A stretch of DNA of 47,371 bases from Candidatus Woesebacteria bacterium (lineage in GTDB: Bacteria; Patescibacteriota; Microgenomatia; UBA8517), in NCBI GenBank assembly GCA_020061305.1, contig JAGUYM010000014.1:1-47371 (forward strand), written 5' to 3'. This document shows, piece by piece, positions 1 to 47,371 of this stretch. The position numbers were made by a program, and so were the translations under genes. How positions within the stretch are numbered: position 1 is the first letter of the stretch; the number at the start of each line of letters is the position of its first letter. The notes beneath the pieces are model-generated. The model was not told where the DNA came from. It ran no database searches and saw only the letters and a list, made by a program, of their open reading frames with translations.

Positions 1-16
1 GAGGGTTGGCACAAAA

Positions 17-1786
17 TTACCTCAATTCATATTTAGAAAGTAGTTTTTTGTTTCCTGCAATTTGATACTGTAATAACTCTTGGTACAACCCTTTTTGTTT
101 TGCAAGTTTTTGTGGTGTATCATCCCCTACAATTGTTCCGTTATCCAAAACTATTATTCTATCTGCATTCTGAATAGTTGAAAATCTGTGAGCAATAATA
201 ATTGTTAACCTGTTTTTAAATAATTTTTCTAACGCATCTTGCACCAAACTTTCAGATCTTGAATCAAGTGAGCTAGTTGCTTCATCTAAAATAAGTATTG
301 GTTTGTTTTGTAATATTGCTCTGGCTATTTGTATTCTTTGTTTTTGACCTCCTGATAGTTTTACGCCCCTTTCACCTATTTGTTCGTCTAATCCATTTTT
401 GAACTTCTGTACAAATTCATATGCATTTGCTTTCTTTAAAGCATCAATTATTTGTTTGTCATTTACATTATTTAAACCATATGCAACATTATCGCGGATG
501 TTTGAAGAGAAAAGTTCTGTGTCTTGAAAAACCAGTGCCATGTGGCTTCTAATCCATGCATGGCTGGTTTTATTGTACTTTTTACCGCTTAAGAAAATAT
601 CTCCACTTGTTGGTTCATATAGTTTAAGAATTAAATTTATAAGTGTAGTTTTTCCTGCCCCTGAATGACCAACTAAAGCTACAGTTTCACCTGATTTTAA
701 ATCAAGATTTATGTTCTTTAACACTTCATTTCCATCATTGTAACTAAAATTAACATTCTTAAACACAATCTCTGGTTTCTTTGCCAGGGCAGACACTGTT
801 TTATCTTCATATTTTTCTATTGATTTCAAATCTAAAAGTTCGAAAAAGGTTTTACTGTCTGCCTCAGCTCGTTGAATATTTTCTAAAATATAGCTCATTG
901 CATATAATGGCCATCTTAATTGGTTTAGAAGTTGAATAATTAATACCATTTCACCCAAACTTAAATCTCCAAAAAAAGTTTTTCTAAAAATAAGATATAA
1001 AATAACAATCAATACAATCTCTAAACCAAACTCACGAGTAAAATTTAAAATGTGATACTCTGTTGATTGTTTATCATATAACTTATTAACTGTTGAGTAG
1101 TTATCTGAAACAAAACCCCATTCTTTACTTTGTGTGTTATATGTCTTAACCAAACGTATGTTGTTTATTACCTCTTGAATACGACCTCTTATACCATCTT
1201 CGTATACATTTTTTTCTTCTTGCACCCTACCCCATCTTTTAGTTGAATAACTAGTTATTAATATATAAACAGGGAATACTGAAAAAGCCAAAAGACCAAT
1301 TGTTACATCGAAATACGAAAGAACTGCAATTCCAAAAATTGTTTGCAAAATTGCAGGAACAATAAAATTAGTTGCACCATTTACAAAATCACGAATTGAA
1401 GCAATTCCCCTATTTAGTTGGTTTACTATTTTCCCAGATATTTCACCATCAAAATATGACTGCGGCAGCGTAAATATTTTTTTGTAAAAAACCTCAGTTA
1501 AAAAGCGCCCTAAACGTGAGGATATGAAATCACCAAATCTTTGATTGGCTGTATTCAAAATTACAACCAAAAGATTGATTATTAGAATAAGCCCAAAAAG
1601 ATATATCAGTTTTGAATAATCACCATTTCCATTTGAAACTTGTGCTGTTAACTCATCAACTACATATTTTAAGGTTACCGGTGTTGCCTGTTGTAATACA
1701 GACTGAAGTGTGATTAAAACACAAGCAATAACGATCCACTTGTGTTGTGGTTTACTAATTTTAAAAATTTTAAAGATATTCTTCAT
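17..1786 (-). CDS. ABC transporter, fused permease + ATP-binding (MsbA/MdlB-like exporter)
   Basis: N-terminal TM helices; Walker A GHSGAGKT, signature LSGGQKQR, Walker B ILILDEATS. Confidence 0.95.
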   Translation of the reverse strand: MKNIFKIFKISKPQHKWIVIACVLITLQSVLQQATPVTLKYVVDELTAQVSNGNGDYSKLIYLFGLILIINLLVVILNTANQRFGDFISSRLGRFLTEVFYKKIFTLPQSYFDGEISGKIVNQLNRGIASIRDFVNGATNFIVPAILQTIFGIAVLSYFDVTIGLLAFSVFPVYILITSYSTKRWGRVQEEKNVYEDGIRGRIQEVINNIRLVKTYNTQSKEWGFVSDNYSTVNKLYDKQSTEYHILNFTREFGLEIVLIVILYLIFRKTFFGDLSLGEMVLIIQLLNQLRWPLYAMSYILENIQRAEADSKTFFELLDLKSIEKYEDKTVSALAKKPEIVFKNVNFSYNDGNEVLKNINLDLKSGETVALVGHSGAGKTTLINLILKLYEPTSGDIFLSGKKYNKTSHAWIRSHMALVFQDTELFSSNIRDNVAYGLNNVNDKQIIDALKKANAYEFVQKFKNGLDEQIGERGVKLSGGQKQRIQIARAILQNKPILILDEATSSLDSRSESLVQDALEKLFKNRLTIIIAHRFSTIQNADRIIVLDNGTIVGDDTPQKLAKQKGLYQELLQYQIAGNKKLLSKYELR

Positions 1787-1856
1787 CCCGCAATTATAAC
1801 TGATGCAGAAAACTCGAACACTACCAAAAAATAACTAGAGTAATGACAAATCAATT

Positions 1857-1865
1857 TGGTATAAT
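1857..1865 (+). promoter_or_regulatory. Extended -10 promoter element for tRNA-Asn
   Basis: TGGTATAAT (TGn-TATAAT) 19 nt upstream of the tRNA. Confidence 0.55.
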
Positions 1866-1883
1866 AGCCATGTTCATTAATAA

Positions 1884-1958
1884 TCCGCGATAGCTCAACG
1901 GCAGAGCAACAAGCTGTTAACTTGAAGGTTGTAGGTTCGAATCCTACTCGCGGAGCCA
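1884..1958 (+). tRNA. tRNA-Asn(GTT), CCA encoded; island integration site
   Basis: Acceptor TCCGCGA/TCGCGGA, D arm GCTC/GAGC, anticodon loop CT-GTT-AA, T arm GTAGG-TTCGAAT-CCTAC. Confidence 0.97.
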
Positions 1959-3530
1959 GATGGGACGCAGAGGCAACAAAGCGTCCTTTTGTCCCGTAAC
2001 ACCGCTCTTTTTCGTAAGTTCGAATTTTTTATTTTCCAAGTCTTCTGTTTTATCCACTTTCGAACCGTTGGTTGCTTCGACTGCCTCAGAGAGGATTTTG
2101 AATGTCTTACTGTAGGTATAACTGAGTTTTCCCTCGTCAACCGTTAATGTGGCGAAGATAAACCTGATTAGGGATCTTTGCTCGTCTATCATGCCTTTAG
2201 ATCTAGCTTGTAAATATAACTCCTTGGCTCTTTGGGATAGTTCATAGAGGTTCACTCCTAAATTGATGTAGCTTGTGCTTGCCTGGGAGTGTTTCTTTAT
2301 AGACTCAGTTATCTCGTCTTTCTCGTCCGAGTATTGTTTAAACTTCCTGCTGTAAAACTCTGGGGTTATCTTTTCATCGAGTTTGTCGTCGTATAACTTG
2401 TCCATTCGCTTCTGAACCGCCTCGTAGCGGGCTTCAAGCTCGTCCACGGTGTTGTTATGATATTCGACCTCGTCTTGATGACTTTCCTTGAGTGCCTTCT
2501 TAAGCCATCCGACTATACGGCTATTTTTGATTTTTAAGGTTTCAAAGCCTTCTAAAAGCTGGGCTTCAACTTCATGTTCTTTTACCCAGGTTGTCTGTGG
2601 GCATTCGTGATAATGGTTACAATGACCGTAAATATGACCCTTAGCTGTCTCAAAAGTAATTGAGTTGTGGCAACTAGCGCATTTGATAAGTCCTCGGAAG
2701 AGGAAATTGTGTTTACGGTATTTAGGTGTAGTTCTGCTTGTAAGCATAGCCTGGACTTTATTAAATTGCTCGATAGTAATCAATGGCTGGTGTTTACCTT
2801 CATACAACTCGTCGTTCCATTTAATCTTACCAATATAAAAAGGTTCACGCAGCAGGGAGTGAATACGGCTATGGGGGAGCTTGTGTCCTAGTTGGGATCG
2901 CATGCCCTCGGCATACATTTTCTTGGATAGTCGTTTGGTTGAGTAGTTGCCTGTGAGATATAGTTCAAACATTTTTCTCACAAACGGCGCCGTATCTTCA
3001 TCGATAACATGGATCTTATGCCCAGTTTCGCCAATGGTTTTATAACCGTTTGGTGGTTTAGTTGGTAGCCACCCCTGGGCAATCTTTTCTTTTTGCCCCT
3101 TCTTTACATTCTCCGAGAGTAGGCGGACATAATATTCGGCTGTGGCTACCTTTACCCGCCACATAAACCATTCGTGGGAACGGGAGGTATTGTGAAGAAT
3201 ACAGCCTTCTTTTGCCAGGTGGACTTGATGGTTCTCATTCTCAGTAATCCATAAGTCGATAGTGGGAACATCAGCGAAGTTTCTGGTTAAGCGGTCTGTG
3301 GTTTCGACGATAATCGTAGGAATGTCGTGCTTACGGACATAAGCAATCATCTCAATAAATATCTTCCTCTGGACTTTGCCTGCTGCGGACTCAGAAACTG
3401 CAAAGACTTTAGCGACTTCTAAGCCTTGTTTGTCGGCATAATCCCTTAAGAACTTCTCCTGTGCTGGTAGAGAGTAACCTGTTTCTTCTTGTTCTTTACT
3501 GCTTACTCGGCAGAATATGGCAGTTTTCAT
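1944..3530 (-). CDS. Large serine recombinase (resolvase + recombinase + zinc ribbon + coiled coil)
   Basis: Catalytic CRVSS motif, TDRLTRN, LFRGLIKCASC zinc ribbon; likely start MKTAIF at 3530; stop codon lies inside the tRNA. Confidence 0.95.
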   Translation of the reverse strand: MKTAIFCRVSSKEQEETGYSLPAQEKFLRDYADKQGLEVAKVFAVSESAAGKVQRKIFIEMIAYVRKHDIPTIIVETTDRLTRNFADVPTIDLWITENENHQVHLAKEGCILHNTSRSHEWFMWRVKVATAEYYVRLLSENVKKGQKEKIAQGWLPTKPPNGYKTIGETGHKIHVIDEDTAPFVRKMFELYLTGNYSTKRLSKKMYAEGMRSQLGHKLPHSRIHSLLREPFYIGKIKWNDELYEGKHQPLITIEQFNKVQAMLTSRTTPKYRKHNFLFRGLIKCASCHNSITFETAKGHIYGHCNHYHECPQTTWVKEHEVEAQLLEGFETLKIKNSRIVGWLKKALKESHQDEVEYHNNTVDELEARYEAVQKRMDKLYDDKLDEKITPEFYSRKFKQYSDEKDEITESIKKHSQASTSYINLGVNLYELSQRAKELYLQARSKGMIDEQRSLIRFIFATLTVDEGKLSYTYSKTFKILSEAVEATNGSKVDKTEDLENKKFELTKKSGVTGQKDALLPLRPIWLRE

Positions 3531-3600
3531 AGTTATTTTGTAACACACAACATAAACAAACTTTTAAGCAATATCAAACAATGGTTGATCTTTGGTTTCA

Positions 3601-4146
3601 TTAGCCTTGTTCTCCTTTAATTTCATCCTCATTTTGCCCACTATTTGTCCCATTTTTACCGTCATCCTGCCGAAGACTTACCGCAACCCCGCCGTCAATT
3701 TTGGAGAAGCGTTGGGGAACATTTGGAGAATTCTTACCGCCGTTATCTGGTATATATTTGGTGTAACCTCGGTCTGGTTTTACCGCCATTAAAAATGAGG
3801 GGTTATTGCGTCTTTGATCGGTAAACCACGAGTATGTTTCCTTGCATTGTTCCCTCGTCCATTTTTCCTTCCTTATAACCCATCGGAACTTACGGCACCA
3901 GCGGTCTAATGTTCTGCGGTAGGGTAGTCCTCCTCTCCTCGTAAAAAGAGGAGTCTGTTTATCAGTGCTTAGTGCTTCGAGTCCGGAGCGTAGTTTAACT
4001 AAACTTCCTGTTTTGCAGTACAACTTAAAAACGCCATATTGGGCTTCAGACTCTTTCTCCAACTTCATAACAACTTGCTCAAATGGTCTCGCTTTATACA
4101 AAATCCCGCCCGCGTTTTTTCTTGTCTGTTTTATTCTGTTTGCCAT
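3601..4146 (-). CDS. Hypothetical HTH protein resembling phage terminase small subunit-like proteins
   Basis: ESEAQYGVFKLY...SL...RTLDRWCRKFRWV pattern recalls the ES..AY.AF..Y...RW...W TerS-like HTH family (recognition from memory); start uncertain (4146 or 4176). Confidence 0.45.
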   Translation of the reverse strand: MANRIKQTRKNAGGILYKARPFEQVVMKLEKESEAQYGVFKLYCKTGSLVKLRSGLEALSTDKQTPLFTRRGGLPYRRTLDRWCRKFRWVIRKEKWTREQCKETYSWFTDQRRNNPSFLMAVKPDRGYTKYIPDNGGKNSPNVPQRFSKIDGGVAVSLRQDDGKNGTNSGQNEDEIKGEQG

Positions 4147-4155
4147 AATCTTCGT

Positions 4156-4240
4156 ATAGTAACTATATAAATACATTTCCTCTTAAAGGGAAAAATTGTT
4201 ACTATAAATGTTCCTTTATAAATCCCTATATAGTTACTAT
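4156..4240. repeat. Perfect 14-bp inverted repeat in an AT-rich intergenic region
   Basis: ATAGTAACTATATA (4156-4169) / TATATAGTTACTAT (4227-4240); partial third copy GTTACTATA at 4198-4206. Confidence 0.8.
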
Positions 4241-4245
4241 GTGTT

Positions 4246-4599
4246 TTATATGTTGATGTCATCTAGATTTACCACCTCAGTTGATACAGGTTCTTTGGCT
4301 CCGTAATTAGGGTCTTTGCTTCTGGCAAGGTGATAAGCGTCGTAGATCTTCTCCACTACCTGATCAAACAGCTTACTATCGTCAATAAAAACGATCTCAT
4401 TCCACTTGCCAATAAATTTATAACTAGGAGCCTGAATCCAAACATAATCTTGAAATTGGGGATGAAGCCGATCTGACTTTAGGATCTTCCAGCCGTGCTC
4501 TATCCAAACATCGAAGAGTATTACTGTTGCCTGAGCCAGTATGGTATCTGATTTTAGTAATTTGACTTTGACGGTAATGTCATTAATCGTGATTGTCAT
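4246..4599 (-). CDS. SpoVG-like nucleic-acid-binding protein
   Basis: LAQATVILFDVWIEHGWKI...WIQAPS resembles the SpoVG pattern; acidic tail LDDINI as in SSB-like proteins. Confidence 0.55.
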   Translation of the reverse strand: MTITINDITVKVKLLKSDTILAQATVILFDVWIEHGWKILKSDRLHPQFQDYVWIQAPSYKFIGKWNEIVFIDDSKLFDQVVEKIYDAYHLARSKDPNYGAKEPVSTEVVNLDDINI

Positions 4600-4624
4600 A
4601 GTTATTTTTATTTAAGATTTTTCG

Positions 4625-4783
4625 TTAACTGCTATTTATCTTTTTTCCTTCAATCCTGAGCAATGTTTCTGTAAAACCTAATAAAGTCATGGCAACCTCC
4701 ATCACTTCCTGGAGAGTTAGTTTGAGACGGTAGTCTTCTTCCAAGATCTGTTTTAGTTCTAGTAATAGGTTTCTGCTTATCAT
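4625..4783 (-). CDS. Small hypothetical protein (52 aa, not in the ORF track)
   Basis: MISRNLLLELKQILEEDYRLKLTLQEVMEVAMTLLGFTETLLRIEGKKINSS; fits the operon gap and has the same ATAACT-ATG start context as its neighbours. Confidence 0.7.
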   Translation of the reverse strand: MISRNLLLELKQILEEDYRLKLTLQEVMEVAMTLLGFTETLLRIEGKKINSS

Positions 4784-4785
4784 AG

Positions 4786-5031
4786 TTATCCGTTGGCATA
4801 GAGCCGCGCCTTCACGACTCGTAATTGGTTGAAATAAACCTGTGGCGATACCTTGATTTCGTCGTGGTAATACTCGGCAACGAGATCCTGAAGTTTTTCT
4901 GTGTTTTGGAAAAGAAACAATGCTTTACGAGGATTTGAGCGGTCAATATCTTCGATGGGATACCAAAGTGAAAGAGTAGTGGCTAGTGATAGATCACTGG
5001 TTGAGTAGTAATCGTTATTAAGTGTATTCAT
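4786..5031 (-). CDS. DUF5659-like small protein
   Basis: YSTSDLSLATTL...IDRSNPRKALFLF pattern typical of this CPR mobile-element family. Confidence 0.6.
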   Translation of the reverse strand: MNTLNNDYYSTSDLSLATTLSLWYPIEDIDRSNPRKALFLFQNTEKLQDLVAEYYHDEIKVSPQVYFNQLRVVKARLYANG

Positions 5032-5045
5032 AGTTATTAGGTAAC

Positions 5046-5105
5046 AAAAAAGGGGCTGTAACTTCTAAATACACGCGAGTGCGTATACTCAGAAGCCACA
5101 GCCCC
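5046..5105 (-). terminator. Long intrinsic terminator/attenuator hairpin in the leader of the core operon
   Basis: On the minus strand a 25-bp stem (GGGGCUGUGGCUUCUGAGUAUACGC-ACUC-GCGUGUAUUUAGAAGUUACAGCCCC) whose non-Watson-Crick positions are all G-U, followed by U6. Confidence 0.8.
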
Positions 5106-5256
5106 GATCGTTTCGTTAGGCTTTACTTCCTAAATCTATAATCATTCAAACAAATTTAGAGTATTAAGTCAAGTTAACTTTTGCTCACATTATCTCCACT
5201 TCTGATTGTTTCTGGTTGTTATTTCTTATTTCGTCTGAGATTGGTAAAATATCCCT

Positions 5257-5387
5257 AACGACCTAAACCCAGTAATGGGCATGGTTAAACAAGTCCTCGT
5301 GAGCAATAAGCTCTCCCTAGAGCGCTCACGAGGCTGTCTCCCGAAAGGGTGGCAGGTGGTGCAAACCATCGCTGGGGGGAGCTTTTT
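5257..5387 (+). ncRNA. Candidate structured ncRNA of unknown class
   Basis: Four hairpins, three GNRA loops (GUAA, GAAA, GCAA), CCUAAA/CAUGG receptor-like internal loop, 13-bp loop-to-3' pairing, upstream TGGTAAAAT -10, downstream U-run. Confidence 0.65.
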
Positions 5388-5395
5388 GGTTTGAT

Positions 5396-5471
5396 TTGAC
5401 AATCTCCCTTCAATGAAGTTAATATGCAACACCTCTAGGTTAAGTTATTAAAAATTGCCTAGAAGGAGGTG
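5396..5471 (+). promoter_or_regulatory. Sigma70-type promoter and hairpin-sequestered strong RBS
   Basis: TTGACA at 5396-5401, candidate -10 about 5419-5425; CACCTCTAGG (5430-5439) pairs with CCTAGAAGGAGGTG (5458-5471). Confidence 0.55.
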
Positions 5472-5475
5472 AAAA

Positions 5476-6348
5476 ATGATAATGAAACACAAAAACAAAT
5501 CTCGAATAATCCCTGCCGTCCTTTTCCTCTTTGTGCTTATTGTTCTGGGGGTTGTGCTTGTTCCTCGGTTATTAAATCAATCTAAGGTAGAGCTATCGTT
5601 GCGAGAGAGTGCAAAAGACAAAGAAGTAGTCGAACTCTTGGCAACCATGAGTGAGAACCCCAATAAAGACTCTCAGGAGTATCAAGAGGCTCAACAGAAA
5701 TTTTGTCTGTTAACTGCGCGCCCAGTTGTCGAAAGGGAAAAAGCTATCGCTAATATCCGTGAGTTCCTAGGTATGTCTGATATACCTGTAGAATTCCTCT
5801 GTAGTCGATTTAATAACAAGCCTGACGAGAGTGGAACTGATTATAATAGTCCTGCCTCTGAACATTACGAAGCTGCCAGGTTTGGTTTCACTATCGATCC
5901 TAAGACTAATTACATTGTTGAGGTTGGTGAAGCAGAGCGTCGTTGGGGGACAAAAGACGATGGCACGCGCTGGTTCGACAATATGCCTGAATACGACAAT
6001 ACTCCTCGCTATACCACCAAGGAGCAAATTCGTAAGGTTGCAGAGGACTTCATGATTAAGCACAAGGACATTTTTGGTGTTGATATCACTAAAATGACTT
6101 ATGAGTTTGAAGGCACAAAACCAGGCAATTTCTTTGTGAAGTGGTATGACTATACCAAACCTTTCACCAAGGAGTTTGAGGAATGTGGAGATGCTGATAA
6201 GACCCGTGAAGGCGCTTATCAGAATGATCAGGGTGTCTGGTGTCTCAAGACTAAGTCGACTCGTTACCCAATGGTTAGTCTCACCATTACCCAAGGCGGA
6301 CAAATAGCTGTCTATGACAACGAAGGCTGGGATATTGAAAAGCTATAA
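5476..6348 (+). CDS. Membrane-anchored/secreted hypothetical protein
   Basis: N-terminal basic + hydrophobic segment, paired Cys, SD AGGAGGTG. Confidence 0.85.
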   Translation: MIMKHKNKSRIIPAVLFLFVLIVLGVVLVPRLLNQSKVELSLRESAKDKEVVELLATMSENPNKDSQEYQEAQQKFCLLTARPVVEREKAIANIREFLGMSDIPVEFLCSRFNNKPDESGTDYNSPASEHYEAARFGFTIDPKTNYIVEVGEAERRWGTKDDGTRWFDNMPEYDNTPRYTTKEQIRKVAEDFMIKHKDIFGVDITKMTYEFEGTKPGNFFVKWYDYTKPFTKEFEECGDADKTREGAYQNDQGVWCLKTKSTRYPMVSLTITQGGQIAVYDNEGWDIEKL

Positions 6349-6538
6349 CGCGGATTCCTCAACACAGCCCCAACAAGGTTTCTGAAGCTAAATAAGCTAA
6401 TCTTATGCCACCCCAGGCACGAAAGCCTCACACAAGCCGCTACGCGCGGTCATGGGTGCGTTCACCAGTCTGTTCTCTTACAGTTTTCTCACATATCTTG
6501 TATAATTAAGTTGAGCTTTACATAAGAGCAACGCTCAC

Positions 6539-6564
6539 CTGCCCTTTTGTAGAGGGCAGTTTTT
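6539..6564 (+). terminator. Terminator-like hairpin between a -10 box and the OLD-family gene
   Basis: CTGCCCT-loop-AGGGCAG + TTTTT, downstream of TATAAT at 6501-6506. Confidence 0.65.
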
Positions 6565-6581
6565 GTAAGCGAAAGATTAAA

Positions 6582-8450
6582 ATGAGAATTAAAAAGGTTC
6601 GGATAAATAACTATCGTTCAGTCCAGAATTCTGGAGACATTTATCTTGAGGAAAAGGTCACTATTCTTGCTGGAAAGAATGAGTCAGGGAAGACGGCCAT
6701 TTTAGAGGCGCTTGAAGATTTTGATAAAGATAAGGAAATTCGGAAAGAGGCTAAACCTATTTTTAACGAGGAAGCCGTATCACAGGTAGCAGTTACCTTT
6801 ACATTATCCGCAGATGAAGTAAATCCTTTATTACAGACAATCGGATTAGAGGGTAAAGAAGAAAAATCTTGTGACCTTACCATTACTAAGACATTTCCAA
6901 AAACTTATGATCTCGATGGTGACACATCGAAATGGCTGAATGGAAAATTAGACGGTCAAGCAAATGAAACCAGAAAGGCTATAAAAGGAAAAGCATCTTC
7001 TATTTCGTCAGCTCTGAAAAAAAATGAGTCAGTTGGCTTGGCTTTTCCAGAACTTGATTTTAGTGATACTGCGTCGCTAGTAAAGCAATTAACGGATTTT
7101 CAACAACAATTAACTCCGCTCTTGCCTAAGATTGAAGATGAGACACAGAGGAATGCTGCCACTCAAGATTTAGCCGAAGCTGTAAAGTTAGCCCAACAAC
7201 TTCAGGCAACTCTTGATCTAGTGAGGAAATTTACAGACGCGCTGGTCAAATCGACCCCCAATTTTATCTACTTTGACTCTTTTGAGAATCTTTTACCGTT
7301 TCAAATTCCTTTAGCTGAAGCCAAGAAAAACAAGGCGGTGCTAAATTTCGCTAAAATTTCTGAGATAGACCTAGATCTGCTTCTTAACGCAGAACGAACC
7401 CGACAGCAAAACATCAACTACTTAAGTCGTAAATCGACAACGATTACGGGAGATTTCTTGGACTTTTGGAATCAAGATAAGGTTGAACTTGAAGCGATGC
7501 TTGACGGAGATAATTTGGTATTTGGCTTTGTTGAAGAGGGTAAAAGTGAAAAGTTCAGCATGCAGCAACGAAGTAAGGGCTTCCAATGGTTTCTCTCTTT
7601 TTACATCCAGCTCAAGCTTCATTATGAGTCTGGCACACAAAATTACCTTCTGGTTGACGAACCTGGGCTTTATTTGCATGCTAAGGCACAAAGAGATGTT
7701 CTGAGTGTTCTAGAGGATCGTTCAGCCAAGATGCCTGTCATTTTCTCCACACATTCTCCTTACTTGCTCGATCCCGACAAGTTGGATCGGGTGCGTTTAG
7801 TTTTTAGAGGGCGAGAGGATGGGACGACTGTTGAATCGAAGATTCACAAAGTGTCAGACAAGGAAACCTTAACCCCTATCTTGACTGCAATAGGACTTGA
7901 AATAACAAGTGGAATTACCAATCCTGACAAACTCAATAATGTGGTGGTTGAGGGACCCTCCGATTGGTATTACCTCACATCTTTTAAAACTATCCTAGAT
8001 GATGGGCAGTTAAACTTCATTTACGGTGGCGGTTCAGGAAATATGCCAAAAGTGGGAACCATCCTACATGGTTGGGGTTGCAAAGTGCTATACCTTTACG
8101 ATAGTGACCAGGGTAAGAAGGATGGAGAGAAAAACCTAACTAAAAGGTGGTTAGTTGAAAAAGCACAAATCAAGGCGGTTTCGGATAGTGATGGCGTGCG
8201 GATCGAAGATTTGTTTACCCAAGAAGACTTTATAAATCATGTTTTAGAAGACAGCTCAAAAACTTATAAATCCAGCAACTCAGAGTATGTCACCAAAGCA
8301 AAAGCCGATAAAGTTTTATTAGCCAAAAAGTTCTTATCCAGAGCTACTGAAATGAAAGATAAACTCTCAAAGGATACCAAAGAAAACTTTAAGAAAGTAT
8401 TCGAAGTTCTAATTAAAGAGTTTTCTAGTGAGGAAAAAGCGAAGGTTTAG
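6582..8450 (+). CDS. OLD-family ATP-dependent endonuclease (ABC-type ATPase + TOPRIM)
   Basis: INNYRS, Walker A GKNESGKT, RSKG signature, LLVDEPGLYLH, STHSP, TOPRIM VVVEGPSD and YDSD. Confidence 0.85.
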   Translation: MRIKKVRINNYRSVQNSGDIYLEEKVTILAGKNESGKTAILEALEDFDKDKEIRKEAKPIFNEEAVSQVAVTFTLSADEVNPLLQTIGLEGKEEKSCDLTITKTFPKTYDLDGDTSKWLNGKLDGQANETRKAIKGKASSISSALKKNESVGLAFPELDFSDTASLVKQLTDFQQQLTPLLPKIEDETQRNAATQDLAEAVKLAQQLQATLDLVRKFTDALVKSTPNFIYFDSFENLLPFQIPLAEAKKNKAVLNFAKISEIDLDLLLNAERTRQQNINYLSRKSTTITGDFLDFWNQDKVELEAMLDGDNLVFGFVEEGKSEKFSMQQRSKGFQWFLSFYIQLKLHYESGTQNYLLVDEPGLYLHAKAQRDVLSVLEDRSAKMPVIFSTHSPYLLDPDKLDRVRLVFRGREDGTTVESKIHKVSDKETLTPILTAIGLEITSGITNPDKLNNVVVEGPSDWYYLTSFKTILDDGQLNFIYGGGSGNMPKVGTILHGWGCKVLYLYDSDQGKKDGEKNLTKRWLVEKAQIKAVSDSDGVRIEDLFTQEDFINHVLEDSSKTYKSSNSEYVTKAKADKVLLAKKFLSRATEMKDKLSKDTKENFKKVFEVLIKEFSSEEKAKV

Positions 8451-8455
8451 TTTAG

Positions 8456-10255
8456 TTACACCTCTTTGGTAACCAGGACTTCTTCTCCTAACATGTCAAT
8501 GATTTTGACTGCCACTTTGGTTGGTTTTTCTGTTATCTCAAGCTCGTATTCTCCTTTGACCAGATCGCTTTGTTTCTCAGGAACATCCGAGAACTCAATC
8601 TTGAAAACTTCACCATCGTAATTTGTATTAACCAGGACAACATCGATCATTGATCTAAAATCTGGTATTTTCTTCTGCAATAATCCTGGTTCAAGTTCTA
8701 AGCGTTTAATGATGGTGGGGGAGATAAAGGATGTAATCTTGATCTTTGCCTTATCCTTGCCTGCTCTGGTAATTTCGACTTCTGCCCTAGAAGGTTCATA
8801 GCTGACAAAGTTTTTGTCCTTGAGATCGAAGACGATAAATTGTCTCATGCGCTTGTTGGTGCGAGCGTCTTTGTGGGGTTGTTTTTTATCCCATTCTTCA
8901 ACCCATGAGTCAACCTTTGTCTCTCTACCGAGGCAGATAACAACGATGTCTCTGTCTTCTTCTGGTCGTTTACCTAGCTCGTCTTTTATTAGCTGGAGAT
9001 CTAGGAGGGTAAGTGGGTGGTTAAAGTCGATAATTTTCACTAACTCGCCACTATCCCTTAAGCCGTCAAAAAAGGTTTCTGTTTTTGTCCTGGTAATACC
9101 ATATTGCTGGATTGCTAACTCTTTTGCCTCGGTTTTAAGAACTCTTAAGTCGTAGTTATTAACCTTATAAACTCCAAAGGACTTACTTATTTGACCATCA
9201 AGGAGTTTCTTCTTCTGTTCTTTGATGATTTTCTGCAATCTATGGCTTGTTTGTTGAATCGCACCTTTATTGATATCTACACCCACCCACCGTCTACCTT
9301 CTTGTTGGGCGACGGCACAAGTTGTCCCCGATCCAATAAAACAATCCAATACTAGACCGTTGTTTGGGGAAGATGCTTTAACGATTCGCTCAAGAAGCGA
9401 TTCTGGTTTTTGAGTAGCATAGTTAGTTTTTTCAATTGCATTTCCTTGAACGGGATTAATATCGCTCCACACATCACCTGGGTTTTTTCCAGATTTTTCT
9501 AGTTCTTCTGCCTCAACTTCATATCGAGCTTCACCCCTTTTAGCTCTAGCAATTGTTTCTGGATTGTATGGAACTCTAACAGGATCGAGATCGAACTGAT
9601 ACTTGTCGCTCTTAGAATAAAAAAGTATGTTCTGGTGTTTTCTTCCCCATCTGTCGTTTCCGCTTGCACCCATGAAGTAATTCCAAACGATGTCGTTTTG
9701 AAAGTTGTCTTCGCCGAATACCTCATCCATTAAGACTCTCATGTAGTGGGTCATGTGATAGTCCAAATGGACATAAATACTACCTGTCTCGGATAGAAGT
9801 TCCTTGAGGAGTATTAACCGCTCATACATAAATTGGAAGTATTCATCTCTCTTCCAAATATCCTCATACATTGTTTGTTGAATTATCGATTCGCTATCTT
9901 CTTCAATTTTTCCTAAGTTTTTAAGTCCTCTCAGTTCAACCTTGCGCATGTAGTCTTTATTACTGGCGAAAGGAGGATCGATATAAATAAGATCGACCTT
10001 GCCTCTGAAACCAAGTTCTAGGAGGGAGGCGAGGACTTCTTTGTTGTCGCCGTGGAAGAGGAGGTTATACCAGTTCTTTTCTAGCTTGCTATATTCAGGC
10101 ACTTTGAGAGCTTCTTTGTCTCCAAAACTCTCGGTAAGTTGCGTGGGATAGCCTGTGACGAATTCTAGGGGTTTCTTATTAACCCAAGTCAGCATTGGTC
10201 TGCCGTTGGGTGTGCCGATCTTAATTTTTTTGTTTGTGTCGTTTGTCATAGTCAT
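8456..10255 (-). CDS. Type III-like R-M DNA methyltransferase (Mod, beta class)
   Basis: IYIDPPF precedes LDCFIGSGTT; TQKPESLLERI; ATG at 10255 overlaps the res stop (ATGA). Confidence 0.9.
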   Translation of the reverse strand: MTMTNDTNKKIKIGTPNGRPMLTWVNKKPLEFVTGYPTQLTESFGDKEALKVPEYSKLEKNWYNLLFHGDNKEVLASLLELGFRGKVDLIYIDPPFASNKDYMRKVELRGLKNLGKIEEDSESIIQQTMYEDIWKRDEYFQFMYERLILLKELLSETGSIYVHLDYHMTHYMRVLMDEVFGEDNFQNDIVWNYFMGASGNDRWGRKHQNILFYSKSDKYQFDLDPVRVPYNPETIARAKRGEARYEVEAEELEKSGKNPGDVWSDINPVQGNAIEKTNYATQKPESLLERIVKASSPNNGLVLDCFIGSGTTCAVAQQEGRRWVGVDINKGAIQQTSHRLQKIIKEQKKKLLDGQISKSFGVYKVNNYDLRVLKTEAKELAIQQYGITRTKTETFFDGLRDSGELVKIIDFNHPLTLLDLQLIKDELGKRPEEDRDIVVICLGRETKVDSWVEEWDKKQPHKDARTNKRMRQFIVFDLKDKNFVSYEPSRAEVEITRAGKDKAKIKITSFISPTIIKRLELEPGLLQKKIPDFRSMIDVVLVNTNYDGEVFKIEFSDVPEKQSDLVKGEYELEITEKPTKVAVKIIDMLGEEVLVTKEV

Positions 10256-12834
10256 TTTTGGGTTTGGTAAATCCAATTAAAGACTGGCGTTACTTTACCA
10301 AACACCGATTCACCTTCCTCTAATAGCAGGAGTTCATATTTAATTTTATCAGGATTTATCGCCTCTAGTTGTTTCATTTCTTTCTCTGCCGCCTCGTTTC
10401 TGTATGGCTTACCTTTGACTTCGACGATGAGTGATTTACCATCCTTCTTTCTAATCAAAAAGTCGGGTGTATAAGAGTGCCAATCTCCTTTATTGTCTTT
10501 ATATTCAAATGCAAAGTCAGTTTTCTCTCTATCGGTCAGCGCTCCTGTAAAGTAAATATCATCGATATTATCTGGGTCTTCGCCGAGTTTGTCCAACATT
10601 TGTTCAAAAAAGGCTCGTTCGTCTTCTGAGTCAAAGTTGTAAGGGTCATAGTGGAAGCCAAACAAAGGCATCTGTCCAGCCTTCTTTTTGTAGGCGTCGG
10701 TGTCCAAGACATACTTTTCAAGGTTGTCCTTATTGACCCTAATATGGGTTACATAGGATGTCTTGCCGTCTTCGACTTCTTCCTCAAATCCTTTGGTTTT
10801 AATCAGCGCCAGAGCTTCCTCAACAGTCTCGGTAGTAACTTTGTATTTGATAACCTGTTTTTCCAGCTGTAAACGGACAAGCTCTAGGTCGACTGCAGAC
10901 ATCTCCCCATCTGGGTAAAGAGGAGTAAGGAGCTTATAAACCTCTAGAGAGTCCAGGCGATAAGTGTGGGCAAGCAAGACTGCTGCCTGGTATAAATCAA
11001 CCTTCACATCTTTGGGTTTTGATTTTTCACTATCAACCTCAACCAGGACGCCTTTCCTTTGGGTCTTGGACATGGTGTAAATAGTCTTCTCAAGCCCTTC
11101 TACGGCGTCAGATTTGGGCTTCTCGACTCTCAAGGCGGTAGATGTATCGTCTTCGGGGATGATCTTTTGGATGAGCTTCTTGATAACGACTGGTTCGATC
11201 TCTAGCTTTTTGAGAGTTATTTTGACGGGATAAGTGTCGGTTTTGGCACGATTCAGGTCATCCAAGCCTTCACCAAATGTTTCCTGGAGCTGGCGATCTA
11301 GCACCGAGACATTGGCTTTGGAGAGATAAATCTTAGCTTTTTTAGTATTGCCGTTTACCTGCCTTAAACACCTGCTGGCTGCCTGAAGCACGAAGTTGTT
11401 GCTTGATGAGAGTTTCCTGGCAAGCGCAGTAGCAAATAAGGATAGGCAATTCCACCCTTCAGTGCCTTTATTGACCAGCAAGAACACTCTGTAGGGTAGG
11501 TGCGGGTCATTAATGCGGTTATCAAATAGATCCTTGATGTCTTCTGGCGATTTATTATGGACTGGCAAGACCACTGAGGGATCAAGTTTCAGGGAGATAA
11601 GAGTCTGTTCGACGATTGGTTTAGCTTTATCCAAGTCATCAACCTGAGGAAAGTATATTGCCAGCTTTGCATATTCGCCGTTATTAACTCTCACATCTTT
11701 GTATTCTTGAAAAAAGTCTTTAACAATATCGATAACAAAGTCTTCCTCTGAAACCTCTTTATAAGCAACAATATTGCCTCGGACTTCCTTGAGAATGCCA
11801 TCTTCAATGCCCTGGGAAAGCCCATACCAGTAAATAACATCACGCAGAAGTTGTCTCTGGAAGTAGGGCGTGCCTGTAGTATTAACAACCGCCAGAAGGT
11901 TAGTCTTTTCGCTGATGTAGTTAATGGTTTGGCGCACTCGTTTGAGATCCTCAGCTAGGGCTTGTCCGTAAGTGTGGTGCGCTTCGTCAGAAAAGACTGC
12001 CAGATGAGGAAGAGAGGTGATAGATTGAAGGCGCAGATTGGCAACAAGTTCTTTGGCTTCTTCTAGCCCTAAGCTCAGTTGTGTGCCGAGGAAGGATTTG
12101 GGAATGCTGTTTTTCTGCAGTCTGATTTTCTCTGTATTAGTAACAATGACATTGAAAGAACTGCCTCGAATAACAGGAATGTCCTTCTCACCGTCCCTGG
12201 TGTAGGTAAACTTCACATTAGTGACAAATGACTTATAGAAGCGCGTTGGTAGGATCTTGTCATAGGGAGTATCAGCAATTTCTTTTAATGCTCCTAGAAT
12301 GGTTTTCCCAGGTGCAAACACCAGGGCGTTTCTGACAAAGATGCCGTCCTTCTCCTGATATTCCAGAGCCATCGCAAACTCAGTGGCAATGATAGAGGCA
12401 ACCAGAATTGTCTTGCCAGCTCCCATTGCTAAGGCAAGAATATAGCTTGGATATGGAAGAGTTAGGGTTTCTCTTAATGCTTCTAGCCTGTATTTCTTGA
12501 CAAACACATCGTTGGTTCTGACCTTATCAATGATGGAATCTAGTCCGCCTCCTGCCAGCAAGAGGTCGGTTAAATCCTCCTCTGATAAAGAAATGCCTAG
12601 TGCCTTTAATAGTTCTTTTCCTTGAAAATATTCCTTGTAAAGATCGAAAATGTTTGGTGTGTTTTTGACTAAGCGCAAATACCAGTAAGTTTCTAACGCC
12701 TCAAATTGCGCTTGTCTTAGAAAATTATTTCTATTGAAGTTTAGGATGGTTGCAATAACAGGGTAGGAGGAGGAATATCCCTGCTGTCTCCAGTTAATAA
12801 CATCTGATTTTAATTGTTGATATAAGTTGTTCAT
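10252..12834 (-). CDS. Type III restriction enzyme Res subunit (SF2 helicase + PD-(D/E)xK nuclease)
   Basis: AMGAGKT, DEAHH, EGW, QAASRCLR; C-terminal TPDF...IVEVKG. Confidence 0.88.
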   Translation of the reverse strand: MNNLYQQLKSDVINWRQQGYSSSYPVIATILNFNRNNFLRQAQFEALETYWYLRLVKNTPNIFDLYKEYFQGKELLKALGISLSEEDLTDLLLAGGGLDSIIDKVRTNDVFVKKYRLEALRETLTLPYPSYILALAMGAGKTILVASIIATEFAMALEYQEKDGIFVRNALVFAPGKTILGALKEIADTPYDKILPTRFYKSFVTNVKFTYTRDGEKDIPVIRGSSFNVIVTNTEKIRLQKNSIPKSFLGTQLSLGLEEAKELVANLRLQSITSLPHLAVFSDEAHHTYGQALAEDLKRVRQTINYISEKTNLLAVVNTTGTPYFQRQLLRDVIYWYGLSQGIEDGILKEVRGNIVAYKEVSEEDFVIDIVKDFFQEYKDVRVNNGEYAKLAIYFPQVDDLDKAKPIVEQTLISLKLDPSVVLPVHNKSPEDIKDLFDNRINDPHLPYRVFLLVNKGTEGWNCLSLFATALARKLSSSNNFVLQAASRCLRQVNGNTKKAKIYLSKANVSVLDRQLQETFGEGLDDLNRAKTDTYPVKITLKKLEIEPVVIKKLIQKIIPEDDTSTALRVEKPKSDAVEGLEKTIYTMSKTQRKGVLVEVDSEKSKPKDVKVDLYQAAVLLAHTYRLDSLEVYKLLTPLYPDGEMSAVDLELVRLQLEKQVIKYKVTTETVEEALALIKTKGFEEEVEDGKTSYVTHIRVNKDNLEKYVLDTDAYKKKAGQMPLFGFHYDPYNFDSEDERAFFEQMLDKLGEDPDNIDDIYFTGALTDREKTDFAFEYKDNKGDWHSYTPDFLIRKKDGKSLIVEVKGKPYRNEAAEKEMKQLEAINPDKIKYELLLLEEGESVFGKVTPVFNWIYQTQK

Positions 12835-12836
12835 AT

Positions 12837-13499
12837 TTATAGATTCTCGGTTAGAAATCGCTGAACTCCCTCTAGCATTGACCTAACATCTTCTGCTTTA
12901 TACTCATCAAATTTACCATGATCGGCACTATCCCTAATTGCTTTCCATGCTTGGATTTGTTTCTGCATTAAACGGCTATAGATTTCCTTATCGGCAAGTT
13001 TAGTGTTGAGCGATCCAATGTCATCTCCTGTTTTGACATCAACAGAATTTTTTTGTGCCAGTTGTCTTAAACCATTCTCCAACACCGCTCCTGTAAGAGA
13101 AGCTGCGGAATCCTTATAGTTATTGCCTAATAAATGCTGAGCCATCTCAATGAAGTCTGTAAAAATCTCTGCGCTTACCAAGTCTCTTACCCTTGTGAGA
13201 AAACCCAGCCCTAAGTCTTCTTTTAGCGCTTTTAATATTCCTATACCGTGGTCAACATCGGAGGGGAAAGCGCTTTTTACTTCTTCTACAAAGTTTTTGT
13301 AATAAGAACTGCTTTCACCACAAACCATTGAAATAAAGTTTTGGGAGTTGTTTTTCCATTCATGAAAGGAGGCACTGTTCACTCTATCTGGTGCTACGAC
13401 TCTATCAGAACTTCTGTTAAAACGGGTTGCAGCTACGCCTTGTGCTTTTTGCAAAAGCTGTTCAGTTCGTTCGATGAGTTTTTGTGTTACTGAATTCAT
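12837..13499 (-). CDS. HEPN-domain (DUF4145-like) protein, putative RNase
   Basis: SAASLTGAVLE helix and RxxxxH motif RDSADH. Confidence 0.75.
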   Translation of the reverse strand: MNSVTQKLIERTEQLLQKAQGVAATRFNRSSDRVVAPDRVNSASFHEWKNNSQNFISMVCGESSSYYKNFVEEVKSAFPSDVDHGIGILKALKEDLGLGFLTRVRDLVSAEIFTDFIEMAQHLLGNNYKDSAASLTGAVLENGLRQLAQKNSVDVKTGDDIGSLNTKLADKEIYSRLMQKQIQAWKAIRDSADHGKFDEYKAEDVRSMLEGVQRFLTENL

Positions 13500-13500
13500 A

Positions 13501-13683
13501 TCATATTTTCATTAATTTTTCTATATCTTCTGGTCGATAACGCCTATCGCCGCGCTCGTTTACTCTTATAGCTTTTAGTTTCCCGCGCTTGTCCCAGCGC
13601 CTCAAGGTCTCCACATGCACATTAAGGATTTCAGAAGCCTGTTTTATTGTTAGTAACTTTGGTAGTGCCTTATCTTTGCTCAT
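13501..13683 (-). CDS. MerR-like/excisionase-family winged HTH
   Basis: LLTIKQASEILNVHVETLRRWD.RGKL...GDRRY. Confidence 0.9.
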   Translation of the reverse strand: MSKDKALPKLLTIKQASEILNVHVETLRRWDKRGKLKAIRVNERGDRRYRPEDIEKLMKI

Positions 13684-13684
13684 A

Positions 13685-15493
13685 TTAATGTTGGCTGTTA
13701 AGCCTGGTTGCTATGGCTTCCTGCTCGTCATACAGAGGTTTATCCTGATCGATCATCCTCTGTTCGGCAGCGCTTAACCACTGATTAGCCTCCATCTTGG
13801 AAACGATTGCAGAGATATTAGCAATTCTTACTCCAATTATCTCATTGATTCTATCAACATCAGTTTTGTTTTTTTCGTAGAAACTTGAGTTGTTTTTGAG
13901 ACTTGACCAGCTTGGCTGAATTTCTCGTAGCCTTGATAGGCTTGTTTTCCAAGACTCAATATCCTCTTTTTTATAGTTGGGGGGAATGTAACCAGCAGCA
14001 TGGACAACAATAAGCTGCGTAGGACATCCATTTAGGCTTCCTTGGACTTCTGCTATACCTATGTCATCAAACTTTTTATCAAACCATACATTTTTGGCAT
14101 CTGTTGAATCTCTTTCGAGATAATCCTCAACTAACTCGTCAGCAGTATAGTAACCCTCTAATGACCATTCCCACACATAGCTATTCCAATACCCAGCTTT
14201 TGACATTGCACTTGAGACGACATCGTATGAAGCCTGTTGTTGAGTAGTGTTATTCTTTAATAGTGATTCTGCTCGTATTTGTGCAGATTTATCAAGTTTA
14301 GGCTCGTATTTTACTGGCGTTGCACCATTTTCTTTGCGTTTTTCGTTAAGTAGCTCGACAAATCTATTTCTGTCGATTGTTGGTTTTACCGTGTCTGACA
14401 AATCATTTGTTGCATCGTGCCAGTTCTTATCAAGTTTGCCCTTCTGTTTTTCCAAAGGTAGAACTAGGCGGATGTCTTTTATTGGAGCAAAGCCAATTTC
14501 TCTTGAATCGGAACTACCTTTTCGGTTGTCGCCCATAGCAAAAATTGCGTCTTGGGGGACGGTAACTGCCTGACATTCCTTTAGAAACTTTTCTCCGAAT
14601 GTCGAGCGGGGTTTGGCAATATAAGGCTCTTTTTGTGGTTCGTTATTAAGGTAAACAATGCCGTCTCTTAGTTCTATTGTGTCTCCAGGAAGCCCGATGA
14701 TTCTTTTTAATAGTCCCGCTGGGTTTGCGCCATCTCTACTTGTGAGTTCTCTTGTCGCGTCATTTTCCCAGGTGATAATGTCACCTCTACCTAGAGTATG
14801 TCCTAGATATCTTTTTCCACCAATAACGATGCCATTCGGATAGGGCAAGAAGCCAGCAGTAGTAATAATCTCCTTGGCAAGATCCTTGTTGCTTTTACCC
14901 TTTGTTCCTTTGTCCCAAGTCGGATACATAGAGCCAGTTCCTACGATATTAATATCCTCTGTAATATAACCGAGCTGGTTCGCGGCCAAAGCGCCAACAG
15001 ATACATAGCCAACAACCCAGATGGGTAAAATAATTGCACAAACCAATACAAGTGCTACTAATTTCGTTAAAACTAGCTTTGGACGCAGGGATTTCAATAA
15101 ACCTCTTAATTTCTCTTGTTTTAGTCTCTTTACGATTTCAAGTGGTTTGATGATAACGACCAATAAATAGAGTGGAAGAGTGGCTAGCGCAAAGAATAGC
15201 TTAATTAGGAATAAAAAGATGTTTTGTTTCTTCTGCGATCTCTTAGATAAAAGTTGTGCGGTAAAACCTATCACACCAATTAAAAAGGCAAGGCAACCGA
15301 GCAATATTAACCCTAGGAGAGAGAAGGCGAAGACATCTGGTGCTTTATCAAAAAGCTCCTTCCTGATGCCCAGAACATAACCCATAATTGCAAAGACGCC
15401 TATAATGCATGCTAGCCAGATGAAAATAGAGACCTTGGTGATCCTGTTGAGAAGTTTCCCTTTGTCTAGTTTTAACGATAATTTCTTCGGCAT
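13685..15493 (-). CDS. Signal peptidase I (S26) fused to a CAP/SCP-like extracellular domain
   Basis: Four TM segments; GSMYPT (Ser), KRIIGLPGD (Lys), GDNRKGSSDSR; CAP-like LNEKR...PVKYEPKLDKSAQIRA...FDDIGIA. Confidence 0.85.
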   Translation of the reverse strand: MPKKLSLKLDKGKLLNRITKVSIFIWLACIIGVFAIMGYVLGIRKELFDKAPDVFAFSLLGLILLGCLAFLIGVIGFTAQLLSKRSQKKQNIFLFLIKLFFALATLPLYLLVVIIKPLEIVKRLKQEKLRGLLKSLRPKLVLTKLVALVLVCAIILPIWVVGYVSVGALAANQLGYITEDINIVGTGSMYPTWDKGTKGKSNKDLAKEIITTAGFLPYPNGIVIGGKRYLGHTLGRGDIITWENDATRELTSRDGANPAGLLKRIIGLPGDTIELRDGIVYLNNEPQKEPYIAKPRSTFGEKFLKECQAVTVPQDAIFAMGDNRKGSSDSREIGFAPIKDIRLVLPLEKQKGKLDKNWHDATNDLSDTVKPTIDRNRFVELLNEKRKENGATPVKYEPKLDKSAQIRAESLLKNNTTQQQASYDVVSSAMSKAGYWNSYVWEWSLEGYYTADELVEDYLERDSTDAKNVWFDKKFDDIGIAEVQGSLNGCPTQLIVVHAAGYIPPNYKKEDIESWKTSLSRLREIQPSWSSLKNNSSFYEKNKTDVDRINEIIGVRIANISAIVSKMEANQWLSAAEQRMIDQDKPLYDEQEAIATRLNSQH

Positions 15494-15543
15494 ACCTCAA
15501 CAAAAGTATACTAAAAACAGCTAATAATTGATATACTGTTTCT

Positions 15544-15708
15544 ATGGGTAGAATTAATGCAAAGTGGCACTTAGCCAACAAAATGCCTAAAAACCCAACC
15601 TTGGATCAGAGAGTTGCCTGGCACATTGATCATGCGAGGAATTGCTCTTGCCGTCCTTTGGGTGGAAAAATTCTGGAAGAGATAAAAAGGCGAGGATTAA
15701 AGGTTTAA
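15544..15708 (+). CDS. Small His/Cys-rich hypothetical protein (54 aa, not in the ORF track)
   Basis: MGRINAKWHLANKMPKNPTLDQRVAWHIDHARNCSCRPLGGKILEEIKRRGLKV. Confidence 0.65.
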   Translation: MGRINAKWHLANKMPKNPTLDQRVAWHIDHARNCSCRPLGGKILEEIKRRGLKV

Positions 15709-16107
15709 GAAACGGTTAACTTCTTTGGTCGTGTATTCTGGGTACTCTAGGTAATTTATCCAGTCAGTCGTCCGAAATTGTACCCATTTCTCGAGCCAAA
15801 TTTGACGAGAGGCGTAAAAAGCTATCTTGTCAAACGGTTTTATCCAGTCATATCGGGCTTTTCTGCCCTTTAGCTCCAAGTTCTGAAGTGCCATCTTCAA
15901 AAGTAGCCGTTTTTCGTGGGCTTCAGAACTCTCAAAGACTTTTCCAGCGTTTTCAGATAGTTTTAGCAGGCAAGATGAGGTCACATAGTATTCCTCGTCA
16001 GCAAATTGTAGTTTCTCAATTTTCTTGTTGATTGCCTTCTGTTTTGCCCGATATTCTTTTCGTTTTTTCTCATAGTAGCTCTCAGTAATGCTCCCCTGCA
16101 GAGTGAA
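15697..16107 (-). pseudogene. C-terminal remnant of an older LSR fused at the att junction to the displaced tail of the new element's LSR
   Basis: GSITESYYEKKRKEY...LLKLSENAGKVFE...EKRLLLKMALQNLELKG aligns by eye with EKITPEFYSRKFKQY...LYELSQRAKELY...EQRSLIRFIFATLTVDEG of the intact LSR; no catalytic domain. Confidence 0.85.
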
Positions 16108-16258
16108 TTAGCACAGGTTGACCAGATGGGGCAAGGGGTCTTGCGTCCTCAATTGCGTCTAAGAGAAAATAAAGTTTTTCTTTGCCTGTCATAGTGTTTC
16201 ATTACATCTTTAATCTTAGTTATTATATTTTATCAATTTTTGATAGAATAGTCTTGAT

Positions 16259-17182
16259 ATGCCGATTTATAAACAGACCGATAGCAAGCTAATTGCTATC
16301 AAGGAAAAGAAAGTTGGCTTGGAAAAAACCCTGCAAACCTTAGTTGAAGCTAACTTAAATGATGTTTTTAGTTTGAGCTTCATCGCTACCGAGTTTCCCT
16401 TAAACAATCTTCGGATTGATACGCTAGCTTTTGATGAAGAAGCTAAGGCGTTTGTGGTTATTGAATATAAGCGGGATAAAAATTTTACCGTGATTGACCA
16501 GGGTTACGCCTATCTCGCTTTAATGCTAAATAACAAAGCAGATTTTGTCCTTAAGTATAACGAGAAGACCAAGAAAAACTTGAGAAAGGACGATATTGAT
16601 TGGTCGCAATCTAAGGTAATGTTTGTTGCCCAGTCATTCACAAAGTATCAGCAGGAAGCTATCGGGTTTCAAGATTTGCCGATTGAACTTTGGGAAGTAA
16701 AAAAATATGACGAGGATTTGGTTTCTTTTAACCAAGTAAGGGCGTCTGAAAAAAGCGAGAGCATAAAAACCATTACTAAGAACAAAGATATTGAACGGGT
16801 GTCTAGGGAAATTAAGCAGTATTTCGTTGAAGACCACATTAAACCCACTTGGAGCAAGGCTAAGGAGTTGTTTGATGAGTTTTCCCAGCGAGTTTTGGAA
16901 CTTGACCCTCGTTTTGAGATACATCCTGTTAAGTATTACATAGGCTTTAACATTGAGAATAAAAATGTAGTAGCCGTTAAGGTAAGGACTACAAAATTAT
17001 TACTTGAGCTTTTGCGAGTTCAACCCAAAGACCTCAAAGACCCAGAGAAAAGGGCTAGATATAGAAAAAATAGCTTTGAATACTATAACAAACACATTAC
17101 GCAGTTTGACATCAACAATGAGGAAGATATTGATTATGCGATGTCTCTTGTAAAACAGATTTATAAGATTTTTGCTGAATGA
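16259..17182 (+). CDS. NucS/RecB-like PD-(D/E)xK endonuclease with DUF5655-like C-terminal domain
   Basis: EKTLQ...RIDTLAFD...VVIEYKR...Q...Y nuclease motifs; C-terminal KYYIGF. Confidence 0.75.
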   Translation: MPIYKQTDSKLIAIKEKKVGLEKTLQTLVEANLNDVFSLSFIATEFPLNNLRIDTLAFDEEAKAFVVIEYKRDKNFTVIDQGYAYLALMLNNKADFVLKYNEKTKKNLRKDDIDWSQSKVMFVAQSFTKYQQEAIGFQDLPIELWEVKKYDEDLVSFNQVRASEKSESIKTITKNKDIERVSREIKQYFVEDHIKPTWSKAKELFDEFSQRVLELDPRFEIHPVKYYIGFNIENKNVVAVKVRTTKLLLELLRVQPKDLKDPEKRARYRKNSFEYYNKHITQFDINNEEDIDYAMSLVKQIYKIFAE

Positions 17183-17793
17183 GGATGAAAAAAATACTTA
17201 TAGTTGGGATTTTGTTTGTTGCTGCTACTATCGGTGTTATTACTTACCAATTCGGGAAACAAAAAGGTATTTCCCTCAATACAAATTCCAAACCCATTCA
17301 GCAAGAGGAAGGTGTGTTTAATTGCCCGTATAGCACAAAAGGCGGTATATACACCGAGTATGCGACTTTAGCCAATGAGGTAATGGTTGCTGGAAAACCA
17401 CAGTTAATAGAAAATCCAGAAGTTGTCAAAATGAGTGAACCCTTTAATCTGGTTGAGTTTGAAAAAGACCTATACAAGCTATCAACAGATAAAGGTTGGG
17501 ACGAAAGAAAATTTGATGTGGACGATGATGGGAAGGAAGAACGAATAATAAGTGCAAATGTGGCAATGAACCACACCCCACATATCGCACTAATCCTGAA
17601 AGACAACCGTGTTATATTCAGGGCTGAGGGGGCAAATATCTGGATTGAGGACGATTACGAAGGGCGAGGATTTACACTTCACAAGACGATTGATTGGAAC
17701 ATTGGAGAAAGCGAGACGGTTAGATATATTCCAAAAGATGGTGGTTTTATGCCTGTCTGGAAGCAAAAGGCTTGTTGGGTTCATTTTGAATAG
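17179..17793 (+). CDS. Membrane-anchored hypothetical protein
   Basis: N-terminal signal anchor; DVDDDGKEE calcium-loop-like motif. Confidence 0.8.
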   Translation: MRMKKILIVGILFVAATIGVITYQFGKQKGISLNTNSKPIQQEEGVFNCPYSTKGGIYTEYATLANEVMVAGKPQLIENPEVVKMSEPFNLVEFEKDLYKLSTDKGWDERKFDVDDDGKEERIISANVAMNHTPHIALILKDNRVIFRAEGANIWIEDDYEGRGFTLHKTIDWNIGESETVRYIPKDGGFMPVWKQKACWVHFE

Positions 17794-17983
17794 CAAATGC
17801 GGGCATTGGTTGGCTTAATCCAAGATTTTCAAATGCAATTTTAAGGTCGCTTAGGCTTATATCAAACTCTAGCTTGTGGTTGCAGAACAAATCCTTTAGG
17901 AGGAACCAGATTGGACAACTCAACAGAAATACTTGATATTTCGATAAAAAATCGACTTCTATTAACTTACCAACTGCCTTCAT
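17747..17983 (-). pseudogene. Possible further LSR C-terminal scar plus displaced tail (…CPIW|FLLKDLFCN…)
   Basis: PIW motif and DNA similarity to the tRNA junction; F at the same register as the other tails. Confidence 0.45.
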
Positions 17984-18017
17984 AATTCCTCTTTATTCAT
18001 AACCGAACTCTTTTCAT

Positions 18018-18048
18018 TGAAAGAAAAATACATCCTTTCTAGTACTAC
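18018..18048 (+). promoter_or_regulatory. Putative ECF sigma promoter, copy 1
   Basis: TGAAAGAAAA-N14-GTACTAC; identical architecture at 18514-18544. Confidence 0.65.
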
Positions 18049-18070
18049 TGGTAGAAAGGAGGTGAAAAAC

Positions 18071-18448
18071 ATGAATAAAGCAATTATAGCATTAACAGCT
18101 TTAACACTCGGAGCAGGAGTATTATTTGCTAGCGTACCGAACGCATTGGCTTATAGAGGTGACCCAAATGTCCAGGGGCCTAATTACTCGCCCGAACGCC
18201 ATGAAGCAATGGTTAAGGCTTTTGAGAAAATGGATTACAACGCCTGGAAAAACCTAATGCAAGGTAGAGGTAGGATAACTCAAGTTATCAATGAAGACAA
18301 CTTTGCCCTTTTTGCCAAGATGCACCAGCTTAGGCTTGAGGGTAAAACCGACGAAGCCAACCAGATTCGTCAAGAATTGGGTCTTGGACTTCGCGATGGC
18401 GGAGGATCCGGACAAAGAATGGGGATGGGACGAAACTGGAATAAGTAA
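18071..18448 (+). CDS. Small secreted protein with Gly/Met/Arg-rich tail
   Basis: SD GAAAGGAGGTG, signal peptide ending ALA; start 18071 rather than 18017. Confidence 0.85.
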   Translation: MNKAIIALTALTLGAGVLFASVPNALAYRGDPNVQGPNYSPERHEAMVKAFEKMDYNAWKNLMQGRGRITQVINEDNFALFAKMHQLRLEGKTDEANQIRQELGLGLRDGGGSGQRMGMGRNWNK

Positions 18449-18470
18449 GGTTCCTATCTCTATAAACGCC

Positions 18471-18493
18471 AACCCCGATTTTTAGTCGGGGTT
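18471..18493 (+). terminator. Hairpin after the secreted protein gene
   Basis: AACCCCGAT-loop-GTCGGGGTT. Confidence 0.6.
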
Positions 18494-18513
18494 CTGGTAT
18501 GCAACAAAACAAG

Positions 18514-18544
18514 TGAAAGAAAATATAGCCAACAATTGTACTAC
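18514..18544 (+). promoter_or_regulatory. Putative ECF sigma promoter, copy 2 (autoregulatory)
   Basis: TGAAAGAAAA-N14-GTACTAC, 10 nt before the ATG at 18554. Confidence 0.65.
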
Positions 18545-18553
18545 AATTGTGAC

Positions 18554-19102
18554 ATGTCGGAACACCCTATGCTTACAGACGAAAAATTGGTTGAACTGGT
18601 GCGCAGTAAAGATAAAGAGAATTACGCCGAGATTATCAATCGATACAAAAACAAATTGATAAGATATGCATTGTATCTAACTGGAGATGATGACAAAGCG
18701 GCCGACGTTGTTCAGGAGTCTTTTATCAAGGCCTATGTCAATTTAAATGGCTTTGACATTAAAAAAAAGTTCTCAAGCTGGATTTATCGTATTGTCCACA
18801 ATGAAGCTATGAATGTTTTAAACAAGGATAAGAAACAACTCCCTCTAAAAGAGGGTGTCGATTTTGACAGCGGTATTAATCTAGAGGATAATTTTGTCAA
18901 AAAAGAACTGCAAACAAAAGCTCAAGATTGTTTAAAGCGACTACCAGTTCTTTATCGGGAACCACTAACTCTTTATTTTTTAGAGGAGAAGTCATATGAG
19001 GAAATCAGCGATATTTTAAGAATGCCTGTCGGCACAGTCGGGACAAGAATCAATCGGGCTAAAATTTTAATGAAAGAGATATGTCAAAAAGCAAAAAAAT
19101 AA
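18554..19102 (+). CDS. ECF RNA polymerase sigma factor (SigW/RpoE-like)
   Basis: DVVQESFIKAY, FSSWIYRIVHN, SYEEISDIL..PVGTVGTRINRAK. Confidence 0.93.
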   Translation: MSEHPMLTDEKLVELVRSKDKENYAEIINRYKNKLIRYALYLTGDDDKAADVVQESFIKAYVNLNGFDIKKKFSSWIYRIVHNEAMNVLNKDKKQLPLKEGVDFDSGINLEDNFVKKELQTKAQDCLKRLPVLYREPLTLYFLEEKSYEEISDILRMPVGTVGTRINRAKILMKEICQKAKK

Positions 19103-19605
19103 CACCAACCAAACAAAAAAAGACTGACTTTGAAAAAGAGGTCATGACTAAGATAAAAAGGGGTGAAATAACCATGAAACCCAAATGGTTTTTTGTAGTC
19201 GGTTCTTTGATGGCAGGAGCTGGATTAGTGGGGGCAAGCATCGGAGCAATATTTTTAGTCAACCTCACCTTGTTTATTTTGCGAAAACGAGGCCCAGGCA
19301 TTATGAGACTGGAGTTGATGCTGACGAGTTTCCCATGGTGGATACCACTATTGGCAATAATAGGTATTGTCGCTGGAATCTGGCTTTTGAAAAAATATGA
19401 CTTTTCTTACAAGAAAAACTTTTTGCTAATTATAGCCGTTTTTATCTCTTCAATCGCCATTGCCGCTTGGTTTATTGACTATCTTGGTCTTAATGAAACC
19501 TGGTCAAGACATAGCCCAACAAGAAAATTTTATCAACAGTTTGAACGACAGGACAATAATTTTCCACAAGGTCGTGGAAACCGTTTTTATCTCAAGAGAT
19601 TATAG
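19081..19605 (+). CDS. Membrane protein, probable anti-sigma partner
   Basis: Overlaps the ECF gene; FEKEVMTKI N-terminus followed by three TM helices. Confidence 0.6.
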   Translation: MSKSKKITPTKQKKTDFEKEVMTKIKRGEITMKPKWFFVVGSLMAGAGLVGASIGAIFLVNLTLFILRKRGPGIMRLELMLTSFPWWIPLLAIIGIVAGIWLLKKYDFSYKKNFLLIIAVFISSIAIAAWFIDYLGLNETWSRHSPTRKFYQQFERQDNNFPQGRGNRFYLKRL

Positions 19606-19667
19606 TTGTAAAATAAAGATCAATAGCCTCTTAATCGAATGCAAATAATTCTGTATACTTAATCTAT

Positions 19668-21017
19668 ATGAAAATTAAATTTCTTGGAGCGTCTGGAACT
19701 GTTACCGGATCTTCTTATGTTTTGGAATCGAAAAATACCTCCATTTTAATTGATTTAGGAATGTTTCAGGGACCACAGGAAATTGAAATACACAATTATG
19801 AGCCTTTTGAATATGATGCCAAAAAACTTACTGCCGTAATTTTAACCCATGCTCACCTTGATCACTGTGGGAGGCTCCCAATTTTAAACAGAATGGGGTT
19901 TAAAGGAAATATTTACATGACACCTCCTACTAAAGAATTGACAGAACTAACTTTATTAGACACAGTAAAGATAGCCAAAGAAGAGCAATCTCAAAGTCTA
20001 TATGATTTAAATGATGTTTTAAGTACCTCTAAAAACTTTGTAACAGTTAACTATCATCAAGATTTACATATTGGTGATTTATTGGTTAAGTTTTATGATG
20101 CGGGGCATATTTTAGGCTCGGCCAGCATTGAAATTTTAGATAAAACAGCAGTAAACGACATTAAAAAAATAGTCTTTAGTGGTGATATAGGTAATTACCC
20201 GGCATTTTTGGAGGAAAAAACAGAATTTGTAAATTCAGCTGATGTTGTTGTCATGGAATCAACTTATGGAGATCGTCTCCATCCAGACGAAAACCCAAGT
20301 GAGGCCATACAAAATGAGATAAATGCCATTGAACAATCAGGCGGAACACTTTTAATCCCAACTTTTTCTCTTGATAGAGCGCAAGGACTTCTTCATTTAA
20401 TTGGCCATCTTAAAAGGGGCAGTAAAATTTTAAAACAAACTCCAATAATTTTAGATAGCCCAATGGCAGAAAAAGCGACAAAAATATATGTTGATTACCC
20501 AAAATTTTTTAATGACCATATTGAAAATGATTATAAAAGAGGTGAACTTTTTGATTTTGAAGGATTAGAAGTAACCAAAAATTGGAAAGAGAGTCAAAGA
20601 ATTCATAAAAGAAGTGAGGCTAAAGTCATAATTGCAGGTAGTGGCATGATGGTTGGGGGAAGAATTGTTGGCCATGCCATGCATTATCTACCAATGGCGA
20701 CAACCAGACTTATGATTGTGGGCTACCAAGGAGATGGAACATTAGGTCGAGAGCTTTTAAACGGAGCAAAAACCGTATTTATTAATAATCAAAGGATTGA
20801 AGTTAAGGCTGTAGTCTCAAATTCGCAAGCAATGAGCTCTCATGCAGATCAAAAACAGCTCTTGGAATGGTTAAAAAACATTCAAGGTGTTAAAAAGTTA
20901 TTTTTAACACACGGAGACGATGAAGCAAGGGTAAAATTCGCTGAAATTATAAAAAATAATTTAAGAATTAATGATATAACCCTCCCCACTCTAAATCAGG
21001 AGTTTGATATAATGTAA
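19668..21017 (+). CDS. MBL-fold beta-CASP ribonuclease (YSH1-like)
   Basis: THAHLDHCG, AGHILGS, FSGDIG, MESTYG, SSHAD, THG. Confidence 0.93.
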   Translation: MKIKFLGASGTVTGSSYVLESKNTSILIDLGMFQGPQEIEIHNYEPFEYDAKKLTAVILTHAHLDHCGRLPILNRMGFKGNIYMTPPTKELTELTLLDTVKIAKEEQSQSLYDLNDVLSTSKNFVTVNYHQDLHIGDLLVKFYDAGHILGSASIEILDKTAVNDIKKIVFSGDIGNYPAFLEEKTEFVNSADVVVMESTYGDRLHPDENPSEAIQNEINAIEQSGGTLLIPTFSLDRAQGLLHLIGHLKRGSKILKQTPIILDSPMAEKATKIYVDYPKFFNDHIENDYKRGELFDFEGLEVTKNWKESQRIHKRSEAKVIIAGSGMMVGGRIVGHAMHYLPMATTRLMIVGYQGDGTLGRELLNGAKTVFINNQRIEVKAVVSNSQAMSSHADQKQLLEWLKNIQGVKKLFLTHGDDEARVKFAEIIKNNLRINDITLPTLNQEFDIM

Positions 21018-21019
21018 TC

Positions 21020-21832
21020 ATGTTAAAGATTATCATTGTGGCGTTTGCCTCATTCCTCATTTCACACTTTTCATTTCCTGCATTGGCACAAGAATTTAAT
21101 TTTGAAAAGGCTAAAAGTGATTATGTTTTTAATTTTGATAACTACAACCAAAAACTATTTGATTTTAATCTAAAAAAGGACTCATACAACAAAAACTCCA
21201 CACTCTCACTAAAAGAGGAATTTAGAATTTCAACATATAATTTTCTGCTCCAAAGAAACAGGCTAATCAGCACATATTTGACCATGCTTAGAATGAGAGT
21301 TTTGGAAGAAATGGGATTAACTGATAATCAAAAATCAAAAATATTTGAAAAAATTGACCAAGAGGTCGCCTGGTACAAATCAAGAGAAAGTAATTACAAC
21401 AAAGAAGATATTTTAGAAGATTTGATAAATAAATCCAGGGAAGAAGATTCACAGTATGAGACTAATACTGACTTGGTTATTAAATACGCCTTAGGCTTTG
21501 TGGGGATTGGAGAAGTGACTGAAATCAAGAATAATCACCACAAGTTATACCAAAAATTGAAATCAGAAGCATTAAGCATAATTGAGTTAAAAAGATTAAA
21601 TAACAGTTTATTTAATAGATGGTTTGCAGAAATAGATAAAGAGCTTGAACTCTTAAATAAAACAATTGATAACCAAACAACAAAAATGGATAATGTTTTT
21701 TCCGAAGATGAATTCAAAAGAGAAAAAGTATATGAGGATGTCACAAAAGAACTAGATTTGGCAAAGACAAACATGATAAAACTTAATGAGTTTATGTATG
21801 AACTTGAAACACGGGTTCAGGAAAAAAGATGA
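21020..21832 (+). CDS. Secreted coiled-coil hypothetical protein
   Basis: Signal peptide ending ALA; helical Lys/Glu-rich body. Confidence 0.8.
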   Translation: MLKIIIVAFASFLISHFSFPALAQEFNFEKAKSDYVFNFDNYNQKLFDFNLKKDSYNKNSTLSLKEEFRISTYNFLLQRNRLISTYLTMLRMRVLEEMGLTDNQKSKIFEKIDQEVAWYKSRESNYNKEDILEDLINKSREEDSQYETNTDLVIKYALGFVGIGEVTEIKNNHHKLYQKLKSEALSIIELKRLNNSLFNRWFAEIDKELELLNKTIDNQTTKMDNVFSEDEFKREKVYEDVTKELDLAKTNMIKLNEFMYELETRVQEKR

Positions 21833-22212
21833 GAGAACAAATCAATAAATTAATTAATTCAGTAAAACCAATAATGACAAATATTGATGCCAAATTAACG
21901 GGCTTAATTCCTGATCAAAAATTAAGAAAATTTATCTATATTTCTTTTGGATCAATTGCTGGAATATTTATATTTCTTATGCTTCTTGCAATAATACTTT
22001 CACCTTTTGGGGTGAATTCAAATCAAAACGAATTTTTGGTAAAAAAACCTGATGTAAAACAAGGAGAAGATAAAAAAGAAATGGTTTTGACTGAAAATCA
22101 AAAAACTATTAAAAACTATGAACTACAAATTAAAAATTTAAAGTTTCCAGAAAGCCAAATCTCTCCCCCAATCATTCAGTTTGAATTAACAATTACAGAC
22201 AAGAAGTTTTGA
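21829..22212 (+). CDS. Single-TM hypothetical protein
   Basis: ATGA overlap with the upstream gene; one hydrophobic segment. Confidence 0.75.
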   Translation: MREQINKLINSVKPIMTNIDAKLTGLIPDQKLRKFIYISFGSIAGIFIFLMLLAIILSPFGVNSNQNEFLVKKPDVKQGEDKKEMVLTENQKTIKNYELQIKNLKFPESQISPPIIQFELTITDKKF

Positions 22213-22223
22213 TCGAAAATGCT

Positions 22224-23303
22224 CTAATCCAAATAATCCTGTAATTTCTTTCTTCTTGATGGATGTTTTAGTTTTCTTAAAGCCTTAGCCTCAATTTGCC
22301 TAATTCTTTCTCTGGTAACACCAAACACTCTCCCCACCTCTTCCAATGTCATCTGCTTTGTTCCCTCAAGACCAAAGCGAAGTTTTAATACTTTAGCCTC
22401 TCTTTCTGTTAATGTCCCCAAAACCTCATCCAAGTGATCTTTTAAAAGCTGTTTACTGGCTTGGTCGACCGGTGAAAGCTGGCTTTCATCTGGTATAAAA
22501 TCTCCCAAAATGCTTTCTTGATCTTCCCCCACAGGAGCTTCCAAAGATGTTGTCTCCTGCGCGATTTTAAATATTTCTCGTACTCTGTCTGCTTCTAGTT
22601 CCGCCTCTTCTCCAATTTCTTCTGCAGTTGGCTCTCTACCCAATTCCTGCATCAGCTTTCTGCTTATTCTATAAAGTTTATTGATAGTTTCGACCATGTG
22701 GACAGGAATTCTTATGGTTCTTGCCTGATCGGCAATTGCCCTAGTAATTGCCTGCCTTATCCACCATGTAGCGTATGTTGAAAACTTAAACCCTTTTCTC
22801 CAATCATATTTTTCAACAGCCCTAATTAACCCTTGGTTGCCCTCCTGAATTAAATCAAGAAGTGATAATCCTCTTCCTATATATTTTTTTGCGATAGAAA
22901 CCACCAAACGAAGATTGCTCTCTGTTAATTTATCTTTTGCTCGCCTATCTCCTTTTTCGTACCTTTTGGCAAATTCAATTTCATCTTCAGCATGAAGTAG
23001 AGTTACCCTTCCAATTTCTCTTAAATATTGCCTAACTGGGTCGGTTGATTCTATTCCCTCAAGGCGGGTGAGCATTTCTATCTCTTTATCAAGTCTTTCT
23101 TTTGAAGTTTCGATAGCATCCCCATTCTCGTCGGTTACAGATTCAAAAACATCAATTCCCTCCGACAAGAGTTTATCGTATAAATCGTCAAGTTCTTCGA
23201 TTCTTTCTTCGGCGTCAAAGAAAACTTCCAATATTTCATCTTGGGTTAAAAATCCCTGATCTCTTGCCAACTTAATTAAATCTGTAATGGCTTTTCTTGT
23301 CAT
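22224..23303 (-). CDS. rpoD: RNA polymerase primary sigma factor
   Basis: [54 protein letters not shown]. Confidence 0.98.
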
Positions 23304-23305
23304 TT

Positions 23306-25054
23306 TTATATTTCTTCCTCTAACTTTGCTAGTATTTTAGCAGTTTGATTAAATTTTGTCTGCATGCTAACTATTTTTTTTTGATCATCCTCCTTTTCTG
23401 CCTCTTTAATACTATTGCTTATTTTGGCCATATCTTCTTTGAGGCTTAAAATTTTTAACTCTTTTATGACCAAATTAACATCTTCATCTTCTCCGTTTTG
23501 AAGTGTCAAATCCAAAAATCCTTGTTTTAACTCCTGTGGCAAATTATCTACAAATTCCAAAATTTTGAAGGATTTTTGTTTTTGTGAAAATTCATGAATC
23601 TTATCAATTATTTTTAAATTAAATGGTGTAGATATTAATTTATAATTATCATTATCAAATAAAAACTTAATATTTTTAGAAACTGAAATAGAAATAAATT
23701 TGTTTTCTAATAAAGCTTTTCTGTTTTTAATTTTTGGAGCAATGAGTAAATCATCGTCTTTTTTTGTTGAAGATATATATCTTTTCCCAAGCTCTTCTAA
23801 AACTGCATCAACAGGAACAGAAAGCTTTTTACTAACCATCTCAACATAATGCATTCTAACTATCTCGTCTTTAATAAGTGCCAAAATTGGAATTATTTTT
23901 TTGGATATTTTACTTTTCCCTTCTCCTGTATCTGGGTCACTTTTTGCAAAAATTTCTTCTATTAAAAAATCCCAAATGTTGAGAGCTTTTTTTAGTGTAT
24001 CTTTGAAACCATTAGGGTCTTTTTGGATCGCCTCATCAGGGTCTTTATATTTTGTAAGTTTTGCAACTTTAACTTCAAAGCCCAAATCAACCGCTAAAAC
24101 TGCGCCCTTTTGTGTTGCCTCATCCCCTGCAAAATCAGAATCAAGACACAAAATCATCCTTGAACAAAATCGGGAAAGAAGTCTAATTTGATCTTCTGTT
24201 AAGCTTGATCCTTTTATAGCAACTACATTTTTAATGCCATGGGCAAAAACAGAAATCATGTCAAGCTCCCCTTCGACGACAATTACATAATTCTTTTCTC
24301 TAATTGTTTTTTTAGATAGATTTAAACCAAAAAGCATTTTTGATTTATGGTAAGCGGGCGTTTCAGGAGAATTTATATACTTTCCCGTATCTCTTTTATC
24401 CCAAGGTAAAACTCTTCCTGCAAAACCCAAGCAATTATCTCTGTGATCAAAAAGTGGAAAAATTATCCTCCCGGAAAATCTATCAAAAAAACCGTATTTA
24501 CCTTTTAAAATAAGGCCTGAAGCTATAAGATCTTCTATCTTAAATTTTTTTTTCTTAATTAAATAATCTATAAAAATTTTTGGGTCATCAGGAGAATATC
24601 CAATTTTAAATTCTTTGATATTTTTTTTATCTAAGCCTCTTTGCTTAATTAAATATCCAAGTGCCTTTTGGCCAATTTTATGACTAGTTAAAGCATATTG
24701 GTATAAATTAAGAGCTGAATTATTTATTTCAGTAATTTTTTCTTTAATGCTTATATCCTCTTTTTTAAATGATTTAAGTTTTACCCCTACTTTTTCAGCC
24801 AAATATTTTAAGGCTTCGCCGAAATCCATTCCTTCATGTCGTTCTAAAAAAGTAAATACATCTCCGCTGGCCCCACAACCGAAACACTTAAATATCTGCA
24901 ATTCTGGTGAAACCATAAAGGATGGGGTTTTCTCTCCATGGAATGGACAATTCGCCTTATAATTTCTACCTGCCTTCTTAAGTTCTAAATATTCACCAAT
25001 TAAAGAAACTATATCAACCTTAGATTTAACTTCCTCCACTTGCGAATCTGTCAT
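23306..25054 (-). CDS. dnaG: DNA primase
   Basis: [11 protein letters not shown] zinc finger, [20 protein letters not shown]; upstream of rpoD. Confidence 0.98.
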
Positions 25055-25097
25055 TTAAGCGTAGTGTAGCACAAATAAAACATCTTTCTATTTCTGA

Positions 25098-26201
25098 TTA
25101 GATCCAACCCATTAAAATAAACGCTCCCATACCTAGCATGACAACCCCAGCAATGAGATGAAGCGTCTCCAGGCGTTTCTTGCGAATCTCCTCGGCTTTT
25201 TGCGGATCAAAGCCTTTATAAACTGCTAAGGAAATGAGGACCATGGGAGAAACAAAGATCAGGTTATAAACAAGAAGATACAAAATTGCCTGCGTATCAA
25301 ATGACTTCTTTGCCAACATACCAAGAATAACAATATAAGGACCACCGGTGCATGGCAGTAAAAATAAACTTACCAAAAATCCAATGAAAAACGCCCCGAC
25401 TGGACCGGTTACGGAGTGAATAAGTTCTTTTAGTCTGGGTCTCCAAGATAAAGGCACTTCCATCAAAAAGCCCTTACCATACCAGAAATAATCCTTAAGA
25501 TTTAAAACCCCTAGGACAATAGCCACCCAACCTACAAATTTGAAAAATGTCCCTGACACACCACCAATACTAAGAGCTTTATATAACCCCAAACCCATCA
25601 AAAAGTAAGAAATGAAAATTGAGGCAGAGAAAGCCAATCCTGAACGAAAAGCTCTTCTGTAGTTTCCCGATGCTAAAATCGTCGTCATGAGAATAATCAA
25701 AACTGCAAACTCGCAAGGGTTAATCGCATCCACCAAACTCCCTGCCACAACAGCCGCCAATGTTAAATCCAAAGGCTTGTTACTTTCTTTAATTTCTACA
25801 ACTACTTGATTATCTTCTGGGATTTTATTCGTGCTTAAAAACTTGTCAGCTTCAGAAACAAAGTTGTCAATGATCGGTTTATCGCCTATCAAAACTTTCT
25901 TATCAATAATAACTGTCGGAACACCTCGGCTATTCTCATCTATTCCCAAACTGGCCAACATCTGGTTAAACAAAAGTGCATTATTGTGGTCAAAATAAAT
26001 TTCCATCTTTTCAACAGGATACTTATTAAATAGATCTCTTTTTTCAAAATACTCAAGCACTTGGGCGCAATGAGGGCATCCAGTACCGTAAAAAAAATAG
26101 ATTTTCTTTGTTTCCTGAGCCTTTGCCAGAATCGCCATCCCAAGAAAAACCAAAATAAATAGTAAGCCTGATACTATCTTTTTTAATAACATAGTTTTCA
26201 T
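25098..26201 (-). CDS. Glutaredoxin-like CxxC domain fused to a CcdA/DsbD-type TM domain
   Basis: GCPHC; DAINPC and LPCTGGPY membrane cysteines. Confidence 0.85.
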   Translation of the reverse strand: MKTMLLKKIVSGLLFILVFLGMAILAKAQETKKIYFFYGTGCPHCAQVLEYFEKRDLFNKYPVEKMEIYFDHNNALLFNQMLASLGIDENSRGVPTVIIDKKVLIGDKPIIDNFVSEADKFLSTNKIPEDNQVVVEIKESNKPLDLTLAAVVAGSLVDAINPCEFAVLIILMTTILASGNYRRAFRSGLAFSASIFISYFLMGLGLYKALSIGGVSGTFFKFVGWVAIVLGVLNLKDYFWYGKGFLMEVPLSWRPRLKELIHSVTGPVGAFFIGFLVSLFLLPCTGGPYIVILGMLAKKSFDTQAILYLLVYNLIFVSPMVLISLAVYKGFDPQKAEEIRKKRLETLHLIAGVVMLGMGAFILMGWI

Positions 26202-26785
26202 TTTTTGATTTTTATCTGATATCGAAATATTATGTGCCGCATATTCTCCAACTTCATCATCTGTTCATTTGTCAGGTGCTCAAAAAACTTCCGTATCGGG
26301 CGGATAGAATTACCATGAGCAACGATCAACACATTCAAGTAACTTCTCCGCATCATGTTCACTACATCTTTTATGAAGGAGAGAACTCTTTTTTCGACTT
26401 GCCTCATGCTTTCTCCTCCAGGAGGAGCTATGTTATAAGAACGATGGTAAATTAGATATAAGTCTGGATGTTCTCTTTTATATTTTTGCTTACTTTTTCT
26501 GGAAAGTGTTCCATAATCTCGTTCTATCAATCGGTCATCTACTACCACTTGCATTCGTGGATGATATTTTTTAATGTGTTTCAAAGTTTCCCTAGTTCTG
26601 GTTAGCGGCGAGGTGAAGGCCAGATCAATCTGTTTACGGGCAAGGTCCTTAGCTAACCGCTCCGCGTGTTTATGTCCCTCAGGACTAAGCTTTGAGTCAA
26701 CTCTACCAGTAAAAATACCCCTTCGGTTGTAGCAACTCTCACAGTGAGTTAAGACATAAATGGTTAAAGTTTTTTTGTTATTCAT
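26198..26785 (-). CDS. Histidine phosphatase / phosphoglycerate mutase-like protein with atypical THC motif
   Basis: LTHCESCYN, TSPLTRTRET, LIERDYG, PPGGES, AHGNSIR. Confidence 0.85.
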   Translation of the reverse strand: MNNKKTLTIYVLTHCESCYNRRGIFTGRVDSKLSPEGHKHAERLAKDLARKQIDLAFTSPLTRTRETLKHIKKYHPRMQVVVDDRLIERDYGTLSRKSKQKYKREHPDLYLIYHRSYNIAPPGGESMRQVEKRVLSFIKDVVNMMRRSYLNVLIVAHGNSIRPIRKFFEHLTNEQMMKLENMRHIIFRYQIKIKK

Positions 26786-27518
26786 GTTCTAAAAATGTAA
26801 CTAGAAACATTATCAAAATACCAACAAGAAACATACCAAAAGATGCTAATGATTTTTTTAGACCTTGCTCTTTCCTTATCTCAGGCATAAGGTCAGAGGC
26901 GGCAATATAAATAAAACCACCTGCAGCAAAAGATAGTAAATAAACAATAAAGTGTTCAGAGAATGAAAGGAAATACCCAACAATCCCACCAACAACAACT
27001 GTTAATGCTACCATGAAATTGGCCACAAGTGCCTTACTTTTCTTAAAACCTGCATATAGAAGCACACCGAAATCACCAATCTCCTGAGGTATTTCGTGCA
27101 AAGCTATTGCTAGGGTAGTAACAACACCCAGTCTAACATCAGCAATAAAAGTGGCAGCCAAGACAAGTCCATCAATGAAATTGTGAACAGCATCACCACA
27201 TAAATTCATGTACCCAAAAGTGTGAACCTTACACTGACCCTTATGACAGTGTCGCCAATGAAACAACTTTTCAACAAAAAAGAAGGCGACGAAGGAAAAA
27301 AGCACTGTACCATAAACACTTGAGCTTTCAAGCGACTTAGAAGCCTCAGGAAGAAGATGAATAAACGCTCCGCCCATCAAAGCACCGGCAGAAAGAGAAA
27401 CCAATAAAAGGAGTATTCTGTCTAATTTATCTGCCTGCATTGCCAAAGTAAAAATCCCCACCAATGCTCCAGCACTGATTAGAAAAGTGGCAATTAAAAT
27501 GTAAATTAGAGTTTCCAT
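26778..27518 (-). CDS. ZIP-family zinc/divalent metal transporter
   Basis: HLLPEA, HWRHCH loop, HNFIDG, HEIPQEIGDF. Confidence 0.93.
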   Translation of the reverse strand: METLIYILIATFLISAGALVGIFTLAMQADKLDRILLLLVSLSAGALMGGAFIHLLPEASKSLESSSVYGTVLFSFVAFFFVEKLFHWRHCHKGQCKVHTFGYMNLCGDAVHNFIDGLVLAATFIADVRLGVVTTLAIALHEIPQEIGDFGVLLYAGFKKSKALVANFMVALTVVVGGIVGYFLSFSEHFIVYLLSFAAGGFIYIAASDLMPEIRKEQGLKKSLASFGMFLVGILIMFLVTFLEHE

Positions 27519-27525
27519 GTGCTTT

Positions 27526-28686
27526 TTAAGTCTCTTGACTGGCGATAAATGCTGCGATAAAAGTCGTAATCGGCACTGCCAGCATTAAGCCAATACTACC
27601 AACTAATGTTCTTACTACTTCATCAGCAATAATTTCGTAATTGATAATATCTGAAAATGGATGAGGATTATCAATAAAAAGCAAGAGTAACGGTAAGGCT
27701 GCGCCTGTGTAAACCAAGATCAAAGTGTTTACCATCGAGGCAATATGATCCTTACCTACCGACATAGCTTTCTTATAAAGTTCTCCGGCCTTAAGTTTTG
27801 AATTAGCCTCTTTCAGCTGTTGAACAATTGCTGACTGGGAAACGGTAATATCATCCAAGACTCCTAAAACACCGATAATGATACCCGCCAAAAGAAGTCC
27901 TTTGATATTAATCAATCCTAGCTTATGTGCCTGCAGAAATCCTGCCTCTTCAGAAGCAAAACCTGTTAGTTTGGCTCCTTCCACAAAAATATCGGCAAGA
28001 ACACCCGTGATGATTAAGGCAATAAGAGTCCCCCCAATCGCAATCCAAGTTTTTTTGTTAAATCCGTGAGACAAAAAGAAAGTGGCAGGAATAATAGCCA
28101 ACGATCCCAAAATCGCAATTTGAACTGGATCACTCCCAGTTGAGATGTTGGGAAGAATAAACTTAAATATGACCAGAAATGAAATGCCCATGCCGATAAG
28201 TGAAGTCACACCATGCCAGCGTCCAATTGCAACCGCCAAGACCGCAAAAACAACAAACAACCAAGCTAAGGCGCTGCGTCTAACATAATCAGTTATAAAG
28301 AAGTTATCATTGCCTTCAAAGTCTTTGCTGAAAATAATAACTAATTCGTCGCCAACCTCATATTTCTGTATATTGCTCATCGGCAGATTACCATTCTCAA
28401 TTGTAATTTTTCTACCTTTAGGAGACCCCTTTGTAACTAAAACTTCAAGTTTTTGATAAAGCTGTGGATCGTCAACCCCCATCGGAATTATCTGCCTCTC
28501 TTCTAAAATCTGGGTTACGGCTCCCTCAAGGGTTTCCTCTTGACGATCCGCCACCCCGAGTTGCTCTGTTTGAATCTGATTTGATGGCGTTATCTCCTGA
28601 GCGAAAATGGTGGATGAAAAATACAGTAAAGAAAGAGGGGCTAAGCCACAAACTAAAACACTTAATAATAATTTTTTTATAGTCAT
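27526..28686 (-). CDS. YibE/F family membrane protein
   Basis: GVLDDITVSQ, DHIASMVNTLILVYTG, RTLVGSIGL. Confidence 0.9.
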   Translation of the reverse strand: MTIKKLLLSVLVCGLAPLSLLYFSSTIFAQEITPSNQIQTEQLGVADRQEETLEGAVTQILEERQIIPMGVDDPQLYQKLEVLVTKGSPKGRKITIENGNLPMSNIQKYEVGDELVIIFSKDFEGNDNFFITDYVRRSALAWLFVVFAVLAVAIGRWHGVTSLIGMGISFLVIFKFILPNISTGSDPVQIAILGSLAIIPATFFLSHGFNKKTWIAIGGTLIALIITGVLADIFVEGAKLTGFASEEAGFLQAHKLGLINIKGLLLAGIIIGVLGVLDDITVSQSAIVQQLKEANSKLKAGELYKKAMSVGKDHIASMVNTLILVYTGAALPLLLLFIDNPHPFSDIINYEIIADEVVRTLVGSIGLMLAVPITTFIAAFIASQET

Positions 28687-28720
28687 TTCAATATAAAATA
28701 TTTTTTATAGTCATTTCAAT
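28673..28720. repeat. 20-bp direct repeat duplicating the yibE/F start region
   Basis: TTTTTTATAGTCATTTCAAT at 28673-28692 and 28701-28720. Confidence 0.85.
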
Positions 28721-28729
28721 TTTGTTTGT

Positions 28730-29158
28730 CTATGTTGTTTTTCTGGCACACTCAGCACAAGTGCCGTAAAACTCCAGCGTATGCTGTTTTATCCTAAAAC
28801 CCCTTTTTTTGAAAACATCATCCTCAAGCTCAGATGCTAAGCAATTGGTGACATTATCAATAGCACCACAAGTACTACAAACCAGGTGATGATGATGTTT
28901 TAATTCTGACGACTCATAAGAAACCTCATTAGGACGAAGATAAACTTCTACCAAATATCCGTTTGCAAGTAAGAATTGCAATTCACGGTATATAGTAGCT
29001 TTATTCACAGACAAACAAACTTGAAGCATCTTTTCTTCAACTTGGTTAGCTGAAAGAGGAGTTGTATTTTCGGAGAAAATTTTGACTACCTCTTTCCTAA
29101 CTTTGGTAATTCGATGTCCCTTGTCTTGTAAGCTGGAAAGAGTAATATCTAAGTTCAT
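28730..29158 (-). CDS. Fur-family regulator (Zur-like by context)
   Basis: ATIYREL, HHHHLVCSTCG, FYGTCAEC. Confidence 0.92.
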   Translation of the reverse strand: MNLDITLSSLQDKGHRITKVRKEVVKIFSENTTPLSANQVEEKMLQVCLSVNKATIYRELQFLLANGYLVEVYLRPNEVSYESSELKHHHHLVCSTCGAIDNVTNCLASELEDDVFKKRGFRIKQHTLEFYGTCAECARKTT

Positions 29159-29169
29159 AATTAATATTA

Positions 29170-29186
29170 ATGCAAATTATATGCAT
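29170..29186. promoter_or_regulatory. Putative Fur/Zur operator
   Basis: Imperfect palindrome ATGCAAATTATATGCAT 12 nt upstream of the regulator start. Confidence 0.5.
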
Positions 29187-29372
29187 CTAATTATACTAAA
29201 TTGATTAACTATATCAATAGCTTAACGCAAGAAGATTGCGTTTAACTGAGTGTTTGGGACGATATCCGAACCAATTTCGCCTAAAATATGTAAGGCAAGT
29301 GAACTATCCCCAGCCCCCCCTTCCGCCCGCCCGCAGAAGCAATTCTTTCGGATTGGACGATTTCAAGTTTTT

Positions 29373-30263
29373 CTAGCCAGCTTTTGCTGGCTCGCTCGGC
29401 TCTACCGAGCTTGGCGGCAAATTCTTTTGATTACCTTTTCGTAATTTTATCATTTCTTCTGAAAATAAAATCTCGTGTAATTTATCTGCTGGCGTTACAG
29501 CAGCTATCCCAACATTTTGTAGCGAGATCAAATTAGCTACAGTATCTGTGATTTGTATTTGATTACCACTCAAAAAACTCCCCGTCATTAAACCAGCCAA
29601 AAAAATAACTGGACCCCCTAAACTTATCTGACCTGGCTTTCGCATTGGATTAAGTTGGAAAAACACAGGTGAACCACTATTCCCCCCGAAAGACTGACAC
29701 TCAAGTAAATACAAGTCCATCAATTTTGCTGGCTTATCTTTTTCTTTCCATTCAATCTTTTCATCTGAAATTAAAGCCACCTTTCCAAATCTTATAATGG
29801 GCTGGTTTCTTTTTTGGCCGATATGGGAAGTAAATAAACCAGCAAAGAAAACCTCATCACCTTCGGCGATTTCGTTTTTCTCTACAACTTCTTTATTAGC
29901 TATTAAGCTGTTTGGAACGAACTTAAAATCAAAAACTTTTTGATCTGGTAAACAATTAAACAAGGCAATATCAACATCTTTGTCGGTATGTTCAAAAATC
30001 TGAACATCTTTTAGTGAAATTTTTATTAACTGTGAACCCCCGTCTTTTTTATTAAGACGCAAAACAATTTCAGCCAGATAATTACCATCTTTATCTTTTA
30101 ATACATGCTTTGCTGTTACAAAATAAACATTAAAAATTTCTTCGTTTCCTTCATTCTTAACCCCAACGAAAAATCCTGTTCCATTGGGCTTTAGTTTATT
30201 TTCCCCTTCTGGCACGAAAATAAATGATACTGATTTTTTAATTTCTTGTAGATGGTTTGCCAT
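29373..30263 (-). CDS. Trypsin-like serine protease, no signal peptide
   Basis: GTGFF, TAKH (His), DIAL (Asp), GGNSGSP (Ser); start 1 nt after the MTase stop. Confidence 0.88.
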   Translation of the reverse strand: MANHLQEIKKSVSFIFVPEGENKLKPNGTGFFVGVKNEGNEEIFNVYFVTAKHVLKDKDGNYLAEIVLRLNKKDGGSQLIKISLKDVQIFEHTDKDVDIALFNCLPDQKVFDFKFVPNSLIANKEVVEKNEIAEGDEVFFAGLFTSHIGQKRNQPIIRFGKVALISDEKIEWKEKDKPAKLMDLYLLECQSFGGNSGSPVFFQLNPMRKPGQISLGGPVIFLAGLMTGSFLSGNQIQITDTVANLISLQNVGIAAVTPADKLHEILFSEEMIKLRKGNQKNLPPSSVEPSEPAKAG

Positions 30264-30264
30264 G

Positions 30265-32310
30265 CTAGATTTCAATATTTATCTTTTTTATTCTCTCTTG
30301 ATACTGTTTTCTTTCAAAAAAACCCTCTTTAATTATTCCACCAATTCTTTCTTGCTCTTTTATATTTGGTAATAAAATCAGGATGTTTAACAAATCAGAA
30401 TCTAACAAAGAAGGGATTGCTGCACCTGTTCTAAATCGATAGACCTGATCCAGAAAATACTTTGATTTTAGAAAATATAGTAAGTAAAAAGGATTTATTT
30501 TTTTTTCATCGATGTTAAATACACGAAACCCATTAGTACATACACAACCGTCATAATCCTTTGTCACATATGCGGAAGCATGACTATTTGTACCGATAGA
30601 GTTTCCTGCTACTGCTGTTATTATCTCGCCTTCTTTTAATTCGTAGGAAGCCCTACTTGGTAATTCATGAACAAGTTGCTCTGTTGCATTTATAATCTCA
30701 TTGTATTGAGTGCTTATGTCGGATAATTCAACATATCTTACAAGAAGGTCTTTCTGTTTTAATTTATTAGATTTTGACTTTTTAATTTTTACCAAATCGC
30801 CAAGCCGTTGTGCCCCATTTTTTAAAAGTACTTTTTCAGTCTGTCTATAACTTGGCCTGTAAAATTCAAAATCTAGTCGCGAATAATCTATGTCGTTATT
30901 ATTAACTGTAAAGATATTTTCATTTTCTTTTAGATTGTTCCTGCTACTATAGCCCAAGTAAGTTGAAATAACATCAGATATATCCTCATCTATTCTAGGC
31001 TCTCCGCCTGGTGTTTTTAATATATTTCCGCGATCATCTTTTTTATAAACCAAAGATCCGTTCTTGTTTCCCGAATAGCCAAGTTTAGTTATTTGGGCAA
31101 AAAATACTTTCCCTAGCTTTTCTTCTCCATTTTTTTTCCTCAAAAATAAAATAGATGTTTTAACTCCAGTACCTGAAGGTATAAAAGTCTCTTGCGGTAG
31201 CTTTATAACCGCCAATACATCCGCAACTTTCTGGATATAGTACCGTAAATAAGAAAGGCTTGAGTTTTCAAAATCACCATTTGGTAAAACTATCGCCATT
31301 CTTCCCCCCGGTTTTAGAAACTGTAAACATCTTTCTATAAATAGAATTTCGGGTACCTGCCCATTAAGCAAGATATCGCTCCTAAAATAATTTGCTTCCG
31401 ACCCATTCCATTTGTAGCCAAGATCAAAGTTTCTTAATACTGATTTGTCAGATATTTTGCCTTGTGTACCAAAGGGCGGATTAGTAAGGATAACATCAAA
31501 GAAATTTCGATAGGTTTTATTATCTTGCTTATCTGTCTTATTCAGCTCAAGATCAAGATTGCTCCAATCAGATAATGAGTCATTTTGAGTAATATTAGAA
31601 AATCCATCTCCATCTAAAATCATCCGCATTTTTGCGATTTTTGCGGCGGAACGACTAATTTCAATTCCGTATATTTTTTCTTTAGCAAACGTTTTTGATT
31701 TTTTTGGCTCATTAATAGAAACATATTGCAATGCGGAGCTAAGAAAACCACCGCTACCACATGCAGGATCTAAAACTGTCTCGTTTGCTTTTGGTTGAAT
31801 AATCTCTACACATAATTTTATGACTTGTTCAGGTGTGAAAAATTGTCCTCTCCCAACGCGTTGAGAAGAATGAATGAATTTTTGAAATGCAAGCCCCTTA
31901 ACGTCATTTGAGGAGTTAAGCAGGTCAATGTTCTGTAATTTATTAACAACAAACCCAAGTGTGCTGTTTTTTAACTTTATTTTTTCGTCTTTCTCAAAAA
32001 GATTTGAAAAGAATCTGAAAGTATTTTTTTGTAGATCCTGAAACCTATTTAAAAAATCTTTGCTGGTTTCCCCATCTTTGACTTGGTCATACTCCGATGA
32101 TGAAATTTTAAATTCCAAGGTTTTGTTTTTTTCATCAAAAATCTTCAAGAAAAGCACTTTTATTGTTTCCTCAAGTGCCTGCTCGGGTGATAGTCCGTCA
32201 TTTGCGTAAATATGGTTGTGGATGTCTTCAAAGACTCTCAACAGTCCGTCATTTCTTTTCAAAGACGGCTCATCATAAAAGGTGAATAAAGGTAGTGTGG
32301 ATTGACTCAT
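30265..32310 (-). CDS. N6-adenine MTase (HsdM-like, gamma class) with C-terminal HsdS-like target recognition domain
   Basis: GQFFTP, LDPACGSGGF, TNPPFG; C-terminal TRD pattern INPFYLLYFLKS...GAAIPSL...LPNIKEQERI. Confidence 0.9.
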   Translation of the reverse strand: MSQSTLPLFTFYDEPSLKRNDGLLRVFEDIHNHIYANDGLSPEQALEETIKVLFLKIFDEKNKTLEFKISSSEYDQVKDGETSKDFLNRFQDLQKNTFRFFSNLFEKDEKIKLKNSTLGFVVNKLQNIDLLNSSNDVKGLAFQKFIHSSQRVGRGQFFTPEQVIKLCVEIIQPKANETVLDPACGSGGFLSSALQYVSINEPKKSKTFAKEKIYGIEISRSAAKIAKMRMILDGDGFSNITQNDSLSDWSNLDLELNKTDKQDNKTYRNFFDVILTNPPFGTQGKISDKSVLRNFDLGYKWNGSEANYFRSDILLNGQVPEILFIERCLQFLKPGGRMAIVLPNGDFENSSLSYLRYYIQKVADVLAVIKLPQETFIPSGTGVKTSILFLRKKNGEEKLGKVFFAQITKLGYSGNKNGSLVYKKDDRGNILKTPGGEPRIDEDISDVISTYLGYSSRNNLKENENIFTVNNNDIDYSRLDFEFYRPSYRQTEKVLLKNGAQRLGDLVKIKKSKSNKLKQKDLLVRYVELSDISTQYNEIINATEQLVHELPSRASYELKEGEIITAVAGNSIGTNSHASAYVTKDYDGCVCTNGFRVFNIDEKKINPFYLLYFLKSKYFLDQVYRFRTGAAIPSLLDSDLLNILILLPNIKEQERIGGIIKEGFFERKQYQERIKKINIEI

Positions 32311-32327
32311 AATTTGAAATAATAATA

Positions 32328-32368
32328 GCTAACACTTTAATGTTAGCCTACAGACACAAATGTGTCAA
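32328..32368 (-). promoter_or_regulatory. MTase promoter overlapped by a GCTAAC inverted repeat
   Basis: Minus strand TTGACA-N17-TAACAT; GCTAACA-N6-TGTTAGC at 32328-32347. Confidence 0.6.
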
Positions 32369-32371
32369 CTA

Positions 32372-33325
32372 CTACCTGTTATCAATTTGTGTACGGTCTA
32401 TGGGCCTGTAAATTGGCTTTGTTTGAGTAATACAGTCTTCTACATCCAAGTACCAAGGCTGTTGGACAATCGGTCTATTTTTCTTACCTTTTACCAGAAT
32501 ATCAATAATATAATTTTGATATAAGTGCTCTGGTGATGTTGGCGAGTGGCTTATTTCTTGGCTATTCATAAAAACAAATTCATGTCTTCCTGTTCGTAGA
32601 AACAAATCAACGCTCATTATGTTGAAATCGTATACTAAAGGAGCAGCTTGATCTATTCCAGTTTTAATACCCACTCTTTTACTGGGTTGGTGTGTCTCAA
32701 GAATTGCTATTGCACCATCAACATTTCGATAGGCTTGTTCTGTAAAACTGCTCTTATCTAAAGAATAAACCCACTCCTTTAAGTTATCTTCGCTACTCCA
32801 AATTTTATCTAAGTTATAAGATTCAGGACCTGGAAAATTTTTATTCCAACTAAATCCTAGAAATTTCTTTCCGGGATTTTTCTGTTCCCATTTTCCTTTT
32901 GCTTTTAGGTAGGTTGCGTAACCTCTTTGATAAGTCGTTTTCTTAGTTTTGGACTCATTAAAGACCCTTACTTTTAAAAATTTAAAAACTTTTTCTGGTG
33001 AATCCAATTTGCTACCTCGAAACTCAGAATTACTTTTTAAGCCCTTGCTCTCAATAACGAGCCACTTATCAGCCTTGTTGCCTTGCTTTCTTATGTAGAA
33101 ATCACCTCTTGCCTCGTAATTCTTTGCTTTATTTCCCCCGCTCGGTTTTTCCTTTATGCGAATTACCTCATAGCCCTTAGCTTCAAGATAGTCCTTCAGT
33201 AGAACTTCGCTTATTGCACCAGCAATATAGCCCTGCGCGCTAGGGCTTAATTTTAGAGCTTCAAGAAAAATGCGCTCATCAACTCCAAAATGTTTTAAGA
33301 TATTTTCATCAACCATACTATTCAA
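32372..33325 (-). CDS. Putative type II restriction endonuclease (PD-(D/E)xK)
   Basis: GAISE...RGDFYI...VIESKG; lies between the controller and the MTase. Confidence 0.7.
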   Translation of the reverse strand: MNSMVDENILKHFGVDERIFLEALKLSPSAQGYIAGAISEVLLKDYLEAKGYEVIRIKEKPSGGNKAKNYEARGDFYIRKQGNKADKWLVIESKGLKSNSEFRGSKLDSPEKVFKFLKVRVFNESKTKKTTYQRGYATYLKAKGKWEQKNPGKKFLGFSWNKNFPGPESYNLDKIWSSEDNLKEWVYSLDKSSFTEQAYRNVDGAIAILETHQPSKRVGIKTGIDQAAPLVYDFNIMSVDLFLRTGRHEFVFMNSQEISHSPTSPEHLYQNYIIDILVKGKKNRPIVQQPWYLDVEDCITQTKPIYRPIDRTQIDNR

Positions 33326-33533
33326 AAGTTAGTAGATCATTGATATTCAGCTTTAGAGCATTAGCCACTTTTTCAATATTCTCTAAAGTAATGTTCTTCT
33401 CAGCTCTCTCGATCATTCCAATATAAGTGCGGTGAACACCGGCCTTTGCGGCTAGTGATTCTTGAGAAAGACCTTGTTTTAATCTTTCTTGCCTTACTCG
33501 TTCACCAAATTTTACTAATGTAGTTTTCTTCAT
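33318..33533 (-). CDS. R-M controller (C) protein, XRE HTH
   Basis: LSQESLAAKAGVHRTYIGMIERAEKNITLENIEKVANAL; overlaps the REase start. Confidence 0.88.
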   Translation of the reverse strand: MKKTTLVKFGERVRQERLKQGLSQESLAAKAGVHRTYIGMIERAEKNITLENIEKVANALKLNINDLLTFE

Positions 33534-33549
33534 AATTTTGTAATCTAAA

Positions 33550-33602
33550 GCTAACTATAGTATATGGGGTTGCTAATTTTAGTTCTACATACTATAGTTA
33601 GC
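33550..33602. promoter_or_regulatory. C-box operator
   Basis: Perfect 14-bp inverted repeat GCTAACTATAGTAT (33550-33563) / ATACTATAGTTAGC (33589-33602), each arm with an ACTATAGT core. Confidence 0.75.
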
Positions 33603-33740
33603 ATATGTATTCCTGTCTTAAAATGAGGGAAGCCCGCTTTTGGCCAGCCCCTTCGTGGCAAAGATAAAAAAATCCAATTTGCGCTTAAAATCGGCTGGCG
33701 AGCCCTCGCAGAGGGCGAGCCAACAGCAACATTTCCTAAC

Positions 33741-33831
33741 TGGCGGTGAGGGAGAGATTCGAACTCTCGATAACCTTTATGGCTATACGCGCTTTCCAAG
33801 CGCGCGCACTCGACCACTATGCGACCTCACC
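33741..33831 (-). tRNA. tRNA-Ser(GGA)
   Basis: GGTGAGG/CCTCACC acceptor, CGCGC-TT-GGA-AA-GCGCG, long variable arm, CCA. Confidence 0.96.
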
Positions 33832-33890
33832 GAGTCAGAAAACGAAAGTGACGGAGCGCAAGATCTCTTGCTACTTTGTGGCAAGCTTGC

Positions 33891-34379
33891 TTATGCAACT
33901 TCACTGAGTTCATCTCCAATGATCTCATTCTCTTCTACATCAGGATTCTTTTTCTTATTTTTTGACCATTCCTTAACCATCTCATTTGCTTTTTTTAAAA
34001 AATCTTTTTCTTTTTTAATTTTTAGTCTCTTTGTTCCCGATTGATAATCAATCCACGACGAATCACCTAAACCCATAACTTCTGCACCAGCTTTATAAAA
34101 CATCAAATAATAAATTGTTCTTTGATTGATACTTTTTGAATTGACTATCGTAGTTCCCGCAAGTCTTCCCACCTCATCCAAAACTCTCGCATTCATATTT
34201 CCCTGTTCCGTCGTAAATCTAATAACAGATCTTACAGACGACTCTCCCCTCCTAACAGTAGTTTTGGGAATTTCCCATTCGCCATTTATATTTTTAGTAA
34301 GAAGAAATAATTTTTTCCCCTTTCCTTCTTTGAAAATAATTGCGGCCCCAACCAAGACTTCTCCGTTTCCGTTTTTCAT
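33891..34379 (-). CDS. NUDIX-fold protein with degenerate Nudix box
   Basis: WEIPKTTVRRGESSVRSVIRFTTEQG. Confidence 0.65.
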   Translation of the reverse strand: MKNGNGEVLVGAAIIFKEGKGKKLFLLTKNINGEWEIPKTTVRRGESSVRSVIRFTTEQGNMNARVLDEVGRLAGTTIVNSKSINQRTIYYLMFYKAGAEVMGLGDSSWIDYQSGTKRLKIKKEKDFLKKANEMVKEWSKNKKKNPDVEENEIIGDELSEVA

Positions 34380-34410
34380 ATGTAAATGAAGCTATTATAT
34401 CAGAAAAATG

Positions 34411-34495
34411 CGGAGGGTGCAGGATTTGAACCTGCGAAGGGACTGCTCCCTCGAGTTTTCGAAACTCGTGCAATAGACCGCTATGCGAACCCTCC
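34411..34495 (-). tRNA. tRNA-Ser(CGA)
   Basis: GGAGGGT/ACCCTCC acceptor, CGAGT-TT-CGA-AA-ACTCG, long variable arm; CCA not encoded. Confidence 0.95.
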
Positions 34496-34553
34496 AAATA
34501 TACACAATACCCGAAGAGGATGAGCATAAGTCTCTTATGCGAACCCTCCAAAT
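34482..34553. repeat. 18-bp direct repeat of the tRNA-Ser(CGA) 5' end
   Basis: TATGCGAACCCTCCAAAT at 34482-34499 and 34536-34553. Confidence 0.85.
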
Positions 34554-34554
34554 G

Positions 34555-34626
34555 TGTCCTCGATAGGAATTGAACCTATATCATAACTTCCGCAAAGTCA
34601 TGTTCTATCCGTTGAACTACGAGGAC
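34555..34626 (-). tRNA. tRNA-Arg(GCG)
   Basis: GTCCTCG/CGAGGAC acceptor, TGACT-TT-GCG-GA-AGTTA, ATAGG-TTCAATT-CCTAT. Confidence 0.93.
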
Positions 34627-34643
34627 ATATTTGTATTTTACTA

Positions 34644-35168
34644 TCATTGAGGCAATTTATTTGAAAACCAATTTATGACTTTATCAAGATTTGATGGTGG
34701 TATTTCTTCTTCAGAAAGATAATTTTTAAGTACTTTTTTAATTTCTTCTTTTGTTTCACTTTTAATAACAACTTCCATTCTATTTGGCAAAAATGATGTT
34801 TCCAAAATCAAAAGCTCTGTATCGTATCTTTTACTAAACCAAAACCTACCTAAATATTGCCACTCTGTTTTTGATCCCCCCACTTTTATGCCTTTATTGG
34901 TAATTTTATATTCAATATTTTCAGGCTCAACCGTACTCATTACATAATATAAAAATATGAGTGAAATTATTAAAATTACAGGCATAGCCCCTTCTGCCAA
35001 AAATAAAATCAAGCAAACAATCCCCGCAATTGATATTGCAGTTAAGTAAAACTGTTTATCTCTCCTTTTAAACGGCCTGCTGGGAGCAATCCATGTTATC
35101 AAATCTTTTTCCAATTCAGGTTTACTATTTTCTTTTAAAGGGCTATTTTCGGCAGTTTGAGATTCCAT
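34644..35168 (-). CDS. Two-TM hypothetical protein (DUF5673/PH-like C-terminus)
   Basis: True start MESQTA at 35168 (the longer ORF call overlaps a tRNA); WIAPSRPFKRR, YKITNKGI. Confidence 0.75.
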   Translation of the reverse strand: MESQTAENSPLKENSKPELEKDLITWIAPSRPFKRRDKQFYLTAISIAGIVCLILFLAEGAMPVILIISLIFLYYVMSTVEPENIEYKITNKGIKVGGSKTEWQYLGRFWFSKRYDTELLILETSFLPNRMEVVIKSETKEEIKKVLKNYLSEEEIPPSNLDKVINWFSNKLPQ

Positions 35169-35209
35169 AGATAAAATTATACCCCAAATTTGATATAATT
35201 GCCTAACTT

Positions 35210-35296
35210 GGTGGGGTCGCATAGTTGGTCCATTGCGGAGGTTTGCTAAATCTCTGAGCTGAAAGGCTCGCGCAGGTTCAAATCCTGTCCCCACCG
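35210..35296 (+). tRNA. tRNA-Ser(GCT)
   Basis: GGTGGGG/CCCCACC acceptor, GAGGT-TT-GCT-AA-ATCTC, long variable arm; TGATATAAT upstream. Confidence 0.95.
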
Positions 35297-35340
35297 CACA
35301 AGATTAGAATTTAGAGTTTAGAATTTTGGATTTGCATTAT

Positions 35341-35425
35341 GGAAGGTGGGCAGGACGGTAATGCGCGGGTCTTGAAAACCCGTGGGAGCAATCCCTAACA
35401 GGTTCGACCCCTGTACCTTCCGCCA
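35341..35425 (+). tRNA. tRNA-Ser(TGA)
   Basis: GGAAGGT/ACCTTCC acceptor, CGGGT-CT-TGA-AA-ACCCG, long variable arm, CCA. Confidence 0.94.
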
Positions 35426-35464
35426 CTCTTGGTATGGCCATTGTTACAATTAACGCACCACATT

Positions 35465-36076
35465 CTATCCTGCAATTGTTAGGCTTTTTATATTTTTAAA
35501 CCCGGCACTTTGAAGAACCTTTTTGGCTTCGTTTATAGTTGTTCCTGTTGTGTAAACATCATCGAATAAGACAAGTGGATAGTGATTAGATATAAAGTGA
35601 TTAGTGTTAACCGCAAAAACATTCTGGAGGTTTTTTCGCCTTTCATCTCCTTTTAATCCAACCTGGTGTCTTGTTTCTTTTGGTTTAACCAAAAGGTCTG
35701 GAATATATTTCCAACTCATTTCTTTAGCAATCTTTTCTCCTAAAATTTTCGTTTGGTTAAAGCCTCTAAAATTTTCTCTTGTTTTATGAAGCGGAATAGG
35801 CACTAAAACAATAGATTTAAGATTTAAAAATATAGATTTATTACTTTTTAAAACCCGAAGCGCGCAACCGACCAATTCATCAACCAAATCGTAGGCAAAC
35901 TTATATTTTAAGGCAATTATTGCCTTTCTGATCACACCTTTATATTCAAATATTGCAAAGTTGCCATTTCTATAACCGCAGGGTGTCACCCTGTGAATAC
36001 AATTCAAGCAAATATATTTGCCGTTTTGGCCACATTCAAGGCACTTCTTGGGGAAAATTAAATCCAAAAAACCCAT
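35465..36076 (-). CDS. comF: ComF family competence protein (zinc ribbon + PRTase)
   Basis: FPKKCLECG...CLNC, PIPLH...RGFNQ, LFDDVYTTGTT. Confidence 0.92.
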   Translation of the reverse strand: MGFLDLIFPKKCLECGQNGKYICLNCIHRVTPCGYRNGNFAIFEYKGVIRKAIIALKYKFAYDLVDELVGCALRVLKSNKSIFLNLKSIVLVPIPLHKTRENFRGFNQTKILGEKIAKEMSWKYIPDLLVKPKETRHQVGLKGDERRKNLQNVFAVNTNHFISNHYPLVLFDDVYTTGTTINEAKKVLQSAGFKNIKSLTIAG

Positions 36077-36081
36077 TTTTG

Positions 36082-36469
36082 TGGAGATGGAGGGAATCGA
36101 ACCCTCATCCGAAAAAACTTTAATTAAAATTTTCTACAAGCTTAGACAATTTATTATATGTCCTTTTTACTTAACCAATTGTCAGGACGGTAAAAAGTAA
36201 AGCTTTCTTTATTTCACTTTACGCCCGTAGCTAAAGGCGCAAAGCTACTTCCAATTTGGTTGACACCCTAAAAGTCCAGTTGGAATCCAGACTTTAGGAC
36301 GCTAAGTTTAGGCGTATGCAGGTGCGTAAGCATATGCATAACGCATATTGCTAAACATAGAAGCTAAAACTTGTGGTTTTGCTTTTAAGTTTTGATATAT
36401 TTTTACGAATTTATATCAAATTCGGCTTGCTTATTTTAAAAGAGCTTCCCGTCGAAACCGGTCATCCCC
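36082..36469 (-). ncRNA. ssrA: tmRNA; predicted tag (A)AKPQVLASMFSNMRYAYAYAPAYA* at 36382-36308
   Basis: 5' GGGGATGACCGGTTTCGAC, 3' GAGGGTTCGATTCCCTCCATCTCCA with G3-U pair; directly downstream of smpB. Confidence 0.95.
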
Positions 36470-36545
36470 ATGCCCCGCTTTGCGGGGAATTTCTAATTTT
36501 TAATTTTTAATCAATTTCAGATAACAAATGGCTAAAATCTAAAAA

Positions 36546-36980
36546 CTAATAATTATTTTTAAGTTGAGTTTGAATTTCTCTTTCTATGTCTTTTTTCTTC
36601 AAACTTTCCTTCTTCTCAAACTTTCTTTTGGGTTTACCAAGAACTAATTTCACCTTAATCCTCTTGCCTGAATTATACATCATGGTGGGCACAATTTGCA
36701 ATTTTTTCTGCTTTGTTTTAATTATTAATGAAAGTATCTCATTTTTATGCAAAAGAAGTTTCCTCATTCTAGTTGAATCATATTTTTGAACACCTTTGGC
36801 CGAAATATTTGCATTTATCAAGTAAGCTTCCTCGTTTAGAATTTTTACAAACGATTGAGACAAATCAATTCTATTATCTCTGAATGCCTTAGCCTCAATT
36901 CCAAGAAGCGAAACGCCAGCCTCAACCCTCTCGGGTAAAAGCTCGTAATCAAATCTTGCTCTTTTATTAAAAACTTTCAC
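36546..36980 (-). CDS. smpB: SsrA-binding protein
   Basis: NKRARFDY, EAGVSLLGIEAK, RKLLLHKNEI. Confidence 0.96.
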   Translation of the reverse strand: MKVFNKRARFDYELLPERVEAGVSLLGIEAKAFRDNRIDLSQSFVKILNEEAYLINANISAKGVQKYDSTRMRKLLLHKNEILSLIIKTKQKKLQIVPTMMYNSGKRIKVKLVLGKPKRKFEKKESLKKKDIEREIQTQLKNNY

Positions 36981-36984
36981 TCTA

Positions 36985-38349
36985 CTATTTTACCTCAAAC
37001 CACATAAGTTTGGTGCCCATTAAAACCACTGCTCTTTTATTTTCTTCCGAAACCACTAAGTCTGTTGCATTTTTAAGTCCATCATTTAAATACTGCATCA
37101 CAAATTTGCCTGTTTTATCTAGCACCACAATCCTTCCCGCTTCCCCATCCAAAATATAAACATATTTTAATTTTTCATTGGCATAAATTGCTTTTGGATT
37201 ATTTAAATTTTTGGGCATTCCTATATTTCCCAAGGATATTGAATTTCCATTTGTAAACTTTGAAACCTTACCGGTTGAAGAAAGTAACCAAATTGACCCA
37301 TCTATAGAAATATCAACCACATTTGAAAAATCTGCTTCAATTCCGGGGGCTAGCCAATCATTACCATTTCCAAATCCATTTGATGAACCGTTATATCTTA
37401 AAATTTTATTTTCTCCTTTTTTAACTTCATAAATATTCCCTGCATAGGCATAGGGGTAAGAATTTGAAAAATCATTTTCAATTTTTTTAGAATTATTGTC
37501 AGTTAATTCATAAAGGCCATCTTCTTTTGCCAAAAAAACTCTATCTTCATATGAGATGACCTTTTTAGTTCCTTTAATTTCATCTTCATTCCCAATAATT
37601 TCTGCCTTTTTGGTATCAATATTTACTTTTATAATTCTTGATTTATCTTTGTCCCAAATATACATTTCTTCCCCTGTTGAAGCAATTTCAACCCCCTTAA
37701 AATCATTTATCTGAAGCGTTAAGTCTAAAAATTCCTGGATATCAACTTTTACCTCACCCAATATCTCAATTTCTTTATCTTTAATATTTTGTAATAAATT
37801 ATTTAATTCATCGTTTTTATATTTTGCATCAACCAATCTATAAACTATATTTTTCGAGTCCAAAAACAACTCCCTTGATCTTTGTTTATCTGTTTCAAAT
37901 ATTTTTATTGCCTCATCATAATTTGATTTAGCTTTTTCAAATTCAATTAGGGCCTTTTGTTCAAAATCTTTTATTCCCTTTTGCCTTACACCAAGAACAA
38001 CACTTACCACCAAAAGAATTAAAAGAATAATCCCAGCAGTCAAGGTAGTTTTTTTACCTTGTGGAATTGCCTCATTAAACTGCTCTTGGGGTAAAAAAAG
38101 ATTGGCTTCTTCATCAACTTTTATTTCAAGTAAACCTAATTTATAAATATCTCCAACAAGAGCCTTTCCTGCTATTGTTTTTTCTTCATTTGTGGTTTCA
38201 AGAAGCGTATAGTCAATTCCACCTCTATTTAAAATAACTTTGTTGTATGGTTTAAGATGAATTGTTATTTTTTCGCCTAGTAATTCCAGACCGCCAACAT
38301 CTTCCAAATAATTTTGGTTTCTATTTGAAATTAATTTTAATTTTCTCAC
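36985..38349 (-). CDS. Single-TM protein with C-terminal NHL/beta-propeller domain
   Basis: One TM helix, coiled coil, DISIDGSIWLL and YILDGEAGRIVVLDKTG blades. Confidence 0.75.
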   Translation of the reverse strand: MRKLKLISNRNQNYLEDVGGLELLGEKITIHLKPYNKVILNRGGIDYTLLETTNEEKTIAGKALVGDIYKLGLLEIKVDEEANLFLPQEQFNEAIPQGKKTTLTAGIILLILLVVSVVLGVRQKGIKDFEQKALIEFEKAKSNYDEAIKIFETDKQRSRELFLDSKNIVYRLVDAKYKNDELNNLLQNIKDKEIEILGEVKVDIQEFLDLTLQINDFKGVEIASTGEEMYIWDKDKSRIIKVNIDTKKAEIIGNEDEIKGTKKVISYEDRVFLAKEDGLYELTDNNSKKIENDFSNSYPYAYAGNIYEVKKGENKILRYNGSSNGFGNGNDWLAPGIEADFSNVVDISIDGSIWLLSSTGKVSKFTNGNSISLGNIGMPKNLNNPKAIYANEKLKYVYILDGEAGRIVVLDKTGKFVMQYLNDGLKNATDLVVSEENKRAVVLMGTKLMWFEVK

Positions 38350-38555
38350 AATATAATTAAGGAAAAAATTAGGACAGCAATTGCAAAAAGGAAATGTGCA
38401 AAGCCCAAGAATTTAAGTTGTTTTTCAAATCCAACTTGAACAGTATTTGTCATAAGCTGGATTTGTCTGATTATTACAAACGCAAATATTGTATAAATTA
38501 CCAAAAATATAACTATAAAAATTTTAATAATTGGCCAAACTGAAAAAGTTATCAT
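38346..38555 (-). CDS. Small two-TM protein (DUF5657-like)
   Basis: YTIFAFVIIRQIQLM motif; overlaps both neighbours. Confidence 0.7.
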   Translation of the reverse strand: MITFSVWPIIKIFIVIFLVIYTIFAFVIIRQIQLMTNTVQVGFEKQLKFLGFAHFLFAIAVLIFSLIIL

Positions 38556-39214
38556 CTTATTCTCCCTTCCAAGACTTCGACTTGTTCTTCAGTTCTTAAG
38601 TCTTGCAAAACTTTAACCACATTATCGGGCTTAGGAACTGCCAAAAATTCAAAATTGGGTACTTCTGAGGCTGTTTGGACCAAAACATCCCCATAATTGA
38701 ATAGGGTTCTAATTACTCCTCCCATTTTATATGTTACATCCTGAATTTTATCAATTGAAGCGTCACTTACTTCTTTATAAATTAAATTATAAAAATCTAC
38801 ATCTATAATTCTTTCGTCGGTTACTATATAGGCATTAAAAAACCAAGTTAAAAAGCTTTCCAAAAAATAAGCAGTTGTAACTAAATACCAAACAAGCATA
38901 AAAATAAATTTGAAATTAGAAGGAACATCATCAAAAAGTGAAAGACCTGAAACTAAAAATGGGGCCAAAATCATAATTATTAAGATTAAAATCCAGGGTA
39001 CATTTGTTATCCAATGTTTCCTTAAAAAAAGAACAACTTTTTCCTCCGTTTCCATTGTCTCAAACTTCAAATTTTCGGGGCAAAAGATAATTGAGCCAAG
39101 TGGGTTATGGGGAAGAGATGGGAGGTCTTTATAAAAAGTTCTTTTATATTTTTTTTCAGTTTTATCTTTAATCTCCTTTGTTTCTTTTTGTTTTGCAGTA
39201 AAAATATCCGGCAT
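38552..39214 (-). CDS. Membrane protein with bacterial PH domain
   Basis: EKVVLFLRKHW, YIVTDERII, KIQDVT, NYGDVLVQTA. Confidence 0.85.
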   Translation of the reverse strand: MPDIFTAKQKETKEIKDKTEKKYKRTFYKDLPSLPHNPLGSIIFCPENLKFETMETEEKVVLFLRKHWITNVPWILILIIMILAPFLVSGLSLFDDVPSNFKFIFMLVWYLVTTAYFLESFLTWFFNAYIVTDERIIDVDFYNLIYKEVSDASIDKIQDVTYKMGGVIRTLFNYGDVLVQTASEVPNFEFLAVPKPDNVVKVLQDLRTEEQVEVLEGRIR

Positions 39215-39236
39215 TTATATAGTATATCAAACTTGA

Positions 39237-40991
39237 TTACCTTTTTTCGACATTAAACAGTGGGCCTACGATTTGAATATTAGCAGGGGCTCTTAGATTA
39301 AAATAGTTTTTAAAATCTTGTCCATCAAAACTTCTTCCATTGATAGTTACTGTGACCGTTCTACCACTCCCAAAATCAGCGCTTACTGATATATCAGAAG
39401 CACTATCAAGCGGAGTGATACCCCTACTCACCAATTCACTTTTAACTCGACCCATATCCCAGGTATCGGTTCCATCAGGATTCGGTTTGTCTATTTGTAC
39501 TAAATGTTTTTGAGTCGACCCATCTGCCTTAGCTAATAAAATTACATTTGCTATATCTGCAACTTCTTCCGGTTTTAACCAAGCTGTTTTATTATATTTA
39601 GACCTACTGCCCCAATCACAATAAAATGTTGGTGAGGACTTGTCATACGAGTTGTTAAACAAATCTGAAAAACTTCCAATTCCACCAGACGAATCGTTCA
39701 ATCTTTTTGTCCAACTTGTTGCCTTCCATCCAATATCAGCTGATGTGTATGCATAACCACCGTGTGTTGAAGAATACCAAGCTGTAATGGGTTTTCCACC
39801 GTTCGTCAAAACAATTCCTTTTGTAGCATCAACTGCTGCCTGCCAGATACCATTATTTATCTCTTTTTTGACAACCTGACAACTTTGGCTAGGGCAAATT
39901 GATTTTGAACCGTTATTTGTATAAGAAAGCGCATATGATCTTGCAGCTATTGCTTGAGCTTTTAAGGCGGCTGAATCTTTGGCTGTCCAGCTTGTTGGTA
40001 TTTCGTATATATGTTTTACATACTCTTCAATATTCCAATTGTCATTAAAAGATTGGCCAAATTCGTTTGTGCCAGAAACATGAATTGTTATTCCTGTGTC
40101 ATATCCTCTGGTTATGTCTGCATTGTAATAGGCTTTAAGAATTTCCTCATAGTCTTGGTTTGCCTCAGCCCTACCCTTTGCACCAAATTGATTCATGCCA
40201 ACTCTATTGGGAACACCAAAAGAAAAAAAAGCAATGGCGGGGGAAAATCCAGGACTTTTAAAAGGATCAATATCACTGGAGCAACCACCCTTCATGTTAT
40301 ATGCAGACCTTGAAAGACCTAATGACTCTAATTTTTGCGCAAGAAATGCATTTTGTTTTGCTGACAATGTCGCCAAATAATTTTCTACTTTTGCAACTTC
40401 AACTCCTAATGTTTTTACTTTTGCATCCAAATTGGATTTTGAAACAGCGAGAGAGGCCTTTGTTTTTTCAAGAGCTTGTTTATCTGATTCAAGTTTTTGT
40501 ATTTCATTTGCGTACTCCTCCATTTGTTTTCTATCAGAATCAGTTGCTTTTTGTCTAAAATTAATCTCTTTGAACGCTTGTGTTGCATCATCTGATACTA
40601 GAAATGGCATTAATGGATCATAAAGTCTTATAAACATATAGCTATTTTTCGTTTTCTCTTCAAAAAAAATCTTTGACTTACTAAGATCTACATCTCTTTT
40701 GTCGATGTTTAACTTTATATTTATAAGTTGTGAAGAAATCGAATCAATTTGTTTTTTTATTGAAGACACCTTATTGTTTAAGTCGGCCAATTCTTTCTTG
40801 TTTTGTTCATGTGCCGGAGCCAAGGCTGCAATATCTCTTTGTATTTTATCCGCACAGAATTGAGCATCATCAGGAGATAGTTTTGTGCTTGAATCATCGC
40901 AGTTTGGCTCTGCAAAAGCTTTTCCATACAAAAAAACGGACGAAACAATCAAAAAAAACACTATTGCTAATTTTATTTTAGAATTTATCAC
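39237..40991 (-). CDS. Secreted coiled-coil + SpoIID/LytB-domain peptidoglycan hydrolase
   Basis: Signal peptide, PcsB-like coiled coil, VGMNQFGA, ALKAQAIAARSYA, AVDATKG. Confidence 0.88.
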   Translation of the reverse strand: MINSKIKLAIVFFLIVSSVFLYGKAFAEPNCDDSSTKLSPDDAQFCADKIQRDIAALAPAHEQNKKELADLNNKVSSIKKQIDSISSQLINIKLNIDKRDVDLSKSKIFFEEKTKNSYMFIRLYDPLMPFLVSDDATQAFKEINFRQKATDSDRKQMEEYANEIQKLESDKQALEKTKASLAVSKSNLDAKVKTLGVEVAKVENYLATLSAKQNAFLAQKLESLGLSRSAYNMKGGCSSDIDPFKSPGFSPAIAFFSFGVPNRVGMNQFGAKGRAEANQDYEEILKAYYNADITRGYDTGITIHVSGTNEFGQSFNDNWNIEEYVKHIYEIPTSWTAKDSAALKAQAIAARSYALSYTNNGSKSICPSQSCQVVKKEINNGIWQAAVDATKGIVLTNGGKPITAWYSSTHGGYAYTSADIGWKATSWTKRLNDSSGGIGSFSDLFNNSYDKSSPTFYCDWGSRSKYNKTAWLKPEEVADIANVILLAKADGSTQKHLVQIDKPNPDGTDTWDMGRVKSELVSRGITPLDSASDISVSADFGSGRTVTVTINGRSFDGQDFKNYFNLRAPANIQIVGPLFNVEKR

Positions 40992-41033
40992 ATACTCATT
41001 ATATGGTAATATACAAGTTATACCAAATAAAAA

Positions 41034-41408
41034 ATGCGAAAAATAATATTAAGCTTATTTCTTTTTTTAGTTTTGACATTTAAGTTCTCAGTTTCCCCCG
41101 CCCATGCCCAGCTTGAATCTTGTGGCATTGATACTGCCATTGGTTGTATTCCTGTTGAAAACACTGATAGTTTTATGGGCTGGATATTGGGGTGGGCAAT
41201 TGGAGTTGGTGGTGGAATTGCATTTCTTTTAATTGTCTATGCCAGTTTTATGATAATGACTTCACAAGGTGACCCAACAAGGCTTAAGGCAGGCCAAGAA
41301 CTATTAACTTCTGCCATATCAGGCCTTATAATGCTAATATTCTCAGTCTTTATTTTGAAATTTATTGGGATTGATATACTTGGATTGGGAAATTTCGGAT
41401 TTAATTAA
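41034..41408 (+). CDS. VirB2/TrbC-like pilin 1
   Basis: TM-SQGDP-AGQELLTSAISGL-TM. Confidence 0.85.
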   Translation: MRKIILSLFLFLVLTFKFSVSPAHAQLESCGIDTAIGCIPVENTDSFMGWILGWAIGVGGGIAFLLIVYASFMIMTSQGDPTRLKAGQELLTSAISGLIMLIFSVFILKFIGIDILGLGNFGFN

Positions 41409-41409
41409 A

Positions 41410-41730
41410 ATGCAAAAATTAGCATCGCTTAGCAATATTGAAGCAAATGCAATACCCGAATTCAAATTTGGTATAAGTGGCCCACAAATGCCAGGTAGAG
41501 TTCTTGCGGCAATTTTACCGTACCTTTTTGGCATAGCTGGAATAGTCTTGGTTTTTATGTTAATTTCTGCAGGTTTTAAACTTATGACTTCAGCAGGTGA
41601 CCCTAAAGCCATGCAGGCTGCCCAGTCCAAAATCACAACATCAGTTTTAGGGATTGTTATTATGTTTGTTTCTTTTTGGATAGTTAAAATTATTTTACAG
41701 TTTTTTGGAATTGGTTTAACTTTATTTTAA
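41410..41730 (+). CDS. VirB2/TrbC-like pilin 2
   Basis: AGFKLMTSAGDPKAMQAAQSKIT; ATG at 41410. Confidence 0.85.
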   Translation: MQKLASLSNIEANAIPEFKFGISGPQMPGRVLAAILPYLFGIAGIVLVFMLISAGFKLMTSAGDPKAMQAAQSKITTSVLGIVIMFVSFWIVKIILQFFGIGLTLF

Positions 41731-41733
41731 ATT

Positions 41734-42060
41734 ATGTATAAATTAGCACAAGGTGTACCAATCGGAGATAAATTTATTGATTCGGCAAATTTAAAGGACC
41801 CACAAAATGTTGGTGGTGTGGTTAAGGCCTTAATTGGTGGATCAATTGCTGTTGCAGGAGTAATTTTACTTTTTATTTTGGTTTTGGGTGGAATTGGAAT
41901 GATAAGGGGGGCAGGTAAAAATGACCCCAAACAAATCGAGCAGGGAAAATCTGCTGCAACTGCAGCCCTAATTGGCTTTATTGTAGTCTTTACATCATAT
42001 TTCATAGTTAAATTGATTGAATCAATCACAGGACTGGATTTAATAGGCGGGGTGAATTAG
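41734..42060 (+). CDS. VirB2/TrbC-like pilin 3
   Basis: GGIGMIRGAGKNDPKQIEQGK...ALIG. Confidence 0.85.
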   Translation: MYKLAQGVPIGDKFIDSANLKDPQNVGGVVKALIGGSIAVAGVILLFILVLGGIGMIRGAGKNDPKQIEQGKSAATAALIGFIVVFTSYFIVKLIESITGLDLIGGVN

Positions 42061-42074
42061 AATAATTAAAGATT

Positions 42075-42410
42075 ATGCAAAATCCATTTGGAACAGTTGA
42101 TGTACCGCAAGGAGTATCAAACATTGGCACAGAGCCGGGGCCGGCGTTTGGCAAACTTATTCAATTTGGGCTTCGTGGCTTAATAGTTGTCGCAGGTCTT
42201 TATGCTCTATTTAACCTTGTTCTTGCAGGTTATTCTTTTATGTCAGCAGGTGATGATAGTAAAAAGGTTGCAGGAGCATGGGCTCAAATCTGGCAAACAA
42301 TGCTAGGGTTGGCAGTTTCAGCAGGAAGTTTTGTCCTCGCCGCCATCTTTGGACAGTTGTTATTTGGAAGATGGGACTTTTTATTAATGCCAAGTATCCC
42401 AACACCATAA
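42075..42410 (+). CDS. VirB2/TrbC-like pilin 4
   Basis: AGYSFMSAGDDSKKVAGAW...MLGL. Confidence 0.85.
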   Translation: MQNPFGTVDVPQGVSNIGTEPGPAFGKLIQFGLRGLIVVAGLYALFNLVLAGYSFMSAGDDSKKVAGAWAQIWQTMLGLAVSAGSFVLAAIFGQLLFGRWDFLLMPSIPTP

Positions 42411-42413
42411 AAT

Positions 42414-42788
42414 ATGAATAAACTTACACAAATAAATCTCTACGACGGTGGTGAATATAAAGGTTTTGGACCACTAGGTTTAGAATCAGGAAGCGCTAAT
42501 GCCGATGTAGTTTTTCAGAATTTCATATCTTCTGCTATTGGAATAATTAGTTTAGTTGCCGTTATTTGGTTTGTTTTTATCATTCTCATCGGAGGAATAT
42601 CCTATATGAACGCCGGCCCAGACCAAAAAACAACCGAGGGAGCGAGAAAGAGGATAACTAATGGGTTAGTCGGTCTAATTATTACCATTTTCGGAATATT
42701 TATCGTTAGACTTGCAGGAGAGATATTTAATATCCCTAATATATTGCAAGTACCAAGTTTACTTAACAATATACAAATCAAACCATAA
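42414..42788 (+). CDS. VirB2/TrbC-like pilin 5
   Basis: GGISYMNAGPDQKTTEGARKRITNGLVGL. Confidence 0.85.
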   Translation: MNKLTQINLYDGGEYKGFGPLGLESGSANADVVFQNFISSAIGIISLVAVIWFVFIILIGGISYMNAGPDQKTTEGARKRITNGLVGLIITIFGIFIVRLAGEIFNIPNILQVPSLLNNIQIKP

Positions 42789-43169
42789 ATGACAAACAAT
42801 TTACTTGCAGGGGCAGCGCCAGCCGGAGGTGGAGGTATAACAAATCCCATTTTTAACCCCACTTATACACAAACACTTATGAATGTAGATGGTGGAAGCG
42901 GATTTCTTGCTATTTTTATTCCCCCAATAATAGGGATTTTGTTTGTTTTCGGAGCATTGGCATTTTTCTTCATGTTTGTTTGGGGGGCAGTTACTTGGAT
43001 TCTTTCTGGTGGAGACAAGGCTCATGTTGAATCTGCTAAAGGCAGGATTACTAATGCATTAATTGGAGTGGTTTTGTTATTATCTTCGTTTGCTATCATT
43101 GGATTGATTGAAACATTTTTCGGGGTTAACATTTTAACTATTGACATAGGTCCATTGGTTATTCAATAA
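42789..43169 (+). CDS. VirB2/TrbC-like pilin 6
   Basis: GAVTWILSGGDKAHVESAKGRITNALIG. Confidence 0.85.
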   Translation: MTNNLLAGAAPAGGGGITNPIFNPTYTQTLMNVDGGSGFLAIFIPPIIGILFVFGALAFFFMFVWGAVTWILSGGDKAHVESAKGRITNALIGVVLLLSSFAIIGLIETFFGVNILTIDIGPLVIQ

Positions 43170-43182
43170 TACTTATAGATAT

Positions 43183-43539
43183 ATGAAAAATTTACTTGCT
43201 GACTCAATGCTTTTGGCACAAATTAACCTCAAACAGCAGGCTGGACAGTTTAGCGATGCCACCAACTTGACAGTTGAGGACATTGTAGGGGGGTTTTTGA
43301 GATTAATCTTAGTTGTTGCTGGTTTAGTATTCTTTTTTATTTTGGTTATTGGGGGTATAAAATGGATTATGTCGGGTGGTGATAAAGCACACACAGAAGG
43401 AGCAAGGAACCAAATTACAGCAGCTTTGGTAGGTTTAGTTATTGTTTTTTCTGCGTGGGCGATAGTAGAGTTAATTAGAGTATTCTTTGGAGTTAATCTT
43501 TTCGAATTAAAAATTCCGAGCGCGGTTACTGGTCAATAA
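43183..43539 (+). CDS. VirB2/TrbC-like pilin 7
   Basis: GGIKWIMSGGDKAHTEGARNQITAALVGL. Confidence 0.85.
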   Translation: MKNLLADSMLLAQINLKQQAGQFSDATNLTVEDIVGGFLRLILVVAGLVFFFILVIGGIKWIMSGGDKAHTEGARNQITAALVGLVIVFSAWAIVELIRVFFGVNLFELKIPSAVTGQ

Positions 43540-43582
43540 TCTTCACTTGTTGAAAATTCAGATTTAAGCTAGAATTGTTGTT

Positions 43583-43867
43583 ATGCAAGATCCACCTACA
43601 TTACAGAAATTAGAGGATGTTTTTGGAAATTTGGTATCCACTCTTGTTGCAATTGGTGCATTTGGGCTTTTAATAATGCTTTTATGGGGCGGGTTTAAAT
43701 ATTTATCATCAGGAGGCGACCAAAAGGCCACTGAAAGTGCCAGAAACACCATAACCTATGCAATTGGTGGGTTTATATTTTTGGCAGGATCATATATGGT
43801 TTTAAAAATAATTGAGGGAATTACAGGTGTATCAAACATTACCAACTTTACAATTTTCAAAAACTAA
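43583..43867 (+). CDS. VirB2/TrbC-like pilin 8
   Basis: GGFKYLSSGGDQKATESARNTITYAIGG. Confidence 0.85.
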   Translation: MQDPPTLQKLEDVFGNLVSTLVAIGAFGLLIMLLWGGFKYLSSGGDQKATESARNTITYAIGGFIFLAGSYMVLKIIEGITGVSNITNFTIFKN

Positions 43868-43873
43868 TGCCAA

Positions 43874-46462
43874 ATGAAATTTCTGTCTAAATTTACATAT
43901 CTTCTTCTAATTTTTAGTTTTTTTTCTTTATTTATCACCTACTACCTATTACATACTACTGTTGTTCGTGCACAAGTGCCTGGACTCTTAATCCCATGTG
44001 ACGAAACAAGAGAAAACGAATTTCATACATTAAGACCATATCAAGCTTCTCCCTGTGGGCAATATCCGCCACAAGCACTTTTTTGCAGTAATAAATTAAT
44101 AATTTTTGAGAATTTTCAACTTAACAAAGAACATGTATGCCTAGAGTTGCGTCGTAAACAAACAGGAAATTTTGATTGCCCTGTTAATTACCAAGTAGAA
44201 GAACACGATTTGAACATAACTCTTGATGAATCTGAACTACCAATAATGGGAAATACTGAAGACGAATTTGATGATGCCACAAAACTGAATGAATACGCAA
44301 GCTGGTATCTTTCGGGGGTCAATAGAGTTGGTTCAACTGGTGAAACAACCGACGATAGAACAGTAAATCTTTCAGGACCATTAAACAAACTCCTTCCTCA
44401 AATGGTACAAGAAGCAGTAAGAGTTGAAACAATCAAAAAAGCAACAAGTCCAACAGATGTTTCAATTGTTGATGACAATGAAAGACCGGGGGTCATAAAC
44501 ACCACAGAAATGCATGATCAAATTGCAGTTTGTGGTAATGAATTTAAACTCTTTGGCATTGTTATTGGCCAAACCAAACCTACTGAATGTTATTCAGGGA
44601 ATGAAAAAATAAGAATCAGTGAGTGGTCAAAAGATTTGTCAATTTTTAATGGTTTTTTTAATAATGTTTTTAGAACAAACGCATGGAACAAAAGATATCC
44701 TCCGCTTCCTTGGGCAGATGAAAACGGTCAACCATTTGAAACACAACAAGCTTATCAAAAAGCCTACCGTGAGTGGAGAGGTGAGTCTTGCGCAAATATT
44801 CCAGGAATTGATCTTACTTTGTGTATAGATAATCCATTTGTACCCAACAAATGGGCAACACTCTACCCCTACATTCCACTTGCCAGTAGTGATGATTCCG
44901 AAGGGAAAAACTATTTGTTAACAGGCGACGGGCCAAATTATGTGCCGACTCCGCCCACAGAGATTGAAAATGCACAAAACAAAGACCCCAAAAATGCTAT
45001 TTTATATTTTTCTCACATGCAGGAAGTGGCAAGTTTGTCTGGATTGTTAAATAAAACATATTGGCCACAAGGTTATGTGAGTGAAAAGTTGCCCGAAACA
45101 ACAGAAAAATTAAAAAAGGGCATCGCAGAAGCCTCGCCTAAACCTAATAACACTCTCGCTTCACGCGATCCCTATGCAGAACTTGACTGTTCTGCTGTAA
45201 ATGTCAGAGTTAATGAGGGTGATAATTTATTCCCAGGTGAAAAACCAAGCGGAAAAGAGATTTTTGTTGAAAAAGTTAAATATTTAATTACAAATGTTGA
45301 ATGTCACGAAGTATATGAACCACCAACCAAATTTGGATGTGGCCCATATGAAGCAGATCCTTGTCCACAAGTATGGACGCTGGATTGTCCTGCTCAAGTT
45401 GGAATTGAATTTAAAACAGGAACAAAAACTCCATATGCAGATGAAATTTTTTCCCAAACAGTTGCGGATTCTGGAGCTACTTTTAGAAAAATATTTCCAA
45501 AAGTAGAAAAGGGAGCTCCTGTTGAATGTGTTGCAGATATTCCAACAGTTTCAAATGTAACTTACAGTATTGATAATCCATTGCACCAATCTCCTCCTGG
45601 TGGAGAACAAGAATTCAAACAAGTTGTTTACCCTGCTGACGGGGCAAATAGTGAAACCCAGCTCACATTCCCCCACATAGGCTCTGTCTATGAATATTTC
45701 TTAAAAGGTATTCAAACTGCCCTCAGGCCTAAAGGCTACGGCGAACCAATTGCAAATGGAAATTGTAAACCCTCAGAACCAGTTGAATGTGGCGAATGGG
45801 AAGAAAAACTTGAAAAAAGTAGCGGTGGAGATTGTGGAGTTTGTACATCCGAACTCGGGGATCTAGCAAAAAGGATACTAGCAACCGCAGGCAAGGCCTA
45901 TAATGTTCCCGCGGCTGTGATTTGGGCTACAATGAAACACGAGGGTGCCGACGGCTATCAAGGAACCACCTATGACTTCTCTGATGAAAATGTTAGAAAA
46001 TGGAGCAACTCTGAAGAATGTGGTGGCGAACCCATGCCGGCCTGTGATAATTCCATTCAAGAAACGCAACCACCCTTTGGTTTCTTAATGAATTGGTTCT
46101 ATAATGATGCGGGGAATGATACCCCATGGTCGTCTGTACAAAAGATTGACCCGTCAAGAAATTCCAAAGACAAAGTTTCACGATGTAACTTTTTAGACGC
46201 GGCATTTGCCGCTGCAAATGTACTGTCTCAAACATCAGCAATCTATGCAAACGGTGTTATGTCGTGCGGGACAGACACCAATGGCAACCCCTACACTTTT
46301 GATAACACAAGACCTGGTACTTGCTCGCCTTCATACTGGAACGACAATCATGTAGCGCAAAGCTTGACAACATATGTAGGATACTGTGTTGACGATGACC
46401 CAAACAGACTCTACACAACACAACAGGCAGTTGGTTGGTTCAAAGATGCAAAGTGTAATTAA
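43874..46462 (+). CDS. Large secreted Cys/Pro-rich protein with C-terminal lysozyme-like (lytic transglycosylase) domain
   Basis: Signal peptide; many Cys; AGKAYNVPAAVIWATMKHEG (catalytic Glu helix) and NFLDAAFAAANVL. Confidence 0.7.
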   Translation: MKFLSKFTYLLLIFSFFSLFITYYLLHTTVVRAQVPGLLIPCDETRENEFHTLRPYQASPCGQYPPQALFCSNKLIIFENFQLNKEHVCLELRRKQTGNFDCPVNYQVEEHDLNITLDESELPIMGNTEDEFDDATKLNEYASWYLSGVNRVGSTGETTDDRTVNLSGPLNKLLPQMVQEAVRVETIKKATSPTDVSIVDDNERPGVINTTEMHDQIAVCGNEFKLFGIVIGQTKPTECYSGNEKIRISEWSKDLSIFNGFFNNVFRTNAWNKRYPPLPWADENGQPFETQQAYQKAYREWRGESCANIPGIDLTLCIDNPFVPNKWATLYPYIPLASSDDSEGKNYLLTGDGPNYVPTPPTEIENAQNKDPKNAILYFSHMQEVASLSGLLNKTYWPQGYVSEKLPETTEKLKKGIAEASPKPNNTLASRDPYAELDCSAVNVRVNEGDNLFPGEKPSGKEIFVEKVKYLITNVECHEVYEPPTKFGCGPYEADPCPQVWTLDCPAQVGIEFKTGTKTPYADEIFSQTVADSGATFRKIFPKVEKGAPVECVADIPTVSNVTYSIDNPLHQSPPGGEQEFKQVVYPADGANSETQLTFPHIGSVYEYFLKGIQTALRPKGYGEPIANGNCKPSEPVECGEWEEKLEKSSGGDCGVCTSELGDLAKRILATAGKAYNVPAAVIWATMKHEGADGYQGTTYDFSDENVRKWSNSEECGGEPMPACDNSIQETQPPFGFLMNWFYNDAGNDTPWSSVQKIDPSRNSKDKVSRCNFLDAAFAAANVLSQTSAIYANGVMSCGTDTNGNPYTFDNTRPGTCSPSYWNDNHVAQSLTTYVGYCVDDDPNRLYTTQQAVGWFKDAKCN

Positions 46463-46492
46463 TTGAGATAATACCTCCCCCCACTTTCTATT

Positions 46493-47371
46493 TTATTTAA
46501 TTGAATTTTTGATTACTTCAAAATAGTTAGAAGAATTTATAACATCAAATTCATGCTTGATTGGAAAAATATCTTTACTTTTTTCATTATTAGATTTTAT
46601 TTCTAATGTTTTATATTGCTTTTTATAATCTTCTAAAACTAAATCAACTTCTAATCCCCCATACTCTCTATAAAAATATATTGACTGCTTAGCTTTTAGA
46701 TTTCTTTTTTGTTTTTCAATTTCTGAAACAATAAAATTCTCAAAAACACCACCTTTATCTGGCCTTAAATCCAATTCTCTAAAATCACGAACAAGTACAT
46801 TTCTTATACCTAGATCATAAAAAAAGAACTTCCTATTTTCTGATACGGCCCTTCTTAGGTTGGTTTTAAAGGATGGTAATGGAATAAGGATGTAATTTTT
46901 GATAAAAATTTCTATATAATTTGATACTGTTGATACTGTGGCTTTTAAGTCATTAGCAATCTCTCTAACTGAAACTTCCGAACCAATTTGAAGTGCAATT
47001 TTTGTTAGAATATCTTTAGCCAGCTTTTCATTTTTCAAGTCATATATATCTATAACATCCTTTAGAACATATTTATCAAAAATATCTTGCAACAAATCAA
47101 TCCTTTCTGATTCTGACAGATTTGTACTTAAATATACTTCGGGATAACTACCAAATATTTGCAAATCATTTTGCATTTGTTTTATAAAACTATTTTCCTC
47201 TATTGACTTAACTCTCGAATTTTCAAATATTTCATATACCGATAGCGGTAAACAATAATATTCGACTGATCTTCCTGCTAAGGTGTCAAAATCTTTTGTT
47301 TTTTGCCTTAACTCACTACTTCCCGTTGCAATTATTTTAACTTTAAATTCATCATGTAATATCTTTAGCGC
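46493..47371 (-). CDS. AAA_14 ATPase with DUF4143 domain (5' truncated by window edge)
   Basis: Frame open to the window end (IIATGSS, LAGR); GSYPE, KFFFYDLGIRN, FENFI, EVDLV, LEIKS. Confidence 0.9.
   Translation of the reverse strand, partial: ALKILHDEFKVKIIATGSSELRQKTKDFDTLAGRSVEYYCLPLSVYEIFENSRVKSIEENSFIKQMQNDLQIFGSYPEVYLSTNLSESERIDLLQDIFDKYVLKDVIDIYDLKNEKLAKDILTKIALQIGSEVSVREIANDLKATVSTVSNYIEIFIKNYILIPLPSFKTNLRRAVSENRKFFFYDLGIRNVLVRDFRELDLRPDKGGVFENFIVSEIEKQKRNLKAKQSIYFYREYGGLEVDLVLEDYKKQYKTLEIKSNNEKSKDIFPIKHEFDVINSSNYFEVIKNSIK

What the first reader, a model, noticed from the sequence alone, without database searches (positions are those of the whole stretch)
1944..15798. Integration-state-dependent C-terminus of the serine integrase: the att site lies inside its own reading frame, at the tRNA CCA
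Seen: the LSR reads ...RPIWL-RE* into tRNA-Asn, and its Trp codon TGG is the reverse complement of the tRNA CCA. 13.8 kb away the same core (TGGCTC on the minus strand) occurs in the same frame, as ...RQIWL-EKWVQFRTTDWINYLEYPEYTTKEVNRFLNL*. Inference: excision through GAGCCA would replace the 2-aa RE end with a 31-aa tail, so the integrated and excised forms encode different integrases. This could be a built-in directionality or stability switch. Known analogies are split tyrosine integrases of SSV1-type viruses and integration-dependent immunity in mycobacteriophages. I do not know of it being characterised for tRNA-targeting LSRs of CPR.
Basis: partly seen in the sequence, partly recalled or inferred. 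Interest (0 to 1): 0.85.

Follow-up and report, generated by a model that had tools for sequence, protein, structure and literature searches.

The report
Integrase gene rewired by own integration
A 13.8-kb mobile defence island in a tiny groundwater bacterium cuts and rejoins DNA inside its own integrase gene, so the enzyme has a conserved 31-residue tail when the island is free and loses it when the island sits in a tRNA gene.

Summary
A large serine recombinase (LSR1, 1944-3530, minus strand) reads across the junction into the 3' end of tRNA-Asn. Its Trp-Leu codons are the reverse complement of GAG-CCA. The same GAG lies 13,840 bp away (15793-15795), followed in frame by a 31-codon tail. Contigs from three metagenomes join the tRNA directly to position ~15800, which fixes both island ends. 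A same-genus genome has an empty site.

The island inserted between the tRNA and that older element.

The tail recurs in 18 copies, mostly as orphan ORFs. It shows purifying selection only in this frame (pN/pS 0.30; shifted frames 0.9-1.2). One public MAG contig carries the predicted long form contiguously, with an LSR 85% identical. So two isoforms exist and the long one is selected.

Whether the tail is a directionality switch is untested. A docking prediction gave only weak support.

The principle is already in print for phage Mx8 (a tyrosine integrase by my recollection, not checked) and for the serine integrases of Bacillus phage Goe14 and phage Perkons. This is a new, clade-wide variant in candidate-phyla bacteria that target the tRNA 3' end.

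The parts
1884..1958 (+). tRNA-Asn(gtt). Its last acceptor bases and discriminator (GAG, 1953-1955) are the integration core. The encoded CCA (1956-1958) is supplied by the island.
   Evidence: ARAGORN. The same-genus empty site ends ...gcgGAGcagg with no encoded CCA. Junction table.
1953..1955 (.). attL common core GAG. The crossover dinucleotide lies inside it (GA inferred).
   Evidence: GAG is the only block shared by attL of 4 genomes, attR of 7 copies and the empty attB. The arms form an inverted repeat, CCCAT...ATGGG, centred on GA (read).
1944..3530 (-). LSR1, the short (integrated-state) form, ending ...RPIWL-RE*.
   Evidence: Pfam Resolvase, Recombinase and Zn_ribbon_recom. 1973 homologues at E<=1e-40. 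A homologue's model matches solved LSRs.
1956..15795 (.). Island E1. The distance between the two GAG copies is 13,840 bp.
   Evidence: Contig joint 1959->15802 ('skips 13842', 2 letters between) in runs X3, X4 and X6. A colinear element at 89-98% protein identity for the matched backbone and cargo ORFs of 90 aa or more sits in G158 at another host's tRNA-Asn. GC is 0.37-0.46 inside against 0.30-0.32 in the left flank.
6582..8450 (+). Cargo: Old/AriA-like AAA_15 ATPase (defence).
   Evidence: Pfam AAA_15. PADLOC Old 3.2e-27 and AriA 2.6e-24.
8456..12834 (-). Cargo: type III restriction-modification, Mod (8456-10276) and Res (10252-12834).
   Evidence: PADLOC MTase_III 1.5e-67. Pfam N6_N4_Mtase and ResIII.
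13501..13683 (-). 60-aa MerR/HTH_17 protein, a candidate excisionase or directionality factor (inferred).
   Evidence: Pfam MerR_1 and HTH_17. Conserved at 90-95% in the G158 and G393 elements and 56% in G142.
15697..15792 (-). Tail module: 31 codons (EKWVQ...RFLNL) plus a stop. It is the C-terminus of LSR1 only in the excised or attP configuration.
   Evidence: 18 homologous copies. For codons 10-32 the entropy at codon positions 1/2/3 is 0.51/0.47/1.19 and pN/pS is 0.30. The other five frames carry stops in 11-18 of 18 copies. A contiguous LSR1-type plus tail occurs in L182 7626-9344.
15793..15795 (.). attR common core GAG.
   Evidence: Homology among tail copies begins at the Leu codon CTC, which is the reverse complement of GAG. 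Flanks beyond it are unrelated. A loose end before 15793 in X3 and X6 is another tRNA's 3' end.
15796..16089 (-). C-terminal remnant of an older, different LSR (LSR2 family). In this genome it reads into the E1 tail.
   Evidence: Translation. It is 95% identical to the C-terminus of an intact 492-aa-frame LSR at tRNA-Asn in G259. Relatives' contigs diverge from the window after 16089 (table 7).

Best explanation
Positions 1956-15795 are a 13.8-kb integrative island, E1. It carries an LSR, an Old/AriA-like ATPase, a type III restriction-modification system, a HEPN protein, a MerR-like small protein and an S26 peptidase.

E1 was inserted by its LSR at the GAG that ends the acceptor stem and discriminator of tRNA-Asn. 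It landed between the tRNA and an older LSR element, of which only a remnant is left. The attP crossover lies inside the LSR reading frame, at the Leu codon of ...RPIWL.

In the chromosome the gene therefore runs into the antisense tRNA and stops after two host-dictated residues (RE*). On the excised circle the same gene continues into 31 conserved codons (EKWVQFRTTDW...RFLNL) stored at the far end of the island.

Shown: both boundaries, the in-frame geometry, protein-level purifying selection on the tail, and a natural contig with the long form.

Inferred: the long form is the working integrase for attP x attB, because selection can reach the tail only when it is fused. The short form is the resident-state enzyme. 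The tail sits after a flexible linker and folds into short helices. My best guess, at about 35%, is that it docks on the recombinase body near the zinc-ribbon/coiled-coil region and biases the enzyme towards integration, or against re-integration and excision when it is absent. That would resemble the IntP/IntX difference of phage Mx8.
For: Boundaries:
- An element-free joint 1959->15802 appears in 3 of 4 runs, at depths 59.2, 5.69 and 19.8.
- A same-genus empty attB is seen in G001 and as loose ends at 1956 in X3 and X6.
- The GAG core is common to all junctions compared.

Same architecture elsewhere:
- I fetched DNA around tail hits in 13 other genomes.
- Five have an intact LSR1-type gene (75-96% identity) on the same strand as an EKW-type tail, 11.7-16 kb away: G158, G142, G393, G328 and G299.
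- The Leu codon is in phase in each.

Family-wide breakpoint:
- Homologues diverge exactly after WL or LL.
- Of 120 database homologues, 33 stop 0-4 residues later, 49 continue as antisense tRNA, 14 carry the W-x-x-F-R-T-x-x-W...P-E...L-L tail, 22 have other tails and 2 are truncated.
- Of 80 metagenome loci, 38 end inside an ARAGORN-called tRNA, 24 of them tRNA-Asn.

Selection:
- Across 18 tail copies, codons 10-32 give pN/pS 0.30, against 0.90 and 1.20 in the shifted frames.
- Third codon positions vary most.
- Only this frame stays open.
- Upstream sequence is unrelated and often holds stop codons.

Long form in nature:
- G441:C198 (L182 7626-9344) encodes an LSR 85% identical that continues in frame into the tail.
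- The tail is followed by a gene that also lies downstream of an orphan tail in L171.

Fold:
- AF2 on a long-form homologue gives a linker at residues 495-514 with pLDDT below 50.
- Tail helices at 516-529, 533-536 and 540-551 have pLDDT 70-80.

Docking:
- The verdict was weak support, ipSAE 0.52 against a best control of 0.00.
- That mark was reached by 58 of 80 solved complexes and 2 of 110 mismatched pairs, but scores of 0.60 or under came from only 7 of those 80 and from both passing mismatches.
- Partner pLDDT was at least 71 and runs agreed in at least 65% of contacts.
Against: - No circular junction ('goes back' joint) was seen in the four runs laid. Those runs are contigs and cannot show absence.
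- None of the loci held whole showed a terminal overlap, nor did L182, so no circle is proven. The L182 junction could also be a tandem-array junction.
- In the 50%-identity library the EKW-type tail profile found 98 proteins. All full-length tail matches are in proteins of 228 aa or fewer, so none is a full-length LSR. Clustering may hide long forms.
- Close LSR1 relatives (60-86% identity: P0006-P0009, P0012, P0026-P0028, P0050) have short, dissimilar tails that keep only an x-x-x-[DE]-x-[FIV]-R-T stretch. That stretch lies inside the presumed P half-site, so a long tail is not universal.
- In tail codons 2-9, third positions are no freer than first positions (0.73 against 0.72). Conservation there may be at DNA level.
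- All canonical LSR domains lie upstream of the junction, so both forms may be fully active.
- Tail copies were found by tblastn, which favours protein-like conservation, and they are not independent.
- Of the other 8 neighbourhoods fetched, G163 has a 60% LSR1-type gene, G064 has an LSR2-type remnant, and G082, G086, G363, G134, G097 and G112 show no intact LSR in the DNA fetched. G082, G086, G363 and G097 are limited by contig ends.
Confidence: 0.75

Rival explanations
1. Neutral overlap. attP simply lies in the 3' end of a compact gene. Two isoforms arise, but the tail has no role in directionality, and any selection on it concerns generic folding or solubility of the free-state protein.
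For: All catalytic and DNA-binding domains are upstream of the junction. Short-form ends are host-dictated and arbitrary (RE*, PG*, RG*, PREDSNLQP...). Close relatives carry short unrelated tails. In tandem arrays inner LSRs read into foreign tails (L096; G158) and apparently persist.
Against: Purifying selection extends to codons 10-32, well beyond a 25-bp half-site. The same motif is kept in LSRs only 48-66% identical to the first sequence of the long-form alignment. The tail is predicted to fold and to dock, with weak support only.
Confidence: 0.3
2. The conserved 93 nt are a DNA or RNA element (an extended attP, a binding site for an accessory factor, or a terminator) or a separate micro-protein, and not an LSR tail.
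For: The first 8 codons overlap the P half-site and show no third-position relief. In the integrated state the segment is found as short ORFs of 23-152 aa.
Against: Third-position entropy is 1.19 against 0.51 and 0.47 for codons 10-32. The shifted frames give pN/pS of about 1. No conserved start codon exists and stops lie just upstream in several copies. The other five frames are closed in 11-18 of 18 copies. The segment is contiguous with LSR bodies in L182, in G158 and in 14 database proteins.
Confidence: 0.07
3. Coincidence. The stretch 15697-16089 is one contiguous relic of a long-form LSR gene, GAGCCA there is a chance hexamer, and the island ends elsewhere.
For: The hexamer is at chance frequency. 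The remnant and the tail form one open frame of 136 codons.
Against: Contigs in three runs skip exactly 1960-15801. LSR2-family proteins diverge exactly after WL. The G158 element is colinear with the window up to the tail (for example S26 peptidase 96%; tail 84%), while the LSR beyond it is only 52% identical. In four other genomes the tail is followed by unrelated flanks.
Confidence: 0.02

Closest known systems
Myxococcus phage Mx8 IntP/IntX (and Mx9)
   Same: attP lies inside the integrase coding sequence. Integration creates a new 3' end and an integrase with altered properties (PMC6070905, passages read, citing Tojo 1996 and Magrini 1999). From memory, not checked here: the target is a tRNA gene.
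   Different: From memory, not checked here: Mx8 Int is a tyrosine recombinase. Here the enzyme is a large serine recombinase, the displaced piece is only 31 residues, and no activity data exist.
Bacillus SPbeta-like phage Goe14 sprA-like serine integrase
   Same: It is a serine integrase whose attP lies in its own C-terminal coding region. Integration truncates it and leaves an orphan ORF. The authors speculate that the long form integrates and the short form excises (bioRxiv 10.1101/2021.11.22.469490, passages read; its supplementary materials 7-8 were not seen).
   Different: Goe14 targets a protein gene (spoVK) and loses 131 residues. It is a single phage. The passages read report neither evidence of selection on the tail nor a clade-wide pattern. 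By my Pfam scan the tail here matches no family.
Psychrobacillus phage Perkons ORF165 recombinase
   Same: The att core lies in frame in the 3' end of a resolvase-family integrase. Chimeric ORFs form at attL and attR (PMC13245101, passages read).
   Different: The target is floA, and the swapped ends become parts of two chimeric proteins. Here the partner is a tRNA gene read antisense, and the displaced tail becomes an orphan.
Integration-dependent immunity of mycobacteriophages; SSV1-type split integrases
   Same: The integration state rewrites a gene product (recalled from memory, not checked in a call).
   Different: The gene rewritten here is neither a repressor nor an integrase disabled by splitting. 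All LSR domains stay intact. The extreme C-terminus of the tail is not conserved, which argues against an ssrA-like tag.
phiC31 integrase-RDF fusions and the C-terminal contact with the RDF
   Same: In phiC31 the extreme C-terminus contacts the RDF, and an RDF tethered to the C-terminus by a 32-residue linker drives excision (bioRxiv 10.1101/2025.05.02.651858, passages read). Here a small folded module is tethered by a linker of about 20-35 residues at the same end.
   Different: No similarity of the tail to any RDF was found. The direction of any effect is unknown.

Membership tests
Large serine recombinase (serine integrase) | N-terminal resolvase catalytic domain with the R-x-S nucleophile motif | tested here: met
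   PF00239 at 2.6e-19. R14, V15 and S16 are invariant in 48 homologues.
Large serine recombinase (serine integrase) | Recombinase domain plus a zinc ribbon with four Cys | tested here: met
   PF07508 at 5.7e-17 and PF13408 at 3.5e-06. C290, C293, C310 and C316 are invariant.
Large serine recombinase (serine integrase) | Coiled-coil insertion in the zinc-ribbon domain; overall fold like solved LSRs | tested here: met
   Tested on the homologue P0116, which is 55% identical. Long helices span 337-441. Foldseek top hits are the serine integrase cryo-EM entries 9y66 and 9dxd (2.0e-16, 7.3e-16), Bxb1 9iu2, phiC31 9rah and the LSR-DNA complex 4kis. P0001 itself was not folded.
Large serine recombinase (serine integrase) | Short (2-bp) crossover without long direct repeats; attP with dyad symmetry | tested here: inconclusive
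   Only GAG, sometimes followed by C or CC, is common to the junctions. No repeat of 10 nt or more exists. The inverted repeat CCCAT/ATGGG flanks the core. The exact dinucleotide cannot be fixed from sequence.
Large serine recombinase (serine integrase) | Excision needs a directionality factor | not testable with these tools
   The 60-aa MerR/HTH_17 gene (13501-13683) is only a candidate.
Integrases whose attP lies in their own ORF (Mx8 IntP/IntX, Goe14 type) | Crossover inside the integrase coding sequence, with the C-terminus exchanged on integration | tested here: met
   A natural long form is shown.
Integrases whose attP lies in their own ORF (Mx8 IntP/IntX, Goe14 type) | The two forms differ in activity or specificity | not testable with these tools
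   Only selection on the tail and a weak docking prediction bear on it.
Integration-dependent immunity (mycobacteriophage type) | attP inside a repressor gene; a C-terminal degradation tag is removed on integration | tested here: not met
   The rewritten gene is the LSR. The last 2-8 residues of the tail vary (NL, NA, SNLN, VAN, QY...).
SSV1-type split integrase | Integration separates the catalytic parts of the integrase | tested here: not met
   All domains stay upstream of the junction.

The most novel reading that the evidence does not exclude
The displaced tail is a built-in, cis-acting directionality module. When it is fused, on the circle, it docks near the zinc-ribbon/coiled-coil hinge and licenses attP x attB. 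When integration removes it, the resident enzyme cannot re-integrate and is poised for excision. In that case a whole clade of candidate-phyla LSRs that target the tRNA 3' end would encode recombination direction in the topology of their own gene, with little or no need for a separate factor.
Probability: 0.3. Interest if true: 0.8.

Novelty: new variant of a known kind. Interest (0 to 1): 0.55.

Why it matters
Serine integrases are valued tools because their direction is controlled by a separate factor. An integrase whose own integration edits its C-terminus offers a second, self-contained route to directionality.

This case adds three things to the anecdotal phage examples:
- A large natural family: 1973 homologues at E<=1e-40, and remnant matches in 138 of the 401 genomes searched in the class.
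- Evolutionary evidence that the displaced piece is kept by selection.
- Defined att sites at the discriminator/CCA end of tRNA-Asn that work across several host families.

It also explains the frequent orphan mini-ORFs and LSR C-terminal remnants next to tRNA-Asn in these small genomes. And it shows how defence islands (type III restriction-modification, Old/AriA-like) move among them.

Tried and rejected
- Direct repeat as a boundary marker: none of 10 nt or more, and the hexamer is at chance level. I rejected it as evidence.
- Right boundary from G001 synteny: this failed, because the genes at 16259-19605 have no counterpart next to the G001 tRNA.
- IMG/VR: the single-protein scan found no relative. 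The alignment scan found 12 distant LSRs at 33-48% identity plus one 43-residue fragment at 88%, many at contig ends, which was uninformative. The 26-nt P-arm pattern had 0 hits in viral contigs.
- Circular contigs: no terminal overlap in any locus held whole or in L182.
- Circle junction in runs: no 'goes back' joint in X3, X4, X6 or X9. These are contigs, so absence proves nothing.
- Tail profile census: 98 hits, none a full-length LSR. This is not informative on long forms because the library is clustered at 50% identity.
- Pfam on long forms: no domain in the tail.
- Sequence search of solved structures with P0001 found only two N-terminal domains.
- Degradation-tag idea: rejected as the leading model because the extreme C-terminus is not conserved.
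- ARAGORN calls no tRNA at the G142 and G393 attL sites, although T-arm and acceptor-like sequence is there. This is unexplained.
Supplementary files were not opened.
- G117 is an unpublished genome. It enters only as one of the 138 of 401 matching genomes, and no other claim rests on it.
Full report
**What is at the coordinates.**
tRNA-Asn(gtt) occupies 1884-1958 on the plus strand. On the minus strand an ORF at 1944-3548 (probable ATG at 3530) encodes a large serine recombinase, which I call LSR1. It has Resolvase, Recombinase and zinc-ribbon domains. It ends ...LLPLRPIWLRE*.

The last five codons overlap the tRNA. TGG (1956-1958) is the reverse complement of CCA. CTC (1953-1955) is the reverse complement of GAG, which is the end of the acceptor stem plus the discriminator.

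At 15793-15798 the hexamer recurs. There the minus strand reads ...RQIWL and then EKWVQFRTTDWINYLEYPEYTTKEVNRFLNL* in the same codon phase.

The hexamer itself is at chance level, with 17 matches against 15.1 expected. There is no longer repeat of the tRNA end. That is what one expects of a serine recombinase.

The frame upstream of the second WL is open for 136 codons. It is a 130-residue C-terminal piece of another LSR, which I call LSR2. It is about 30% identical to LSR1.

I searched 401 genomes of the class with this piece, and 138 had matches. One of the 401, G117, is unpublished and enters only into that count. Most matches stop at query residue 99-101, which is exactly the WL. Many other matches cover only residues 97-130, the tail alone, in short ORFs. 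A few are contiguous.

In the 30 loci fetched, LSR2-family proteins share ...KPFDKIAFYASRQxWL. They then diverge at once into antisense tRNA (PL*, RG*, PREDSNLQP...), into the EKW tail, or into other sequence.

**The island and its ends.**
The same-genus genome G001 has the same ABC transporter and tRNA-Asn. Its tRNA gene ends ...gcgGAGcaggatataatt, with no encoded CCA. It then runs on to unrelated genes and reaches the metallo-beta-lactamase-fold gene that lies at 19668 in the window. This fixes the left end to within 3 nt.

I laid Logan contigs of four metagenome runs on 1700-16300. They gave a joint from 1959 to 15802 ('skips 13842', two letters between) in X3, X4 and X6, at depths 59.2, 5.69 and 19.8. 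The two letters only turn the LSR2 codons into the RQAWL variant, so the true join lies in the shared GAGCCA.

Loose ends at 1956 reproduce the G001-type empty site. A loose end before 15793 is another organism's tRNA 3' end joined to the same LSR2 sequence. Relatives' contigs leave the window after 16089, where the remnant is cut.

Hence E1 spans 1956-15795, with 13,840 bp between the two GAGs. It was inserted between tRNA-Asn and a resident LSR2 element that has since been truncated. GC content agrees, at 0.30-0.32 in the left flank and 0.37-0.46 inside.

The cargo is:
- an Old/AriA-like AAA_15 ATPase
- type III Mod and Res
- a HEPN protein
- a 60-aa MerR/HTH_17 protein
- an S26 peptidase-CAP fusion

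**The same design elsewhere.**
I fetched the surroundings of tail hits in 13 other genomes.
- G158 carries a colinear E1 at a different host's tRNA-Asn. Its LSR is 95.7% identical, Mod 94%, Res 95% and S26 96%. The tail follows, and then an intact 518-codon LSR2-type gene only 52% identical to the window's remnant.
- G142 (LSR 88%) and G393 (75%) have the tail as an orphan ORF 13-15 kb from the LSR on the same strand, with unrelated flanks.
- G328 (85%) and G299 (84%) show the same arrangement at 11.7 and 15.3 kb.
- G163 has a 60% LSR1-type gene downstream of two tails.
- G064 has an LSR2-type remnant at tRNA-Asn 8.3 kb from a tail.
- In G082, G086, G363, G097, G134 and G112 no intact LSR lay in the DNA fetched. 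Four of these are limited by contig ends.

attL in four genomes reads [tRNA]...GAG then ccagatgggacg. attR in seven copies reads ...cccatttctc GAG then variable sequence. Only GAG, sometimes followed by C or CC, is common. The arms carry an inverted CCCAT/ATGGG pair centred on GA, so GA is my inferred crossover dinucleotide.

The B' side varies among hosts. I infer that this is why these LSRs can also land next to resident elements and build tandem arrays (L096).

**Is the tail a protein?**
I compared eighteen copies with their DNA.
- Homology begins at the Leu codon. Upstream sequence is unrelated and often holds stop codons.
- The frame closes 0-8 codons after ...FL-x-x in 16 of the 18 copies.
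- For codons 10-32, beyond a typical 25-bp half-site, entropy at codon positions 1, 2 and 3 is 0.51, 0.47 and 1.19.
- Pooled pN/pS there is 0.30 (Jukes-Cantor dN/dS 0.12), against 0.90 and 1.20 in the shifted frames.
- The other five frames contain stops in 11-18 of 18 copies.
- For codons 2-9, third positions are not freer (0.73 against 0.72), so DNA-site constraint probably acts there too.

Two caveats apply. The copies were collected by tblastn, and they are related to one another.

The same motif, W-x-x-F-R-T-x-x-W...P-E...L-L, ends 14 of the 120 best database homologues of LSR1. These are 53-59% identical to LSR1. Of the rest, 33 stop within 0-4 residues of WL or LL, 49 run on as antisense tRNA, 22 have other tails and 2 are truncated.

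Of 80 metagenome loci, 19 run off their contig and 2 are broken. Another 38 end inside a called tRNA: 24 Asn, the rest Gln, His, Ser, Arg, Glu, Ile or Asp. The remaining 21 have no called tRNA, and seven of those are tail-type.

**The long form in nature.**
I scanned one genome per species for a 26-nt stretch of the P arm. It found 8 loci, whose record titles name Microgenomates, Roizmanbacteria and Shapirobacteria MAGs, and in two cases 'uncultured Gammaproteobacteria'.

Seven are attR-like. In the eighth, L173, which lies in G441:C198, GAG is followed by the LSR1-type P' arm. The 10,404-nt contig encodes an LSR 85% identical to LSR1. It continues in frame through ...LLPLRPIWL into EKWVQFRTTDWMTELEYPEYATKEINLFLH*.

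The gene after the tail is 97% identical at protein level to one inside the G142 island. It is 77% identical to one lying 1.3 kb beyond an orphan tail in L171. The contig has no tRNA and no terminal overlap. It is therefore either a piece of the free circle or an inner junction of a tandem array. Either way the predicted long gene exists.

**What the tail may do.**
AF2 on the long-form homologue P0116 (558 aa, 18-row alignment, mean pLDDT 77.2) gives a low-confidence linker at 495-514. It then gives helices at 516-529 (spanning the junction), 533-536 and 540-551, with pLDDT 70-80. The model matches solved LSRs.

A complex prediction of LSR1 (48-row alignment) with the 33-residue tail (18 rows) returned weak support. 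The ipSAE was 0.52 against a best control of 0.00. That mark was reached by 58 of 80 solved complexes and 2 of 110 mismatched pairs, but at 0.60 or under by only 7 of the 80 and by both passing mismatches. Partner pLDDT was at least 71 and contact agreement at least 65%. No interface was given.

In phiC31 the extreme C-terminus touches the directionality factor, and a factor tethered there drives excision (10.1101/2025.05.02.651858, passages). So a tethered module at this end could plausibly bias direction. The variable extreme C-terminus argues against a degradation tag. All of this is inference.

**Against a universal role.**
Close LSR1 relatives have short, unrelated tails. No circle was captured. 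The tail profile finds only short proteins in the clustered library.

**What is known.**
- For Mx8, attP lies inside int and integration makes a new 3' end with altered properties (PMC6070905, passages).
- Phage Perkons shows an in-frame att core in its resolvase-family integrase (PMC13245101, passages).
- Searches for candidate-phyla or Patescibacteria LSRs at tRNA genes returned nothing relevant.

**Verdict.**
The finding is real and its structural reading is right. It is a new variant of a known kind. The new elements are the tRNA discriminator/CCA-end target for a serine recombinase, the clade-wide pattern, the selection on the displaced tail and the tandem-array context. The functional switch remains a hypothesis, at about 0.3-0.35.

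Noticed in passing
window 12837-13503 and 13662-15482: Contigs in runs X3 and X4 skip the HEPN gene (665 nt) and the S26 peptidase-CAP gene (1819 nt, replaced by 12 letters). Island variants with different cargo therefore coexist. The G393 element also lacks the peptidase.
   Followed up: partly
window 1956-1958; L026 3011-3016: The island supplies an encoded CCA to tRNA-Asn, and the empty site in the same genus has none. Of the five other tRNAs in the window, two encode CCA and three do not.
   Followed up: partly
P0016, P0046, P0078; L036 1321-3030: A second conserved tail family follows the WL junction in other LSRs (WLPNPSFNINDSI.RLIDIVEEIGVAGRL-like and related). Several P-arm/tail families seem to exist.
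   Followed up: no
L070 about 4430-4560; L061 about 4700-4860: At the attL of the G142 and G393 islands there is T-arm and acceptor-like sequence ending GGGGAG, but ARAGORN calls no tRNA. It may be a degenerate or unusual tRNA.
   Followed up: partly
L064 9951-11727; L073 1968-8573; L066 1657-8261: Two to four tail copies lie within a few kb on one strand in G134, G097 and G163. These are arrays of decayed islands next to tRNA-Asn hot spots.
   Followed up: partly
G000:C15:21307-22644: A second, distant LSR (28% identity, 593-codon open frame) lies elsewhere in the same genome.
   Followed up: no
window 36081-36469: A tmRNA with a long tag peptide, AKPQVLASMFSNMRYAYAYAPAYA*, lies beside a cluster of four Ser tRNAs and one Arg tRNA (33741-35425).
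   Followed up: no
window 16259-19605: The genes between the LSR2 remnant and the conserved MBL-fold gene (a DUF5655 protein, two unknowns, an ECF-type sigma factor and a membrane protein) have no counterpart at this site in G001. There, a zinc-ribbon protein and RNase HII sit instead. RNase HII was not found in G000 with the G001 protein as query.
   Followed up: partly
window 15544-15708: A 54-aa Cys/His-containing ORF on the plus strand ends 12 nt inside the tail's 3' end. It matches no Pfam family.
   Followed up: no

Follow-up and report, generated by a model that had tools for sequence, protein, structure and literature searches.

The window analysed here, a 47,371-nucleotide stretch of DNA from a Candidatus Woesebacteria bacterium (GCA_020061305.1 JAGUYM010000014.1:1-47371), carries an integrative island at a tRNA-Asn gene. 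The left end of the island is occupied by a large serine recombinase, the reading frame of which overlaps the 3' end of the tRNA, and further to the right lies the gene for a small structured RNA, followed by a co-oriented gene for a membrane-anchored protein. The main features of the island are as follows.

1958-15520, integrative island of about 13.6 kb, its right border being approximate (15.5-15.9 kb)
1884-1958, + strand, tRNA-Asn, at which the island is integrated and which forms its left border
1944-3548, - strand, large serine recombinase (integrase) with Resolvase, Recombinase and Zn_ribbon_recom domains, matching the phrog_95 integrase (E 9.8e-81)
between the recombinase and the RNA gene, - strand, three small genes, one of them for a DUF5659 protein
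5258-5387, + strand, gene for the structured RNA (LOOT)
5476-6348, + strand, downstream co-oriented gene for a 290-aa protein with an N-terminal hydrophobic anchor
6582-8450, island gene for an OLD/AriA-like ATPase
8456-10276, island gene for a type III methylase
10252-12834, island gene for a Res-like helicase
12837-13499, island gene for a HEPN protein

The island was also found in a genome of another family (G158), which shares 1876-6452 at 89% and 8456-15519 at 87%, while a genome of the same genus (G001) matches only 16-1801 and the tRNA. Since the island is common to the former but not to the latter, it is an element of about 14 kb that moves between genomes by horizontal transfer, and the preliminary description of the RNA as cargo of a mobile element thus holds. 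Of the 130 columns that cover the RNA and its tail, 129 match the G158 copy, against 85-92% identity in the flanking segments, a contrast that points to selection on this copy. A direct repeat was sought at the island ends and not found; serine recombinases need none. For the 290-aa protein, no match was obtained in Pfam, PADLOC or PHROGs, and an atlas search returned only hypothetical proteins.

Family membership and core fold of the RNA

When the whole window was scanned with Rfam, eight matches reached the curated cut-offs, and one of them was to the LOOT RNA family (RF03000), located at 5260-5370 on the + strand with 78.1 bits (E 3.8e-13). The LOOT gathering cut-off is 46.4 bits, and the match spans the full model (positions 1-121 of 121). 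When 5100-5520 was scanned permissively (E <= 5), LOOT was the only family returned, with no match to any ribozyme or riboswitch family in this interval even at that threshold. The full-length match above the cut-off places the RNA in a catalogued class; 5258-5387 (+) is the gene for a LOOT RNA, a new member of a known family and not a new class. The preliminary description, made from the sequence alone, had stated that the RNA matched no recognised class and had proposed an Rfam search in which a strong match would mean lack of novelty. That search has now been run, and with a score so far over the cut-off the first statement is wrong and the novelty is refuted. LOOT is present in a single copy, at the locus as well as in the 658,693-bp genome, and a blastn search of 5240-5400 against a phage collection gave no match.

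The name LOOT stands for 'lots of tetraloops', and the family has been described as marine or unclassified. It has been in Rfam since release 14, with the type 'Gene; sRNA', without a function, without a host biology, and with a structure that is purely nested. According to the Rfam 14 paper, LOOT was taken from the Weinberg/Breaker alignment collection, and a figure legend in the same paper uses it as an example of a metagenome-based family (PMC7779021). The CaCoFold paper gives LOOT about 43 base pairs in six helices (PMC7657543), which corresponds to the nested structure of the copy described here, and a table in the Rfam 15 paper lists it with two added covarying pairs (PMC11701678). In the main text of the 2017 discovery paper (Weinberg et al. 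2017, NAR 45:10811; PMC5737381), the word LOOT is absent except as an author surname in the references. The searchable literature yielded no account of a LOOT pseudoknot, of a U-tract or terminator, of a recombinase link or of membrane-protein neighbours, some of which the supplement of the 2017 paper may describe.

The window copy has the same four hairpins, GAAA loop and receptor as the Rfam family, arranged as follows (all on the + strand and, except where noted, read directly).

5260-5370, LOOT core of four hairpins, Pa, Pb, Pc and Pd (Rfam RF03000 model; fold z = -6.7)
5260-5286, Pa: GACC (5260-5263), UAAA, CCCA (5268-5271), GUAA loop (5272-5275), UGGG (5276-5279), CAU, GGUU (5283-5286)
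5262-5267 and 5280-5284, Pa internal loop CCUAAA/CAUGG, resembling the 11-nt receptor (also from homologue variants)
5295-5333, Pb: 10-bp stem (5295-5304/5324-5333) with a 19-nt apical region (also from covariation)
5310-5323, Pb apical hairpin, GCUCU (5310-5314) and AGAGC (5319-5323)
5334-5355, Pc: 5334-5338, U, 5340-5342, GAAA loop (5343-5346), 5347-5349, U, 5351-5355
5355-5370, Pd: 5356-5360, GCAA loop (5361-5364), 5365-5369, to which the Rfam alignment adds the pair G5355-C5370

It was indeed found that the minimum free energy structure of 5258-5371 consists of exactly these four hairpins, at -51.1 kcal/mol, whereas shuffles of the same segment averaged -30.45 +/- 3.08 kcal/mol and none of 200 folded as well. 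To evaluate conservation of the fold, 61 LOOT loci with 34 nt of 3' flank were collected from the genome of the window and its relatives. A plain MAFFT alignment of these loci misaligned the Pb stems, such that only 25-44 of the 61 rows paired in most Pb columns; a covariance model (R1) was therefore built from 22 of the 61 sequences, and all loci were realigned. In the model-based alignment, the Pa helices were 94-95% paired with compensatory changes, Pc 95.7% and Pd 95.6%; all ten Pb pairs had changed on both sides, with 87.4% of cells paired, and the apical hairpin of Pb was likewise conserved (83.5% paired). Overall, 92.0% of the cells of the nested structure were paired, against 62.5% in shuffles (63 rows). 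The helices, GNRA loops and receptor-like loop all lie where the preliminary description had placed them. The covariation check that it had suggested, run here by pair counts on alignments, was strongly positive in two sets of homologues, so that its picture of a compact, tertiary-motif-rich structured RNA is real.

The most strictly conserved nucleotides of the family fall almost wholly within the receptor and the GAAA loop. The columns that are invariant (C6, T7, A8, A9, A24, G26, G76 and A88 in first-row numbering) belong to the receptor, its AUGG strand, one G and the GAAA loop, and when near-invariant columns are included, conservation still does not extend beyond these elements and two linker A's; the GAAA positions of Pc are themselves invariant or at least 90% conserved. 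Using a crude regular expression, by which 3 of the 61 loci could not be parsed, the receptor was read as CCUAA-A...C-AUGG in 31 loci and CCUAA-C...U-AUGG in at least 11, and one locus (L051) had the canonical CCUAAG...UAUGG. These variants bear out the earlier reading of the loop as resembling the 11-nt GAAA receptor. In comparison with the GAAA/11-nt receptor pair of the Tetrahymena P4-P6 domain and of tectoRNA, LOOT thus has CCUAA-N...N-AUGG and a strictly conserved GAAA, and the closing G-U is replaced by A/C or C/U in the two groups of loci just named. Docking of the Pc GAAA loop into the Pa receptor is predicted, and would give the RNA a compact fold.

The loop-to-tail helix and its U-tract

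The Rfam model of LOOT stops at 5370, two bases before a G-rich tail, and contains no pseudoknot. The apical region of Pb houses, in addition to the small hairpin, a segment that is complementary to this tail, and the segments in question, together with the transcription signals around them, are listed below (all + strand).

5242-5250, extended -10 element TGgTAAAAT, read directly, with a likely start at about 5257-5258, the 5' edge of LOOT
5308-5320, alpha, upstream arm of the pseudoknot/terminator helix, AAGCUCUCCCUAG, read directly and from covariation
5372-5384, gamma, downstream arm of the pseudoknot/terminator helix, CUGGGGGGAGCUU, outside the Rfam model, from replicated pair counts
5383-5387, U-tract and presumed termination point, read directly, its first two U's pairing with A5308-A5309
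5396-5425, promoter-like TTGACA-18-TAATAT before the next gene (10 of 12 matches)
5403-5413, delta, a weak and partly conserved segment, UCUCCCUUCAA, complementary to the G-rich downstream arm, with which it could pair once polymerase has read through

Direct reading shows 13 uninterrupted pairs between 5308-5320 and 5372-5384, of which two are G-U, and RNAduplex gave -28.5 kcal/mol for the extended duplex. Runs of at least 13 consecutive pairs occurred in only 5 of 1000 mononucleotide shuffles of 5257-5387 (131 nt). On the sequence-only MAFFT alignment of the 61 loci, RNAalifold picked the loop-to-tail helix unaided. In the same alignment, 91.4% of its 606 cells were paired, compared with 73.4% in shuffles (none of 500 reached the observed value), and 115 cells had changed on both sides, compared with 31.5; sliding the partner by 1-3 columns reduced the pairing to 35-70%. 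The helix was not in model R1, and loci with a GGUC-type Pb loop fell into insert columns of that alignment and were counted as gaps for the pseudoknot. The R1 alignment supports both Pb and the loop-to-tail helix, and examples of its exchanged pairs are UG15 CG12 GC11 AU5 UA2 at one position and GC28 AU14 at another.

An alignment-free test gave the same picture. Pairing of each Pb region with its own tail averaged -26.8 kcal/mol, as against -18.2 kcal/mol with the tails of other loci, and the own tail ranked 1-3 in 33 of 50 loci. Two of the 50 failed; in one of these (L044) the tail lies further downstream, and in the other (L007) no tail was found. A second set was collected separately by scanning named genomes with a pattern that did not touch the tail, and 51 of its 80 loci were confirmed as LOOT. 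In this set, the own tail scored -27.2 kcal/mol against -17.3 kcal/mol for others and ranked first in 22 of 49 loci, and the pair counts were comparable. For this duplex test, five rows were dropped as weak or truncated (L094, L099, L112, L123 and the second L143 match), and L008, at 30 bits and below the cut-off, was left out of all sets. Compensatory conservation of the 5308-5320 and 5372-5384 pairing was thus seen in about 110 homologues, drawn from two sets that were gathered separately, although counts of this kind overstate independence because the homologues are related. A pseudoknot-free minimum free energy fold that includes the tail pairs 5268-5273 with it; this was rejected as the family structure, as it has no support in the alignment.

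These results document that a fifth, long-range covarying helix, absent from the Rfam model, turns the LOOT fold into a pseudoknot, as the preliminary description had noted in its 13-pair interaction of loop and tail. The arrangement is that of an H-type pseudoknot, in which a hairpin loop pairs with a strand outside it, with covariation in both stems in one alignment and in the replicate. We regard both LOOT membership and the long-range helix as highly probable. The competing local hairpin GCUCU/AGAGC, also part of the earlier account, was borne out in the same way: the apical hairpin is conserved, it and the loop-to-tail helix are mutually exclusive, and at one upstream-arm position covariation was seen with either partner. 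The two differ in size, the apical hairpin having 4-5 bp and the longer helix 13-14 bp. It is to be noted that a 13-bp helix with linkers of only 3 nt on each side may cause Pb and the full helix to fray, to be strained or to alternate; Pb and the full loop-to-tail helix could therefore be alternative states.

The downstream arm runs directly into the U-tract, and at least five U's were found in the eight nucleotides following it in 55 of the 61 loci. On the 5' side of the upstream arm lies an A-run that pairs with the first of these U's (AU51 at one position, AU34 GU19 at another, in the R1 alignment). A G+C-rich helix followed immediately by a U-tract, here reaching to 5387, is characteristic of an intrinsic terminator, and the conserved helix with its U-tract looks like a pseudoknotted one. 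A standard terminator scan reported no + strand site at 5257-5390, since the helix is not a local hairpin, its upstream arm lying about 50 nt away inside the Pb loop. With 51 nt and further helices lying between its two arms, the structure departs from a local hairpin with a short loop. LOOT shares with ordinary intrinsic terminators the G+C-rich helix of 11-14 bp, the immediate U-tract and the 5' A-run, and differs from them in that its 'loop' contains half of Pb together with Pc and Pd, the whole being a pseudoknot. Judged from these features, the loop-to-tail helix is quite probably the intrinsic terminator of LOOT; both the helix and the U-tract lie beyond the end of the Rfam model at 5370.

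At the other end of the RNA, a -10-like hexamer (at least 5 of 6 matches) was found within 30 nt upstream in 43 of 61 LOOT loci, compared with 26 of 244 control windows, and its position just upstream would put LOOT at the very 5' end of the transcript. The extended -10, the downstream U-run and a separate promoter for the next gene, all proposed at the outset, were thus recovered, and the same TTGACA-18-TAATAT block occurs in five other loci (L011, L012, L018, L020 and L024). Among the listed sequencing runs that contain the stretch, none is recorded as RNA; four runs that were examined consisted of contigs, and one run of uncertain kind carries LOOT-like sequence of relatives. The delta segment paired better with its own partner than with those of other loci (-13.2 versus -9.95 kcal/mol; n=60, L007 being left out), and the effect was clear in about half of the loci. 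A role for delta as a relay to the ribosome-binding site was dropped, as delta covaries with the variable part of the tail and not with the ribosome-binding site.

Neighbouring genes and distribution of LOOT

The genes on the two sides of LOOT were compared across loci, with ORF starts and hydrophobic segments called by simple scripts. The nearest downstream ORF was co-oriented with LOOT in 52 of 60 loci, and in the remaining eight, inspected by eye, a short or overlapped co-oriented ORF was present as well; the nearest upstream ORF was divergent in 42 of 61. A hydrophobic segment was found in the first 90 amino acids of 44 of the 52 downstream products, compared with 6 of 61 upstream neighbours. 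In size, the downstream proteins span about 45 to about 490 aa; they fall into numerous unrelated families, among them small zinc-ribbon membrane proteins, membrane-anchored SNase nucleases, methylases and unknowns, and so point to no common regulated pathway. With starts chosen automatically and crudely, at least 23 of 52 loci have the start codon within 60 nt of the U-run. In two loci (L003 and L015), it follows the U-run by only 1-2 nt, a spacing that places the GGGAG or GGAGG of the tail at the position of a ribosome-binding site.

LOOT was detected in 8 of the 61 relatives sampled, in 18 of the 151 genomes sampled from the class and in 30 of the 151 sampled from the small-genome phylum, i.e., about a fifth of the latter sample, at up to three copies per genome; in 14 control genomes there were none. 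The titles of the confirmed loci name many Patescibacteria lineages. Labels other than Patescibacteria were seen on about 10 of the 51 confirmed named loci, and five of those genomes, when checked, were 0.9-2.0 Mb in size.

In the phylum sample, at least 21 of 42 LOOT copies lay within 6 kb of a PF07508 match, where 1.25 were expected, and at least 25 of 42 lay within 15 kb of a large-serine-recombinase match, both among the matches listed. The list held 150 of the 171 PF07508 matches, and the distances are upper bounds on account of the other 21; a 29.8-bit LOOT match (G270:C2) was left out of this count. Among the 21 copies close to a listed match, 13 had the recombinase on their upstream side and divergent from LOOT, with strands read by hand. 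In the separately collected named set, a recombinase-like gene was present in 20 of 51 LOOT loci and in none of the 29 pattern matches that were not LOOT. LOOT therefore travels with large serine recombinase elements.

Proposed role and alternative readings

The best overall reading of the locus is that the LOOT gene opens a transcription unit at its 5' end and serves either as a leader/attenuator or as a terminated small RNA, and to this we would give somewhat better than an even chance. The more specific reading, in which LOOT is a 5' leader or attenuator setting the expression of membrane-protein cargo genes on recombinase-borne elements, has in our estimate slightly less than an even chance, judging from gene layout. 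Transcription would start at about 5257 from the extended -10 promoter. The GAAA loop of Pc would then dock into the Pa receptor, and the folded core would present the Pb loop. The emerging G-rich tail would displace the apical hairpin of Pb and form the 13-bp helix ending in the U-tract, such that the upstream arm of the terminator is presented by the folded RNA and the whole becomes a pseudoknot. The product of termination would be an RNA of about 125-130 nt, which may accumulate as a small RNA, and any polymerase escaping termination would go on to transcribe the co-oriented gene for the membrane-anchored protein.

Parts of such an arrangement have parallels elsewhere. The c-di-GMP-I (GEMM) riboswitch is likewise a tetraloop-receptor leader, found ahead of various surface and membrane genes and in some cases on phages. 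LOOT differs from it in having no match to that family, no conserved junction pocket and another order of helices. The P4 CI RNA and P1 c4 are leader RNAs of a phage or satellite that terminate their own operons. Like these, LOOT heads a rightward operon that diverges from the integrase side and has three mutually complementary segments; in LOOT, the complementary segments are within one fold, the RNA is not known to be processed, and the likeness drawn here is one of layout.

The leader/attenuator reading has to be weighed mainly against a stand-alone, trans-acting small RNA, for which the pseudoknot helix and U-tract would be only a terminator or part of the mature fold, the neighbouring gene being independent and co-oriented because this avoids head-on transcription. 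LOOT does have its own promoter-like element and U-tract, it is far more conserved than its flanks, and its compact fold with tetraloop and receptor would be in keeping with a stable RNA that has a protein or a second RNA as its partner. The separate TTGACA-18-TAATAT before the next gene, conserved in five related loci, points in the same direction, and the copy in the window may be a separate transcription unit on its account. To this extent the term 'stand-alone' in the preliminary description fits the present copy; for the family as a whole it is doubtful, since the next gene is often too close to have a promoter of its own. The co-orientation of 52 of 60 downstream ORFs also speaks against a purely trans-acting RNA, and at least 23 of 52 starts lie within 60 nt of the U-run, several of them without room for a promoter. 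The bias in N-terminal hydrophobic segments (44 of 52 downstream, 6 of 61 upstream) is hard to explain without a functional link, and no single-stranded region complementary to a target is conserved. Orientation, spacing and membrane-protein bias thus favour the leader/attenuator, and we consider the trans-acting alternative unlikely, at roughly one chance in a few. A related possibility is that LOOT is the RNA partner of an element-encoded protein, i.e., an antitoxin-like or scaffold RNA, with the membrane proteins as effectors. Type III toxin-antitoxin loci have a promoter, a structured RNA, a leaky terminator and an effector gene in succession, and the order of promoter, RNA, terminator and gene at LOOT loci is similar, as are the membrane-protein products downstream and the mobile, defence-island context (OLD-like ATPase, type III restriction-modification, HEPN). 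LOOT, on the other hand, contains no tandem repeats and occurs once per locus and once in the genome; the downstream proteins, at about 45-490 aa and including nucleases and methylases, are not one toxin family, and the 290-aa protein of the window has no PADLOC match. Such a role would be quite improbable.

The preliminary description had also offered a ribozyme or switch, and both find little support. As a riboswitch, or a sensor of a ligand or ion, LOOT would use binding by its core to choose between the apical hairpin of Pb and the terminator helix. The 5'-leader position is suitable, the two helices are mutually exclusive with one upstream-arm position covarying with both partners, and tetraloop-receptor docking is dependent on Mg2+. 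However, the confinement of invariant columns to the receptor, GAAA loop, two linker A's and one G means that there is no conserved ligand pocket of unpaired nucleotides, and the downstream genes are of unrelated families. An apical hairpin of 4-5 bp would in addition be a poor match for a terminator helix of 13-14 bp, and with no riboswitch family match at E <= 5 this reading is very improbable. A self-cleaving ribozyme, processing the 5' end of the element transcript, is the least probable of all. It would be in keeping with a compact pseudoknotted fold near integrase genes, where several small ribozyme classes are typically found; the near absence of conserved unpaired nucleotides outside the receptor and tetraloop and the lack of any ribozyme family match at E <= 5 speak against it.

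Returning to the leader/attenuator, its fullest form may be stated as follows. LOOT would be a mobile leader on large-serine-recombinase elements of small-genome (Patescibacteria-type) bacteria, and not a free-standing small RNA; its tetraloop-receptor fold would present one arm of a pseudoknotted intrinsic terminator, and would in this way control whether membrane-anchored cargo proteins of diverse kinds are transcribed and, in some loci, translated. This combined proposal is a tentative one, and we hold it possible but short of probable. If true, LOOT would be an attenuator of a novel structural type, its terminator being completed by an RNA domain with a tertiary fold.

For LOOT, an orphan family, the fifth covarying helix with its probable role as terminator, the recombinase link and the membrane-protein neighbours provide three testable handles. 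If the leader/attenuator reading holds, LOOT would represent an unusual terminator assembled on a tertiary-folded domain, and would give a first view of the control of mobile-element genes in organisms for which growth in isolation is not yet possible. Even if it proves wrong, the LOOT model and homology searches based on it should benefit from the corrected structure.

Sequence features within and around the LOOT RNA

The internal loop in Pa, the first hairpin of the LOOT RNA (Rfam RF03000), resembles the 11-nt tetraloop receptor, and across all loci of the first set its closing pair was observed to covary in a non-Watson-Crick manner. In a crude regular-expression parse that left 3 of the 61 loci unparsed, 31 loci carried A and C at this pair, at least 11 carried C and U, and a single locus (L051) carried G and U.

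Upstream of the RNA, 30 of the 61 loci (L001-L062) have an ACAA[TA] box no more than 20 nt ahead of the LOOT start, versus 29 of 427 control windows; its position peaks at -10 relative to that start, and TATAAT often lies about 12 nt farther upstream. The box was not found upstream of the window's own LOOT copy. In the loci that have it, the box may serve as another -10 element or belong to a conserved 5' leader.

On the 3' side, the segment directly past the U-run (5403-5413 in the window) is able to pair with the 5' portion of the G-rich tail, which is its variable portion. About half of the LOOT loci have such a segment in the corresponding position; in L013 and L059, for example, it could form 10 pairs with the tail. 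Pairing of the post-U-run segment with the tail of its own locus gave -13.2 kcal/mol, versus -9.95 kcal/mol for cross pairs between loci (n = 60).

Genes upstream of LOOT and other RNA genes of the window

Upstream of LOOT, the minus strand carries a hairpin of 20 pairs with a U-run after it (5055-5102), a short distance ahead of where the DUF5659 gene (4786-5031, minus strand) starts. Since the hairpin and U-run precede the gene start, this gene may have its own terminator-like leader. Five homologous ORFs of 62-76 amino acids, from L009, L019, L024, L029 and L053, form a cluster upstream of LOOT, and three of them are on the same strand as the RNA, ending just 19-31 nt before it. All 133 upstream ORFs were also scanned in one batch: HTH_17/MerR (excisionase-type) matched 5 of them and DUF5659 matched 6, these counts covering the batch as a whole.

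Elsewhere in the window, a cluster of five tRNA genes adjoins the tmRNA gene (together 33744-36469):

36079-36469, minus strand: tmRNA gene (156.8 bits)

LOOT copies, host titles and island cargo

The covariance model R1 gave weak LOOT-like second matches at L058:565-683 (minus strand, 19.5 bits) and L143:2375-2471 (minus strand, 20.5 bits), about 0.9-1.8 kb away from a full LOOT copy; these may be decayed duplicates. Confirmed copies also occur in assemblies titled Bdellovibrionales, Gammaproteobacteria, Planctomycetia or Nanoarchaeia (L067, L086, L088, L103, L126, L076, L122, L133, L111, L129), of which five checked genomes measured 0.9-2.0 Mb. LOOT in assemblies titled outside Patescibacteria may reflect mislabelling or a wider range, both being compatible with these results.

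The window's genome (G000) has a second large-serine-recombinase domain match, at C15:21859-22119 (minus strand), near which the LOOT search of this genome found no copy. When the island in G000 was compared with that in G158, a genome of another family, the sole replaced segment was 6452-8456 of the window, containing an OLD/AriA-like ATPase gene, while the flanks on both sides were 87-89% identical. As read from this alignment, the replacement is a cargo swap within the element.

Follow-up and report, generated by a model that had tools for sequence, protein, structure and literature searches.

The window analyzed here, a stretch of 47,371 nucleotides of Candidatus Woesebacteria DNA, encodes a tRNA-Asn (anticodon GTT) on its plus strand at positions 1884 to 1958, as called by ARAGORN and read in the sequence. 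The tRNA ends in an encoded CCA (1956-1958), and its 3' portion serves as the B arm in an attL. Overlapping it on the minus strand, at 1944 to 3548, is a gene coding for a large serine recombinase (LSR) of 534 amino acids. By Pfam the enzyme has an N-terminal Resolvase domain (PF00239, E 2.6e-19, residues 10-159), a Recombinase domain (PF07508, E 5.7e-17), and then a zinc ribbon (PF13408, Zn_ribbon_recom, E 3.5e-6, 27.7 bits against a cut-off of 25.3). Its reading frame ends ...PIW-LRE-stop, and these last five codons are tRNA DNA, the TGG being the reverse complement of the CCA. No phage-integrase domain was found by Pfam in the 10 ORFs scanned over 1944-15984; the tRNA-proximal gene is the LSR. 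Just past the tRNA lies the P' arm (1959 to 1995, plus strand), with an ATGGG at 1960-1964 that mirrors a CCCAT of the P arm and, in the tRNA sense, a hairpin (GGGACGC..GCGTCC) followed by TTTTG.

Domain scans place the cargo of this element, island 1, at 3601 to 15696. The cargo includes an Old/AriA-like ATPase (6582-8450), a type III methylase (8456-10276), a ResIII helicase-nuclease (10252-12834), a HEPN protein (12837-13499), and an S26 peptidase-CAP protein (13685-15493). With one LSR, an Old-like ATPase, and a type III restriction-modification system, island 1 is a mobile defence island. Metagenome contigs (runs X2 and X7) carry variants of the island without the HEPN gene (about 12837-13503) or without the S26 peptidase-CAP gene (about 13662-15482), the latter with 12 other bases in the gap.

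At the far end, on the minus strand at 15697 to 15798, is a P arm together with a remnant coding for a tail (W LEKWVQFRTTDWINYLEYPEYTTKEVNRFLNL stop), in frame with the LSR gene if the element is circular. Counted on the minus strand from the TGG as offset 0, the tRNA has its T-loop DNA, TTCGAAC, at offset 17 (plus-strand GTTCGAA, 1935-1941). The core of attL, GAGCCA (1953-1958), is found a second time as the attR core at 15793-15798, and counted from that copy the P arm has a T-loop look-alike, TTCGGAC, at offset 22 (plus-strand GTCCGAA, 15770-15776), where it codes for F-R-T. A preliminary description of the window had reported these two offsets, and both are as it stated. At 15783-15787 the P arm has its inner motif, that of the recombinase domain, CCCAT. 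Beyond the core, the minus strand at 15799 to 16106 holds the 3' end of another LSR gene, now a fossil (..DKIAFYASRQIW), which serves as the B' flank. No displaced tRNA 3' fragment was found at the far end of island 1; GAGCCA alone is repeated, and the look-alike is five out of register.

The flank beyond this junction (16106-15801) is homologous to a locus in a Levybacteria metagenome-assembled genome (MAG; L061, 3364-3669). The likeness ends at 15801/15800, and L061 then has a different tail. In contigs from three of the four metagenome runs compared (X2, X5, and X7), position 1959 is joined to 15802 with GC between them and 13,842 bases absent. These joins indicate that island-free strains exist, with breakpoints within GAGCCA. 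Contigs from the same three runs also have the 3' end of another tRNA-Asn joined at 15793 to GAGCCA and the fossil LSR flank. None of the contigs listed has a circular (attP) joint, a form that contigs would miss if it is rare. A genome of the same genus (G001) has 8.4 kb between tRNA-Asn and tRNA-Ser(GGA), versus 31.8 kb in the window. It has no counterpart for 1957-19650 and 25055-33741, which alone is insufficient to fix the end of the island. The region 15768-15798 is the P arm of the attR of a 13.8-kb island (about 1957-15798) inserted by the LSR at the extreme end of tRNA-Asn. That the site is an LSR attP arm, as first proposed from the window alone, is supported.

A 95-amino acid ORF spans the site (15697-15984, minus strand), and in its product DKIAFYASRQIW runs directly into LEKWVQFRTTDW. 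The upstream part of this ORF is the fossil LSR 3' end; the C-termini of 32 LSRs match 15703-16101. It is common to the window and L061 with 79% amino acid identity and flanks an island in both (DKIAFYASRQ[IA]W; L061 3364-3670). In metagenome contigs the fossil end directly adjoins tRNA-Asn. A full-length relative of the fossil LSR, of 518 amino acids, is found in attP form at another locus (L290). Because the fossil end abuts tRNA-Asn and flanks the island, island 1 formally sits in an older attL.

To place the LSR in its family, we scanned one genome per species and recovered 80 loci with relatives of the window LSR, nearly all titled as CPR/Patescibacteria MAGs. A full antisense tRNA-Asn is found at the end of the LSR gene in 43 loci and a tRNA-Asn 3' fragment in 15, while 12 have no tRNA there, eight were not aligned to the W codon, and two are at a contig end. 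The join between LSR and tRNA is invariably ...CC(C/T)AT(C/A) TGG CTC. Most of the 12 tRNA-less loci have an ORF that continues into a tail like LEKWVQFRTTDW..EYPEY.., which the window encodes to the left of 15798; this places attP across the 3' end of the LSR gene. Judged from these sequences, the free element would encode an LSR tail of about 33 amino acids, which integration would swap for tRNA codons (L-R-E-stop). A search for the P-arm module with an HMM built from nine tails (A1) found it in 121 of 401 sampled genomes of the CPR class (about 30%), a tally that, like the one for the C15-type LSR given below, takes in one unpublished genome (G105). Most of the matches are short open frames beside unrelated DNA and are therefore attR junctions. 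In 15 loci the LSR gene ends in only a tRNA-Asn 3' fragment (including L033, L035, L040, L048, and L054). Where the fragment sequence extends to the anticodon loop, its likeness to the tRNA ends there, with TTAC.. in place of TTAACAG, which would fit a tRNA split at that point by a different element.

We used 91 unique P arms to locate the crossover. The left flank (B') carries at most 0.3 bit per column. Conservation of the P arm begins at offset 2 and is strong at the CTC of offsets 3-5, with C in 79, T in 86, and C in 79 of the 91 arms; CTC is used at codon 1 in 72 of the 79 arms with a Leu codon there. Host flanks at attR often have TTG or CTG in place of TGG. Neither tRNA-Asn nor tRNA-Ser(GGA) of G001 has an encoded CCA (..GAGCAGG and ..CCGCCCC; L023 1010-1016 for the tRNA-Asn comparison), whereas both end in CCA in the window. 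Given where conservation starts, the TTG and CTG flanks, and the CCA-less tRNA-Asn of G001, the crossover falls within offsets 2-5 and the CCA is donated by the island.

The P' profile (61 arms), compared in mirror image with the P profile over offsets 6-17, gave a similarity of 0.616 at a centre of 4.5, and none of the seven other centres scored exceeded 0.32. This puts the dyad centre between offsets 4 and 5 from the TGG, that is, between 1953 and 1954 at one junction and between 15793 and 15794 at the other. Both junctions of island 1 have the same dinucleotide, GA, at these positions (1953-1954 and 15793-15794), and it is the probable central dinucleotide based on the sequence, the arm profiles, and the metagenome contigs. 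Over their inner 12 bp, P and P' form inverted repeats around the crossover, with CCCAT/ATGGG at positions 7-11 in both. Numbered from the centre of the mirror profile, the T-loop DNA occupies positions 13-19 of the B arm and the look-alike positions 18-24 of the P arm. The P' arm is without the mirrored heptamer (outer similarity 0.35), and no mirrored T-loop was found in the B' arms by eye or by column information content.

For the LI integrase, the site description in Rutherford 2013 (PMC3783163) places the zinc-ribbon motif at positions 16-24 of attP and 11-19 of attB and the base contacts of the recombinase domain at 9-11. The rule invoked in the preliminary description, a zinc-ribbon motif 5 bp further out in attP than in attB, is thus the published one as far as those sites go. 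The P and B arms appear to match the LI zinc-ribbon positions closely (18-24 and 13-19), with a numbering that may be off by one. As in the LI/A118-type sites of that description, the enzyme is a three-domain LSR, the crossover is a 2-bp one at the dyad centre, and an inner motif is at an equal place in attB and attP, here 7-11. Unlike those sites, the candidate distal motif of attB is T-loop DNA of a tRNA gene. LI/A118 as described there carries the distal motif in both half-sites, whereas here it is in one arm per site (B and P) with B' unconserved. The attP here also spans the 3' end of the LSR gene, and integration alters the C-terminus of the enzyme. By analogy, the LSR may read both the T-loop in attB and the look-alike in attP, a proposal for and against which we find the case evenly balanced.

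The look-alike is common among the P arms, with the consensus TTYMGRAC at half-site positions 18-24. Of the first 19 arms, 13 matched TTCGAAC in at least five of seven bases at offset 22, three did so at offset 21, and three at neither. The 12 tRNA-less loci were chosen without reference to the tail, and eight match at offset 22 (seven from the first set of arms and L090 by hand count). In the full set, 52 of 91 unique arms match at offset 22 by the same threshold and nine are exact, the 91 being relatives, most of them collected via an HMM containing the Phe, and not 91 independent events. Assuming equal base frequencies, our own arithmetic gives a chance expectation of about 1.3% per arm at a fixed offset. 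Among offsets 6-59, 22 is the best for 50 of the 91 arms; 17 fit offset 21 better than 22, and 75 have a Phe codon at offset 21. When the arms were grouped into 21 clusters (at most 12 mismatches in 57), 12 fit offset 22, one fits offset 21, and eight fit neither. The check suggested at the outset, for the motif at +22 across islands, thus gave a recurring motif, found also with a C15-type LSR and with Ser-type CGG cores.

Arms with other cores differ in the heptamer. The C15-type LSR, named after the contig with the second LSR of the genome, was found in attP form in one genome (G154) with a tRNA-Gln-type core, TGGCTG, and TCCGAAC at offset 22. This LSR shares 47% identity with the genome's second LSR, which in turn shares 27% with the window LSR. 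Arms with a CGG core, which fits tRNA-Ser, have TTCGAGC, TTCGATC, or TTCGTGC. Only one arm with a TGC core was found, and its heptamer is exact. CTG-core arms have TTAGGCA, a weak match. One C15-type locus with no tRNA (L248) has GCGAACC at the B-arm distance and is either an attP or a tRNA relic.

We compared the profile of 41 unique B arms with that of the 91 P arms. A shift of +5 ranks first of 40 shifts (0.497), followed by +18 (0.479), and in column permutation it has a p of 0.008 as a fixed prior shift and of 0.40 for any shift. The displacement of exactly 5 bp claimed in the preliminary description holds for island 1, but "exactly" is too strict for the family, given the 17 arms better at offset 21 and the eight clusters that fit neither offset. 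The best nine-column block pairs B 10-18 with P 13-21 at a shift of +3 (score 0.58), with a +5 block next, an order that reads like a tRNA-derived stretch with insertions of 3 and 2 nt. The L090 arm likewise resembles a tRNA end with an insertion, as 16 nt identical to tRNA-Asn antisense are followed by five extra nt and then ACTCGAA; its likeness to tRNA-Asn stops at the expected 24-25-bp edge of the half-site. The P arm might then be a decayed copy of the tRNA 3' end, from an ancestral site or illegitimate recombination, with indels accounting for the place of the look-alike and no present role in recognition. We consider this improbable. A neutral relic would be expected to have decayed, whereas LSRs with as little as 27% identity share the motif, which is kept in 121 of 401 genomes. 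A crossover 4-5 nt from the end of the tRNA also lets an LSR restore the gene without a tRNA copy.

It is also possible that selection acts on the protein. The heptamer encodes a conserved F-[R/G]-x of the tail peptide, and the site could be an attR P arm in which the heptamer is kept only as code for a functional C-terminal tail (W-L-x-x-W-x-x-F-[R/G]...W...Y-P-E), with the +5 likeness a coincidence. Alignment A1 has invariant L2, W5, F8, W13, Y19, and P20 (Phe at codon 7), and conservation of the tail reaches offset 62, past the att footprint and beyond any 25-bp half-site (W at offset 36, Y-P-E at 54-62). Almost all variation in the arms is at synonymous or conservative codon positions and tracks codon degeneracy (TTT/TTC; CGA/AGA/CGG). 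The permutation p of 0.40 for any shift, the CTG-core arms, in which F-R is kept but the DNA likeness is lost, and the absence of the motif from P' and B' point the same way. At the R of F-R-T, CGR is used over other Arg codons in five of nine lineages against a background of 36% (p 0.18). Synonymous bias is also present at the distal codons 13 and 16.

Codon choice near the heptamer argues for constraint on the DNA as well. Arg at codon 8 is encoded by CGA in 33 arms, AGA in 21, CGG in 13, AGG in four, CGT in one, and CGC in none (CGY in one of 72), against a background of 30% CGY among the Arg codons of LSR genes. Gly at the same codon is GGA or GGG only, with no GGY, and Arg and Gly exchange there while G25 and the purine at offset 26 stay fixed. 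Asp at codon 6 is GAT in 48 arms versus GAC in one, against GAC in 40 and GAT in 18 at codon 11. The preference for CTC at Leu codon 1 (72 of 79 arms) likewise favours a DNA reading. The DNA is also kept in arms with an altered frame or peptide. F-G-R arms keep TTCGGAC one base inward, at offset 21; T-R-I arms carry ACTCGAAT; and Ser-type CGG-core arms with TTCGAGC or TTCGATC code for F-R-A or F-R-S. The L090 arm has its tRNA sequence and 5-nt insert without the usual tail beyond W13. We hold a purely peptide-level explanation only tentatively. The dual coding first suggested for the site is borne out on the peptide side, where the heptamer encodes the conserved F-[R/G]-x, but the variation mostly follows codon degeneracy and the peptide alone could explain much of it.

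Synonymous constraint at offsets 20 and 26 names no reader. Offsets 20-28 could instead be read by a directionality factor or a host protein or could act as an RNA-level signal in the tail mRNA, and no excision factor was identified in island 1. We give this very little weight, as the position fits the zinc-ribbon footprint in the LI sites of PMC3783163 and no candidate partner or structure was found.

We also examined how widely related LSRs are associated with tRNA genes. Of the 401 genomes sampled from the class, 199 contain a match at E <=1e-40 to the genome's second LSR (contig C15). In 26 of the 30 C15-type loci retrieved, the LSR has an antisense tRNA at its 3' end or nearby, specific for Leu, Arg, Pro, Val, Gln, Trp, Gly, or Lys. 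Asn and Ser (L100) bring to ten the amino acids whose tRNAs have LSR relatives beside them, in agreement with the earlier proposal that many tRNA genes can be targeted. Two close LSRs at tRNA-Leu and tRNA-Lys diverge past offset 4, and the crossover is therefore at the same place in the tRNA, with the T-loop at a fixed distance. Selection against breakage of the tRNA would equally give a constant crossover position. At L238, a nested LSR fragment intervenes and the tRNA is about 1.1 kb away. The tail of the C15 LSR (TTTGGAC) was considered as a P arm and rejected, as it is a piece of the catalytic domain of another LSR (FGQSK joined to YYVD). The C15 LSR (L001 427-470) ends in ..TLTFGQSK, and in L237 and L238 the frame runs on into YYVD(S/N)LSEN.., the catalytic/helix-E region of another LSR. 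The C15 LSR clade seems to insert into LSR genes.

The window encodes a tRNA-Ser(GGA) as well (33741 to 33831, minus strand; ARAGORN and sequence); its T-loop reads TTCGAAC on the plus strand, at offset 17. The preliminary description paired it with a distal junction anchored at 29243, with TCCGAAC at offset 22. Both heptamers are present, the second at 29265-29271, but the anchor is TAA and not TGG, and in this register the tRNA-Ser junction (TGGCGG) and the arm (TAACTG) share no dinucleotide. The arm at 29243 to 29271 on the plus strand (TAA CTG AGT GTT TGG GAC GAT ATC CGA ACC) includes TGGGACGATATCCGAAC (pattern TGGGACGAT[A/T]TCCGAAC), which matches L073 at 17 of 18 bases, and to judge from this likeness it is a genuine P-arm relic of the family. 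That homology is the only justification for the offset-22 register. The sole block common to the two junctions is TAACTG, and the displacement there is 1 bp, not 5. The CTG core of the arm is in keeping with the tRNA-Gln type and differs from the CGG of Ser-type arms. No LSR gene was found in island 2, the only Resolvase-domain gene in the window being that at 1944-3548. A weak remnant of an LSR C-terminus (33660 to 33740, plus strand; 26 amino acids at 33660-33737; tblastn E 0.17 and 0.023) runs into tRNA-Ser(GGA). Because its arm is homologous to that of island 1 and it has neither an LSR gene nor a shared core, island 2 is not an independent second case; the claim of two independent islands fails, as the arms are homologous copies of one module. 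The cargo of island 2 (29373-33325) includes a trypsin-like protein matching the PADLOC candidate PDC-S45, an N6 methylase fused to a specificity domain, and a 317-amino acid protein without a family match that might be a nuclease. In G001 (L023 9261-9281) a 20-nt partial copy of the tRNA-Ser(GGA) 3' end (GCGGTAAGGGAGAGATTC) lies about 110 bp past the tRNA, in register and unshifted.

If the LSR reads both heptamers, its zinc-ribbon domain would, on the LI/A118 model, contact T-loop DNA in attB and, in attP, the look-alike located 5 bp further out. The recombinase domain would read acceptor-stem DNA and thereby choose the tRNA. The look-alike bases would also encode the F-[R/G]-x of a tail present only in the circular form, and integration would replace that tail by L-R-E-stop from the tRNA. 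More broadly, this may be the modular code of a common CPR serine-integrase superfamily, in which the zinc ribbon reads the universal T-loop and the recombinase domain the acceptor stem, while exchange of a 33-amino acid tail for a 3-amino acid stub acts as a possible switch of direction or stability. We regard this wider proposal as rather doubtful. If true, it would explain the spread of the family over tRNAs for at least ten amino acids.

According to the Islander database description (PMC4383910), tyrosine integrases usually target tRNA genes. Like the tyrosine-integrase islands presented there, these elements insert site-specifically in tRNA genes, carry defence cargo, and accrete in tandem at one tRNA. 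Unlike them, the enzyme here is a serine recombinase, and its crossover 4-5 nt from the 3' end leaves the tRNA unsplit. The junctions share only the 6-bp GAGCCA, with no displaced tRNA fragment, and the encoded CCA comes from the island. A literature search of titles and abstracts turned up no work in which a serine integrase targets the 3' end of a tRNA or recognizes the T-loop. In the integration-dependent immunity of mycobacteriophages, attP is inside a gene and the integrated and free forms differ in the C-terminus of its protein; the gene is the repressor and the recombinase a tyrosine integrase. In the elements described here, by contrast, the altered C-terminus belongs to the LSR itself.

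tRNA-targeting serine integrases are common in this CPR class, as the tallies for the C15-type LSR and the P-arm module show. Should the T-loop be the distal site of attB, they would form a natural series of integrases with one fixed anchor and varied inner-site specificity. This would bear on how serine integrases change target and on their retargeting as tools for genome insertion. It would also give a simple rule for locating the ends of defence islands in CPR genomes.

The DNA just past the tRNA, within the last codons of the LSR, forms in the tRNA sense a hairpin with a T run in 44 of the 61 unique P' arms (median z -3.5). The stems (L030-L109) differ among lineages by paired changes, AGCAGAGCC/GCTCTGCT and AACGGACGC/CGTCCGTT. 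From its sequence the hairpin looks like a terminator for the tRNA that is brought in by the island. The window's own P' hairpin (1959-1995) has a z of only -1.8 on folding, and a terminator scan of 1800-2200 (loop of at most 8, at least 5 T) found none. T-loop-like words are also found within LSR coding DNA, 50-110 nt upstream of the crossover (L069, L089, L094, L098, L104, and C15-type loci). In the window, TTCGAAC at 2009-2015 is coded as K-F-E-L; elsewhere TTTCGAAC is coded as T-F-E and GGCTCGAAC as V-G-S-N.
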